64,000 nt of DNA, taken from positions 11,892,837 to 11,956,836 of the forward strand of contig NC_081374.1 in the NCBI RefSeq assembly GCF_030684315.1, written 5' to 3'. Position numbers and translations under genes: made by a program. This stretch comes from Stegostoma tigrinum. Taxonomy: Eukaryota. Below the pieces are notes generated by a model. That model made no database searches. It was given only the letters and a program-made list of their open reading frames with translations, and was not told the DNA's origin. Positions 1 through 64,000 of the stretch are shown here, one piece after another; positions within the stretch are counted from its first letter, which is position 1; each line of letters starts with the position of its first letter.

Positions 1-228
1 GACAGATGTCAGAGGTAGTTTCTTTACTCAGAGTAGTAAGGGAATGGAATGCTTTGCCTGCAACGGTAGTAGATTCGCCAACTTTAGGTACATTTAAGTC
101 ATCATTGGACAAGCATATGGACGTACATGGAATAGTGTAGGTTAGATGGGCTTGAGATTGGTATGACAGGTCGGCACAACATCAAGGGCTGAAGGGCCTG
201 TACTGTGCTGTAATGCTCTATGTTCTAT
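1..228 (+). mobile_element. CR1 LINE 3' end
   Basis: Matches the 3' ends of the CR1 copies at 17885-18108 and 30925-31170 (ggctgaagggcctgtactgtgctgta...ctatgttctat tail). Confidence 0.85.
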
Positions 229-385
229 CTTTGGGTTGTGGGAGGAAACTGGAGCACCTGGCACAAACCCACGCAGAAACAGGCAGAATGTGCAAAATCC
301 ACACAGACTGTAACCGGAGGTTTGAATTGAACCCAGGTCACTGCGATTGTGAGGCAGCAGTGCTAACCACTGACTCATGGTGTCG
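229..385 (-). mobile_element. HE1-type tRNA-derived SINE, 5' part
   Basis: Reverse complement resembles the head of the SINE at 28673-28986. A matching SINE sits in front of the paralogous block at ~55795. Confidence 0.75.
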
Positions 386-3300
386 TCCATTTTTGAGAAG
401 TTGAGATGTGATGCTGCTTGGCCTGCTGTGTTCATCCAGCCTCACATTTTATTACCATGTTTACACACTTGTTGCATGCTTTTCATTGTTCATCGTGGTT
501 TGATAAAATGACAAAAATGTGTAAATATTCTCAAGGGTGATGTATATCAGAAACCCGCTGATGTACAAAGAAGCTACGTGCTACCTGCTTTTGGTTGCAC
601 ATTGGAGAAGAGCTGCCCTGGTGCAGGGCCTGCTGGAGGTGAATATTATGGGTCCATGTCAATGTGAATGACATCATTTGATGCAGCGGGAAGAAACTGT
701 GAATAGATATATCGAGGTCTTGCCGGAGCTTCATGTGGTTTATCAGCCACAGAGAGTATAATTGAAAGGTGAGAGAATCTTTATCAATTCATCAACAGGG
801 TAGATTCCAAAGGACCTGAAAAAGAGTTATCAATTAAACTGAGCTGTATGCTGGAGCTAAAGTTCCTACAGCTCAGAACATTCATACACTGACCAGCAAC
901 TGTGTGACAAATAGTGCAGGAGTCAAGGGATGAGCCACCAAGTGTTACAGCAGGGACATTGCACTCCTCTTCCAAAAGCCTTCAAAGAGCTAAATAACAA
1001 ATGCCAATCCAAAATGATCCATTTAGCCCAAATGAACTAGATTCTCCTTGTCAACAATCCAATTCCTTGCAATCAATCACTTTCTGTGGCAAATAATTGC
1101 ATCAGCACATCACTCTCTGGGTCAGTGTTAACTCGAAGGGCTGAATAGCCTGCTTCACTGAACTGACAGCAAATCCACCAGCTTTACCCTGGGCCTGCTA
1201 GACATTTGGGATTGGCTTCCTCTATCACTGGTAAAAGCCCCGAGCCTGTGGAGAAAGCCCATTGGGAAACCACAAACCATACCTACAGGCATTGTAACGC
1301 TGTGCGGGCAGCCATTGCCTACAGCTCATTAAAGAGATAGAACTGGGTCACCTGCAGCAATATGTCTGCAGCTACTGACAGAAATGTTCAGTGGAGACAC
1401 ATTCTGGAAAGACAGGGACGGGACAGTTTTCTTAGAGCCCACATCACTGTTAATAAACTGGACATTGTGGGTAGGGCACTATGTGTCATTCAAGGCTGTA
1501 CTGAGAGTTTTCAGAGCGAGCCCTTTGATTACCGTCTCTGTGAAGGTACCCTCCTGGGACAGGCTCAGATACACGTTGTGGTGGATCACTGCACCATCCT
1601 AGAGCAAATGAGACGTCAATTCTACTGAGAGAGGGGTTTTTGTTTGTCTGAGAAGCATGGTCTTTTAAAAATGGCTGAGTGCCTGCCCACCAGGATATGG
1701 CTTTGACGCTGAAATAGTCACCTTACAGGGTCCCTGACAATTTGATCAAATACTCCTCACTTTGTGACGAAGTGCTGCATTCACCGTTTCCTCACAGAAT
1801 CAAATTGACACACACAGCCCTCTCAGGGGAATGAGTGTTTCTACCTCTGGCTCCATGTTTAAAGCCCAGAAGTGTAACAGGTCAATCACTGCCAGCCAAG
1901 AATAGCCCTTCGCAGCACACGGGCTGGGGCTGGGAAAGAAGAAAGAAGCGTTTCTGAGTGCACATTGTTGGTGCACTGTGAACCTTCAGTGAGAATCCAA
2001 TCACAAATTCATAAATGATTTGCCACATTACATCCTCACCTGTCTGCTTCAACGCAAGCTATAATGACCAAGCAACACAGGCTTGGTGCCCTGAGCATCA
2101 TCCCATCTTACAGCCTGCTCAAAGGCAGTGCTCCTCTTTCCTTCATGTCCAGCATATCACACAACTTGTCGTTGTACAATGGGAGAGCATCACATGGTGC
2201 AAAACCTTCCAATTGTTGCAAATGTCCATTTTGGATTACACAACAAGAAAAGTGAAGCAAAACCCAACAAAAAGAAGCTGAATTTGTGCCTGGCAGTGAA
2301 TCGGGCCGGCTTGCCTTTCAAGCAGCAACAAATTTACACTCAACAAATGGTCACCTCTCAAATGAGATCCATTGGAATCCTGCATTCATAAAATCCTCAC
2401 CAACTCTTCAGTATCCATTCAAAATCAGACTTACATTTCATTGATATTGAGGATGTAATGTTTCAATCTCATCATATTTTTCCAGCTGATTCTACAGTGC
2501 CAATGTCATTCAGGGACTGGCAGGTCTCTGTTCTCTATTTCTAACACCCAGACACTGGTGTCGTCATGGCAGAGGGGTTTCATCCACATTGGGGGAATAA
2601 CCCCCAAAGTTTCCAACTGTTCTACAGGAGATTACCCAACGTACTGTTTCTGTTTCCCAGACAGAGCATTGCGATGGTCCTCACTGGTTCAGTCTCTGGG
2701 TAACAACTCCAGTGACTCTCCTTCCATATTAAGCATTAAGGTGGGAGCATTGCCTTCAGCATTGTGGGTGGGGGTTAGCAGAGTTGGTGCAGGGTGTCAG
2801 CCCCTTTGATCTTCTCAACGATGAAACCCAGCATGATTCACCAGGCTCACTCATCATCAACCACATCCTGGGAAGTACAAAGCCCCATGCCAGGCAGTTC
2901 ACCAGAGTGACCCTCACCTTGGAATTGAAACTCGCTCCCAGTTACTCAATCACAGCTCATGTCTCCCAGACTTGTCTCTCTGTCAGTTGAGTTCCCTTTT
3001 CTGCTTGAAATTGGCCACATTACTTGTTTATTTGGGTCTTTTGGAAACAGAGCAGAGGGTGTCCTTCTCCTGCACATCCAGGAATTCATATCCTGGCTCC
3101 GTAATTATTCAGCACTCACAACAGGAGGGCAATTTGCAAATAAAAAACAAAATATTAATGAATATCCTACATTGAAATGCAGAAGTAATTTTTACAAAAG
3201 AAATCAATTTCTGTCAAAAACTGTTTGTTGACATTGTCTATCTTTGGAGAATGGGCCAATTGTGTTTCACCTGAGAATGGAAAGAGAAGGCAGCAGCGGA

Positions 3301-4164
3301 ATTGGCAGATTCCAGATGCAGCTCAGGGTTTGCCCTTTCGGTCCATTGCTCATTTGTTTTCCGTTTCGTGATGTTCTGTTGTTAAATTGTTAAAGTTGTA
3401 TTTATCCTGCTTACATAGAGAATGGTGGTGATGACATCAGAGCATTGGAACAGATGAGGGCGCGGACCGGAGCTGGACGGACAGCGGTCGGGCGGCCACT
3501 GCAGAGTGGACCGTGAGTAGAGCAGAGTGGTCTGTGGGCTGGAAGCTGGAGCAGGGAGTCAATGGCGGACAGACTGGGGCCTGTTAGAGCCAGCCTGTCA
3601 CAGATGGTCGTCAACGGATTGTGAGCCCATTGTGGGGACGGCCCAACATTGAGAGGTGATGGGGGGAGGCCGCACGCGGGAAGCCCCCAGTGTGGAGTGA
3701 CTACCGGCTACAGAAGGACTGTCATCTTTCTTTTTAACTTTATTTCTTTATTTCCCTCATATATTCTACAAAGAATTGTAATGAACAACTTATCACCTTT
3801 TTCTTTACTTCTCTATTTTTGTAACTGGCCTGTTTTTGTGCCTAAGATTTGCAACCATGTACTTTGTACTTAAGATGACTGCATGCTTGGTGACATTATA
3901 CATTTTTCACTGTACTCCTGTGCTTTTGTACTTAAGTACATGTAACAATGAAACGAAATTCTAATTCTAATTCAGCATAAATCATAAGCTTGGATCACCA
4001 TTACCCATAGCACCTCATTCATTCACAATCTTGAGTTCAGAATTTTCTGTTCCTTCAATGAAAATTAATTTTGAGCCTCTGTTGAACATAACTAACAGGA
4101 GATTAATTCGTTCAGGGTCAGTTTTCACCGTCTGGCTTACTGCAGTTTCAAAAGCTGCCTTCTA

Positions 4165-4180
4165 TATCCTCTTCCTCATT
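4165..4180 (-). promoter_or_regulatory. Conserved ETS/PU.1-like motif (aatgaggaagaggata)
   Basis: tatcctcttcctcatt recurs at 47624-47639 and 58108-58123, about 100 bp upstream of the leader ATGs. GAGGAA is the PU.1/Spi core. Confidence 0.5.
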
Positions 4181-4239
4181 TACGTTCTCATAGGCATTGC
4201 ACTACACACTCCTGTGCTTAAACAAAGGAGAACACGATA

Positions 4240-4820
4240 AAATGAGGGAGGAGTTGGCTAAAGTAGACTCAAAGCAATGTCTCCATGGGGGGTGGGGGGA
4301 CAGTTGAGGAACAGTGGACGACTTTCAAAGTTCTCCGAAAAAGTATATACCAGCAAAAAGGAAGGACTGTAGGAAAAAGTACAATCAGCCACGGAGCGAG
4401 GGGGTTTATCAAATTGAAAGACAAGGCATACAAAATGGCAAAGATCAGTGGGAAACTGGAAGACTGGGAAAACTTTAAACGTCAACAGAAAGCCAGAAAG
4501 AAAGGCCTTAAAGAATAGTAAGATAAATTACAAGATTAAACCAGCTCAGAATAGAAAGACAGATAGCAGCGGTTTCTGTCATTCAACAAAACAAAATAGA
4601 GTAGCTAAGGTAGACAATGGTCCTTTACAGGATGAAAAGGGGGATTTAACAGTGGGAAATGAGGAATTAGCTGAGATTTTGAACAGGTACTTTGTGTCTG
4701 TTTTCACAATGGAGGGCACAAATCACATGCCAGTAATTCATGACAAAGAGACGAAGGTAGGTGAGGACCTAGACATGATCATTTTAACAAAAGAAGTAGT
4801 GTTGGGCAACTAATGGAGCT
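4240..4820 (+). mobile_element. Degenerate CR1 ORF2 fragment
   Basis: Translates to ...GPLQDEKGDLTVGNEELAEILNRYFVSVFT, similar to GPIRDSIGNL...EVGEALNEFFASVFT in the 16140 ORF. Confidence 0.8.
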
Positions 4821-5054
4821 CTTCACCTTGTGGTTAAAACCCTTTCTATCATTTTAGTCAAGAATTGTTACCCACACAAAGAGCTATTCGTCCAAAAAGA
4901 CCACTGGTTTGGTATTTAATGACATTTAATGGCATTTACTTGGTCATCAACAAGCTTCTCCTATTCCACATCAGTACACAATGTGGCAGCAATTTAAACA
5001 TTTTTTCTGAAGTGTGTCTCCACAAAGAATCAGTAAATTACATCTATTATTGAA

Positions 5055-6350
5055 GTTGTTGACTCGCTCGCTGAGCTGGCTTGCTTTTGTTCAGACATTT
5101 CATTACAATGTTAGGTGACATCATCAGTGAAGCCTCCAATGAAGCGATGTTATTCTACTCCGCTTGGAATTTATACTGTTTGGTCTGTTATGGCGAGTAA
5201 TATAATTTCCAGCTTTGATCTGTATGGGTTTGTATATCGAGTTTTGAGAAGATTTGTAGCTCAGGTTGAGGTTCTGGATGTGAGTTTGCTCGCTGAGCGG
5301 GAAGGTTAGTTTTCTTCGTTTTGTCACCATTCTAGGTAACATCATCAGTCAGCCTCTGATGAAGCGCTGGTGTTATGTCCTGCTTTCTATTTATCTGTTT
5401 AGGATATCATAGGATATTATAGGATATTATCCTAAACAGATAAATAGAAAGCGGGACATAACACCAGCGCTTCGTCGGAGGCTCACTGATGATGTTACCT
5501 AGAATGGTGACGAAACGTCTGAAAACTAACCTTCAGCTCAGCGAGCAAACTCACATCCATGGTTTGTATATGTGGTCCAAATCTGTGTTTTTGTTGATTG
5601 AAGTATGAGTTGAGAACCATGCCTCTAGGAATTCCTTTGCATGTCTATGTTTGGCTTGGACTACTATGGTTACATTGTCCCAGTTAAACTGATGACCTTC
5701 ATTGTCTGAGTGCACCAATATTAAGGAGAATTTGTTGTGCCGTTTTGCTGTCAGCTGATGTTTGTGTATTCTGATGGCTAGTTTCCTTCCCGATGTAATG
5801 TTTGTAGCAGTCGTTGCATGGTATTTTGTAAACCACATTGGTTCTGCATGCTGTGGGAATGGGATCTTTAATCCTTGTGAGTGTATGTTATAGATTGACT
5901 ATGGGTTTGTGGGCCACCATGATTTCTACTGGCCTTAGGAATCTTGTTTTCAGTTCTGGTATGTTCCTGATGTAGGGCAATGTGGCCAGCGTGTTGTGGC
6001 ATACTGTATCCTCCTGTTGTTATCTGTTTAGTAGGCATCTGCGGGTGAAGTTGTGGAGATGCGAAGATTTTGACTAGGTGCTCTTCCCCTTTCCTGTGTA
6101 GTGCCGGAGTGTTGCAGTGCGTCGTGGTCCATTTAAATAGTGCCCTAACGCAGCTTTGTTTGTGGATGTTGGGGTGGTTGCTGCGGAAGTTCAGGATTTG
6201 ATCAGTGTGGGTTGCTTCTTTGTATACTGAAGTTGGGAACTCCCATTTGGTCAGATACTCATCTCTAACATCCAGTAATGGACGTTGATTGTTGTTTTTT
6301 CCCTTCTGTTGTTGATGAGTTGTTGGGTCTCTTCCATTTGTTGTACGCAT
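5055..6350 (-). mobile_element. Degenerate Penelope-like element with a nested palindromic insert at 5238-5560
   Basis: Minus-strand peptides THTDQILNFRSNHP and FNWDNVTIV...KEFLEAWFS resemble the Penelope at 19620-20850. Confidence 0.8.
5483..5522 (+). ncRNA. Minimal type I hammerhead ribozyme motif (Penelope terminal repeat)
   Basis: tca-CTGATGA-t-gttacc(tagaat)ggtgac-GAAAC-GTC-tga: intact core, 6-bp stem II, 3-bp stem I, predicted cleavage after C5519. Confidence 0.7.
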
Positions 6351-7590
6351 TTGCTTTCCCGTATTTCAATGTACTAAAGGTCACAGGTTTGGAAGGTACT
6401 GTCACATGCACCACCACTTGGTGAGTTCCTGCAATACATCTTGTAACCTGGTAGACGATAGATATTGGGGGCACTATGCATTGAGGATTGAATGTTGAAG
6501 ATGGTGGAAATGGTGCCGTTTAACTGAGAAATGGATGACACCAAGTTGCTTCTTTGTTGCGGGAGCTGCACCCATCCAGGGAAGTGGGAAATATTCCATT
6601 ATACACCTGACATGGGCCTTCCATAATGTGGACAGGCTCTGGGGTGTCAGGAGGAGAGTTATCTCCTAGGATCAATACATGTGGAGGAAGTATCTCTCAC
6701 TGCAACTGCTGGATGTCTGTGTTTTGAAGCTGGAGTGATGCCTGAGGACACCGTGGAGCATCCATGACACTATCAGTATTGCGGATAGCCGTATAGAGAG
6801 ATGGTTCCCTCTGCTGCCTGAGGCTCTAGAGACAGGGTGGGGATAGATGACCAGCAGAAAGAAAAAGCAGGTTGCGTTGGGGTTTTGGGGGAATGGGACT
6901 GGGCCTGCGGGTATGGGGCTAAATCAGCCCAGTGGTGCGCAGACCTGTTCATTCTCTCTGCTCCCACACCCTACCCCACCCACACTAGCACCGTCCAATT
7001 CCCATTCCGAAGTCACACCTGTCCTCTGTACGTGCATAGTGTGGACTTTGCACATGATGGAACAAGCAGAGGATCTGGAACTGTGTGCATGCACATTCCT
7101 GAGTGAGTGCACACTCGCATTTGTCCTGCATTTCCACTATCAGCGCAGGCTGCCTTGGCTTGTTTATTGATGATGACATGTTTTTCAGCAGAATTAGGAG
7201 CTTATGCTTTTAGTAACAGACAGGAAATAAGACCTCTCAGGGTGACTAACACCTCGCACAATCTCAATAATCACATCTGCAGACCCTGGAAGACCCTCCT
7301 GGCAGCAATTCTCCACAACAAAACAAACGGGCAGGTGTTGAGCTGCGCTTTCTGTTGTAAGAATATCTGCAGCTAACAAGGAGCACTGGCACAACCAGTG
7401 AAGAAATGGTCCGATCTTATCCCTCTTCAGCAGGGATTTGAAGAGAGGAATTTTCAAAGGACTGACTTGCTGTTATCATCTACCTCACAGGAATTCCTCA
7501 CGACTTTTATTGGAATCTTCCTTCCTTGAGATCACTCAGAGATGGGTGAGTGATAACAAGCGCCAATCTGAACATTGCAAGGAAAAGAAA

Positions 7591-7627
7591 ATGCAGAGGC
7601 TGGTTCTATTCATTTGTTTGGTGCTCG
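7591..7627 (+). pseudogene. G1 leader (signal peptide) exon
   Basis: ATG...MQRLVLFICLVL-G|gtgagt; 37 nt, phase 1, the same size and donor as the G4 leader. Confidence 0.8.
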
Positions 7628-10499
7628 GTGAGTGACAGCCCGAGCTGGCTATTTGGAAAGTCTATATTGGTTTACACTTTGCATACCTGCGATTCAGCCA
7701 TGATGTTTAAATACTCAGGGACACATACATGCACAGAACAGTCAGGAAAATGTTTGGGTCAAGTCTTGTCCTTATTTTATCTATACTACTACATCTCAGA
7801 AATATTTAACAATATGTGTGCTATTTATGGTGACTGTCAAAATATAGGTCCTCATTTTGTTTCTCACAAGAACCACAAATAAAATATTTCATCTGTGAAA
7901 AGTGCTATCCAATGGAGACTGAATGCTGCAGCGATAACAATGTCTGTAAGAGAACATTCCCTGAGTTTGCAGATGTTTCTGATCTTTAAAGTGCAGCTGG
8001 TGAAATATTGATGCTCAGACAATGTCACTGCTCCTCAATGACACACATTTTATGCACAGCGCTCCATCAATAAGGAATCTTTTCATACCAGTCTTTCGTC
8101 CCAAAGAAATAAATTTGTCACTTTTGCATCCACTCCAAATTATTCTAATGAGTTTAGCTGCAGTGAAGTTTTTGATGGATAACTTTCATGGGCCAACTTC
8201 AGAAATAGCTGAAGACTTTGCTATTTGACCTCTTCAAGAATGCTCCATCATTGAGCAACATTAAGGCTCCCTCAACACCACTTGCCTGAGCAAGACCCAT
8301 TTCTCTGATCAAAAAAGATTCACTCGCCAGTACACTGAATATATTTAAAGCTCATTGTCTACAGTTCTCTTGGTTCGAGAATTTGAAAGGTTCCCAACCT
8401 TCGAGTGACAGCGTTTCTCCTCATCTTCTTCCAAATGCCTGACTCCCATTTTTGAGACTGTGATTCTGTGTTCCACAGGGAAATGTATGTCTAACGTGGG
8501 CCCAATCAAACCCCCTAACCCTGGGGTCTTTATATATTTCAATGAGATCACCATCATTCCTTTAAATCCCAGGGAAAATTGATATGGCCAGAGAAGAATA
8601 AAGTCATGGAAGTCCAGACCAAAGAAAAAAGTCCTTTATTCCTTGGATCCTGCACTAGTTTAGAAATAATTTTCCTTCAATTCCCTCCAGACTTCCTGTT
8701 CTTACTTCAATATCTCTGGTCAAGAGGCCCTCCATCAAGGGGAAAACATTCTTCCTTTCTGCCTTGTTTGCTCCTCCATAATTTGATACATTTCACTCCT
8801 GTCCCTTCTCAATCACCATTGTACCAAGCAAACAAACCTAGTTTATCCAATCTCTTGTCATCACTAAATCTCAAGTTTAAATTCAAACCAAAGGAGATGT
8901 ACAGTCTATAGTCTAACTATTGGTGCAAAAGATAGAGATAACCTTCGTTTGGGAAATGAAGATGTAGGATCGTTTGGATGGAGATGAGGAATAATTTGGG
9001 TAAAGAATTCACTTGTGGGAATGACTTACAAATCCCTGAAGAGTAACTCTGATGTAAGGTGTATTTAAGGATAAATGGGTGCTTGTGATAAATAGATGGC
9101 AATAACTGAGAGTAATTGCCATCTGTTCAATGAGGGGTTTGTCCAGCATTTTTGAGACAGTCTCTTACAGCGACACATTCTGGCACCATCCAGATAGTTA
9201 GTCTTTGGTAAGAAAGTGTGAAGCTGGATCAACACAGCAGGCCAAGCAGTGAGTACAATCTGACTGAATTTTATATCCCATTTGAAACGTTGAGGTTTTG
9301 TTCTAAGATTGTTATTTTAAACTTTCAATATGGGCAACTGTATGGACATGATAGCTCAGCTTTCTGAAGTGAACTGGGATGTAAGGTTAGCAACTAAATC
9401 AGAAGAAGCTGTGACACACACTACAAGGGATATTTCAGAATGCTCAGAATGAAGAGATGCACATGAAAAGTTCCAAGTGGAGGATCTACATTTCCATGGT
9501 CACCTCGACGTATTCAGTAACTGCTCAGAAAAATACAGTCTCAGAGAGAAAATATACTTCTTTCTAAACCTTGTGTTTAATGTGAACTGAAAGCAAGCTA
9601 ATTTTCTTCAGTGGTGATAAATCTGTCATTAAGCGGCACAGTATAAACAATTTTCTAATACAATGCAATGAACAGCTTAGAGGCATTTGCTTGCTGACCA
9701 CTACTGGTCAATGTTTCACAGGGATTCTTACTTTCATTTTATTTGAAAGAAAACTCTTCATAGAAGTACCAATAAGAATCAGACAAAACTGATTCTGATA
9801 TCATGCAACTATTTTGAAATTTGTACTTCAAAGCTGATGGTAATATCACATACCATCCTGACATGGAACTATATTACCATTCCTTCACTGCTGATAAGTC
9901 AAAATCCCAGAACTGCTGAATATTATTTAAATTTTGACCAATGCAAAAATCCAAGAGGGATCAAGTTGTTTTGCATGAGTTACATGGAGTTAGAACGCAG
10001 GTACCAACACATGATTAAGCAGGCTAATACAATGCTATTCTTTATTACAAGAGGAATTGAATATAAAAGTGAGGACATTGTGCTTCAATGATGAAAGACA
10101 TTGTCCCTGAGGGATCACTATTTTAAAATTAGATATCACTTTTTTTAATATCGAGATGGAAAAATTTTTTCTCCAGAGAACTGTCTGTCACAGGAGGAGG
10201 TGTAGGTGGGTAGATATTTGTGAGACAAGTGTCAAAGATTATCAGGGTAAACGAAAACGTCGGATTGAAACTTAAGTGTCTCGGCCATGATCTTCTGAAT
10301 GGCATAGCAAGCTTCAAGGGATGAATATTCTACTTCTGCTTTGTCATTGCAGATTACAGTTCCAAATTTATATGTTCATATGCTTGTTTCAAATAGAGTG
10401 CAGAGTTTCCTGTGTGTGCAGCGGTAAAACTTATTAGAATGCATTTATTTCTATTAACAGCTTAATTCTTGCTCAATTTCTGAAAAGTTCACTTGTCAG

Positions 10500-10821
10500 C
10501 TTCAATTTCTCTGTGGACAAAGGAGAAGGTAACAGGAATTGTGGGAAGATCAATCACAATAGATTGTAACTACAACACAAGGCACAAGGACAACATGAAA
10601 TACTGGTGTCATAGCAGGACCACGCACTGCTCATATTTGGTGAGAATGACTGATCCAGGTGGGCAGTGATGGAGAACGTCAATCAAAGATAACAAGACAC
10701 AAGGAGTATTTGTTGTTACCATGGAGGGTCTTCACATGGAAGATGCAGGATGGTACAGCCTGTGGTATTGATCGAACAGCTGGTGATGAATTACGTGCTG
10801 TGAACCTCAAAGTATCGCACG
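10500..10821 (+). pseudogene. G1 CD300/pIgR-type Ig V exon (disabled)
   Basis: ttgtcag|..SISLWTKEKVTGIVGRSITIDCNY..KYWCHSRTTHC..*WRTSIKDNKTQGVFVVTM..EDAGWYS/CGI..NLKVSH G|gtacat. In-frame TGA at 10667-10669 and an extra C at ~10760. Confidence 0.9.
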
Positions 10822-10944
10822 GTACATTTTACGTCTTTTTTTATTAATCTCGACTGAAATATCTGACGTATGTTTTATCTGGGAGGAACCATGAAGCCTT
10901 TAATACCCCAAGGTGTTGCAGCAGAGCTCATATTTGTTGGTAGG

Positions 10945-11960
10945 AAGATATGTAGAGGGGGAGACCATTCAACCTATTGGGCCTGTCCCGCTATATAACA
11001 CAACCATGGCTGATCAAACACTTCAGTATCTGTAAGGCACACTATCCTCTTGATTCTTGATACAAATAATAATCAAACATTTATCAAGATTTATTTTAAA
11101 TATATGGCATAAAATCTAGTGAGCCTATGATACACTCCTTCCATGTCAAAAATATCTTTCCTGAGGTAAGCTGATCGAAACCGCACAAGTACTCCAGGTG
11201 CGGTCTAACCAAGATCCTACACAATAAGTGAAGCAAGAATTTTTGATACTCAAATCCTCTTGTAATAAAAGCTACCATTCCTGCAGCCTTCCAAATAACT
11301 TGCTGCACCTGCATGTTAGCCTTCAGTATCTTATTAACAAAGGCACCCAAGTCTCATTATTCATCCTTACTTTCCAACTTCTCATCATTTAAAAAATACT
11401 CTGCTCATCTGTTCTTCCTACCAAAGTGGATAACCTCACATTTGTTCACATTACATTCCATCAGCCAAATTCTTGCCTAATCATTAAGCCTGTCCAAGTT
11501 CTCATGAAGATGTTTTGCATCTTACAACATATAATCCGCATTTTCTTGTAGTATCTGCAAATTTGGAAATGTTAAGTTTAGTCCCTGTCTCCAAATCATT
11601 GCTATACACTGAAACAAACTCGGGATCAAGTACTGATCCTTCCCTAACCATACTAGCCATGGCCTGCCAACATGGGAATGCTTCATTTATTGCTACAGTC
11701 TGTTTTCTGTCCGTTCACCAATCATCAATCCATGCCATTACTTTATGTCTTCTACTATGTGCTTCAACATTGCAAATCAAACTCCTGTGGGGTCCTCCTC
11801 AAAACCCTTTTCAAAATTCAAATGTACTCCATCCATGAATGTCCATTTGTCAATTTTGTGAGTAACATCCTGAAAACTCAAACAAGTTGATAAAACTCAT
11901 TTCTCCATTCACAAATTCATGGAGACTATACACCATCAAATCATTTTTATCTGAAGTGTC
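10945..11960 (-). mobile_element. Degenerate CR1 RT fragment
   Basis: Minus-strand peptide AFITRGFEY...LVRPHLEY. Confidence 0.75.
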
Positions 11961-13228
11961 CATTTGTCACATTCTTTATGATAGATTCTGGCATTTAACT
12001 TACAACTGATGTAGGCTGACAGATCAGTTCTGAGGAAGGTTTATTGGACATGAATAGCCACCTCTGTTTTTTGCCTTCACAGATGATGCTAGACCTGCTG
12101 AGCTTTTCCAACAACTTATTTTTCGTTCCTGATTTACAGCTTCCACAGTTCTTTCTTCCTTAACTATTTCTCCCCTTTCTCTTTCCATTAGTAAACAGGT
12201 GACATTTGCAAGCTTCCAGTCTGAAGAAATCATTCTACAATATTTGGGAATATAATTAGCAATGCATCATCTATCTCCACTGACACATCTGGCAACACTT
12301 TAGAATATAGACTATCAGCTGATGGGGATTTATCAATTCTATGAATTTCTCCTGCAGAAGCTTTCAATTTAATGTTTTCTTTGTTAGGTATAAGCCTATT
12401 GTTTTAATCTCATTAGTATTTAACTTTCTGTTCTCAACTACAGTTCATCTGGTTTATTTTGAGCGGAATATTTTGTTTCTGTAAGCCATGAAATGGGTCT
12501 TTATGACTGTCCGTTGCCTTTATACTATCCTGCCTTTTTAATTCTGCCAATGTGTGCCTGTCTCATTCATAACTTTCCCAATTCAACCGTCCTTCAGTTT
12601 GAAATACCTCATTTCCAGGCATAATGTACAATTCTGTCATATTCTGAACATTCATCCCTGAAGGTTCTTTTACAGCAAGGTCATTAATTAGCTGTTTCCC
12701 ATAACATTATAGTACATTCAAAATAACCTGTGCTCTCGTCAGGTCGTCAACATGCTGCTCCACAAAACCAATCATGGTCATGGTAGCTTAGAGTATCACA
12801 AGTTTTGGGAGCAACACAGCAGTTCTCAGGATTTGTGGAAGCCAGCCAAACCCACTGACATCCATTTTGGAGGCATAGAATACTCCAGCAAGCAATGTGG
12901 CCCTTTGTCCCATCATGCCCATGCTGGTCCCATGTACCAGCACTTCACCTGTAAGTCTTGTGGGGTCTGGCACTTCAAGTGATCACTTGAAAAGATTCTA
13001 AGTTTTCTACAGGATTGCAGTCTGTGAGTGAGGTAATCCCATGAGAGGGTGATTTAATTAAAGACTGTTAACTCTGAAGTCATGCAACATTAAGATGATA
13101 TTTGGATAGCAACTGTGGAGATTCCAAAATGAAAAAAAATTGGATAAAAGATAGAAATGATGAAATTAGCAGAATATTTGATATTTAGATCCTCAGTCAG
13201 TATCTCATCATTTGCTTCTTTCTCAATG

Positions 13229-13552
13229 AACCTGTGTCTGTTCTGATAATTCAGTTTTTATCACCATCAAATATCTCGTGTTTTGAGAACTCAGATTCTA
13301 CCTCCTGTGAGTCTGCCCAGGGATCCCTTCCCATTCGGTACAAATGGCATGAACAGATATCATCTGAAGATACAAAGATTTTTGAGATCAATAAGCTGCA
13401 TCTAAAATGTCAATTATTTAAACTGTAACTTCATTGATTTTACTGCACAGCATCAAATACTCAGGGAGAAAACTCCAGTGAAATGGTGAATGTATCAGTC
13501 ATCTACAAACCAGAGAAGAACTGCACTTTTGTGGCACAAATTGGGAGCTGTG
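13229..13552 (+). pseudogene. G1 C2-type Ig exon (disabled)
   Basis: EPVSV...SCESAQGSLPIRYKW...LHLKC..*..*FYCTASNTQG...EKNCTFVAQIGSC G|gtaaat. The acceptor AG is mutated to TG (13227-13228); stops at 13426 and 13435. Confidence 0.9.
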
Positions 13553-14353
13553 GTAAATATTATTTTTAGATTCTTCAAGTGTCGTTGTGTTTTTCAAAGA
13601 ATATCTGCATTAGTCAGATATAATATATCTTCTCCCTTGTGAATACATCTCTCCCAGACCAAATGAGCTTATGTTCTAAAAGCAGTCAATTTAACCGGGT
13701 TTCCTTGAGTTAATAAAGAGTGAGTTTGTTTGTTAATAAACCAGAATATTAATACTGCAACACACATACATAGAGATTTAGAATATGAAGTGAAACCAAA
13801 GAATAGTAGTTCGTTAAAGATGTACAGTTCAGCCTCTGAGTTGTTTCTAAAGAGTGGGTAGTAGAACATTACAGCCATTTTCGTGAACATTACTTGTTGG
13901 ACTGAACAGTTGATTGACATTCTTGGCTTTGTAGATTGTTTGAAATTATTTTTTCCTAGTCCCTTTTGACAGAGGCAGGCGCGCTTCACTCTAAGTAAGA
14001 AAGAGTTTTATGCCCCTCTGTATGTACAGTGCAGGATTGTTTAAAGACTGTTCTCAAAGCTGTGACTTTTGTATAGTTGCATTGTAGCCATAGTTAAATC
14101 AGCATTTTGACCCATTTATAGAAAGAATCAGTCCACGAAACCCTCGGGTATGAACCCATGACCAAAGGAAATCAAAAGATCAATATTCAACATTATATAT
14201 CACATGACAATGGAAATGACATAAAGATTAAACCATTAATCCCCTCCCCAGTCTGCCAAAAAAGTCCTTGGGGCCCATTTGCGAAGAGAGGCCTCTTGGT
14301 TGACTGCAACTGAGAATCAGAATAAATTGAACATTTTCCCCATTTCTCCATAG

Positions 14354-14534
14354 GAATTGAATTTAACTGTGAAGCTTCTCCGACAATGTCACCAGCAACT
14401 TCAACAACATCATCAAAAACTTCAAGAACATCACCAACAAATTCAAGAACAACACTGACAAATACAACGATTGCACCAACTATTTCAACTACAGATTCAA
14501 CCATATTTTCAAGGCCTGTGAATGCCAGTGAAAG
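14354..14534 (+). pseudogene. G1 Ser/Thr-rich mucin-like stalk exon
   Basis: tctccatag|GIEFNCEASPTMSPATSTTSSKTSRTSPTNSRTT...NASE AG|gtacaa; phase 1 to 2, compatible with both flanking exons. Confidence 0.8.
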
Positions 14535-15636
14535 GTACAATTGCCAATGTTTCCATCGGTATTGCTATCAAGTGAGAATAAATGATTAAGTATCTTGTCA
14601 CAACTGTTTGCAAAAGCTAGCTTCCTACCCCAGTGTCTAATTTATCAGAATGGTTAAGATGGCTGAATTTGCACCATGTTATTTTATGAGCTCATTGCCA
14701 GTGGTATAACTGCTGTGAGGGTGGTGAGGTAAGAGTGGGACATAAAAGCATTTGGATGAGCATTTGAAGTGTCATAGCAGACAGAACTATGGGCTTATGG
14801 TGTGCGAAATTGGGATTAGTGTAGATAGCAATGTGTTTTTGGCAATACAGAATCAATGGGCCAAAGGCCCTCTTCTGTACTGTATGATACCATGATAAAT
14901 ATTTCCAATTTGTTGATCCTCACATACTGCTGGTTTTAGTCTTCACCTTAATTACTTCACTTTAACCCTATCACATGGAATGGTCATTGTCACACTCCCG
15001 CATTGCCATCTTTCATTAACCTTGCCTGTTCTGGGAATGGCTCTGAAAGAAAAGTTGCATTCTTTTTCATTTTGTCCATCTCATTTATCTTTATATTACA
15101 GAGAGATTCCAAACTGAGAGTTGGGGAGTGCTCTCTGCTTCGAGCTGGTTGCCAATTAGTTGCCAGCTGGTGCGCCAGAGCAGATTGGGGTGAAGGGCCT
15201 GTATTGTGCTGAACTGTTCTATGTTCTATGTTCTACGTTCTATGATAGTTTGAGTATTCTTAAGTCCTGAGGGGCATCTCACAATTGCTACCTGACCCCA
15301 AGAGCATTGCTTCCCTTAGGTGACCAGTTTGTAATGTTCTTAACATATAAAATTATGCCCAATGTTACAATTAATTGTGGACATGTCAGTGAACATTGCT
15401 TTATTTTACTGGAAAAGCTCAACAGGCCTGGCAGCATCTGTGAAGAAAAAAAATCAGTTAATGTTAACAATGGTTTCTTTCTTGACAGATGTTGCAAGAC
15501 CTGCTGAGCTTTTCCAGCAACTTCTGTTTTTGTTCCTGATTTACAGCATCTACAGTTCTTTTGATTTTTATTACTGTATCTTTATTTGATAATCACACCA
15601 TTGTCTTTTGTGCATAATCTGCGCTTAATCCTTCAG

Positions 15637-15745
15637 ATAAGGTCCCTTCTTTCTGATGCTTTTCTTGTTAAAATATGCTAAAATTGCTGTCCTGGTGATT
15701 TGGGCTGTTTCAGTCACGGTGTATACAAGACAATCTAAGGTACAG
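15637..15745 (+). pseudogene. G1 transmembrane exon with Lys residues (activating type), premature stop
   Basis: ccttcag|A TAA GPFFLMLFLLKYAKIAVLVIWAVSVTVYTRQSKVQ|gtaatg; phase-2 start matches the stalk exon. Confidence 0.7.
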
Positions 15746-16130
15746 GTAATGCACTTTGACACATTCCTCCACTGCTTTTAACAATACTGATCACAGATAA
15801 TGTGAATCAGAACATTCATTGATAGAAATCCTTTCATGGCCCCAGGATGAAACAAAATGTGTTACAGCCAACACTGTAAGCGTGTTACTGTTGTCAAGCA
15901 GGAAAATCAAGTTGATCCTCATTCTGGATGGAATTATAATTTTTAAACTTTGTTGCTTCATCCACCCAGAAGGGATCAGTGTTACATCAGTCTAGTCTAA
16001 TCTCTGATGTATGAAAGTTTCACAGTGTGTTTGGTGGATGTTTTTATAACTTAATGACTTTGTCTTTACGACATCCCAGCCAAACTTAAAAAAGTTATCT
16101 TTCAAATATTAGCATCAATTTTTCAACAAA

Positions 16131-18108
16131 GAGAGAGCGGTGGAGCTTCTAGTGAAAAGGAAGAAGGTAGCTTACATAAGGTGGAGGAAGCTAGGGTCAA
16201 GTTCAGCTAGAGAGGATTACATGCAGGCAAGGAAGGAGCTCAAAAATGGTCTGAGGAGAGCCAGGAGGGGGCACGAGAAAGGCTTGGCAGAAGGAATCCG
16301 GGAAAACACAAAGGCATTTTACACTTACGTGAGGAATAAGAGAATGGTCAAAGAAAGAGTAGGGCCGATCAGGGATAGCATAGGGAACTTGTGTGTGGAG
16401 CCTGAGGAGGTAGGGGAAGCCCTAAATGAGTTTTTTGCTTCTGTCTTTACGAAAGAATCGAACTGTGTAGTGAATGAAACCTTTGAAGAGCAGGTGTGCA
16501 TGCTGGAATGGATAGAGATAGAGGAAGCTGATGTACTGAAAATTTTGTCAAACATTAAGATTGACAAGTCGCCAGGCCCGGATCAGATTTGTCCTCGGCT
16601 GCTTTGGGAAGCGAGAAATGCAATTGCTTCGCCACTTGCGAAGATCTTTGCATCCTCGCTCTCCACTGGAGTCGTACCTGAGGACTGGAGAGAGGCAAAT
16701 GTAATTCCTCTCTTCAAGAAAGGAAATAGGGAAATCCCCGGCAATTATAGACCGGTAAGTCTCACGTCTGTCGTCTGCAAGGTGTTAGAAAGGATTCTGA
16801 GGGATAAGATTTATGACCATCTGGAAGAGCATGGCTTGATCAAATACAGTCAACACGGCTTTGTGAGGGGTAGGTCATGCCTTACAAACCTTATCGAGTT
16901 TTTTGAGGATGTGACTAGTAAGGTTGATGAGGGTCGAGCTGTGGATGTGGTGTATATGGACTTCAGTAAGGCATTTGATAAGGTTCCCCATGGAAGGCTC
17001 ATTCAGAAGGTCAGGAGGAATGGGATACAGGGGAACTTAGCTGCTTGGATACAGAATTGGCTGGCCAACAGAAGACAGCGTGTGGTAGTAGAAGGAAAAT
17101 ATTCTGCCTGGAAGTCAGTGGTGAGTGGGGTTCCACAGGGCTCTGTCCTTGGGCCTCTACTGTTTGTAATTTTTATTAATGACTTGGACGAGGGAATTGA
17201 AGGATGGGTCAGCAAGTTTGCAGACGACACAAAGGTCGGAGGTGTCGTTGACAGTGTAGAGGGCTGTTGTAGGCTGCAGCGGGACATTGACAGGATGCAG
17301 AGATGGGCTGAGAGGTGGCAGATGGAGTTCAACCTGGATAAATGCGAGGTGATGCATTTTGGAAGGTCGAATTTGAAAGCTGAGTACAGGATTAAGGATA
17401 GGATTCTTGGCAGCGTGGAGGAACAGAGGGATCTTGGTGTGCAGATACATAGATCCCTTAAAATGGCCACCCAAGTGGACAGGGTTGTTAAGAAAGCATA
17501 TGGTGTTTTGGCTTTCATTAACAGGGGGATTGAGTTTAAGAGTCGTGAGATCTTGTTGCAGCTCTATAAAACTTTGGTTAGACCGCACTTGGAATACTGC
17601 GTCCAGTTCTGGGCGCCCTATTATAGGAAAGATGTGGATGCTTTGGAGAGGGTTCAGAGGAGGTTTACCAGGATGCTGCCTGGACTGGAGGGCTTATCTT
17701 ATGAAGAGAGGTTGACTGAGCTCGGTCTCTTTTCATTGGAGAAAAGGAGGAGGAGAGGGGACCTAATTGAGGTATACAAGATAATGAGAGGCATAGATAG
17801 AGTCGATAGCCAGAGACTATTTCCCAGGGCAGAAATGGCTAGCACGAGGGGTCATAGTTTTAAGCTGGTTGGTGGAAAGTATAGAGGGGATGTCAGAGGC
17901 AGGTTCTTTACGCAGAGAGTTGTGAGAGCATGGAATGCGTTGCCAGCAGCAGTTGTGGAAGCAAGGTCATTGGGGTCATTTAAGAGACTGCTGGACATGC
18001 ATATGGTCACAGAAATTTGAGGGTGCATCCATGAGGATCAATGGTCGGCACAACATTGTGGGCTGAAGGGCCTGTTCTGTGCTGTACTGTTCTATGTTCT
18101 ATGTTCTA
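16131..18108 (+). mobile_element. Young 5'-truncated CR1 LINE with an uninterrupted RT ORF (16140-18020)
   Basis: 626-aa open frame with NYRPVSLTS, DFSKAFD, GVPQGSVLGP and FADD motifs; (ttctatg)n tail. Confidence 0.97.
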
Positions 18109-19095
18109 AAGGTGACAAGTGATACATGCAGAGAAAAAAAATCAGCAAAGAAGTGAACAAATAAGTGACTTAGATCAAGACAAATTCCTCTGCCCTTCCT
18201 TCAATATAATGTCGTGACAGCTGTTGGTACTGGGACAAACATATGACAATCAGTTTCACCGCAGAGAACTAACTCTTTTCAAGTCTGAGGTGTGATAGAC
18301 TATCAGGCCAAACAGCCTCAGTCCCAGGTAAAAAAAAACTCCATGTGACATAGAAATACCAATCTCACCGCAGCAAGGATAATGCTCCAAGTCTAGAATT
18401 TTCCTTGGGATGGGAGCAGAACATCTCAAAACTGAGAGAAAGGGCAAATTTATCCAGATGGAGCTCAATGTGAGGAAGTGAGAGTTCATCCTCTTTGGAT
18501 TTGATAAAGACAAGTCAGAATAATTTATTTAACAAAAACAGAAACTGCCAAAGAAACTCAGCAGGTCGAGCAGGATCTGTGAAGAGAAAGCAGAGTCAAC
18601 TCTTCAGGTTCTTAGATAATAAAATGTGAGGCTGGATGAACACAGCAGGCCCAGCAGCATCTCAGGAGCACAAGCTTCTTCTTCAGGATTGTTATTTGAC
18701 TCGAAATGCTAACTCAGCTTCTCTCTGCACTGATGCTGCCAAACCTGTAGAGTTTCTTCAGTAATTTCTGTTTATGCTTCAGATTTTCAGCATACACAGT
18801 TTCTTTGTTTTTAGTTCAAAATGATTTCTTAACGTTGAGAGAATAGAATATGTGCACAGGCGTAATAAGTATGCTGTACACCAAACTTCACAAAAAGGAG
18901 TGTATAAATGCAGAAAACAATTTGAGGATCAGCTAATGTTGGCCTTTAAAGGAATTGGAATTTAAAAAGTCAGAAAGCGATGTTTGAGTTCTATAGAATC
19001 GTGGTGTGATCCACTGTGTAATTCTGCATTTAGCTTTGTCACTAAAACCCGGAAGAGAAACACTGGCATTGTGAGGGTGCAATGTAAATTCATGT

Positions 19096-20850
19096 AGATT
19101 TGTAGCTCGGGTTGTGGGTGTTGAGGTTGGTTGGCTCGCCGAGCTGGTTCATTGTTGTTCCACAGACGTTTCATTACCCTGCTGGGTAACATCATCAGTG
19201 CAGCCTCCGATGAAGTGCTGTTGTGTTTTCCTGCCTGTTATTAAAACTCTGGAGTCCATTGGGCTGGATTACCTCACTTGGGGTTTTCCTTCGCAGTGGA
19301 GTGTACATGTGTTTGTTGATGGCTTTCTTCGCGGAGAACCAGGCTTCGAGGAATTCCCGTGCCTGTCTCTGCTTACCTTGTCCCACGATATTCGTGTTGT
19401 CCCAGTCGAACTGGTGGCTCTCCTCATCCATGTGGATAGAGATGATTGAGTATTGGTTCTGTCTTTTTGTAGCCAATTGGTGTTCATGTGTCCTTGTTGT
19501 TAATTTCCATCCTGTTTATCCAAAGCAGTGTTTGCCACAGTCTCTGCGGGGAATCTTATATATGACATTGGTCCTGTCCATAGTGGGTCTTTGGTTCGGG
19601 TGAGCAGTTGTTGTAGGTGAAACCATCTCCACTGACAACATGTTGAAGCTACTGGACCTATGCCTCATCACCCCCTTCACTTTCAACAGCCAAGTATATG
19701 AACAGATCAATGGGACTCCCGTGGGCTCACCTATCTCCGGACTAATAGTTGAGGTGGTGATGCAAAGACTGAAAAGTACGGCCCTTCCGCTAATCCAACC
19801 AAAACTATGGATACACTGTGTGGATGACACCTTTGTCATCATTAAACCGGCCAAACTAGAGAAGACACACCAGCTAATAAACAACAATCTCACCGGAATC
19901 AAATTCACAGAGAGGAGGAGAAGAGCAAACAGCTCCCATTCCTGGACGTCATGGTAGAGCACAGCACCAATGGGAAACTCCAAACAAAATTACATGGAAG
20001 GCCACACTCACTTACCAGGTACTGAGCTTCAACAGTAACCATCCCAGCACACACAAACGAAGATGTGTGCAAGCACTATTTAAACAGGCAACAACACACT
20101 GCAGCAACATGGAACTACACCAAGAAGAAGAAGAATACCTCTTCCAGGTTTTCAGGGATAATGGATATCCCAAAAACTGGGTCAGAAGACGCCGACATGA
20201 ACAACATCAACAAGATACTACACGCCCAGACACACTCATCACACTACCCTGTATCAGGAACACATTGGGATTAACCACAAGACTCCTACGGCCGCTGGTC
20301 ATCAGAGTGGCCCACAAACCCACATTAACCCTACGACTACTGCTCACCCTAACCAAAGACCTACTACCCACTATGGACCAGACCAATGTCATATATAAGA
20401 TTCCCTGCAGAGACTGTGACAAACACTGCTTTGGATAAACAGGATGGAAATTAACAATAAGGATACATGAACACCAATTGGCTACAAACAGACAGAACCA
20501 ATACTCAATCATCTCTATCCACATGGATGAGGAGAGCCACCAATTTGATTGGGACAATACCAAGATCCTGGGACATGCAAAGCAGAGAGAAGCACATGAG
20601 TTTCTAGAAGCCTGGTACTCCATGAAGAAAGCCATCAACAAACACATAGAACTCAACCTCATATACACTCCATTGCGAAGGAAAACCAGAAGTGAGCTCA
20701 TCCAGCTCAACAGGCTCCAGACTTTAAATGCCAGGCGGGAAAACACAACAGCGCGTCATTGGAAACTGTACTGGTGATGTTACCCAGCAGGGTAATGGAA
20801 CGTCTCCGGAACAACAATGAACCAGGTCGGCAAGCCAACCAGCCACAAAC
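19096..20850 (+). mobile_element. Penelope-like element with an inverted copy of its 3' part at 19096-19620
   Basis: RT (GTPVGSPISG, CVDD) and GIY-YIG-like (NVIYKIPCRDCDKHCFG) peptides. 19096-19620 is the reverse complement of ~20330-20850. It interrupts an old CR1 remnant. Confidence 0.9.
19162..19201 (-). ncRNA. Minimal hammerhead ribozyme motif
   Basis: Minus strand reads gca-CTGATGA-t-gttaccc(agca)gggtaat-GAAAC-GTC-tgt. Confidence 0.65.
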
Positions 20851-21469
20851 TAATGTACCTGTGATTAAAGAGTTCAATCAGGAGGACAGATTGCATCAAC
20901 TTGGCTTGTGTTCCCTTGAGTTTGCAAAGATGACAGCTGGACTGATTGAGCTATTTCTAACTCTTTAGGGAATCACACGGATGCATATAGATTGTAGAGA
21001 AACTGATTGGAATTCTAGCATGGGGAGATATAATCTGAAAGGCTATGTTGGTGATGCTGTAACTGCAGAGGGTGCTCTTCCTATACATGCAGTTGCAATA
21101 CCAATAAATTTACAGGGAAAGTGCAGATTTTGCTAAACTCAAAAGGCTAATAAGTGGAAACAGTGCTTACGGCTCTCATGTTTTTGGTTTTAACAGACAC
21201 ATACAAGCCTCAGTCCATATCCCCTCATCACCCGTTCCTCCACTGTCTCTGCTCTCCTTTCACATGGAATCATCCTGTTACTCGAACATATCACATAAAT
21301 TCACACACAGCAGAGATGGACAGGAGCATGTTTACTTCCTCACATGAATGATGTTTCGTGAGCAAATGTTAGAGGCATCCATTTCAAAAAAAACAATTGC
21401 CAGCATACATTTTGACAATGCTTTTTTAAAACATCGCTGCTATAATTCTAAAATGTCTAGTGTATTGAA

Positions 21470-22500
21470 TGATGTGGAGGTGCCCATGTTGGACTGGGTT
21501 GAACCAGGAAAGAAAAAATCACATGACGCAAGGTTACAGTCGACAGATTTATTTGAAGACACGAGCTTCTGGAGGCTTGCTCCTTCTTCAGGTGTCACTG
21601 AGAGACGTAATATCAGACACAGAATTTAGAAGCATAAGATCAAAAGGCCATAGAACTGGTATAAATGTGTTGAATAAATGTAAAATGGCTGCTAAATCAT
21701 CAATCAGTTAGAAAGGATTAATATGCAAATCCCAGAATTTCTTTCAAGTCACTGTCCCGAGATAACTAAAGGTTTTATCAGGTAACAGAGTTGGCATCTC
21801 AGGTCAGACCACATTTTAGGAGTGAGGCCAGTGCACTCTTTATCTGTGATGTGGTGATATCTCTGTCTCTACTATCCACGAAGATCTCAGCCTTGTGAGT
21901 CCATCACAGTGACTCCCAATCACTTATGGCCTTAATTCACACAGTGTAGCTGTATCCAACTATCCTTGAACTTCATTCAAAGTTCCCTCTGTGCAACCCA
22001 CGTAGTTCTATTGCCTTGTCTGCAGTCACATGACACCAAGCTATAGTCCGACAGGTTTATTCAAAAACACAAGCTTTCAGTGTGTTGTCCGTTCATCAGA
22101 TGAAGTGAGAAAAAAGCACACAGAACACAATTTTTCAGTAAAAGATCAAAGGTTCGCACAACTGATGAGAATATATTAAACAAAACTAAGATGCTGTTAA
22201 ATTTTTAATCATTTAGAAGTTTTTAATTGATTACTAAGTATTTGTACATCACTGAATTTATTTCATTCACTGCCCTGAAAGATCGGTAAGTTTTATCAGT
22301 GTAAAGAGGTGACATTTTCGGTCAGACAATGCACGCTAAGTGTGAGGCCTTGTTTAGAATGTATTTGTGTTTTGGTTTGGAGACAGGCTAGTTTTCTTTC
22401 AAAAGTAGGAATTTATAAAATGCCTCAATGACTGATTGATTGTGTATAAATTGTGTGTTTTTGAACAAAATATCATGTATCTGCAAATAGAAATTCACCG

Positions 22501-22558
<58 letters not shown>

Positions 22559-23250
22559 ATGTGTGTGTGTGTGTGTGCTTGTGTGTAGTGGGTTGGTGTT
22601 ACCTGTAGTGTGACATGAACCCAAGATCTCGGTTGAGTCTGTCCTCATAGGTACCGAACTTGGTGATCAACCTCTGCTTGGTGACTCTGCCTTGTTGTGT
22701 ATCCCAAAGTTTGCCTTGGAGGATGTTTACCTGAAAATCCTCAAACCCACCAAACCCACGACCACTTCTATCTAGAAGGGCAAGGGCATCAGACATATGG
22801 GAACGCACCACTTCCAAGTTCCCCTCCAAGTCACTCCTGACTTGGAAATATATTGCCGTTCCTTCACTGTCACTGGGTCAAAATTCTTGAATTCCCTCCC
22901 AGATAGCATTGTGAGTCAACACACAGCAGGAGGACTGGAGCAGTTCAAGAAGGCAACTCACTATCACCTTCTCAATGGCAACTAGGGACCGACAATAATG
23001 CAGTGATACCCACATCCCACAAGTGAATAAAAAAAAGTTCTGAGGATGAATGCCTTGACCGCTGAAGTGTTATCCACTGGGAGAGTTCATCTCTGTCGGC
23101 GATTGTTGTCCGGTGTCCGTTAATCCATCACCGTAGCTTCTGCATGGTTTTGCTGATACACCATGCCTTGAACACCTACCACAAGCATGGCAGATACTCC
23201 TGTAACTTAACCAATGTGGTCTATCTCATACTCTGCAGGCAAAGATGCAT
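21470..23250 (-). mobile_element. Degenerate Penelope-like remnants (another family), interrupted by a LINE 3' fragment at ~22740-23036
   Basis: Minus-strand QRLITKFGTYEDRLNRDLGF is a GIY-YIG C-terminus. Decayed CTGA(T/A)GA...GAAA motifs near 21563-21592 and 22070-22100. Confidence 0.6.
22505..22586. repeat. (TG)n microsatellite
   Basis: Directly visible. Confidence 0.98.
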
Positions 23251-23259
23251 TAACTCTAT

Positions 23260-23780
23260 CGATACCTCTTGTTAGTTTATGAACTTCCTCAATCTCCTCA
23301 AACTCCTCCAGTCCAGTCTTTATAACGCAAACCTTCCACACCCAGCAGCAAACTGGTAAATCTCTTCTGAACCCTCTCCAGCTTGATAATATCCTAATTA
23401 TAATAGGCGAGCAGAGCTGGACACAACCTCCAGAAGAGTCCTCACCAATGTCCTGTACAACCTCAACATGACCTCCCCTCCCAACTCCTGTGCTCAAAGG
23501 ACTGAGTAATGAAGGCAAGCATGCCAAACGCCTTTCTAACCACCCTGTCTATATGTGACGCAAACTTCAAAGAATTACGTACCTGCACCTGTAGGTCCCT
23601 CCTGTTCTACAATTGTACCCAAGGACTTACCATTAATTGTGTAAGGCCCACACTTTTTGTTGCACCAAGATGCAATGCCTTGCATTTATTCAGATTGAAC
23701 TCCATCTGCCATTTTTCAGCCCAGTGGCACAATTTATCAAGATTCCTTTGCATTCTCAGAAAACCTTCTTCACTGTCTTT
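23260..23780 (-). mobile_element. Degenerate CR1 RT fragment
   Basis: Reverse complement of the CR1 region MEFN..KC..LH through RRF. Confidence 0.75.
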
Positions 23781-24114
23781 TTATTAATTCATTCATGGCA
23801 TGTGGGTGCCAGGGGCTGGGCCAGCAGTTATTGCCCGTCCCCCATTGCCCACAGGTTTGCTCAGAGTCAATGACAATGCTTTGGATCTGGAGTCACATGT
23901 AGACCAGACCAGGTATGGACAGCAGCTTCCTTCCCTAAAAGACATTTGCAAACCAGATGAAGATTTCTGAAAATTGATAATGGGTTTGTGGGCATCATTA
24001 GAGGCTTAATTCTAGACACTTACTGAATTCAAATTCTACCATCTGCCATGGAAGGATTTGATCCCGGGTGCCATTGAACATTACCTTGGTCTCTAGATTA
24101 GCAATAGCACAGGG

Positions 24115-24455
24115 TGGGAGGCAATGACCGAGTGGTATTATCACTAGACTGTTAGTCCTGAGACTGAATAACGTTCAGGGGATCCGGGTTCAAAATCCTG
24201 GCAGGGAAGATGGTGAAATTCAAATTCAATAAAATATCTGGAATTAAGAATCTAATAATAACCATGAATCCATTGTTGATTGTCAGGAAAAACGCACCTG
24301 GTTTACAAATCTCCTTCAGGGATGGAAACTGCCATCCTTACCTGACTGGCCTACATGTGACTCCAGACTCAGAGCATTCTGGTTGTCTCTGAACTGCCCT
24401 CTGGGCAATGAGGTACGGACCATAAATACTGCCTAGGGAATAACATCCTCATCCC
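24115..24455 (+). mobile_element. tRNA-derived SINE (non-HE1)
   Basis: A/B-box-like head (gagtggtattatc..., gggttcaaaatcc). The tail resembles the LINE 3' end at 22960-23036. Confidence 0.5.
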
Positions 24456-24804
24456 ATCAATGAATTTTAAAAATGTCCAGCAATAATACCATAGAGCCAT
24501 TGACTCCCATTCTGAGCCAACAATTTTGGCATCATCTATAAATTTACTAATCATGCCTTCCATATTCTCATCCAAATCATTTGCACAAGTGACAAACAAA
24601 AGAGGACCTAGAACTGATCCCGATGGAATTCCACTGTTCACAGGCCTACAGTCTGAAAAGCAACCATCCACCGTTACTGACATAGCAAGAACTGCAGATG
24701 CTGGAGTCAGAGATAATAAACTGTGGAGAAGGGATGCGGCCCGAAACGTCAACTTTCCTGCTCCTCTGATGCTGCTTGGCCTGTCATATTCATCCAGCTC
24801 CACA

Positions 24805-25138
24805 GGTGGATAGTAAGATGTTTTTCCCAGAGTGGGGGACTCAATTACTAGGGGGTCACGATTTTAAGGTGAGAGGGGATAAGTTTAAGGGAGATATGCG
24901 TGGAAAGTTCTTTATACAGAGGGTACTGGGTGCCCAGAATGCGTTGCCATTGGAAGTGGTAGTGGCGGGCACAAAAGCGTCATTTAAAATGTATCTAGAC
25001 AGATGCACGAATGGGCAGGGAACTGAGGGATACAGATCCTTGGAAAATATGAGACAGGTTTAGACAGAGGGTCTGGTTCGGCACAGGCTTCAAGGGCCGA
25101 AGGGCCTGTTCCTGTGCTGTAATTTTCTTTGTTCTTTG
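24805..25138 (+). mobile_element. CR1 3' end nested in a Penelope terminal fragment
   Basis: GHDFKVRGDKFKGDMRGKFFIQRV followed by a (ttctttg)n tail. Flanks ctccacag/ttttatct rejoin as a Penelope terminus. Confidence 0.8.
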
Positions 25139-25434
25139 TTTTATCTGTGAGAGATCATAACAACTTCACTATCCTGATGCCCTGCAGCAGTGAAGGGGTT
25201 TTGCAATGGGAGGGCAGGTATCCCAAAGCTTTGTTAAAAGAATTGGAAATTTAAGGCTAAGACGAGTGATCTAAAAATATCAGATTCGATTAACTGGAGT
25301 GCTGTTGTTCTTGTTCTCCTTGCCCTCCTCCAGGTAAAAAGTTATGAGGGTTTATACCTCCGTTCCCCATTTAACACTGAGTCCAGAGTTAAGAGGATGG
25401 AGGGTGATTTTTGTCCCTTTAGCAGCAGGGGGCA

Positions 25435-26165
25435 CCATAGAGTCATAGCGCCATACAGCACAGAAACAGACACTTCGGTCGAACCAGTCCATCCTGAACA
25501 TAATCCCAAACTAGTCCCACCTGCGCCTGGCCCATATCCCTCCAGATCATTCCTGTCAATGTGTCTAACCAAATGCCTTTTAAACATTGTAATTGTACCC
25601 ACATCCACCACTTCCTCAGGATGTTCACTTCAGGTGCAAACCACGCTCTGTGTAAAAAATTTGCCTCACCTGTGTTTTTTAACTCTCTCCCCGCTCACCT
25701 TAAAAATGTGCCCCCAGTCTTGAAATTCCTCACCCTAGGGAACAGACAACTACCATGAATTTGTCTGAGCCTCATCATTTTATGAACTTCAATCAGGTCG
25801 CCCCTCAATCTGCTACACTTCAGGGAAAAATGTCCCAGCCTCTCCAGCCTTTCCTCACAACTCAAACCTTCCTAATCCGGCAACACCCTGGTAAATCTCT
25901 TCTGAACCCTCTCCAGCTTGGCAATATCCTTCCTATAACTGGGCAATCAGAGCTGGACACAGAATTCCAGAAAAGACCTCACCAATGTCCTGTACAACCT
26001 CAACATGACTTCCCCATCCTGTACTCAAAGAACTGAGCAATGAAGACAAAGATGCCAAATGCATTTTTAATGACCCTGTCTCTATGTGACACAAACATCA
26101 AACAATTCCGTACCTCTGTCCCAGGTCCCTCTGTTCAAACGCTACCCAAGGCCCTACATTAATTA
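25435..26165 (-). mobile_element. CR1 3' fragment
   Basis: Minus-strand MVDVGTITMFKRHL and a CR1-type 3' UTR. Confidence 0.8.
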
Positions 26166-26866
26166 TAACTTCACGGACCTGAGCAAGTCCCCTGAAGAGC
26201 AAGAGTCAGGTTCCAGTCTGGGACAATTTCAGTCCCGAGACAGAGGAATAGGGCTCTGGGATGTGTTTTAATAAATTTTTCTGAGATGTTTTCAGCAGAT
26301 TTCCTGCCACCAATCTCTTTGCTGGTATTAGTCTAGCTCATTGATATCACTTTTGAAGAATGTCCATGCACTGTCTTTTGTAGAATATCACTTTGGCCTT
26401 GATCAAGCAGCAGATTGGATTATTACACATTACTTCATAGCACATTGCATTACATATAAGGCATATGATTGCCTTGTGTAAAACTATCTGGATCAACTTA
26501 GATTAAGTACATTATACCTTCAGCTAACATGAAGGACAATCACTGATACACTGCACATTCTGTGGTGAACATATGAGAATTTGTAGGACTCAAGCAGAAC
26601 ATGGCTAGCTCCTCCCACGAGCTATCCTTAGAATGTATCTGGTCGCAGATGTGTTGCAATTACTCTCTTTACAGATAAAAGGGAAAATGTGGCTCCACAC
26701 CAATTCACTCAAATGGAACAGTCATCAAACTTCTTAAACTGATGCTGAATTGCACTAACGTGCTCATCTCAGTGAAATAAGCACATCTGATCATCTCACA
26801 GGCATCGAACTTCTTTAAATCTAAAACAGGTTGCTGTAAAGTGAACCCTCACCCTAAGAACAGCTC

Positions 26867-26967
26867 TAATCCTATCCCTAACCCTAACCCTAATCCCAAC
26901 CCCGTCCCGAACCCAAATCCCAATCCCAAACCCAACACTAACCTTAACCCTGACCCTAACCCTAATC
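26867..26967. repeat. Degenerate interstitial telomere-like (CCCTAA)n tract
   Basis: ccctaaccctaaccctaa...accttaaccctgaccctaaccctaa, with a 6-bp period. Confidence 0.75.
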
Positions 26968-27118
26968 TTGGGCAGGATTCAATTCAGTGAAAACCTGAAA
27001 ATCAACCTATTATGGCTTCAACATATTGAACCTGGGTGCATTGAAGTAGCCAGTAAACCTGACATAACATCAATTTATGCAGCATTGCTAGGTTTCAAAG
27101 CCCCAGAAACACTAATCT

Positions 27119-27445
27119 GATTAGATTAGATTAGTTTAGATTCCCTACAGAGTGGAAACAGGCCCTTCAGCCCAACAAGTCCACTACACCCCTTGAAGCA
27201 TCCCACCCAGACCCATCCCCCTATAACCCACACTCCCCTGAACACTACGGTCAATTTACCATGGCTAATCCACCTAACCTGCACATCTTTGGACTGTGGA
27301 AAGAAACCGGAGCACCCAGAGGAACCCCACGCAGACAAGGGGAGAATGTGGAAACCACACAGACAGTCGCCTGAGGCGGGAATTGAACATGGGTCCCTGG
27401 CGCTATGAGGCTGCAGTGCTAACCACTGAGCCACCGTGCCGCCCC
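27119..27445 (-). mobile_element. Full-length HE1-type SINE
   Basis: Minus strand begins ggggcggcacggtggctcagtggttagc and ends in an (aatct)n tail. Confidence 0.92.
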
Positions 27446-27938
27446 AAATGCTCATCACCGTCTGAATTTTTGAGTTAAAATATCCTTTTCAATTGTAATC
27501 AAGTGGGACAAAGTACATTTATACTCCCTGTTTCAGGCATGAAAAGTTGCAACAGATATCTGATAATTTCTTCTCTTTTACTGTTCCATTTTAATGTAAG
27601 GCCCTCTCCAACAGCTTTCCATTTGGGAATGAAACATTCAGTCATCTAAAGGCTTGGAATCTGGCTACCTGCTACTGAGGGAAAATATCAGCTCTGATTT
27701 CCACATTGACAAAAGCCCAGTATCATTGCATTTGTTCTGATTTAGAGCCTTCCTCTGTTCTGTTACACTAGTAGACATGGGATTTCACATTACTGGGAGG
27801 TTGGAGAGACATGGGGAGGGAGACGTGTTGGGGATTCTCCAACATAGGGGCCCTGGATGAGGGGTAGAAATGTTGGAAATAGGAACAGTGTTTGAATGTT
27901 GTTCAGGCAGTATCTGAATGTTTGATTCTTTTCCATAG

Positions 27939-28265
27939 AACCCGTCTCTGTTCCTATACTTAGATTTTTATCATCTCCACCAAATGCCTCATGTTCTGGG
28001 AGCTCAGTGACAATCTCTTGTGAATCTGTCCACAGATCCCTCCCCGTTCAGTACACATGGTCTGAAAAGACCCCATCTGAAGATTCAAAGATCTCTGACA
28101 CCAATAAACTGGATCTACTTTGTCTATTCTTCACACAGCAACATCATCGATATTACTGCACAGCCTCAAATACTCAGGGCGAAAATTCCAGTGAAGAGGT
28201 TCATGTGTCAGCCAGCCACAGGTCAGGGGAGAGCTGCAGTTCTGTGGCATAAATCAGCAGCAGTG
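27939..28265 (+). pseudogene. G2 C2-type Ig exon with one late premature stop
   Basis: ttccatag|EPVSVPILRFL..NASC..VTISCESVHRSLPVQYTW..LDLLC..YYCTASNTQG..ESCSSVA*ISSS G|gtaatt. TAA at 28250-28252 corresponds to CAA in G1. Confidence 0.9.
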
Positions 28266-28672
28266 GTAATTTATACTGTAAATAAACAATATAATTGCTG
28301 ATTTGTCAAAATAAAAATTTCTAGCAAACTAGTTGCAGGTTATATTCCTGCAGTCAGTTTGAAAAATTGCAACTAGCCAAATTTACTCCATCTGGTCTTT
28401 CAGTAGATCTGAGCAAGATCAATTAGTGGAACATGGAAAAGATAGTAAAATATCACAACTACATGGTTAAAGAAACCCTGAATGGTAAAATGTGCTCGCA
28501 TTGACTCAGTTTTCAACAGATGAAATAGCTATTTTTAGCAGATGAAATTGTGACCTCCATCTCTGGTGTTCTCATTTATGAAGGGCGTCAGGAGAGAGTG
28601 TCAGAGAGTTTATCTAAAATGCACTCTAACTACACTCTTTCTTCAAAACAATTCCACGGGTCAAGCATAGCT

Positions 28673-28986
28673 GGCGTCACGGTGGCTCAGTGGTTAGCCC
28701 TGCAGCCTCACAGCACCTGGGACCCGGGTTCAATTCCAGCCTCGGGTAACTGTCTGTGTGGAGTTTGCACATTCTCCCTGTGTCTGCGTGAGTTTCCTCC
28801 GGGTGCTCCGGTTTCCTCCCACAGTCCAAAGATGTGCAGGCTAGGTGGATTGGCCATGCTAAATTGCCCGTGTGTTCAGGGGTGTGTGGGTTATAGGGGG
28901 ATGGGTCTGGGTGGGATGCTTCAAGGGGCGGTGTGGATTTGTTGGGCCGAAGGGCCTGTTTCCACTCTGTAGGTAATCTAATCTAA
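28673..28986 (+). mobile_element. Full-length HE1-type SINE
   Basis: A-box tggctcagtgg, B-box ggttcaattcc, aatctaatct tail. Confidence 0.92.
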
Positions 28987-29407
28987 AAATGTAGTCTCAG
29001 TTTAACATCTCATCGACAAAGGTAGCAGTGACAACACAGCAGAACTCCATCAGCAATGCACTGGAGTGACAGCGTTAACTTTTATGCTCAAGCCCTTGCC
29101 CTGATGTAAATACTTGTCAAGGGTGTCAGCATTGGAATTTATTGACCTGTTCAATAGGTAATGCTGGACATCCATCACTGAGATATGGGAAACAATAAGA
29201 AATGGCCATGAAAGACTCGTCACTGACAGTTCAGAGTGGGATTGTCCTGGCAGTAGGGATATGGGGATTATACTGAGATTAAACCTTCGAAAACCATTAT
29301 ATCAGCCAGGTGCTTCTCCCAAAGGTTTCATTTGGTAATGTTGCTCTTTTGGTTAAATAGGGTAAGAATGAGGTTAATCTGAAGCAAATCTTCATTTGTT
29401 TCAACAG

Positions 29408-29486
29408 GAGGTGATTACTGTTCTGAACTTTCATCAGTCCTGTTGACAACTGCAAATTTGATAGTCATATGTCAACCTGATATAAG
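29408..29486 (+). pseudogene. G2 short stalk exon (predicted)
   Basis: tttcaacag|GGDYCSELSSVLLTTANLIVICQPDI AG|gtacat; open frame, phase 1 to 2 like the G1 stalk. Confidence 0.6.
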
Positions 29487-29772
29487 GTACATTTACCACA
29501 TCGTTAATGTTTGACAGCTTCCACGTGAGAGATTAAATCCTCATGAACAACATTTTGTTATTCATGAAGGAAAATATTTCCTATTTCACAATGTAGATCC
29601 CAGAATGGAAATGGGCTGGACTGACATCAGGCAGTTGCACTAGCTTCTTAACAAAGTGTGCTATGTGTTCTTATCATTTCGGTGTGGGGCTGATGGAAAA
29701 GCTGCTCTTCTGCGGATGAAAATGATAAATTACATCAATAAATCTGCTCTGCTCTAGTATCACTTGTGAAAA

Positions 29773-31170
29773 CCCTGGAAATTACAGACCAGCCAGTCTT
29801 ACGTCTGTGGTCAGCAAGGTTTTAGAAAGAATTCTCAGGGATAGGATTTATGACTATTTGGAAAAGCATAGCATGATTAAAGGGAGTCAGCATGGCTTTG
29901 TGAGGGGCAGGTCATGCCTTACAAATCTTATTGAGTTCTTTGAGGAAGTCACGAGACAGGTTGACAAGGGTCGAGCAGTGGATGTGGTGTACATGGACTT
30001 CAGCAAGGCATTTGATAAGGTTCCCCATGGCAGGCTCATTCATAAAGTCAGGAGGTATGGGATACAGAGTGATCTGGCTGCCTTGATTCAGAATTGGTTG
30101 GCTGACAGGAGGCAGAGAGTGGTTGTAGATGGTAAGTATTCTGCCTGGAGGTCAGTGCTGAGTGGTGTCCCACAGGGCTCTGTTCTTGGGCCTCTGCTCT
30201 TTGTAGTTTTTATAAATGACTTGGATGAGGAGGTTGAGGGGTGGGTTAGTATGTTTGCTGATGACACAAAGGTTAGAGGTGCCGTTGATAGTATCGAGGG
30301 CTATTGCAGGCTTCAGTGAGACATTGACAGAATGCAGAGCTGGGCTGAGAAATGGCAGATGGAGTTCAACCTGGATAAATGCGAAGTGATGCATTTTGGA
30401 AGCTCAAACTTAAATGCTGAATATAGGATTAAAGGCAGGATTCTCGGCAGGGTGGAGGAACAGCGGGATCTTGGTGTTCAAGTGCATAGCTCCCTCAAAG
30501 TTGCCACCCAAGTGGATAAGGTTGTTAAGAAAGCATATGGTGTTTTGGCTTTCATTAACAGGGGGATTGAGTTTAAGAGCTGCAAGGTTATGCTGCAGCT
30601 CTACAAAACCCTGGTGAGACCACACTTGGAATATTGTGTCCAGTTCTGGTTGCCCTTTTATAGGAAAGATGTGGAGGCTTTGGAGAGGGTGCAAAGGAGG
30701 TTCACCAGGATGCTGCCTGGAATGGAGGGCTTGTCTTACAAGGAGAGGTTGACTGAGCTTGGACTTTTCTCTTTGGAGAGAAGGAGGAAGAGAGGTGACC
30801 TGATCGAGGTGTACAAAGTAATGAGAGGCATGGATAGAGTCGATAGCCAGGGACTTTTCCCCAGGGCAGGATTGACTGCCACGAGGGGTCTTAGTTTTAA
30901 GGTGTTAGGTGGAAGGTATAGAGGAAACATCAGAGGGAGGTTCTTCACCCAGAGAGTTGTGAGCGCATGGAATAGTTTACCAGTGGTAGTCGTGGAAGTG
31001 GAGTCATTAGTGACATTTAAGCAACTGCTGAACATGCACATGGACAGCAGTGAATTGAGGGGAATGTAGGTTAGGTTATTTTATATTTGGATTAGGAATA
31101 TTCCATGGCACAACATCATGGGCTGAAGGGCCTGTACTGCGCTGTACTTTTCTATGTTCTATGTTCTATG
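29773..31170 (+). mobile_element. 5'-truncated CR1 LINE; RT interrupted by one TGA (30317-30319)
   Basis: ORFs 29807-30319 and 30332-31069 are in the same frame and closely match the 16140 ORF; (ttctatg)n tail. Confidence 0.96.
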
Positions 31171-31644
31171 AACATCTTGCAGCTTTGGTCAAGTTTGCAG
31201 TGAGGAGGCCTCCTTCTTGATGGTATTCCCACTGTGGTATGAAGAAATATCAGACACAGCACACTGCAGGGTCACAGATAGGTTCATAGAATCATACAGC
31301 ATAGAAACAGATTCTTAGGTCCCACTCATCCACACTGACCAGGCAGCCCAATATGACCCAGTCCCAGTTGCCATCATTTGGCCCATATCCCTACTAAACC
31401 CTATCTATTCATATACTCATCCAGATCCTTTTTAAATGCTGTAATGCACCACCTCACCCAAGGAAATTTTAAAAAAATTTCAAAGACAGAATGAAATACT
31501 GTTTACTGGAGTCTGTTCACATGATGTTATTTGATGTGACCTTTTCACTGCTGTAAGTCATTAGGTGATTGTGATTAATGAGTCAAGATTTTCTACAAAG
31601 ATCATCCACAGATCAGCATTGCACAGTATGTCTACAGGACAAAC

Positions 31645-32145
31645 GGTGTTAAAGTTGAGAGGGTGCAAAAAAGATTTACGTGGATGTTGCTGGGACCAGA
31701 GGCTTTGAGTTATCGGGAGAGACTGAATAAAATGGGGCTTTTTTTCCCCTGGAGCATCAGAGGCTGAGTGTTGACTTTATAAAGGTTGAGAATATCATGA
31801 GGGGTGTTGATCAGGTGAATAGCCAAGGTCTTTATCCCAGGATTATGGCTCCAGAACAAGAGGGCATAGGTTTAAGGTGAGAGAGGAAAGATTTAAAAAA
31901 GACCCGAGGGCTAACTTTTTCACACACGTTGTGGTGCATGTATGGAGTGAGCTGCCAAAGTGATGGAGTTGCATACAATTACAACATTTGAAAGGAATCT
32001 GGATGGGTATATGCATGGGAAGAGTTTACAGGGAGATGGGTCAAATGGAACTATGCCAGATTGATATAGCTGGTCAGCACGGGTGAGTCGGACGAAAGGG
32101 TGTGTTTCCATGCTGTACAACTCGATGACTTTACCTATGACTCGA
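31645..32145 (+). mobile_element. Degenerate CR1 3' fragment
   Basis: gagagggtgcaaaaaagatttac...agggcataggtttaaggtgagag match CR1 3' motifs. Confidence 0.75.
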
Positions 32146-32782
32146 TGTCCCTGAGATGGTGTGTCCTGTTTACACTGTCAGCCAGTGGTGGAGCAACTGG
32201 GTATTCATTGGTGGCAGCTGGACTTTGTGTCACGTTAAGTCAATGCTTGGAGGTGACCTTTCCATTTTCATTTGTGATGCACTTACTCATTTTGTATAAT
32301 ATACTTCTCATTTCCATACTCTTTGCCCAAGCTGCTGGCAATAACCCTCAGAAATTGTAGGCTGGAATTAACACTGCAGAACTGAGCCTTTGAATCTACG
32401 TGGCAGTAGCAGAATAGAAAGAAACAAAACATCAAACAAAATGGAAATGAGAAGTGAAATTAGAAACAGGAATAGAGAGAGTAGGAAGCACGAAGCAAGT
32501 CAGACCTTAACATTTGGAGAAAACAGATGAAGCAGTCTAATAAAGATGTTAACAATTCTTGTTTGGTCATATCTCATTGCTGCTTCAAAGACTTTTCTCT
32601 ATAGAAATCAGGTGCATGATTTCCCGTTTCAGACACTGACAAACATTCAAAGGCATTTCCTTGAGGCCATTCAAAGATCATGAAAGATATTCTATAAATG
32701 TTTAAGCTTCCTTTCTTTAAACACGTGCCCAAGAGCCAACAGTGAACAGTGAACTGACGCTTTGCTATTCTCTATATCGCAG

Positions 32783-32871
32783 TCCGGTTTACATTGTGGT
32801 CGCTGTACATGGGGCCATGCTCATTGTTTTTGCTGTTTTGCTGCTTTTGTACCTGAAGCAAGCCAGCAAGG
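32783..32871 (+). pseudogene. G2 transmembrane exon (no Lys/Arg within the TM)
   Basis: tatcgcag|SPVYIVVAVHGAMLIVFAVLLLLYLKQASK G|gtgagt; phase 2 to 1. Confidence 0.85.
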
Positions 32872-33967
32872 GTGAGTTTCAATTTCTCCTCAGTCATTTC
32901 ATAGTCTGTCAATAGCTTGCTGCAGATTAAAAAGAGATTGCAGTTCATCGTAGTTAGCAGACAATACTTAACAAACTATCGTAACTTGTTGCACATTTTG
33001 GTTCAGGTGCATTAATAATAGAAGTATGATTGTTGTCTCTAGCTAGTAACCGTGGAGTCTGGAGGAAGTAAAAGTCAACATTGGCTTAGCGTGACGGAAA
33101 TGAATAACAGGAAAGAATTAGGTCAAATTTAAAGACCTTTAGAGACCTTGATTTTTCACATTTTTGGAACAAGTACATTACAATTGCAAGCTGAGGACTT
33201 AATGAGCCAAACATCTTGCATTTGATCCAATTGTTGTCAGTTGCAGGCAAATTCAGGTCCAGAACCTCATCTTCAAGTGAGTTAGTTTGAGAATCAGATG
33301 ACCAATTTTGAAATATTGACTGATTACCCCAAATAGTTCCCAGATTCTCTGTAGGAATGGATCTTGTCAGGTTCAAATCTAACATGAAACTCAGCAGCCC
33401 TGCCAGCATCCGGGGGAAGAAAGCAGAGTAAACAATTCGAGTCCAGCGTCTCTTTATCTTCATCTGCCAGACCTGCTGAGTTTCTCCAGCATCCACAGTT
33501 CTTGACGAAATCATGACCCATGGCTGCAGCGTATGTGCAAATGTTTATGTTGCCACAGCAACTGAGACCCACTGGATGGCACAAGGAGGGGGCAGGGAAG
33601 CAGTTGGCAGGACCAGATTGAATTGATCCCTGGCACTGGTTGGTTCCAATGTTTTGGGCTTCAATCCCTGTCCTGGCTCAGGGTGCATTCAGGACATTTG
33701 TTCTAGCTTTGCACATTGGGTGAAAACCATCATGCCGTGGTTTAGACCTGCCTTCATGCACAGAATTTAAGAAGGCGGAGGGACCAAATCAATGTAAGGC
33801 TGCAATATGTGATCAATTTAGCCATTGAGAAAACATCCTCCATTCTGATCACAGATATTTCAATTGCAATGTTGTAATTTTACATATTGAACGAATAGGA
33901 CAGAAACATGCCAATCACAACAACTGGTTCCTCCCACGACCTCTCTAACCAACCCGATCAACAGAAG

Positions 33968-34886
33968 TGATAATGGGAACTGCAGATGCTGGAGAATCCA
34001 AAATAATAAAATGTGAGGCTGGATGAACACTGCTCCACACTGCCCTCCAACCCCACCACACCCAGCACCTTCCCCTGCAACCGCAGGAAATGCTACACTT
34101 GCCCCCACACCTCCTCCCTCACCCCTATCCCAGGCCCCAAGATGACTTTCCATATTAAGCAGAGGTTCACCTGCACATCTGCCAATGTGGTATACTGCAT
34201 CCACTGTACCCGGTGCGGCTTCCTCTACATTGGGGAAACCGAGCAGAGGTGCACCTCCCAGTCGCAAACCATTTCAACTCCCCCTCCCATTCCTCAGATG
34301 ACATGTCCATCATGGGCCTCCTGCAGTGCCACAATAATACCACCCGAAGGTTGCAGGAACAGCAACTCATATTCCGCTTGGGAACCCTGGAGCCCAATGG
34401 TATCAATGTGGATTTCACCAGCTTCAAAATCTCCCCTTCCCCCACCGCATCCCAAAACCAGCCCAATTCGTCCCCTCCCCCCACTGCACCACACAACCAG
34501 CCCAGCTCTTCCCCTCCACCCACTGCATCCCAAAACCAGCCAAGCCTGTCTCTGCCTCCCTAACCTGTTCTTCCTCTCAGCCATCCCTTCCTCCCACCCC
34601 AAGCTGCACCTCCATCTCCTACCTACTAACCTCATCCCACCTCCTTGACCTGTCCGTCTTCCCTGGACTGACCTATCCCCTCCCTACCTCCCCACCTGTA
34701 CTCTCCTCTCCACCTATCTTCTTTTCTCTCCATCTTCGGTCTGCCTCCCCCTCTCTCCCTATTTATTCCAGAACCCTCACCCCATCCCCCTTTCTGATGA
34801 AGGGTCTAGGCCCAAAACGTCAGCTTTTGTGCTCCTGAGATGCTGCTGGGCCTGCTGTGTTCATCCAGCCTCACATTTTATTATCT
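33968..34886 (+). mobile_element. Truncated Penelope with a 5' inverted terminal segment and a 14-bp TSD
   Basis: GIY-YIG peptide VVYCIHCTRCGFLYIGET. ccgatcaacagaag is repeated at 33954-33967 and 34887-34900. Its hammerhead (34792-34823) has GAAA changed to AAAA. Confidence 0.92.
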
Positions 34887-35249
34887 CCGATCAACAGAAG
34901 CTCCTGTTTCTTTTGTCCTCTTGTTTTTCTCGAGGTTCTTCTTAAGTATATCTGTACCACTTGACTGAACTAGCTCTTGGTTTGGTCTAATTCTGAATAT
35001 TCTAATTGATCGGCATAAAGAGAGGATGAGTTGTTTTTATGATTAAAAATGAGACTTTGTTCAGTGCTTAATCGTGACTTCAGCTTTGCTGACACTTCCC
35101 AACCTGCATTTCCATCCATTCCTGAAGAGTTCAATGTATTGACGCAAAAACATTAAAAATAACAAAAGACTATCAACACAAATCCTACTGTCCCTCAAAA
35201 TGAACTTCCACTGGTCACCACTAGGGTGCACACCTTTTGTATGAATTGT

Positions 35250-36000
35250 ATGTTGTCATCCTTCACTCGGGCTTCGTCAATCACAGAGTTCCAAATATCT
35301 CCCACCCTTTGTATACAGAGTGATTTCTAATTGCTCACCTCAATGGTCTGGCCCTAATTCTCAGACAATGGCCCAAGTTTAAAAATCCCCAACTGGTGGA
35401 AACAATTAATCCTTATCTGTCCTGTTTTGTTCTTTTAATACCCTGAAGATTTCAATCAGATCTCTCCTGACCCTTTTAAATTCGAGAGGAAACAGGCATA
35501 GTTTGTCGAGTGTCTCCTCCGAACCTAACCGCAGAAGCCCAGGTAGCATTCCTGTAAACCTACATTGTGCTCCCTCCAAAAGCCAATATATCCTCCCTAA
35601 GGTGTCGTGCCTGATCTGCTCACTGTATTCCCAGCAGGATCTAACTAGTGTTTTGTAAAACTGCAGCACAACTTCTGCATCGTTATCATCCAGTCCTCTG
35701 GAGATAAAGGTCAGCATTGCATTAGCTTCCTTGATTATTTTCTGTCCCTGTTCCTGACATTTTAAAGATCTATGCATTTGAAGTCTCAAGTTTCCTTGGA
35801 CATCCACTATTTCTGACTTCACATCATCCAGAAAGTATCCTGACCAATCCGTTTACACCCCAAAATGGATAGCCTCACACTTGTTTACATTGAACTCCAT
35901 TTGCCACAATGATACCCTATCACTCAGTCTATCAATGTATCCCTTTGTAAATATATGCTGCCATCTACACTGACTGCAATACCCGCCGAACTGCCACTTC
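35250..36000 (-). mobile_element. Degenerate CR1 fragment
   Basis: Minus-strand ORF 35406-35822 (ANAMLTFISRG...YKTLVR). Confidence 0.8.
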
Positions 36001-36262
36001 ACATGCAAGTTCGGTCAGTACCTGAGCTAGAAAGGATTAGATGAATATATTGTTGGAGTTAAATGAAGACCAATGTGAACTGGTTTGTGTGGATGAACTT
36101 ATCAAACCGAGTTGTTCGTTCCAGCCTGAGATAACATACAAAACTTTGCAACAGTTTGTCAATTCATGTATAACAATCTGAAAGCAGTTTTCCACTCTTT
36201 GCAAATCAAATCACTGTAAAGATTGATTAAAAGTTAATTCAAATTTCATGTTTTCGTTTTAG

Positions 36263-36548
36263 TAAATGTGAAGGAGTGAAGAGAACATGGTATATTCAGC
36301 TATGAAACACAAGCAAAGTAGATCAAGAGGAATACATAGTGAAGGAACTGCCCATTTTAAGAATAATACAAATGGAGTCATGTATGCAGAGCTGCAGTTT
36401 CAAAAGAAGTCATCAGCACGGAGTGGTGAGACAAGTTACTCTGTTACCAGGGGCAATGCCAAGGTTCAAAGCCAGCTCCCAGAGAACAAGGTCGTAACTC
36501 CAAAAGGAGAGAATTTGCCAGAATCTGAAATGGCAACTTATACTGAAG
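36263..36548 (+). pseudogene. G2 cytoplasmic exon with ITIM-like motifs
   Basis: ttttag|...SEENMVYSAM...GVMYAEL...EMATYTE G|gtaagt. The first 24 nt contain stops (phase 0) or a frameshift (phase 1). Confidence 0.8.
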
Positions 36549-36669
36549 GTAAGTGCTGTGACATCTATTCATGTGGATAAGTGATGACCATTGCTTCTTC
36601 TTAGTTTGCAATTTAATTCCATCCTCCATGAACCACAACCTACTTTGTCTAATTTTTCTTTCATCTCAG

Positions 36670-36749
36670 TTGTTACCTCTAATTCCACTCCTATTCTCAA
36701 CAGGCAGTCATCAATAAATGTATCCGTTTCTGTAGTCCTACTCTTTTAG
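36670..36749 (+). pseudogene. G2 terminal coding exon (predicted)
   Basis: tttttctttcatctcag|TT completes ATYTEV, then VTSNSTP...LF*. Confidence 0.5.
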
Positions 36750-38399
36750 ATGAATGAAAGTGTCACAGTGCTTCCAACGTTGAGAGTTGTGGCACCACAT
36801 TCAGCACATACTCATCATACCATGTACACACCCCCCATAATATAACAGCTCTCAGTAGTCAGATGTGGCTGTTTATCAAACGCTCGTCTCTAAGGCAGAA
36901 TGTTATGGATTTACTTCCGGGCTTTGTCAAATAACTCAAACTAGCATTTCAATTCCCCTGAGGGAATGCCACCTCTTAGGTTAACCCACATCTCCGTCTG
37001 ACATCTGAATGGGTTGCAAAATGTTTGCTACATTCAAAGGTATGAACTTAATTGTGAAAGGGAAAGCAGCTTAAGATTTTGTTAGGTGAAGACTTTACAT
37101 AGGTGGTAGGTCTCCTCAATCACTTAATAACTATGTCTATTTTACAAACACAACATGTGCATGATTCTAACATGAGGTAGATTACACATTTCTGATGACA
37201 TGATCCTCTTTCCATTAAAACTCACTTGTGGATTCCTCCTCCCACTGTCAATAAAGGTGAATGGTGCATCAAGGATTACCCTGACTATAACCAGGCAGTG
37301 GCTAGTACCACTGTGCATGCAATTTTCATTTCTCTTGAACTCAGTTAATGCCTTCCTCTGAGGGTAAGTAATTCCAAAGTTAAATGCACCCAGGGCATTT
37401 TGAAAGGAGAATTAATTTATCTTTTCATCCGTGAAGACAAATCCTGAATTTTTGTTCAGACTATTTGAAGCTAACTTCTGTAATTACACTGGCCTTGGAA
37501 ATTGTTGAACTTGCTGATGAGGCCACCCAACAAGAGAATGGTTCCTCTCAAGAGCAAAGAGCTGACTTCATGACGAGTATCACCAGCAGGACGCTACCAT
37601 CAAGTGAAAAAATATTCCTTCAATAATGTTTGTACACCAAAGAGTAATGTGGAATATGAAGTACAATGTTGGTGCGTTACTAAGTGTGTAGAACATATGG
37701 CAGATCATATGAACAGCATATCCCTTCAGCTGTTTGCAACAGGCAATATACTGGGTGGGAGTCTGTGCCAGTAAGGATAAACGTCAAAAACTACATTCAA
37801 CATCAGATATGATTCCATAATTGCACAACATTTCCTGAACAAATCTGAATGTGCAAAGAATTTCTCTGGCAGCTAATTTTAAATTGTTCAGTTCCACACA
37901 CAGTGTGGTGCAGTTGTGTGGATGAGAAATGACATACATAAATATACAATGCCCTATTTGCTGACAGAAAGAAAATGCAAGTGCATTGCATCTTATTTTC
38001 CTTTAAAGAAGATGTGACAGCTGTTATTTTATTAGTTTGTCAGGACAATGCATGGACCAGTCATTGTCAATTTTCTTGGTGAAGTGTTGTATCCTTTTTT
38101 TAAAAATCCAATTAGTCAATGTGTCATATCTCAACTGCTGTTTCTTAATGAATACAATAAACTTTCTGAAATTTACTCACAAATGCCTGATATTCTGTGT
38201 TAAGTCGCTATTACAATAAAGCACCAAAATCTAAAAGATGGTATCAGGTATTAGAGTAGGCAATGACCAGGCAGTATTTATTTCTTGATAATTAATCCAG
38301 AAATTCAGCAAATATTTTGGCGACCCAGGTTTGGTGGAATGTGAATTTAATAAAATAAAGCTGGAATTTAAAAATCTATTAAAATCTATTTAAAAACTT

Positions 38400-39475
38400 G
38401 TTGTACAGTCAGGAGGGAGTTGCCCTGAATGTCCTCAACACTGAGTCTGGATGCCAGGAAGTCTCATGGCTTCAAATTAAAGATAGGAAAGGACAGCTCC
38501 TGCTGATTGCCACATACCGTCCTCCCTCGGCAGATGAACCAGTATTCTTCCATGTTGAACAGCAAGTGGAGGAAACACTGAGCTTGCCAAGGGTGCAAAC
38601 TATACTCTTGGTGGGGAATTCCAATCTCCATCACCGAGAGACGCTGAGAAGCAACACTATTGATTGAGTTGGTCAGGTCCTAAAAGTCATGCCTGCTCGA
38701 TTTGATCTGGGCAAATGCTGAGGGAACTGGCAAGAAGCAAAATAACATACTTTCCTTCCTTCTTACCAACCTACTGGCTGCAGATGCATTTATCCATGAT
38801 AGCTTCAGTAGGAGTGAGCACAGCACTCCCTTGTGCAGCAAAGTCCCACCTTCCTGCCTCAAGAATAACCTCTATCATGGGTGGCACTATTACCATGCTA
38901 AATAGGACAGACATTGAACAGATCTAGCAAATCAAGGCTGGTCATCCATCAGGCACTGTGGGCCATCAATGGTCACAGAATTGTACTCCACTGCAATCTG
39001 CAACCTCTTGGCCCACCATATCCTCCACTTAACCATTACCATCAAGGCAGAGGTCAACCCTGGCTCAATGGAGAGAGCATGAGGGAATGCCAGGAGCAGA
39101 CCAGGCATACCGAAAAATGCGGTGTCACCTCATGAAGCTCCCAAGCAGGAATTTGTACCGAATAGCACAAGCAACATGTGATAGACAGACCTTAGCAATC
39201 CCACAAACAATGGGTCAGATTTAAGCTCTGCCAGAGCCAGTCATAAATGGCAGTGGGCAATTATATACACAGTGGAGAAGGACATTCCACAAATACACCC
39301 ATCTTCAATGATGGTAGAGCCCAACACATCAGTACAACAGATATAGCTGAACATTTTGCAGCTATCTTCAGCCAGAAATGCTGATTCATGTCGGCCTCAT
39401 CCAAAGGTTCCCAACATTACAGATACAAGTCTTCAGCTAATTCAGTTCACTCCATGTGACATCAAGAAACATGTA
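38400..39475 (+). mobile_element. Degenerate LINE ORF2 (apurinic-type endonuclease region)
   Basis: EVSWLQIK...LLLIATYRPPS...LVGNSNLHH resembles the YRPP and GDFN motifs. Confidence 0.75.
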
Positions 39476-41049
39476 TTTACTTAGATATTGGAGACTCTTA
39501 GAGTCAATGTGCTGTACGCAAACCTACGGTGCCCTTACAGAAGGAACTGAAGGATTTTGATGCAGTGACACTGAAGAAACAGTGTGTAATTTCAAAGTCA
39601 GGATGGTGAGCAGCTTGGAGGGGCACTTGTTGCTTTTGGTGTTCCTATGTATCTACTGCCCTTATTCTTTGAGATGGAAGTGGCTATATGTTTGGAAGTT
39701 GCTGTCTCAGGGTCTTAGGTGAATTTCAGCAGTGTACCTTGTATATAATACACACTACTGGTATTGAGCATTGATGGTGGAGGGAGTGAATGCTTATCTA
39801 TGTGATGTCAATTAAGCAGGCTTTTTTGTCCTTAATGGTGTCAAACCTGTTGGGTGTTGTTGGAGCTGTCCCCATCCAAGCAAGTGGGAAGTAGTCCATC
39901 AAACTCCTGACTTGTGCCCTGAAGATAATGAACAGTCTTCAAGGAATCAACAGGTGAGTTACCCACTGCAGTACTCCTTGCATCTGTCATTAACCACTGA
40001 CTTTATATGGTTAGCCCATTTCAGTATCTGGTCCACGGTAATGCCTAGGATGTTAATAATAGGGATTCAGTGAAGGAAGAACCATTGAATGTCAAGAGAC
40101 AGTGGTCAGATTGTCTCTTTTTAGAGCTGGGCATTGTGTGGTGTCAATATTTCTTGCCGTTTGTAAGCCCAGGTTTGGACCTTCTCCAGATCTGGTTGCA
40201 TTTGAGCACGGACTGTTTCAGTATCTGAGAAGTTGTGACTAATGCTGAACATTATGCAAGCATTCGTGAGTATCCCCATCTCTGACTTTGTGGTGGAGTC
40301 TGGTTGCCAAAGATGGAGCAAAAGATATATTGAGGATATTGGTGGAATGTGAGAAACATTGTGGAGGAGCCTCTGAGGAAGTTCAGAGTGATAAGATTAA
40401 GCGAAAAACAATCCAGAATGAGCTACCCTCAGGCACTTTGCTGCATACCTTAGAGCTCAATAAATCTACAAAGGGTCAAAGAAACAAGTTATGAAGTTGC
40501 AATTTGAAGATGCAATGGCTGCTTTGGGACAATTAATTCAACATCAAAGTATTACATCCTATGAAGCAGATCACACCCCTTCTGTAACCAACATTCGACA
40601 TCTCCAGACATAAATTAGCCATAGCAACCCACGACAGCTGCAAGCTCTCCTACTGAGCAAAATCGTTTTTACACATGCTATAAGAGCCAGTTCTGCGCTG
40701 ATTTCAGGCTTTATTTATTTGATTTCTTTAATTTCTTTAAACCTATTTATTATTATTGTTATCACTGTATCTCAGTACATGCGAGCAGTGTTGTTTTGCA
40801 TTTCCTACAGGCAGATCGTAACGTAATGAGATTGCCTATATTCATACCAATATTAATGGGACGATGCAGTTGAAAGCAAACCTTCACTGACTCAGCTGCC
40901 TCTTGGAACAAAACACAGTTGGTATGTGCGGTCACATGGACGATGGCAACAACTAAGCCTACGGGAAGTGAATTGGGAAATCTCTTCGCGGTTAAAGAGG
41001 ATCTCACACTGTACAGTGTGCTTTGGGTCCTGAGGGAGGAACAGGAGAT

Positions 41050-41560
41050 TGCAATAGAAAGTGTCATAGAAAGTGTCATCTTGTTTAGATGCAGCACATC
41101 ATGGTTTGGCAACTGCTCTTCCCGAGACCGCAAGGAACTACAGAGAGTTGTGACCAGAGACCAGTCTATCACACAAACCAGCCTCCCATCCATTGAGTCA
41201 ATCTATACTTCCCACTGCCTCAGCAAAGCAGCCAACATAATTAAAGACCCCTCCCAAACCGGGTTATACACTCTTCTGCACTCTTCCATCAGGCAAAAGA
41301 TCTAAAAATTAGCATACATGTATGGAAATTTTCTAGAACATCTACTTTCCCTCTGTAATTAAGTTGTAATTATGTTGAACAAACTCTCAAAAATTAATGA
41401 TGATCTCTCTCTCTGCACCTTCTCTGTGGCTGTAACACTGCGTGCTGCGTTGTGTTCTGCTGCCCTGATGCACTTTGAATGCTACGATCTTCATGTATAG
41501 CACACAAAACAACACTTTTCACTGTGTCTCAGTATATGTACCAACAGTAAATCAATCAAT
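41050..41560 (+). mobile_element. Rex1/Babar-like LINE 3' end
   Basis: IESVI..CSTSWFGNCSSRDRKELQRVV...LPSIESIY..CLSKAANIIKDPS; (aatc)n tail. Confidence 0.75.
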
Positions 41561-43003
41561 ATATAAAAGTCCTAACATTCTTCTCCTTGCAAACAAATGA
41601 GTAATGTTTCAGAGAGTGATGATTTTAAGGTGGATTGTCCAAGCTGCACGTTTCTGAAATTTAAAAAGAAAATTGAAGCAGGACATTATGACAAAAGGCC
41701 ATTTGAGAAACAAAAGAATGAAATAAGAATAGAGCTGGATGAATGCAGCAGGCCAAGCAGCGTCAGAGAGGAGCTTTCCTGCTCCTCTGATGCTGCTTGG
41801 CCTGCTGTGTTCATCCACCTCTACACCTTGTTATCTCAGATTCTCCAGCATCGGCAGTTCCTACGATCTCTGAAACAAGAATAGCATTGGAGGAAGAGGT
41901 TATTGTTTTCCACTCTCTGGAATGTGATATGTTGGATGGATATCATTCTTTTGGTGATTTGTGCTGTTTCTGTCACAGTGTAGTCGACAAGGCAATATCA
42001 GGTGAGGATTATAATTCATTTATAATTATATTAATATATAATTATTCTGAGCACCTTGTAAGTACTCCAACTATTTCAAATAGGTCGCTCACAGATATTG
42101 TAAAGAAGAAAACTTGTATTTATTTCAATCCTTCCATGTCCTCAGGATGCAACAAACCATTTAACCGATCATGTGAGCAATTTTTGAAATATTGCTGATG
42201 TTGCCAAGGAAACATCAAGTGAATACCTGGTCAGAATAGCATCAGGCTTCTCGATCCTTGTCAATAGCTGCCCCATTAAGAAATGATCAGCTTTCTTAAT
42301 TTAAAATGACTCTGACTGATAAGTCAAAGTTTTACTTCGTCATTGAAGATATTTTCAATGAATTGTACAGATCTCAAGACATACCAAATGCCTTAAATTA
42401 ATTGAGTTTATTTGCACCGTTACTGTCATTATGCAGCAGAAGTAGCAGACATTTTGCAGATGGGAAAGTCTTAAAAAAGGGAGGGAAATGGATTCCCAGA
42501 TAATACCTGCTCCGGCTGGTAAACTGAACAAACTCTCTGGCTCCTCTTTAAATAGTCTTTTATACATCTATCTGATCATACAGTTGGGACTCACAGCTAG
42601 TGTTTTGTCTGACAGAAGGGTAGATCTCTACAGTGTTGAATTCAGCCTAGATTATGTATTGTCCCTGGTGAAAGGTTCCAACCCGGTTACAGAGATCTGT
42701 GTGGCTTTTCTTTCAAATTGGGGCCATTGGAGACACTTATCAACTTCACAACAAAGGCAGGAGTAGATCACCCATTTTAGAATGTAAATTGCTTGGCAGG
42801 AGAGCACCAATTTCTGCAGAAAAATCAAAAATAGGAGCAGGTGTAGGCCATTCAGCCCTTCAACTCTTTCCCCATTCACCTGACATGGAGAACTAGCCCT
42901 CCGTATTAGACTGCTGTCGTACATAGAGTGTGACTAGAGAGTTGGAATTGCTTTACTGTGACTATCTCCAGATTCCTATTAGAGTAGATAAGGACATCCA
43001 GCC

Positions 43004-43920
43004 TGTTACAGAGGGGTAATCACCCAAAACTTCTAACAATTAAACAGAAACACAAGCCCCAGTCTGTTATGTTCTCCACTTTACAAATAACAAGAAACAA
43101 TTTATTTGTTTAACCCGAACAACGAACAAATTAACAGAATTACTCACAAACTGAACAATTTCCCCTAAGTACTAATTATTCCTGAACTGAACTAAATTCT
43201 AATGGAATGCTATTTGAATGAACATATTCCCATTTATATAAACTCAATTAATAAGAAAACAGTAAATAAAACTTTATCTCTCCAAACTCACAGAGACTGT
43301 GTTCTTTCTGGAACTCTGCTGCAAATGTCTTTCTTCTGCCAAATCTGCTGTTAAAAGGGCTTCTCTGCAACTTTGTCAATACGGTCTTTAACATAATTTG
43401 CTGTGGGACTTTTGATGTGTCTTTTCAGGGAGCTGATGGAATTTGTGAGAGCTGGGCTTAAACTTCGTTTCGCTGTAGCTCACTCTTCCAATCACAGTTG
43501 GCTGTCTTCCGATTGTCAAAAATGCCTTCATCTTTATACCAGTAATGACATAATAACATGATTTATGTATGAATAGTTCAAAATTGTCAACACCATCAGA
43601 TTTAAATTCAATTGGCTTTCTGTATCTAAGTGCTTGTTTTAAATTAATTGGCCAAATTTATACTCATTGTAACAACATCCAAACATGACTGCTGTTTTGT
43701 CTGCCATCTGTAAGGCTTTTTTGTCGATACACTTATTCTATTTTTTGAGGCTCTCTGTCCGAGCAACCTCCAGATGCTGCTCACAAACACACTTTAAAAA
43801 AAAATCTCTAAGCACAAAAAAGCGTCATCACTCCTTCCCCCACTATCATTTTTACCGACAAATTCTAGCTTCCTGCCTTCCGAATCACAAGTACTTTACA
43901 ACTTCACAACACAACTGACT
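43004..43920 (-). mobile_element. LTR with an adjacent polypurine tract (LTR retroelement 3' remnant)
   Basis: On the minus strand gggggaaggag (43831-43841) directly precedes TG...CA (43830-43004). A related copy lies at ~50620-51470. Confidence 0.5.
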
Positions 43921-44214
43921 GAATACCACAGGTACAGGGCCAAACTGTGTATTAAAGGAAGGACACACAGGACCAAGGTGCAGATCTCCATCCATGGTCA
44001 ACCTCATCTCAAGCCATGATGGCAGAACAGCGAGCATCAGTTATAGGTGCCTGATGCTGGGAATTGATAAAACCGCAGAGTTAACGTTTTGCATGTGTTG
44101 ACTGTTCCTCAGAACGAAGAAGGGCTACTGGACCCAAAACGTTAACTCTGTTTTTTGCTTCACAGATGCTGCATGACATGTTGACCTTTTCCAGCATCTT
44201 TGTTTTTATTCAAA

Positions 44215-47200
44215 ATTTTGAGATCGGAAGAAAATGTTTCCACATTTATTGCACATTTTGATATTCATCACAGATTGACACTGTAAGAAAATGTGTGAAT
44301 ATGCCCAAGGAAAATGTATGATAGAAACACACGAATGTACAATGAGCCTCAGTGTTAGCTCCTTTTCTGTGCACATTGGAGAGGTGCTGACTTGGTGCAG
44401 GACCTGCTGGAGGCTGACATCATGGTTCCTGGTCCATTTAAAGAACATCATTTGATGCAGATGGAACAAGCAGCGGACAGATGCTTAGGAGTCCTGCCTG
44501 AGCTTTATGCGGTTTATGAACGACAAAAATGATAGTGGAAAGATGAGAGAAGCTTTATCGACTAATTTGCAGGGTAGATTCTAAAGCGCAAGAAGCAGAG
44601 CTATCAATTTAATCGTGCCGTAAATTGGAGCTAAAGTTCCTAATCTCAGAACATTTACATATTGTCCAGGAACTGTCCAACAAATAGTGCAGGAGTCAAG
44701 GAACGTGCCACCAAATGTTATAGCAGGGACATTACACTACTCTTCCAATAGACTATAGACAATAGGTGCTGGAGTAGGCCATTCGGCCCTTTGAGCCAGC
44801 ACCACTGTTCATTATGATCATGGCTGATCATCCACAATCAGTATCCTGTTCTTGCCTTATCCACATAACCCTGGATTCCACTCTCTTTAAGAGCTCTATC
44901 CATCTCTTTCTTGAAACTATCCAGAGACTTGGCCTCCACGGCCTTCTGGGGCAGAGCATTCCATATATCCACCACTCTCTGGGTGAAGAGGTTTTTCCAC
45001 GACCCTGGTCTAAATGGCCTACCCCTTATTTTTAAACTGTGTCCTCTGGTCCTGGACTAACCCATCAGCGGAAACATGCTTCCTGCCTCCAGAGTGTCCA
45101 ATCCCTTAATAATCTTATACATCTCAATCAGATCCCCTCTCATCCTTCTAAACTCAAGTGTATACAAGCCCAGTCGCTCCAATCTTCCAAAGGCCTTCAA
45201 GCAACAAAATAATATTTGTCAATCAAAAATGATCTCTTTAGCCCAAACAAACTAGATTTAACTTCTCCTTATAAATATTCAATGCCTTACCCTCAGCTAC
45301 TTTGTGTGGCAGAGAACTGTATCAGCTCACCACTGTCTGGGTTAAGAATTATCCACACATCTCAGGCCTCATCTCAACATCCTCCCCGACCCGAAAACCA
45401 ATCCACCGGTTTTAATCAGGGTCTGCTAGACACCTGGGATTGTCCTCCTCTATCACTGGTAAAAGCCCCGAGCCTGTGGAGAAAGCCCTTTGGCAAACCA
45501 CAAACCATACCTACAGGCATTGTAACGCTGTGCGGGCAGCCATTGCCTACAGCTCATTAAAGAGATAGAACTGGGTCACCTGCAGCAATATGTCTGCAGC
45601 TACTGACAGAAATGTTCAGTGGAGAGGCATTCTGGAAAGACAGGGAGGGGACAGTTTTCTTAGAGCCCACATCACTGTTAATAAACTGGACATTGTGGGT
45701 GGGGCACTCTGTGTCATTCAAGGCTGTACTGAATGTTTTCACAATGAGCCCTTTGATTACTGTCTCTGTGAAGGTAACCTCCTGGGACAGGTTCGTGTAC
45801 ATGTTGTGGTGGATCACTGCACAATTCCAGAGCAACTGGGATGTCCATCCTGATGAGGGAGGGTTTTTGTGGCAGGCCTAGGCCCTGCAATTGTTGGTCT
45901 CAGAAGAATGGTCTTTTAAAAATGGCTGAATGCCTGCCAACCAGGGTATGGCTTTGACACTGAAAAAGTCACATAACAGGATTCCTGACAATTTGAACAA
46001 ATACTCCTCACTTTGTTACAAAGTGCTGCATTCACTGTTTCCTCACAGAGTCAAATTGACACACACAGCCCTCTCAGTAAGATGAAGGTTTCCACCTCTG
46101 GCTCCATGTTTAAAGCCCAGCAGTGTAACAGGTCAATCACTGCCAGCCAAGAATAGCCCTTCGCAGCATACGGGCTGGGGCTGGGAAAGAAGAAAGAAGC
46201 GTTTCTGAGTGCGCATTGCCGGTGCGCTGTGAACCTTTCGTGAGAATCCAATCTCAAATTCATAAATGATTTGCCACATGCCACTACAAACTGTAACAAA
46301 CTAGCAACACACGGTTGTTGCCCTGAGCATGATTCCAAATTACAGTCCTCTAGGAGGCAGTGCAATTCTTTCCCTCACATCCACATAGCACACAACTTGT
46401 CATTGTACAGTGTGAAGGCTGCACATGAGGCAAAACCTTCAAATTGTTGGAAATGGATGCAGGTTCAAACAACAGGAAAGTAATGCAAAAAGAAGTTGCA
46501 TCTGTGCCTGGCAGTGAACAGGAGCCATTTGCCTTTCAAGCAGCAACAAATTTACACTCAATAGATGATCACCCCTCAAATGAGTTCCATCTGAATCCTG
46601 TATTCATTAAATCCTCACCAGCTCTTCAGCATTCATTCAAAATCAGACTTATATTTTCTTGCTGTCGAAGATTTAATGTTTTAATCTTGGCACATTTTCC
46701 AACTGATTCTACAGTGCCCATGTCTTTCAGGGTCTGGGAGATCTCTGCTCTCTATTTCTGCTCTCTATTTCTGAGCCTCAGATACTGATGACCTCACGGC
46801 AGAGGGATTTCATCCACACTGGGGTAATAACGCCCAAATGTTTCTAAGTGTTCTACAGGAGATTACCCAATGTACTGTTTCTGTTTCCCAGACAGAGCAT
46901 TGCGATGGTCCTCACTGGTTCAGTCTCTGGGTAACAACTCCAGTGACTCTCCTTCTATATTAAGCATTAAGGTGGGAGCATTGCCTTCAGCATTGTGGGT
47001 GGGGGTTAGCAGGGGTGGTACAGGGTGTCAGCCCCTTTGATCTTCTCAACGATGAAACCCAGCATGATTCACCAGGCTCACTCATCATCAACCATATCTT
47101 AGGAAATACAAAGCCCCATGTCAGGCAGTTCACCAGAGGGACCCTAATCTTGGAATTGAAGCTCACTCCCAGTTCCTCAATCACAGTTCGCTTCTCCCAG

Positions 47201-47690
47201 AATTGTTTCTCTGCCAGGTGTGTTTATTTTTGCCCAAAATTGTCCTCATTATTTGTTGATGTGCATCTTCTCCTTCTCCGGTACACCTACGTGTTCAGAT
47301 CCTACAGAATAATTATTTAGCATAAACAAGAGTCACATTACGTAAAAAGCAAAATTATTGGTAGAACTTTGATGCTTATGGCAGAACAAATTTTCACAAA
47401 ACGAGTCTATTAATTTCATTAAATGTTGATATTTTTGAACATGGGAGAATAAGCCAATTGTCACTCACTTGAAAATTCAGTATACTTGATTTCATAACTT
47501 TCTTTCCTTGGAGAGAAAATTAATTCAGGTGTTCTACTGAAACTTAGCTCACAGGAGACTAATGCCTTCAGTGTGAGATTTTTATCATGTAGTTTACTGT
47601 GGTTTTGTAATCTTTTCTTCTCATATCCTCTTCCTTATTTCAGTGCTTGTAAACATTGCATTATGCACTGCACTATGAAAAACAAGAGCT
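44215..47690 (+). repeat. Upstream block and promoter, copy 2 (precedes G3)
   Basis: Colinear with 460-4230. Confidence 0.9.
44749..45182 (-). mobile_element. CR1 3' fragment with an 8-bp TSD
   Basis: tcttccaa at 44741-44748 and 45183-45190; the paralogous empty site has a single copy at 968-975. Confidence 0.88.
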
Positions 47691-47732
47691 GTAGGACTGA
47701 CATCAAGAATTGAAATGATCTTCTTGAATAAA

Positions 47733-47772
47733 ATGTTGCGGTGTTTGATTCTCCTCATCCATTTCATTCCCA
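47733..47772 (+). pseudogene. G3 leader exon
   Basis: MLRCLILLIHFIP A|gtgagtgacc; paralogous to 58219-58255. Confidence 0.8.
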
Positions 47773-48077
47773 GTGAGTGACCATTCAAGCTGCTTATTCA
47801 GATAATCAATGTTTGTTGACGTCTGCTGCCTGATTGTCCAGTAGAGATGTAAATATTTGGAGATATGTAAAGGCACAAATGAATATCTTGTGACACAGTG
47901 GGGAACATATTTATTGCTTTTACAGATGCTGAATGTTCGATTCACGCCCCAGCATATTTTGCAATGGAATGTGTATTCTGATAAACAGGTTCATTATTGA
48001 CCTGCAAATCCTCTGAACGTGCCCATGGCAGGGAGCAAGGGTGGGTGAGATTCCAGGTCAGCCTTATCCAAGGCAGG

Positions 48078-48682
48078 GTGAGATGATGCTGTCACTTTCA
48101 AAGGTTATTTTGTCCTGGTTTTGTTTTGAAGGGAGATTATAAAACAGAAGCATGTGTGTCAAATTTGTGAGGCCTCGTTTTTCTTCCAAATTTGGAACAA
48201 CTGAAGGAGTATGGGTGTGGCCACGTCTCACAGTCCAGGCTCTCTATTTTTGTACTTTTTAAGGTTCAGTTTCAAGCAGAAGCCATGAGGGTCTCAACAG
48301 AATTGGGGATCAGTGAATGTCTCCCAACTGGTCCACCCTCTGTGTCTTTACTTGATGATTTTTCCTCCTGGATTGGAGAACTACATGTGAGAATTTGTGT
48401 CTGAATTTTCCCTTCTGCCAAGTAGTGTGTTTATGAGATGTTACTATATTTGAACGGTTGATTAGTAACAGCTCCTGTATCTATTATTCGGTTAAGTTTT
48501 CCAATAGTTAAATTATTCTGCTTCCTCTTTCTTCACTTGTATTTTGACAATAGTGTTTAAATAAATGACCAGTTACATTGTATCTGCAGCATAGCATTTC
48601 ACATCTACTTTTAAAATAAGAACAAGTTAGGGTTGAGGCTACCTTCTTAAAATGTTTTGAGGGGTCTGGTCTGGTTCATAAC
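48078..48682. mobile_element. LTR-like insertion in G3 intron 1
   Basis: Absent at the paralogous G4 position (~58555); ends in cataaca. Confidence 0.4.
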
Positions 48683-49209
48683 ATGAGTGACAACTCTTAC
48701 ATTGCAGAAACTATCTTCAGGCTAGTGACCTATTCCAGGAAGAACAAGCTGCAGAACACAAATGCTTTGTCTGCCCCATGCATCTCTGAATATTGTAGTA
48801 TTTGAAGTTTTAAAGGAACAAAATTGTAAAAGTACATGAACAATGTCAGGAAATAATATTTTCAAAAGAAAGTATAATATCACAAAATGGGGTGTAGTTA
48901 CCAAATAGTTCAGAGCAGCAGTATTAATTCAGAATGAAATGCAAGTGACAATATGATTTTTTTTTAAAATAGTGACACAAGCAGCATCATCAAAACAAGA
49001 GCTCATTTTCGTCAATTGGAAGTTTTTTTATGTAGTCAGTTGTTCAATATACCAGAGTAGTAATAAGCCTTCAAAGAAATCACCTTGATTTTGTAATTAT
49101 TTACTTTATTTCTAAAATGCCGTTCATTAAATATTATTTTCTGAGAGGCTCCAAAACAAAAGCTGACAGTTGGTTTGTTTTCTGTTCCCATTTCCAGGGA
49201 GAGGCTAGC

Positions 49210-50450
49210 CTCTATTATCCACTACAAACCCATAGTTACCTTGACTATACATCCTCACCCCCTGCTTTCCGAAAAGATTCTGTTCCATTCTCCCAGTTCC
49301 TCTCTCTCCAACATATGTGTTCCAATGATGGCAGATTCAAGAAGGAGACGTCCCAAATATCCACCTTCACACTAACTGAGGATTCCCCAGGGTGGATCCC
49401 CCATGGTTGACTAGGCCCTCATCTGTTTCTGCCCCATCTCCCACACTTCACCCCTCACCACCTTTCTTCCCTCCCACAACAGCAATAGGGTCCCCATGTC
49501 CTCACCTACCATTCCACCAGCATCCACATCCAGAGGATCTTTAGACACCTTATACACTACCTTTAGCAGGAAGCTTCCATTACACTCATTCACCTCCTTC
49601 CACTTGTCACACTTCCAAAGGGCCCACTCCCTCTAAGAATACTGGTCCACTTCTCCTTCACTCCCAGTATGTTCCCACAAACCCACAATGCCTTCCCATG
49701 CAATCACAGAAGGTGGAACACCAAACAATTTGCTTCCACCTCACTATAAAAGGTCCCAGGCACACCTTTCAGGTGAAGCAGCACTTGACCTGTGCTGCAC
49801 TCAATCCCTGTCCACAGTATGATCTCCTCACAACTGGGGAGATGAAACGCAGACTGGGTGACTGCTTTGCAGAACACGTACATTTTGTCTGTGCAAATTA
49901 CCCCGAGTTTCCTGTTGTCTGCCATTTCAACACAACCACACTCCCTGGGCAACATCTCTGTCTCATACTTGCTACAGTGCTCCAGTGAAGCAAAGTTCAA
50001 GCTGAAAAAACTGCACCTCATTTTCTGCTTGGGGATCCTGCAGTCTTCAAGACTCAATATTGAGTTCAATCATTTTTACCACTTAGTACCTTCCCCCATG
50101 TCCTTACCCCAATCCCCAAACTCCAGGCTGTGACCAACACAGGCCATTGTCAACCACCAACAATCCCTACTATCAGTTATTGATTTGCCCAGGCTGAGTT
50201 TTACCCATTCCTTTGTCTGCCCGACTGTTTTAATGACTTCTGTCAGGGATCCATCTCCATATATTATTCAGCAACACCCCAACCCTTCCTCAAATATACA
50301 TACCAACCTTTTCCTAGCTACATCTAGTTTCTGAAGAAGGGTCACTGGATCTAAAATATGAACTCTGATTTCTCTCTACAGATGTTGCTTGACCTGCTGT
50401 TTCTCCACCACTTTCTGATTTCATTTCACCTTTCCAGCACCCACAGTTAT
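49210..50450 (+). mobile_element. Old degenerate Penelope (RT C-terminus plus GIY-YIG)
   Basis: HSYLDYTSSPP..DSVPFSQFL and GEMKRRLGDCFAEH peptides. Confidence 0.8.
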
Positions 50451-52735
50451 AAAGTCATAGCATCATACAGCACAGAAATAGACTCTTCAGTCCAACCAGT
50501 CTATGCTGAACATAATCCCAAACTAAACTAGTTCAACCTGCCCATACCTGGTCAACATTTTTTCAAACATTTCCTATTTACATACTTATCTAAATGCCTT
50601 TTAAGTGTTGCAACTATTTCAGAGGAGATGATTAAGTGAAATGAACTCCCTGATACTCACTTTAGAAGCAAAAAGTAACAAGCAATGATTTGTTTATCTA
50701 GCTCTAATAGTAATCAAATTAACAGAACTAACAAACTGGACAATTCCTCACCTCCCCCCAAACTATTAGCTATTTGTGAATAAAACAAAATTCTGATGTT
50801 ATACTGTGCCAATAAATTATAACTCCTACTTATATAAACCAAAATAGAAGAAAAATCAATTAAAACTTAGACTCTCAAAACTACAGTCAGAATGCATCTT
50901 CTGGAATGTTCTGTGCCTCTTCCACTATTCTTCAGTCAGCAATTCTTCTTTCATTGAATCTTTGTGTGAGGAATACAAGCTAAGAGTGCTGTGGTACCTT
51001 TTAGACAGTGTTTAATCAGGCAGTTTGCCTATTTCTGCGAAAGCCAGAGTTTCACTCTTCTGATAGCAGTTGACTCTCACACCAATTTTCAAACGATCTG
51101 TTCTTTTATACCCTTGATGACCTGTTAATTTCTTACAAAATGATTGGTCAACACCAATCAGATTTAAATTCAATTGGTTATCAGTCACAAAGTACCTGGC
51201 TTAAATTGATTGGCTGATATTCAAGTTGGTTGCCTTAACTTGAAAACAAGACCAGCTTGCCAATGACGCAGTCAATTGCTACATATGTTTCAGTTTCAGA
51301 ACTATCTGTGCATCTCTAGCTGCTCGCAAGAAGTTTGCTTTATATCCAAGTTGAGAAAAGCACATCCCCTTTTTAAAGGGACCATGCACTTTTACCCCTA
51401 TCATTTTTACAAACAAATTCTAACATTTTGACTTCCAATTCATAAATGCTCTACCCACCACCATAACTTACCTGACAAGTACCCAGCATTTCCTCTGGAG
51501 TTCATTCAACACACAAATCACTCTGTGTGTAAACAAAAAAATTGACTCTCATGTCTTTTTACCTCTCACCTTAAAAATATGGCCCCTTGTCTCTAAAAAC
51601 CCTCCCCTAGGGGAAAAAATTCTCTCCCCTGTGAAGTCTTCTCATGCCAAACTTTCACAAAGTTGCTTCTGCACTTTCATTCTCATCAATTTTAGATTCA
51701 TAGAATCCCTACAGTGTGAAAATGGGCCGTTTGGCTTATCAGATCTTCACTGGCACTCCGAAGAGCATCCCAACCAGGCCTAGCCACCCACCCTATCCAT
51801 ATAACCTTGTACTCACCATGACCAATCCTCCTAGCCTGCACACTTTGGGGCATTTACCATGGCAAATCCACATAGCCAGCTCATCTTGCACGTCTTACAC
51901 TCAAATTCCTTCCTACTATTTTAGTCAAGAATTGTTCCCCACACAAAGGGCTAATCTTCCAAAGACACCAAGTCTCATATTTATTGAAGTAAAGTCTACC
52001 CAGTCATCAACAGGCTGATCCTCTTCCACACCTGCACAATGCCACAGCAATTCCAATATTTTCTCTTGAAGCATCTCTCCAGAAGTAATCAGTAAATTAC
52101 TTCTGTTATTTTACAATATTTTACACTGACAACAATGTGTGATAACAAATAATCCTGCCTCAATGTTCTGCACGTCAATCTATCTCCAATTTTGTGAACT
52201 GTCGCTTGCTGAACTTCAATTGTCATCTTTTCCTACTTGAGGCTTCTCATCATTCTGCTGGGTCAGCTCTTGTATATGGCCCTCAAGACCTGAAAATTCA
52301 ACCCCTGAGCCCATTATGTATCTACACATCCTCTCTCTTCCCTGGATGAAACCTTCCTTTTTTTTGGAGAAAACACCTTCAGCGTCCATAGCCACCTTCG
52401 CACTAATCCCCAGTCGACTCCAATCCAGACCTGTCACTCAGTCTGGTCTCCAGGAGGGCAACATTTCAATGATGCCACACACAGTGGAGTTAGAGCCCAA
52501 AGCGTACAGCACAGTTCCAGTTTCAAGATTACTCCAGAGCTTGAGCAGTAGAGTAAGAAAATATCCCAACTGTATAAATGATTTCCTGTGAATTTTGAAC
52601 ACCCTGAGGCTCTGATCAGGGTTTTTATTCATGATTATCCTCATCACAAACTTAATAGAATGTGTCCGATTAAAATGCATCTGTTTGTATCAAGCTGAAC
52701 TTTCCAGTCAAATTTCTGAGATGTTTTCTCTTCAG

Positions 52736-53050
52736 TTTCAGGTGCTTTATGGACAGAGAACCATGTAACAGGAATTTTGGGAAGAGTGATCACAATACAT
52801 TGCCACTGCTAAGCACGGTGGTATCAGTCACACGTGAAATATTGGTGTCACGGATGGTCTCGTCAGTGTAATGTTATAGCAACAACAAACTGGGCAAATG
52901 GGAGAATATCAATCACTGATAACAAAGCACAAGGAATATTTCTTGTTACAATGAAGAATCTTCAAAGGGCAGAAGCAGGATGGTACAGCTGTGGGATTGA
53001 GGCTCTTGGCCTTTATCCAACGTTTAATGTAAATCTCAGCATTTCTAATG
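52736..53050 (+). pseudogene. G3 Ig V exon (disabled)
   Basis: SGALWTENHVTGILGRVITIHCHC*ARW...KYWCHGWSRQC...EAGWYSCGI. TAA at 52810-52812; the donor GT is mutated to GA. Confidence 0.92.
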
Positions 53051-53189
53051 GAATGCGTCTCAGTGATTTTCTTATACTCTCCACTGATAGATCTGATCGA
53101 TGTTTAATCCTGGAAGTTTGGTGACAAAGGTTTTGAGGATATTTGATTATTCAATTGCAATGAACTTCAGAACAATTGTTTCTTTCCAT

Positions 53190-53503
53190 CTGTGTTCCTT
53201 CAGTTAGATTGACATCACAACAAAATGTCTCATGCTCTCCAGGCTCAGTGACAGTCTCTTGTGAATCTGCCCAGGGATCCCTCCCAATTCACTACACATG
53301 GCCTAAGAAAATCCCATCTCAAGAGTTAAACGCTTCACACAAATAAACTGGATCTACATTTTCATTCCTTCACACAGCAACATCAGCAATATTATTGCAC
53401 AGCCCCAAATACTCAGGGAAAAAATCCAGTGAAATTGTTCATGTGCCAGTCAATAATGTAACAGAGAAGAACTGCAGTTGCACGGTTCAAACCAATAACA
53501 TTG
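53190..53503 (+). pseudogene. G3 C2 Ig exon (acceptor lost, frameshifts)
   Basis: SCESAQGSLPIHYTW...YYCTA...EKNC; G|gtaagt donor at 53504. Confidence 0.88.
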
Positions 53504-53561
53504 GTAAGTGTGATGCCTGTAGATTCCTTAGAGAAAACCGAAGAAAATAACTCATTTAGGG

Positions 53562-54080
53562 CTTCATCCTATCTGCTCAGACTCCATGCACAAGTTCCCT
53601 ACGCTATCCCTGATTGGCCCTATCTTCTCCCTGATCATTCTCTTATTCCTCACGTATGAGTAAAATGCCTTCGGGTTCTCCCTCATCCTTCCTGCCAAGC
53701 CTTTTTTGTGCACCCTCCTGGCCCTCCTCAGTCCACTTCTGAGCTCCTTCCGAGCAAGCCTGTATTCCTCTAAAGCTGTGCTAGACCCTTGCTTCCTCCA
53801 CCTTACGTAAACTGCCTTTTTCTTTTTGACGAGAAGCACTTCTGTACCCGTCATCCAAGGCTCCTTAATCTTACCCCTTCTTACCTGTCTCAGAGGAACA
53901 AATTTATACATCACTCGCAACAACTGCTCCTTAAACAGTCTCTGCATGTCTGTTGTGCCCCTTCTGTGGAACAATTGCTCCCAATCTGTACTTCCCAACT
54001 CCTGCCTAATAGCATCATAATTTCCTTTTCCCCAGTTAAATATCTTCCCCTGGTAACTGCCCCTTTCCCTTTCCATGCCT
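53562..54080 (-). mobile_element. CR1 ORF2 internal fragment
   Basis: 170-aa minus-strand ORF whose C-terminal half matches the N-terminus of the 16140 ORF. Confidence 0.9.
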
Positions 54081-54785
54081 TCTTGCAGCTAGCCAATTTC
54101 TGATCCAAACCGCTAAATCACCCTCAATCCCATGCCTCCGTATTCAATCACCTTTCCTTAGCCACTGACTCCATCCATCTCCCTGTTCAACAGAGCCCTC
54201 ATCCAACATGTTTTGAGTTCCACACTCAGCCATTCCCATACCATCCCAGCTGGACTTGAACCTTCCACCATACATCAACTTAATCTCATCCAAATCTTTG
54301 CTCCAACTTTACATCTTTAAAGGTACGATAGAAATGCAAGTTACCTTGTTTGCAAACATTGATAGGGCAAGATTTTTTTAAAAATGTGCAAACCAGCCTA
54401 CTGGATCTAGAAAGATGTGAATCCATACTGCGCGGAAGAACAAATTGAAATATTGTCCCAAGCATTAAAATTCAAATTAATTTCAATTGAAATGAACAGA
54501 ATGAAATTCAAATTAAAACCTAACATTTTTAAAATAGCTTTCATTCCAACATTACATTATTTATAAAAATGCTTCTGTCTACAGCAAGCTACGTGTAAAT
54601 GGCTCATTCTCAATGAAGCCGCATTCAGTTTGGGCCCAGTCCATTAAATCCTCAACTAGAATCATGGTCATTGAGAAGTGTGAATGAGAATTACACAATC
54701 CCTACAGTGCAGAAAGAGGCCATTGGGCCTATCAGGGCTTCACTATCTCTGTCAAGAGCATCCCACCAGACTGAGAATTCCGCTC

Positions 54786-55536
54786 AAGATAACAAAGCGT
54801 GGAGCTGGATGAACACAGCAGGCCAAGCAGCACCTCAGGAGGACCAAAGTTGACGTTTCGGGCCTAGACCCTTCATCAGAAAAGGGGGATGGGGAGAGGA
54901 TTCTGAAATAAATAGGGAGAGAGAGGGAGGCGGATCGAAGATGGACAGAGGAGAAGATAGGTGGAGAGGAGAGTATGGGTCGGGAGGTAGGGAGGAGATA
55001 GGTCAGTACACGGAGAACGGACAGGTCAAGGGGATGGAATGGGGTTAGTAGGTGGGAAATGGAGGTGTGGCTTGAGGTGGCAGTAGGGGATAAGTGAGAG
55101 GAAGTACAGGTCAGGCAAACAGGGACGAGCTGTGCTGGATTTGGGCTGCAGTGGGGGGAGGGGAGATTTTGAAGCTGGTGAAGTCCACATTGATACCATT
55201 GGGCTGCAGGGTTCCCAAGTGGAATATGAGTTGCTGTTCCTGCAACCTACGGGTGACATCATTATGGCACTGCAGGAGGCCCAGGATGGACATGTCGTCG
55301 AAGGAATGGGAGGGGGAGTTAAAACGGTTCGCGACTGGGAGGTGCAGTTGTTTACTGCGAACCGAGCGAGGGTGTTCTGCAAAGCGGTCCACAAGCCTCC
55401 AGTTGGTTTCCCCAATGTAGAGGAAGCCACACCGGGTACAGCAGATACAGTATACTATATTGGCGGATGTGCAGGTGAACATATGCTTGATGTGGAATGT
55501 CATCTTGGGGCCTGGGATGAGCATGAGGGAGGTGGT
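54786..55536 (-). mobile_element. Truncated Penelope with a 12-bp TSD, nested in an old HE1 SINE
   Basis: IVYCICCTRCGFLYIGET; agaattccgctc at 54774-54785 and 55537-55548. Confidence 0.92.
54850..54881 (-). ncRNA. Minimal hammerhead ribozyme motif
   Basis: Minus strand reads tt-CTGATGA-a-ggg(tctagg)ccc-GAAAC-GTC-aa. Confidence 0.65.
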
Positions 55537-55799
55537 AGAATTCCGCTCTATTCCCTAAACCCTACATATCTAATGACTAACCCACCTGCACTACACAGCC
55601 TGCGAGCTCTTGGAAATTTGGCATGATCAATTCACAAACCTGCACATCAATGCAGCATCAGAGGAACCTGAAGCACCTTCTGGAAACCCATTCAGACACG
55701 CGCATAATGTGCAAACTGCACAGTGTCTGACAAGGCTTCAGTTGAACCCAGGTCACTGAGTCTGTGAGGCAACAGTGTTAACCACTGAGACACTGGGCT

Positions 55800-58200
55800 G
55801 TCCATACTTGTGAAGTTGAGATGTGAAAAAAATGCTTCTACATTTGTTGCATGCTTTGATGTTCGTTGTGAATTGACACTGTATGAAAAATATGTGAATT
55901 TTTTCAAGGGGGACGTGTGACAGAAATCCATGAATGTACAAAGAGACAAAGTGTTAACTATTTCCATCTGCACATTGGAGTTTGGTGTGTCAATGGAATG
56001 ACAGAGAGAAATGATTCAGGCAGGTTGAACAGTAACATTTAAAAATCATTCCGATAGATACATGGATGGGAGAGGTTTAGAGGGATATGGGCCAAATGCC
56101 AGGAATTGGAACGAGCTGGGGATGCACCATGGTCAGTATGGACCAGTTTGTGCTGAAGGGCCAGTTTCCACGCTGCCTTCCTCTATGAGTATATTACTTT
56201 ATTCTCAAGGGCTGGAATAATAGTATCATTTAAACTGTGCTCTCAACTGGAGCCATAGCTCTTACAGCTCAGAACATGTCTATGACAGAGTATTGTATCC
56301 GCTCAAAGCTTCGGGGTGAAGAATTATCCACACATCTCAGGCCTCATCTCAACGTCCTCACCGACCCGAAAACAAATCCACCGGTTTTAATGAGGGCCTG
56401 CTAGACACCTGGGATTGGCCTCCTCTATCACTGGTAAAAGCCCCGAGCCTGTGGAGAAAGCCCTTTGGCAAACCACAAACCATACCTACAGGCATTGTAA
56501 CACTGTGCGGGCAGCCATTGTCTACAGCTCATTAAAGAGATAGAACTGGGTCACCTGCAGCAATATGTCTGCAGCTACTGACAGAAATGTTCAGTGAAGA
56601 CACATTCTGGAAAGACAGGGAGGGGACAGTTTTCTTAGAGCCCACATCACTGTCAATAAACTGGACATTGTGGGTGGAGCACTCTTGTGTCATTCAAGGC
56701 TGTTCTGAGAGTTTTCAGAACGAGCCCTTTGCTTACCGTCTCTAAGAGGGTAACCTCCTGGGACAGGTTCGTGTGCACATTGTGGTGTATCACTGCACAA
56801 TTCCAGAGCAAATGGGATGTCTGTCCTGATGACAGAGGGGTTTTGTGGCAGGTTCAGTTCATACAATGGTTTGTCTCAGAAAAGCAGGCTTTTGTCAACT
56901 GCCAAGTGCCCATCTCACGGGATATGGTTTTGAAACTGAGCATGTTTTAAAACTGAGTGGCTTTTAAAAAGTGCTGGCTGCCCATCGACCAGAGCGTGGC
57001 ATTAACACTAAGCAAGACACTTCAGAGGATCTCTGGCAATTTGGTCAGACATTCTACACTTTGTTAAAAAGAACTGCATTCCCTGTTTCATCACAGTCTA
57101 ATGATAAGTCTCATTATATTTTTCCAGCTGTTTCTACAATGCCCATGTCATTCAGGGTCTGGCAGTTCCCTGCTCTCTATTTCTGACCCTCAGACACTGA
57201 CACCCTAATGTCAGAGGGTTTCATCCACATTGATGTAATAAACCCCAAATGTATCCAACTGTTCTACAGGAGATTACCCGATGTACTGTTTCTGTTTCCC
57301 AGACAGAGCATTGCGATGGTCCTCACTGGTTCAGTCTCTGGGTAACAACTCCAGTGACTCTCCTTCTATATTAAGCATTAAGGTGGGAACACTGCCTTCA
57401 GCATTGTGGGTGGGGGTTAGCAGAGTTGGTGCAGGGTGTCAGCCCCTTTGACCTTCTCAAAGGTGAAACCCAATTTGATTCACCAGGCTCACTCATCATC
57501 AACCACGTCCTGGGAACCACAAAGCCCCATGTCAGGCAGTTCACCAGAGGGACCCTCACCTTGGAATTGAACTCACCCCCCAGTTACTCAATCACAGCTC
57601 ACGTCTCCCAGAATTGTCTCTCTGTCAGCAGAGACCTTTTTCTGCCTGAAATCAGCCTCATTACTTGCTTAACTTGACTCTTATAAAAATGGAGCAGAGA
57701 GTGTCCTTCTCCTGCAATCCAGGAGTTCACAATAATTGACACAATAATTATTCTGCACTCTCAACAGGAGGCACATTCTGCAAACAAAAATTCAAAACAA
57801 ATCAATGTTTAACTGCACGATGAATTTTCACACATAAATCTGCATTTGTCATAAACTGGTGTTTGGAATTTTCTGACATGGGAGAATTAGACAGTTTTCA
57901 TTCACTTGAGAATTCAGTCTAAATACTGAGCTTCAGTCACTGCTATCTGTACAACTGACTCTTGAAATGTTGTGATTTCAGAAATTTTTTATTCATTCAT
58001 TGAAATTTAGTTGAGTTCTTCTGTTAAGCATAGCTGACAGGACAAACATTTCTTCAGGGTTAATTCGCATCATGTGGCAGACTGTAGTTTCAGAAGTTGG
58101 CTTCCTATATCCTCTTCCTCATTTACATTCTTGTAGACGTTGTATTACTCATTTATTTCAGCGTGAGAAACAAGAGCTGTGTGACTGACATCAAGAGCTG
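55800..58200 (+). repeat. Upstream block and promoter, copy 3 (precedes G4)
   Basis: Colinear with copies 1 and 2, with an internal deletion near 57100. Confidence 0.9.
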
Positions 58201-58218
58201 ATCTTTGTGAATAAAACA

Positions 58219-58255
58219 ATGTGGACTTTGATTCTTCTGATTTGTTCCATTCCCG
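58219..58255 (+). CDS. G4 leader exon of an MDIR/CD300-like receptor
   Basis: MWTLILLICSIP G|gtgagt; splices in phase to VSGALWAE. Confidence 0.88.
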
Positions 58256-59993
58256 GTGAGTGACCATCTGAGGTGTTTATTTCAATAACTAATACTTATT
58301 AAAGTCTCCCGTCTGGTTTATACAGTCTAGAGGTGTTTACATATTTGGAGACACGTAAAAAAACAAAGGAACATCATGTTGACACAGCAGGTAACATCTT
58401 TATTGCTGTGACAAATGCCTGAGAATTTGATTCATTCTCCAGCGCATTCTCACAAACCCAAACAGGTTCACCATCAACCTGCAAATTCTTTCAATGTGCT
58501 CATGGCGGGGAGCAAGTGTGGATGAAATTCCAGGTCAGATTTATCCAGCGCAGTGTGTTTCCTCTCAAATACTGTCTCAGGACAGTAACCTTTTCCAGGA
58601 AGAACAAACTGCAGAAATCTGATGCACCATGTGCTTTACGAAAGCCTTTGAAGTTCAAATGAAAAATGTAAAAATACATGAACAACATCAGGAAATATTA
58701 TATCTTCTTCTGAATATATGATAATGTCATGGGACATAGTTACAAAATACTTTACTGCTGCATTAGTAATTATCAATAAAATGAAAAAGGAGACATTTTT
58801 ATAGTGATTCAAACAGCATAAACAATTGAACTCGTCCAAAATTTTTCATTTTCAATATACACTGAAAACTGGAGTGGAAGTCAGCCTTCAAACAAAAGAT
58901 CTTGTGTTTTGATTTCATTCTTTTTTAACTCTTATGACAATTCATTAAATACTGTTTTGCAAGGTGCTGTCACAAAAGTAGGTGGTTAGATTATATATCT
59001 TCCCATAAAAAGCTTTTTTCCTTTCAGTCATTAAGTTTAACTGAGTTGCTGATGGTATTTTTTGCCCTTCACTTATAACTTTAAAATCTATCACTGCAAT
59101 AAACTTATTGTTCAGTATTGCCACTTCCCCTTCATTGATGATCAAGCAAATTTGAAACACAAAATATTAAAATTCCAAGGGGTGGAGCTCAATGAAGTGT
59201 TCGAGGAGAACCTTCTACAACAGTTTGAGACTCAACCTCATCAATTTCATGCAGAATACCTTACGGACAGTTAACTGAAGCGTGCTTCTGTGTGTTCAGA
59301 AATCCTCTTCGTTTCGAGGCTTCCTCTTTCCAATAAGAACTCTAATCCATGACTTCCATCAGCTTTAACCATTTATGCATTTTCTACCTTTTGCATTTCC
59401 TTTCAACAGCCTCATTTATTTTAAAATCTTTCTATCATTTCAGTCGAGAACTGTTCCCCACAGAAAGAGCCTATCTCCCAAAAAGACTGATCGTCTCGTG
59501 TCTTTTGAAGTAAACTCTACCCATTCATCAACAGGCTGTTCCCGCTCCACTCCAGGACACAATGTGACAGCAATGAGCCGACACACCAGCCCCCCATCAC
59601 TCCCTGGCTGAAAGCCTCACTCTCTGGTCAGAACAAGGACCCTCCACCCCCTGTAGCTTCCTTCACACTCATCCCCAGCTGACTCCAATCCAGGCCTGTC
59701 ACTCAGACTGCTCTCCAGGACGGCAAGATCTCGATGATGCCACACGCAGTGGAGTTCGAGCCCACAGCGTGTAACAGAAGGCCAATTTCAAGATTGATCC
59801 AAAACTCGATCAATGGGGAAACGCTGTTTAAATTATTCCCTGTGAATCTGGAAAACTCTGAGGGCCTGATAAGGGTTTATATTAATGATTACCTTCATCA
59901 TAAATTGGATAGAATGGAACTGATTACAATGTAACTGAAAATGAAAAGCACTTCTTTAGAAATTTCCAAATCTCTGAAATATTTTCTGCTCAG

Positions 59994-60308
59994 TTTCAGG
60001 TGCTTTATGGGCAGAGACATCCTTGACGGGAATTTTGGGAAGAGCGATCATAATACATTGCCACTATGAAGCACAGTGGTACCAGTCACACATTAAATAT
60101 TGGTGTCATGGATGGACTCGTCAGTGTAATGTTTTAGCAGCAACAAACTGGGCAAATGGGAGAATATCAATCACTGATAACAAAGCACAAGGAATATTTC
60201 TTGTTACAATGAAGAACCTTCAATGGGGTGAAGCAGGATGGTACAGCTGTGGGATTGACGCTCCAGGACTTGACCCACTGTTTAATGTACAGCTGCACAT
60301 CTCAGAAG
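59994..60308 (+). CDS. G4 CD300/pIgR/TREM-type Ig V exon (intact)
   Basis: ctcag|VSGALWAETSLTGILGRAIIIHCHY..KYWCHGWTRQC..GRISITDNKAQGIFLVTMKNL..EAGWYSCGI..VQLHISE G|gtacat; carries the family-specific extra Cys pair. Confidence 0.95.
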
Positions 60309-60458
60309 GTACATATGTCTCACTGATATTATTTCAATTTTCAATTCTGCTGATATCTCTGATCAAATCTTTATCCAGGAAACAAGATAACATAGTGTTG
60401 GAGGGTATTTGATTTTTTGATGGCAGTCGATTTCTCAACAATTGTTTCTTTCCCACAG

Positions 60459-60779
60459 AAGCTGTCTCTACTCCCAAACTTCAGTTTTTGTCACAACCAA
60501 ATGTCTCATGTTCTGGGGGCTCGGTCACCATCTCCTGTGAATCTGCCCGGGGATCCCTCCCCATTCATTACACATGGTATGAGAGCTCATCTCAAAACTC
60601 AAAGATCTCTGGCACCAATAAACTGGATCTACATTGTCAATCTTTCACACAGCAACATCATCAGTATTACTGCACAGCCTCAAATACTCAGGGAACAAAA
60701 TCCAGTGAAATTGTTCGTGTGTCAGTCAACAATGTAACAGAGAAGAACTGCAGTTACACAGTGAAAATCAACAGGATTG
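60459..60779 (+). CDS. G4 FcR-like C2 Ig exon (intact); the gene continues beyond the window
   Basis: cccacag|EAVSTPKL..NVSCSGGSVTISCESARGSLPIHYTW..LDLHC..YYCTASNTQG..EKNCSYTVKINRI G|gtaagt. Confidence 0.93.
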
Positions 60780-61814
60780 GTAAGTGTGAAGCAAACAATG
60801 TGATTTTTTTTTGCTGAATGTCCATTCAAACTAGATGCTTTTTGTCTCACTCTCTAAGGCTGTAATTGATAAAACTCACACTATTTTTTTCATTGCCAGT
60901 TCTGAACAAAACCATCGGTCTGCATTGTCCTTCAAAAATGAGCAGGTACATGAAATATTCCCCACATCATGCATAAACACTGTACAATCTCCAGTAATCT
61001 CCAAAAGTTAAAATAGTTTTAGATTGATGAACAATTTGAATTTTTCTATCAGATGGAATTATCAAACTCAGTGCATGACAGTCCTGTCCAGATTTTAGAC
61101 AGATGTTGGGTATGGATTGGAGATGAGTTGTACAAATGAAATATATGAAAGTATTGACTGCAGGCATTTCCTGATATACTGTCGTGTTAGAGCTGTCAGA
61201 GAAGGAGCAGCTCAGCAACAAGTAGCGATGATACACATAAACTGTATTTGTAACTATCAGCAGCTCATGTGGCTGCTCTCTAACATTTATCACAAATATG
61301 CTGTGTGTTCAAGTTCCCCTTTGTGGTTAAAATGCAGCTGGCTATCACTGCCCAGCACAGAGAGGGAATGCTGTACTCTTGCAGTTGAGACAGTGTCCAT
61401 GAGGTAATAAACTGAGAACCTGTTCACCCTTTGGGTATGGCATCATTTGTAAACTATTTGCAGAATGGAGGTTTTCCTGCTTAAAAGCAAGCATTCATTC
61501 CTCAAACAATATTGCTAAAAACAGCCAGATTTTGGTCAGAATTATATCAAAGCTTTTTGTTGCATTTAAATTAACTTCTACATATTGCTGCATTACAACG
61601 GTTTGCTTGTTTCAACGAAGCACTTCTTCAAATGTGAGGTTTTTTGGGGTCTCCTGAGATCCTGTAAGGCATTATTTGATTCATTAATGCCCTTTTGGGA
61701 AGGAAACATGCAGTCCTTTCCAGCTCTGGGCTACACGTGACTCCAGCAATGAGCTTGATTCTTAAGTGCCCTCTTTAAAAGGCCAGACAGCCAACCAATC
61801 AGGGGTAATTCTCC

Positions 61815-63777
61815 GATAATAAAATGTGAGGCTGGACGAACACAGCAGGCCAAGCAGCATCTCAGGAGCACAAAAGCTGACGTTTCGGGCCTAGACCCTT
61901 CATCAGAGAGGGGGATGGGGGGAGGGAACTGGAATAAATAGGGAGAGAGGGGGAGGCGGACCGAAGATGGAGAGTAAAGAAGATAGGTGGAGAGAGTGTA
62001 GGTGGGGAGGTAGGGAGGGGATAGGTCAGTCCAGGGAAGACGGACAGGTCAAGGAGGTGGGATGAGGTTAGTAGGTAGCGGGGGGTGCGGCTTGGGGTGG
62101 GTGGAAGGGATGGGTGAGAGGAAGAACCGGTTAGGGAGGCAGAGACAGGTTGGACTGGTTTTGGGATGCAGTGGGTGGGGGGGAAGAGCTGGGCTGGTTG
62201 TGTGGTGCAGTGGGGGGAGGGGGTGAACTGGGCTGGTTGAGGGATGCAGTAGGGGAAGGGGAGATTTTGAAACTGGTGAAGTCCACATTGATACCATATG
62301 GCTGCAGGGTTCCCAGGCGGAATATGAGTTGCTGTTCCTGCAACCTTCGGGTGGCATCATTGTGGCAGTGCAGGAGGCCCATGATGGACATGTCATCAAG
62401 AGAATGGGAGGGGGAGTGGAAATGGTTTGCGACTGGGAGGTGCAGTTGTTTTTTGCGAACTGAGCGGAGGTGTTCTGCAAAGCGGTCCCCAAGCCTCCGC
62501 TTGGTTTCCCCAATGTAGAGGAAGCCGCACCGGGTACAGTGGATGCAGTATACCACATTGGCAGATGTGCAGGTGAACCTCTGCTTGATGTGGAATGTCA
62601 TCTTGGGGCCTGGGATGGGGGTGAGGGAGGAGGTGTGGGGACAAGTGTAGCATTTCCTGCGGTTGCAGGGGAAGGTGCCGGGTGTGGTAGGGTTGGAGGG
62701 CAGTGTGGAGCGAACAAAGGAGTCACGGAGAGAGTGGTCTCTCCGGAAAGCAGACAGGGGAGGGGATGGAAAAATGTCTTGGGTGGTGGGGTCGGATTGT
62801 AAATGGCGGAAGTGTCGGAGGATAATGCGTTGTATCCGGAGGTTGGTAGGGTGGTGTGTGAGAACGAGGGGGATCCTCTTGGGGCGGTTGTGGCGGGGGC
62901 GGGGTGTGAGGGATGTGTCGCGGGAAATGCGGGAGACGCGGTCAAGGGCGTTCTCGATCACCGTGGGGGGAAAGTTGCGGTCCTTAAAGAACTTGGACAT
63001 CTGGGATGTGCGGGAGTGGAATGTCTTGTCGTGGGAGCAGATGCGGCGGAGGCGGGGGAATTGGGAATAGGGGATGGAATTTTTGCAGGAGGGTGGGTGG
63101 GAGGAGGTGTATTCTAGGTAGCTGTGGGAGTCGGTGGGCTTGAAATGGACATCAGTTACAACCTGGTTGCCTGAGATGGAGACTGAGAGGTCCAGGAAGG
63201 TGAGGGATGTGCTGGAGATGGCCCAGGTGAACTGAAGGTTGGGGTGGAAGGTGTTGGTGAAGTGGATGAACTGTTCGAGCTCCTCTGGGGAGCAAGAGGC
63301 GGCGCCGATACAGTCATCAATGTACCGGAGGAAGAGGTGCGGTTTGGGGCCTGTGTAGGTGCGGAAGAGGGACTGTTCCACGTAACCTACAAAGAGGCAG
63401 GCATAGCTGGGGCCCATGCAGGTGCCCATGGCCACCCTCTTAGTCTGTAGGAAGTGGGAGGAGTCAAAAGAGAAGTTGTTGAGTGTGAGGACGAGTTCAG
63501 CTAGGCGGATGAGAGTGTCGGTGGAGGGGGCCTGGTCGGGCCTGCGGGACAGGAAGAAGCGGAGGGCCTTGAGGCCATCTCCATGCGGAATGCAGGTGTA
63601 CAGGGACTGGACGTCCATGGTGAATATGAGGTGTTGGGGGCCAGGGAATTGGAAGTCCTGGAGGAGGTGGAGGGCGTGGGTGGTGTCACGGACGTAGGTG
63701 GGGAGTTCCTGGACCAAAGGGGAGAAAATGGAGTCCAGATAGGTGGAGATGAGTTCGGTGGGGCAGGAGCAGGCTGA
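61815..63777 (-). mobile_element. Young 5'-truncated Penelope with an open RT plus GIY-YIG frame and an 11-bp TSD
   Basis: MDVQSLYT, VAMGTCMGP, RYIDD and YCIHCTRCGFLYIGET motifs; ggtaattctcc at 61804-61814 and 63778-63788. Confidence 0.96.
61877..61908 (-). ncRNA. Minimal hammerhead ribozyme motif
   Basis: Minus strand reads ct-CTGATGA-a-ggg(tctagg)ccc-GAAAC-GTC-ag. Confidence 0.7.
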
Positions 63778-63788
63778 GGTAATTCTCC

Positions 63789-64000
63789 CCCCACCCAGTG
63801 CATCCCAAAGCCCAGCTCGCCCCCACTGCATCCCAAAATTCAGCTCGTCCCCTCCCCCACCACTGTGTCACAAAGCCCAGCTCATCCCCTGCAGCCCCAA
63901 CTGAATCCTAAAACCAGCCCAGCTTGTCCCCTCCTCCCTAACCTGTTCTTCTTCTCACCTAACCGCTCCTCCCACCTCAAGCCGCATCTCCATTTCCTAC
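63789..64000 (+). mobile_element. Older Penelope 3' tandem-repeat region
   Basis: cccactgcatcccaaa...cccagc units like those at 34440-34620. Confidence 0.75.

Follow-up and report, generated by a model that had tools for sequence, protein, structure and literature searches.

Why should short stretches of non-coding DNA stay nearly identical between tandem duplicates whose surroundings have drifted far apart? This question is raised by a 64,000-nucleotide stretch of shark DNA (hereafter, the window), in which the initial annotation had noticed almost identical islands within a triplicated upstream region and had offered either a strongly constrained module or recurrent gene conversion as their cause. 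Our analysis favors conversion: with a probability of about 0.65, and on the evidence of sequence comparison, we consider the islands to be tracts, likely in need of no function of their own, in which recurrent interlocus gene conversion has kept old tandem copies of a CD300-like receptor upstream region alike.

A partly pseudogenised receptor cluster

The window contains a cluster of genes with V and C2 immunoglobulin domains amid LINE-type repeats. A Pfam search of 14 open reading frames (ORFs) gave clear matches for immunoglobulin exons only, among them the open V exon of gene 3 (60002 to 60307, plus strand; V-set, E=1.4e-6), which is 58% identical to the skate protein CMRF35-like molecule 1, the sole candidate found. 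By this likeness, the downstream genes appear CMRF35/CD300-like, the name being a database label only; our literature search turned up no paper on this cluster. The cluster is partly pseudogenised, with V1, C1, V2, and C2 carrying stops or frameshifts (the V exon of gene 2, at 52744 to 53049 on the plus strand, has a stop at codon 23) and V3 and C3 remaining open. Predicted leader exons were placed on the plus strand at 47733 to 47772 for gene 2, with an ATG, a hydrophobic peptide, and a GTGAGT donor, and at 58219 to 58255 for gene 3, where the predicted junction is similar to the N-terminus of P0001.

Gene 1 (7591 to 36580) comprises a leader (7591 to 7627), a broken V exon (about 10502 to 10822), a broken C2 exon (about 13230 to 13554), a Ser/Thr-rich stretch near 14340 to 14530, a second C2 exon with a stop near 27940 to 28250, a predicted membrane exon at about 32783 to 32871, and a cytoplasmic exon near 36265 to 36548 with the tyrosine motifs VYSAM and MYAEL. 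This arrangement suggests a broken inhibitory-type receptor. An intron contains, at 26866 to 26965, some 17 units of (CTAACC)n in a degenerate telomere-like array. Two long open retroelement frames, at 16113 to 18020 (635 aa) and 62131 to 63867 (578 aa), are presumably young LINE or Penelope-type insertions.

Self-comparison of the window revealed three colinear upstream blocks, all on the plus strand. Block A (457 to 3280), recognised by its colinear homology to the other two, is the upstream region of a leaderless unit, U0; block B (44234 to 48080) comprises the upstream region and leader of gene 2, and block C (55816 to 58557) those of gene 3. Blocks B and C end in the predicted leader exons at 47733 and 58219, and block A has no leader. 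A promoter-proximal remnant of U0 (4021 to 4210, plus strand) matches 47475 to 47669 and 57973 to 58151 at 71 to 75%, and a CR1-type LINE piece follows after 4210, where the leader exon would be expected; an ORF at 4418 to 4813 resembles, by eye, the LINE ORF at 16113 to 18020. U0 has the look of a decapitated unit, and a fragment at 4834 to 5051 matches the first introns of genes 2 and 3. A block profile search found no further copy elsewhere in the window, so that gene 1 (leader at 7591) lacks a block of its own, and the earlier suggestion of a module carried with each receptor gene needs qualifying.

Islands of near-identity between diverged copies

Segments flanking the islands in blocks A and B are 14 to 30% divergent. 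Over 457 to 967, for instance, A and B differ at 129 of 507 positions (25.4%), bearing out the initial annotation on the far greater divergence of adjacent parts of the duplicates. Island 1 lies at 1219 to 1480 in block A, with a shoulder to about 1630, and was aligned to 45447 to 45708 in block B and 56422 to 56683 in block C; copy A differs from B at 6 of 262 positions and from C at 9, and B differs from C at 7. The six or so mismatches previously counted between the first two copies were thus exact, and the near-identity of the third copy stood with its coordinates corrected to those given here. Island 2 (1845 to 1960, shoulder 1660 to 2028) differs at 2 of 116 positions from its block B copy, confirming the near-identity claimed earlier, the counterpart now being placed at 46096 to 46211; it is missing from block C by deletion and is therefore a two-copy island. 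Island 3, defined by block alignment, has its core at 2619 to 2818, with a shoulder to about 2960 and aligned copies at 46850 to 47049 (B) and 57261 to 57460 (C). Mismatches over its 200 positions number 5, 6, and 7 (A-B, A-C, and B-C), and an 84-nt run at 2641 to 2724 is invariant across the three copies. For the shorter version of this island first described, near-identity was upheld (5, 5, and 6 mismatches per 173), but the end points were about 10 nt off, the true copies being 46849 to 47021 and 57260 to 57432.

The islands are thus 96 to 98% identical within blocks that are 14 to 30% divergent. When the columns of the A-B alignment were shuffled 2,000 times, the best-matching stretches of 262, 200, and 116 nt reached minima of 21, 14, and 3 mismatches, compared with the 6, 5, and 2 observed; since shuffled alignments never fell that low, the identity of the islands is not due to chance. 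They form smooth identity peaks with shoulders of 84 to 92% instead of sharp blocks. Island 3 lies 0.7 to 0.9 kb, and island 1 about 1.5 to 2.3 kb, upstream of the leader ATGs. Islands 1 and 3 have in common a 10-base word (1463 to 1472 and 2760 to 2769), the longest motif shared between islands, and a decayed LINE 3′ tail on the minus strand (about 1066 to 1155) abuts island 1. As the initial annotation had observed, the islands persist intact in U0, whose block A has no leader exon, and they are more alike than the V exons (266 matches and 38 mismatches for V2 and V3; 210 to 213 and 76 to 77 for V1 against either), with the caveat that V2 and V3 contain an identical 76-nt core of their own.

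Homogenisation within species

Comparison with a second species (organism B) distinguishes conservation between species from homogenisation within one, and homogenisation within species was found to be concentrated in the identity peaks. We sampled 182 31-mers from 1180 to 2960, parts of which were contained in nine sequencing runs (four from the own species and five from organism B, the latter from three studies). The own-species runs held 79 to 85% of these words and the organism-B runs 5 to 6%, or about 7% after allowing for a word recovery of about 82%, a share biased upward by the 5% listing threshold. The two paralogs within the window hold 18.4%. Simulation gave shares of 22 to 32% under pure constraint, for which the islands should show an interspecies divergence of about 1%, and of 3 to 11% at a uniform divergence of 7 to 10.5%. 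An ultraconserved element should diverge much less between species than the observed share indicates, and pure constraint is therefore rejected, although the same 5 to 6% is also compatible with islands at 4 to 7% divergence, so that they could be somewhat more conserved than their flanks.

For finer comparison, one own-species run and three organism-B runs were aligned on 445 to 3285 at 80% likeness. In the flanks, organism-B contigs are 7 to 11% from block A, and paralog B is 14 to 27% from it over the same intervals, indicating that the duplication predates the separation of the two species; by these flank distances, the organism-B contigs are probably orthologous to block A. Between 457 and 1154, differences from A number 75 in 698 positions for the organism-B contig and 186 in 694 for paralog B, whereas between 1674 and 2008 the counts are 35 and 30 of 335 (contrast between the two intervals, p=2e-4). 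Over the latter interval, ortholog divergence is close to that of the flank (10.4% vs 10.7%), and for islands 1 and 3 it is bounded at about 3 to 4% or more.

The logic of type-C versus type-N sites, as set out in the available text of PMC2588116 and PMC3924837, was applied to the best-supported 40 of 497 interspecies variant rows, the contigs being 32 of 1,628 pieces picked by support and length. Copies A and B agree with each other and differ from organism B at 8 of 10 sites within 1219 to 2028 and 2619 to 2930 and at 1 of 30 elsewhere (Fisher p=5e-6); at 29 of 30 flank sites, copy A alone has the deviating base, and paralog B has that of organism B. Five of the eight shared sites lie in the island 2 shoulder and three (1459, 2631, and 2790) in island cores. 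Copy C retains the organism-B base at 1673, 1686, 1753, and 1756, so the base common to A and B is likely derived there. At 1459, all three window copies have T and organism B has A in its entire depth (192/192, 261/261, and 225/225), with A accounting for 6.4 of 156.5 depth in the own-species run. The three window copies also agree at 2631 and 2790, from which organism B differs in all depth at 2790 and in 55 to 100% at 2631. The cross-species comparison that the initial annotation had proposed as a check therefore came out in support of conversion.

The island cores hold 4 of the 40 best-supported interspecies sites against about 8 expected (p=0.07), and each run has 30 to 36 organism-B contigs with a likeness of 95% or more; the cores may thus be under some constraint. 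Depth peaks in the same bins in both species. According to the contigs, island 2 is missing from copies in both species, and some organism-B copies lack part of island 1 (1424 to 1483).

Probable traces of exchange within the window

The closest pair of copies changes along the block (chi-square p=1e-11 over 11 segments). It is B-C at 1100 to 1218 (34 sites unique to A, 4 to B, and 5 to C), A-B at 1660 to 1797 (7, 2, and 30, in the same order), and A-C at 2931 to 3150 (13, 34, and 18). A run of 17 polymorphic sites uniting B and C was found at 1125 to 1149; the run test was exceeded in 0 of 5,000 permutations for B-C, was weak for A-C (p=0.03), and was not significant for A-B (p=0.12). Coding sequence has its own example: in the V exons of genes 2 and 3, 52883 to 52958 equals 60141 to 60216 over 76 bases, even though V2 has a stop, and the core (codons 37 to 71) shows no synonymous differences in 29 codons, compared with 8 in 44 outside it (p=0.02, for an interval chosen after looking). 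This core is best read as a coding conversion tract, and the homogenising process is accordingly not special to the upstream DNA.

GC content follows identity along the block (rho 0.46, with 1 of 55 circular shifts as high), as predicted by GC-biased conversion; lineage-unique changes in the islands, 9 weak-to-strong and 7 strong-to-weak, show no clear GC bias. The initial annotation had suggested that the tracts may drive unequal crossing-over; deletion junctions in the listed contigs lie mostly beside the islands and not inside them. In the own-species run, the contig with the C-type junction (1610 joined to 2467) has a depth of 45.7 against 6 to 12 in unique flanks, roughly a sixfold excess and a hint of recent amplification into several near-identical C-type units outside the window, with the reservation that depth does not equal copy number.

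Alternative origins of the islands

Selection acting on an ultraconserved cis-regulatory or RNA module, with no exchange between copies, would account for the same islands appearing in all three pairs at 2 to 3.5% divergence against 14 to 30% in the flanks. Such selection cannot explain species-specific bases common to paralogs or the switching of the tree along the block, and it calls for the word share of 22 to 32% that organism B falls well short of. An RNA role finds no counterpart in Rfam, where the islands gave four matches, all far below the gathering score (best E=0.18), or in folding, with unremarkable z-scores of −1.12 to +0.48 for six strands. We regard this explanation as largely refuted and very unlikely to hold, and the strongly constrained module of the initial annotation is not supported as a sole cause, while its gene-conversion alternative is supported by the shared species-specific bases, the pair switching, and the word share.

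It is similarly improbable that the islands represent exons of a gene or lncRNA that has decayed or gone unrecognised, or old low-copy repeat pieces within the duplicated unit. By eye, a splice-like pyrimidine tract with AG can be seen on the minus strand at 1930 and 1404 and on the plus strand near 2660, and 12 to 28 contigs per run match near 1878 and 2309 (about 1878 to 1960 and 2309 to 2354) before continuing into diverged but alignable sequence, which possibly reflects a low-copy repeat family of some age, or else distant paralogs at other genomic sites. Pfam nevertheless found no family in 12 stop-read-through frames of the islands, six-frame PDB searches gave a single match at E=0.56, and two of three island ORFs had no match in protein searches. 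The third had a weak, repeat-like match (E=4.5e-4) to an internally repetitive unnamed protein, which was rejected. Codon periodicity was absent in 9 of 10 segments, including islands and shoulders, with one nominal p=0.045 outside the islands. The statement that the islands match no recognised repeat or protein is in keeping with the Rfam, Pfam, PDB, and protein searches, none of which gave a credible match; likenesses noted by eye to kinase, immunoglobulin C1, reverse-transcriptase, and secretory-tail motifs were likewise unsupported by Pfam, PDB, or protein searches. Searches of the rest of the window with tblastn and nhmmer returned only the decayed LINE tail left of island 1, and two island 25-mers had no match in viral contigs, exact matching being a weak test. 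Depth in the own-species run was 58 to 202 in island bins and 1108 at the adjacent repeat remnant, a hint against many genomic copies, although depth is not copy number. Because the copies are colinear in homologous flanks, they were not inserted independently, which speaks against a young dispersed repeat; exons or old repeat pieces would not by themselves explain homogenisation within species either.

Collapse or over-polishing of the assembly, which would make the island copies look identical, seems the least credible origin. The islands are multi-copy, no contig among those listed spans the whole stretch, and the own-species run may be the sample behind the window assembly. Yet read-derived own-species contigs match block A with 0 to 1 differences over 445 to 1247, 1519 to 1900, 1932 to 2340, and 2835 to 3285, four stretches of 382 to 803 bases that together reach into each of the three islands or its shoulder. 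In one contig, 1610 is connected to 2467 across 294 bases, the same as in block C, and private island variants are kept in each copy. This reproduction of block A and of the block C junction argues against an artefact.

Probable conversion, with or without function

Under recurrent conversion, exchange would require a stretch of near-perfect match to start; it would have ceased where substitutions, indels, and LINE insertions accumulated and would persist only where identity is still high. Such homology feedback would produce smooth peaks common to all copies regardless of whether the downstream gene is intact, and the islands are intact both before the leaderless unit and before a broken gene. 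In a neutral model with homology-dependent conversion, shared islands within diverged flanks arose in several of 8 settings, with an ortholog divergence of mostly 10 to 15%; none arose in any of 8 lower-rate settings, and others led to near-complete homogenisation. The model therefore needs tuned rates and shows that neutral islands are possible, not that they are necessary.

Conversion could alternatively be anchored by function, a possible but clearly less probable reading in which the islands are enhancer or promoter modules where moderate constraint let conversion persist or where selection favours conversion for the sake of paralog co-regulation. The distances of islands 3 and 1 from the leader ATGs would suit it, as would the small number of fixed interspecies sites in the cores and the matching depth peaks in the two species. 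All three copies retain an ISRE-like match (GAAANNGAAA) in island 3 and two RUNX-like ones, at 1274 and 1577, the sites being assigned by consensus patterns. The motifs do not exceed background, since the 64 kb contain 12 matches of the ISRE-like and 65 of the RUNX-like kind; moreover, the islands remain intact where no working gene follows, gene 1 is without such a block, and other copies have lost island 2 or part of island 1. In yeast, conversion is described as persisting where purifying selection keeps similarity, and long-lived conversion as often confined to constrained sequence, in the available text of PMC3924837, which hints at some function in the islands.

A bolder version, which we hold to be rather doubtful, takes the islands as candidate immune enhancers, carrying IRF- and RUNX-type sites, that also serve as long-lived starting points for recombination. 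If it were true, control DNA would undergo continual copy correction throughout a shark receptor cluster whose receptors meanwhile diversify and are lost, and the target of concerted evolution would be control elements, not exons. Should recombination in this lineage not be directed by PRDM9, stable promoter-like hotspots would fit; the two cartilaginous fish covered in the available part of PMC5519329 had only partial or weakly predicted PRDM9 domains.

Interlocus gene conversion is itself a known process. What is new is an instance in a little-studied cartilaginous-fish receptor cluster in which the strongest peaks are non-coding, with the caution that an ultraconserved element should not be deduced from high paralog identity in non-coding DNA. 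Should the tracts be active enhancers, they would matter more, since peaks of conversion usually cover coding DNA; in that case, the locus would let one test whether selection steers conversion toward paralog co-regulation.

Comparison with known systems

The primate SIGLEC11/SIGLEC16 pair, as described in the available portion of PMC5701461, resembles this cluster in involving paired immune receptors with repeated, lineage-wise conversion of upstream non-coding DNA and a V-set exon, at 97 to 99% identity and with no motif reported there at the boundaries. It differs in having one continuous tract of about 2 kb in an 88 to 93% background, whereas the shark cluster has three non-coding peaks of 120 to 260 nt in a 70 to 86% background, and neither its leader nor its proximal promoter is homogenised. 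Primate CD300A/CD300C (PMC12447643, in the text accessible) is close in receptor family by similarity, in V-domain homogenisation within species, comparable with the V2/V3 core, and in frequent pseudogenes. Concerted evolution is reported there for the coding ectodomain only and is disrupted after pseudogenisation, whereas the shark islands persist before broken genes.

Drosophila duplicates decaying from their edges (PMC2588116, and the review PMC3924837, as far as their available text goes) likewise show paralog identity peaks with decaying edges and a flatter ortholog divergence, but the surviving centre in the former usually covers a gene, and the strongest peaks here are non-coding. Mosaics of concerted and radiating segments in tandem paralogs are also described in the accessible parts of reports on the mammalian KRTAP1 repeats (10.1101/282418) and on HMA4 of Arabidopsis halleri (10.1101/2025.10.29.685298). 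In KRTAP1, the coding region evolves in concert and the flanks radiate, the reverse of the placement observed in this shark cluster.

Follow-up and report, generated by a model that had tools for sequence, protein, structure and literature searches.

A probable modular domain immune-type receptor (MDIR) cluster with duplicated, shuffled and broken V and C2 exons in the shark Stegostoma tigrinum

The arrangement of immunoglobulin-domain exons in a 64,000-nucleotide stretch of the Stegostoma tigrinum genome (contig NC_081374.1; hereafter the window) points with high probability to a shark MDIR cluster shaped by the duplication, shuffling and breakage of V-plus-C2 exon modules, in which the intact members would be paired receptors with a CD300-like V domain, activating when the transmembrane segment carries arginine and inhibitory when the tail carries ITIMs. 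This explanation is built on direct observations of the exons and their lesions, on a public protein model whose first 224 residues are identical to one copy (G4), and on trees that place both domains among skate MDIRs. The G4 locus is a new member of a known, little-studied family, and the cluster is in itself ordinary among paired-receptor families; the window contributes exon-level evidence of module shuffling.

Exons and upstream elements of the window

A six-frame profile scan of the window recovered three V exons (117-158 bits), four C2 exons (70-167 bits), two Arg-type transmembrane exons, one neutral transmembrane exon and one tyrosine tail. All exons lie on the forward strand, and no V, C2, transmembrane or tail exon was found on the reverse strand (Table 1). 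Rfam gave 0 matches in the window. The scan, together with the agreement of the G4 exons with a public protein, confirms that the exons listed in a first-pass annotation are real, and the motifs it named, KYWC-x6-C in V and CES..GSLPI in C2, are both present. That annotation had credited four copies with a common set of leader, V, C2, stalk, transmembrane and tail exons, but no copy has all six exon types: G1 has leader, V, C2, stalk and a damaged transmembrane exon, G2 has C2, stalk, transmembrane and tail exons, and G3 and G4 have only leader, V and C2 within the window. It was right that G4 alone is intact, as G1 to G3 carry stops, frameshifts or lost splice sites while the window exons of G4 are open.

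Table 1. Positions of exons, relics and upstream cores in the window
Feature	Position	Strand	Remarks
G0 relic	457-5051	+	self-BLAST, alignments; duplicated upstream block of G3/G4 type
Core A	1218-1470 (G0), 45446-45698 (before G3), 56421-56673 (before G4)	.	
Core B	1862-1990 (G0), 46113-46241	.	
Core C	2600-2870 (G0), 46831-47101 (before G3), 57242-57512 (before G4)	.	
G1 leader exon	7591-7627	+	37 nt, phase 1; diverged, homologous to G4 leader region
G1 V exon	10500-10821	+	broken: stop at 10667, frameshift near 10765
G1 C2 exon	13229-13552	+	broken: acceptor TG, stops at 13426 and 13435
G1 Ser/Thr-rich stalk exon	14354-14534	+	open, phase 1 to 2
G1 Arg-type transmembrane exon remnant	15637-15739	+	22.7 bits, profile positions 18-35 of 38
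G2 C2 exon	27939-28265	+	one stop at 28250
G2 short stalk exon	29408-29486	+	phase 1 to 2; 50% to P0045 stalk
G2 uncharged transmembrane exon	32783-32871	+	open; 47.1 bits; 86% to P0039
G2 cytoplasmic tail exon	36263-36548	+	MVYSAM, VMYAEL (ITIM-type); 95.9 bits; 83% to P0039
Orphan Arg-type transmembrane exon	~41897-42001	+	broken: Cys at Arg position (N-V-I-C), stop at 41981; 18.3 bits
G3 leader exon	47733-47772	+	40 nt, phase 1
G3 V exon	52736-53050	+	broken: stop at 52810, donor lost
G3 C2 exon	53191-53503	+	broken: acceptor lost, frameshift
G4 leader exon	58219-58255	+	open
G4 V exon	59994-60308	+	open; CD300/pIgR/TREM-type V, second Cys pair C35, C42
G4 C2 exon	60459-60779	+	open; five cysteines; nearest solved sequence FCRL5

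The G1 leader aligns locally to the G4 leader region with a score of 98 against a shuffle maximum of 38, the first V of LOC125462655 is 86% identical to the G1 V, and the best match of the G1 stalk is the stalk of an activating-type protein (P0104). Only the 3' half of the G1 transmembrane remnant fits the profile, the W-x-x-x-R-W part being absent; a lysine considered there as the activating residue was rejected because its half of the exon does not fit the profile. The G2 C2 has its orthologue in the second C2 of the four-domain genes of bamboo sharks, forming a clade with the C2 domains of P0045 and P0046 (99/88), and the G2 tail has in-frame stops at 36263 and 36269. No G2 V was found between G1 and G2 by tblastn with four orthologous second-V queries, nor was a G2 leader found; a candidate leader at 25279-25333 and candidate exons at 33899-33967 and 40811-40921 were left out for having no relative among the proteins compared. 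The orphan transmembrane exon, absent from the first-pass list, is 71% identical over 21 amino acids to that of P0005 and 81% identical over 52 nt to that of G1, and no V, C2 or stalk belonging to it was found in the window.

The G3 V exon has 86% nucleotide identity to that of G4, and a contig from run X4 spans 52971-53562 of G3 with 1 differing letter and free of gaps. Stalk, transmembrane and tail exons of G3 are absent, with no stalk in 53504-58218 by profile scan. The G4 exons stand at the coordinates first given to them, with canonical splice sites at all four positions, GT-AG introns in phase 1, a second in-frame acceptor for the V exon at 60000, and a translation exactly equal to residues 1-224 of XP_059509193.1 (P0005; Stegostoma tigrinum, 'uncharacterized'). 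Beyond the window, P0005 runs from G4 into a second V-C2 module, a stalk and an Arg-bearing transmembrane segment, 'WNVIRW' (NxxR), and then into the next gene, whose ectodomain is 95% identical and which has an uncharged transmembrane segment and three tyrosine motifs, with ITIMs among them. P0005 is one automatic gene model fusing two genes by read-through, and it is the single source of the link from G4 to a transmembrane segment; its four modules are 95-99% identical to one another. Within the window no transmembrane or tail exon of G4 was found, nor any stalk in 60780-64000 by profile scan, and a Penelope-type element begins 1 kb past the G4 C2. In two of four sequencing runs, both of DNA and possibly the assembly's own source, G4-type contigs (collapsed, and about 97% alike) are 4-7 times deeper than G3-region contigs, a contig read depth that does not equal copy number. 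The birth-and-death evolution proposed at first pass is confirmed by the likeness of G4-type modules and the broken state of every other copy, but the turnover runs on subfamily lineages common to whale and bamboo sharks.

Upstream of G3 and G4, and in the relic G0, lie non-coding cores that are 91-96% invariant over these three units. Across three copies, 244 of 253 columns are identical in core A and 246 of 271 in core C, which ends 632 nt before the G3 ATG and 707 nt before the G4 ATG; a copy of core B before G4 was not found. The relic G0, which lies beyond the coordinates of the first-pass list and was missing from it, also holds a proximal promoter (4032-4208) and an intron-1 fragment (4834-5051) of G3/G4 type, and no exons by profile scan. 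RNA genes were dropped as an account of cores A, B and C for lack of a folding signal (z -0.45 to 1.35, 6 of 6 strands), hidden coding exons for lack of an open frame common to the copies, and genome-wide repeats were rejected on a bin depth of 25-235, as against thousands to millions for retroelements. The chance that the cores act as enhancers is about even.

Relationships of the V and C2 domains

The earlier assignment to the MDIR family is upheld by a tree of each domain, as had been proposed, and by sequence identity. Window V domains and those of skate MDIR2, MDIR3 and MDIR5 form one clade (98/86) and the C2 domains likewise another (97/90), from few columns in both trees and with squirrel FCRL5 as the sole outgroup protein for C2; the G4 C2 is 62% identical to that of skate MDIR5 and 64% to that of MDIR3, and the G4 V is 54% identical to that of MDIR2. 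By source name, 104 of 105 C2 matches and 77 of 77 V matches come from cartilaginous fish, skate MDIR2, MDIR3 and MDIR5 being included. The six mammalian CD300 V domains form their own clade (99/97) apart from MDIR V in a tree whose deep forks are poorly fixed, and turtle pIgR domains also fall outside the MDIR clade. In PMC3031540 the accessions of MDIR2 and MDIR3 agree with the matched skate records, and this paper together with the skate sequences defines MDIRs by CD300/pIgR/TREM-like V and C2 modules in varying number. Such a modular V and C2 ectodomain is found in the window, as are activating- and inhibitory-type members, with both transmembrane types and an ITIM tail there all in broken copies and both receptor types intact in P0005. 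The two domains do not group with one characterised single-copy gene, the outcome that the first reading had named as refuting it; the apparently single-locus bony relative described below has no functional name in the records seen. Of the public names foreseen, pIgR-like and CMRF35-like do occur among relatives (as does FCRL5), but G4 itself sits inside the 'uncharacterized' read-through model.

The G4 V has a Pfam V-set match and both CD300 and pIgR among its PDB sequence matches. Its structure model (pLDDT 96.3) has mouse CD300lf as top fold match (TM 0.91, rmsd 1.5), and CD300 also ranks above pIgR in sequence, scoring 62 bits where the best pIgR domain scores 36, as well as in the fold comparison. 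The extra CC' disulfide of CD300 type is present (C35, C42). Compared with the CD300lf pocket residues named in PMC6166816, G4 keeps the equivalents of Tyr34, Cys36, Cys44, Arg42, Gly96 and the calcium-binding Asp98, lacks those of Trp89 and Gln41, and carries Leu in place of Met100, where FG-loop equivalents come from alignment and CC' loop equivalents from position relative to the cysteines. Only 157 of 272 V domains from cartilaginous fish have the Asp98 equivalent, and those of skate MDIR3 and MDIR5 do not. The CD300-like V of intact members is predicted to bind a lipid head group bridged by calcium, or a ligand of that kind; lipid binding by MDIR V domains is plausible at slightly less than an even chance. 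The G4 C2 matches Pfam Ig_3, Ig_2 and Ig_C17orf99, its nearest solved sequence is FCRL5 domain 5 (PDB 9loc), and its model had no fold match under E 0.001.

Paired transmembrane types and competing explanations

The pairing of activating and inhibitory types claimed at first pass is seen in the public model containing G4 and in a census of 124 cartilaginous-fish relatives, in which 39 have an Arg-type transmembrane segment only, 47 an uncharged one only, 2 both (read-through models) and 36 none. An ITIM consensus follows 47 of 49 uncharged segments as opposed to 2 of 36 Arg-type segments. Among 43 Arg-type segments, in all of which Arg is present by selection, the motif is strict NxxR in 5, DxxR in 12 and KxxR in 17. 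In Xenopus XFL (PMC2413239), NxxR at the start of the transmembrane segment confers FcRgamma association, and NVIR stands at this position in the model continuing G4. For cartilaginous fish, a 2014 survey (PMC4016189) reported that no FcRgamma was found, and a literature search turned up no later report. Arg-type forms would activate through an ITAM adaptor and ITIM-tailed forms would inhibit; for MDIR members, we infer a ligand, an adaptor, phosphatase recruitment and leukocyte expression.

The V and C2 of G1, like the C2, stalk, transmembrane and tail exons of G2, correspond to modules that belong together in a single four-domain type of gene in bamboo sharks. The simplest account takes G1 for the remains of an activating gene with two domains, and G2, which follows it, for the 3' half of an inhibitory gene with four, its 5' half lost. 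Alternatively, they may be one transcription unit of both polarities, in which leader, V and C2 lead by alternative 3' ends either to the proximal stalk and Arg-type transmembrane segment or to the second C2, stalk, uncharged transmembrane segment and ITIM tail, and with the orphan exon as a further last exon. The V and C2 of G1 do group with the first module, and the C2 of G2 with the second, of the same genes (P0045, P0046, P0039); G2 lacks a leader, a V and an upstream block; a phase-2 stalk end precedes both transmembrane types; and an ectodomain and stalk that P0308 joins to an uncharged segment with ITIMs are joined in P0307 to an Arg-type segment. However, P0307 belongs to another species than P0308, and each may represent its own gene of a pair; activating genes of two domains stand alone with a stalk and transmembrane segment like those of G1 (P0104); both transmembrane types occurred under one gene in none of the isoform sets examined; and a deletion arising from the retroelement-rich stretch of 12 kb that separates G1 from G2 accounts equally well for the lack of a 5' half in G2. 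A single unit is thus considered unlikely, and two separate wrecks remain the simplest reading.

The open frame of G4 might reflect nothing more than a recent duplication, with the copy itself dead or truncated; this is suggested by G3, which has the same leader-V-C2 layout with nothing after it, by the nearby Penelope-type element and by the many near-identical modules. In the public model, nevertheless, the reading frame of G4 runs on into a second module, a stalk and a transmembrane segment, the layout of the skate cDNA MDIR5, and all four splice sites are canonical, so that this explanation appears quite improbable. A further alternative makes the intact members receptors for immunoglobulin, taking the place of pIgR, Fc-alpha/mu or Fc receptors in the shark, and not lipid or pattern sensors. 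The V also matches pIgR and the C2 FCRL5, public names are often pIgR-like or FCRL5, and forms of four to sixteen domains exist; yet CD300 outscores pIgR per domain in sequence and fold, turtle pIgR lies outside the MDIR clade, and many near-identical paired copies with high turnover would fit a variable ligand better than constant host immunoglobulin. This role is very doubtful, and paired receptors of the MDIR family are preferred.

Bony-vertebrate relative and comparison with known systems

The same V-C2 gene is found in 18 teleost species and one caecilian, mostly with an Arg-type transmembrane segment (e.g. XP_066526608.1, XP_029428703.1), and joins the MDIRs apart from CD300 and pIgR in the V tree (98/90). 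It shares the V-C2-stalk layout, the C2 cysteines, the Asp98 equivalent in all 22 V domains and W-Y-x-x-x-R-W in the transmembrane segment of 15 of 19 proteins, but differs in having one locus per species among the matches, no ITIM-tailed form seen and only 25-42% identity. It is probably orthologous to MDIR, and may be the 'zebrafish MDIR' mentioned in PMC3031540. With such an apparent single-locus relative in teleosts, ligand and adaptor would become testable in laboratory fish. A broader and unlikely reading would make the V-C2 MDIR an overlooked ancestral jawed-vertebrate receptor, kept as a single conserved activating gene in teleosts and the caecilian, sensing lipid through a calcium pocket of CD300lf type and signalling through an NxxR-type segment, and expanded into paired families in sharks and rays, with some genes switching polarity by alternative transmembrane exons under shared, near-invariant upstream enhancers. 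In cartilaginous fish no family is a better candidate for a large set of paired innate receptors than the MDIRs, yet they are scarcely named in the literature searched, and public models mask them as pIgR-like, CMRF35-like, FCRL5 or fused 'uncharacterized' proteins. An NxxR-type transmembrane segment in sharks also bears on when FcRgamma-type signalling originated.

The closest system is the MDIRs of the clearnose skate (MDIR2 ABC86796.1, MDIR3 ABC86797.1, MDIR5 ABC86800.1), listed with the Callorhinchus 'MDIR2' AFK11143.1. Leader, V and C2 modules are 54-64% identical and fall in the same clades, MDIR2 and MDIR3 have ITIM tails, and the V-C2-V-C2-stalk-Arg transmembrane layout of MDIR5 is that of the model holding G4; the shark genes differ in forming shark-lineage subfamilies, and at the genomic level they are seen here alongside pseudogenes, relics and conserved upstream cores. 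MDIRs were first described by Cannon et al. in 2006, who reportedly found MDIR5 to be without signalling motifs. CD300 consists of a V domain and a stalk, without C2, whereas a C2 exon follows V in G1, G3 and G4, and the pocket Trp and Gln equivalents differ. CD300 (mouse CD300lf/CLM-1, PDB 5ffl, 6c6q) nonetheless shares the V fold, the second disulfide, the G-L-D-P-x-F loop with the calcium-binding Asp, and paired activating and inhibitory genes. The pIgR ectodomain has V domains only, unlike the window genes with their C2. FCRL5 and Xenopus XFL share the C2 motif CES..GSLPI.Y and the two transmembrane classes, NxxR with a short tail and uncharged with tyrosine motifs (PMC2413239), but they are without a V domain, the MDIR C2 differs by three additional cysteines, and there is no clear fold match.

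An MDIR cluster with one open gene start

The stretch is a genuine cluster of paired receptors of the modular domain immune-type receptor (MDIR) kind. It contains a single open gene start alongside several wrecks. The first-pass annotation had named it so, and both the sequence matches and the domain trees bear this out. More specifically, the C2 domain of G4, the open copy, matched 105 proteins among 171 candidates, 104 of them cartilaginous-fish proteins by name, and its V domain matched 77 among 118, all cartilaginous. Clearnose skate MDIR2, MDIR3 and MDIR5 match the G4 domains at 54-64%, and the Stegostoma tigrinum model XP_059509193.1 (P0005 among the stored relatives) starts with the exact G4 sequence over 224 residues. 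Trees were built from 57 C2 and 76 V domains, taken from a selection of the stored proteins. In each, every window domain nests among elasmobranch sequences in a clade that includes the skate MDIRs (support 97/90 for C2, with one protein as outgroup, and 98/86 for V). The V tree places mammalian CD300 and turtle pIgR domains beyond this clade; deep forks are unresolved. MDIRs are a known but little-studied kind of receptor, to which the window adds another member.

Six-frame scanning, exon-by-exon translation and searches with profiles built from relatives revealed three V exons, four C2 exons, two remnants of Arg-type transmembrane (TM) exons, one uncharged TM and one tyrosine-motif tail in the window, on the plus strand only; three leaders were also identified on this strand. 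The same analyses uphold the core of the earlier observation, four related copies of which G4 alone is intact, while the six exon types attributed to each copy do not stand, as none has the complete set within the window. In G1 the V exon contains a stop and a frameshift, the C2 exon has lost its acceptor and contains two stops, and half of the TM is present. G2 has a stop within C2 and stops where the tail exon begins, and exon translation and profile searches of the window found neither a V exon nor a leader for it. The G3 V exon has a stop and a lost donor, and its C2 exon a lost acceptor and a frameshift. Because the G3 C2 region recurs in a contig from a public DNA run with one letter different and no gaps, these lesions are not an assembly quirk, unless that run is the assembly's source. 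The V exon of G4 is preceded by a pair of in-frame splice acceptors (59988-60000) with a spacing of 6 nt, as is that of G3; the first is the one used by the public model and by skate cDNAs.

Coordinates of principal features in the window
Feature	Position	Strand	Remarks
G0, exonless gene relic	457-5051		
G4 leader exon	58219-58255	+	open, GT-AG phase-1 introns
G4 V exon	59994-60308	+	open, GT-AG phase-1 introns
G4 C2 exon	60459-60779	+	open, GT-AG phase-1 introns
Core A	1218-1470, 45446-45698, 56421-56673		non-coding; before G0, G3, G4
Core B	1862-1990, 46113-46241		non-coding; two copies, before G0 and G3
Core C	2600-2870, 46831-47101, 57242-57512		non-coding; before G0, G3, G4
CR1-like retroelement copies	16113-18017, 29768-31168		first with 635-codon open frame, RT domain
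Penelope-type fragment	33968-34886		inside G2 TM-to-tail interval
Penelope-type retroelement	61815-64000 (also 54788-55536)	-	weak RT and GIY-YIG matches; strand is that of 61815-64000

Paired forms, subfamilies and turnover

The public model extends G4 by a further V-C2 module, followed by a stalk and a TM starting W-N-V-I-R-W, and then runs on into a gene whose ectodomain is near-identical, whose TM is uncharged and which has three tyrosine motifs. The four V-C2 modules of the model are 95-99% identical. In a set of 124 relatives, the ITIM consensus is found after 47 of 49 uncharged TMs versus 2 of 36 Arg-type TMs. Many public models, among them P0005, P0006, P0015, P0039 and P0308 (Chiloscyllium), fuse at least two MDIR genes by read-through, which inflates domain counts and hides the pairing. 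LOC132210796 and LOC125462655 are loci with such fused models.

The V and C2 of G1 are orthologous to the first module of one type of four-domain (V-C2-V-C2) gene (P0039, P0045, P0046, P0308, P0015), and the C2, stalk, TM and tail of G2 to its second half; the stalk and TM of G1 resemble two-domain activating genes (P0104). The simplest reading of these sequences is an activating two-domain pseudogene, then a decapitated inhibitory gene, plus an orphan activating TM. A bolder and less likely reading, that G1 and G2 form one transcription unit with alternative ends, draws on relatives in which the G1/G2-type ectodomain ends in an uncharged TM (P0308) or in an Arg-type TM (P0307).

G3 and G4 constitute a second subfamily, distinct from G1/G2, and both subfamilies are shared with whale and bamboo sharks. 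The G4-type modules, by contrast, are young: in two DNA runs their contigs are about 97% alike and 4-7 times deeper than those of the G3 region (33-46 versus 5-10 and 142-149 versus 18-23, depths that are no true copy numbers).

Upstream cores and surrounding sequence

Three duplicated blocks lie upstream of the G0 relic, G3 and G4. Columns identical across all three copies number 244 of 253 in core A and 246 of 271 in core C, versus 88 of 148 and 121 of 168 in the flanks; G3 and G4 exons are 86% (V) and 81% (C2) identical. The cores are much more alike than the neighbouring exons, and are retained even upstream of a dead gene and a relic. They are low-copy, matched no Rfam family and fold in no unusual way. 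By consensus patterns, a single RUNX-like site and a single ISRE-like site occur in every copy, the copies not being independent. Their longest identical runs (84-131 nt) exceed 2000 of 2000 shuffles in permutation tests. The cores are plausible candidate enhancers, or else conversion tracts. G3 and G4 V exons share a 76-nt identical run (52883-52958 and 60141-60216), which suggests that gene conversion acts at the locus, and a retroelement control likewise has a 60-nt identical run (7/2000); on this account the two readings are about evenly matched.

A 14-nt direct repeat (33954-33967 and 34887-34900) brackets the Penelope-type fragment within G2, and another Penelope-type element begins 1 kb past the G4 C2 exon. 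The segment 33763-33843 weakly matches a cytoplasmic segment of P0308 (E 0.007) and is possibly a further decayed G2 exon. An exon-like segment at 40811-40921 is bounded by AG and GT and includes an I-x-Y motif; it is without a relative among the stored proteins. In skate and stingray, V-only multi-domain 'pIgR-like' genes (P0160, P0147, P0155, P0094) lie on the same chromosome-length contig as MDIRs, and in Scyliorhinus torazame their locus numbers adjoin those of MDIRs; some of these genes terminate with the same Arg-type TM. In the skate model P0067 a TRIM69-like gene is joined to an MDIR, an indication that a TRIM gene adjoins the MDIR cluster.

Bony-vertebrate relatives and known receptors

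When 1.84 billion representatives were searched by profile, 131 of the best 150 matches were new proteins; V and C2 are both present in 17, three of which come from one caecilian and two teleosts. With a follow-up search (38 matches), the species known to have V-C2 proteins came to 18 named teleosts and the caecilian, with one locus per species among the matches. From these matches, rather than from genomes, we infer a single-copy gene. A W-Y-x-x-x-R-W TM occurs in 15 of 19 bony V-C2 proteins checked, and their V domain groups with the MDIR clade, away from CD300 and pIgR (98/90, long branches flagged). Such relatives may already be in print, as PMC3031540 mentions that MDIRs were reported from zebrafish too.

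In Xenopus XFL receptors, NxxR at the TM start has been shown to provide coupling to FcRgamma (PMC2413239, PMC4536121). A simple transfer to MDIRs is disfavoured because strict NxxR occurs in just 5 of 43 Arg-type TMs of relatives and a 2014 survey records no FcRgamma in sharks (PMC4016189).

The G4 C2 domain is nearest FCRL5 by sequence, and a fold search with its model (pLDDT 88.7) gave no clear match. For the V domain (pLDDT 96.3) the top fold match is mouse CD300lf (TM-score 0.91, rmsd 1.5), above pIgR and TREM2. In CD300lf, phosphocholine is bound by a calcium that the carbonyls of Lys94 and Gly96 and Asp98 hold in place; Cys36-Cys44, Tyr34, Trp89, Gln41, Arg42 and Met100 line the cleft (PMC6166816). 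Of 272 cartilaginous-fish V domains, 157 carry the calcium-site Asp, as do 22 of 22 bony ones. With this distribution and a partly kept pocket, lipid binding is a prediction of about evenly balanced likelihood. Across the calcium loop G4 aligns with CD300lf without gaps and keeps the Gly and Asp; the Tyr and Arg, judged by position beside the cysteines, are also kept, whereas Ser replaces Trp89, Thr replaces Gln41 and Leu replaces Met100.
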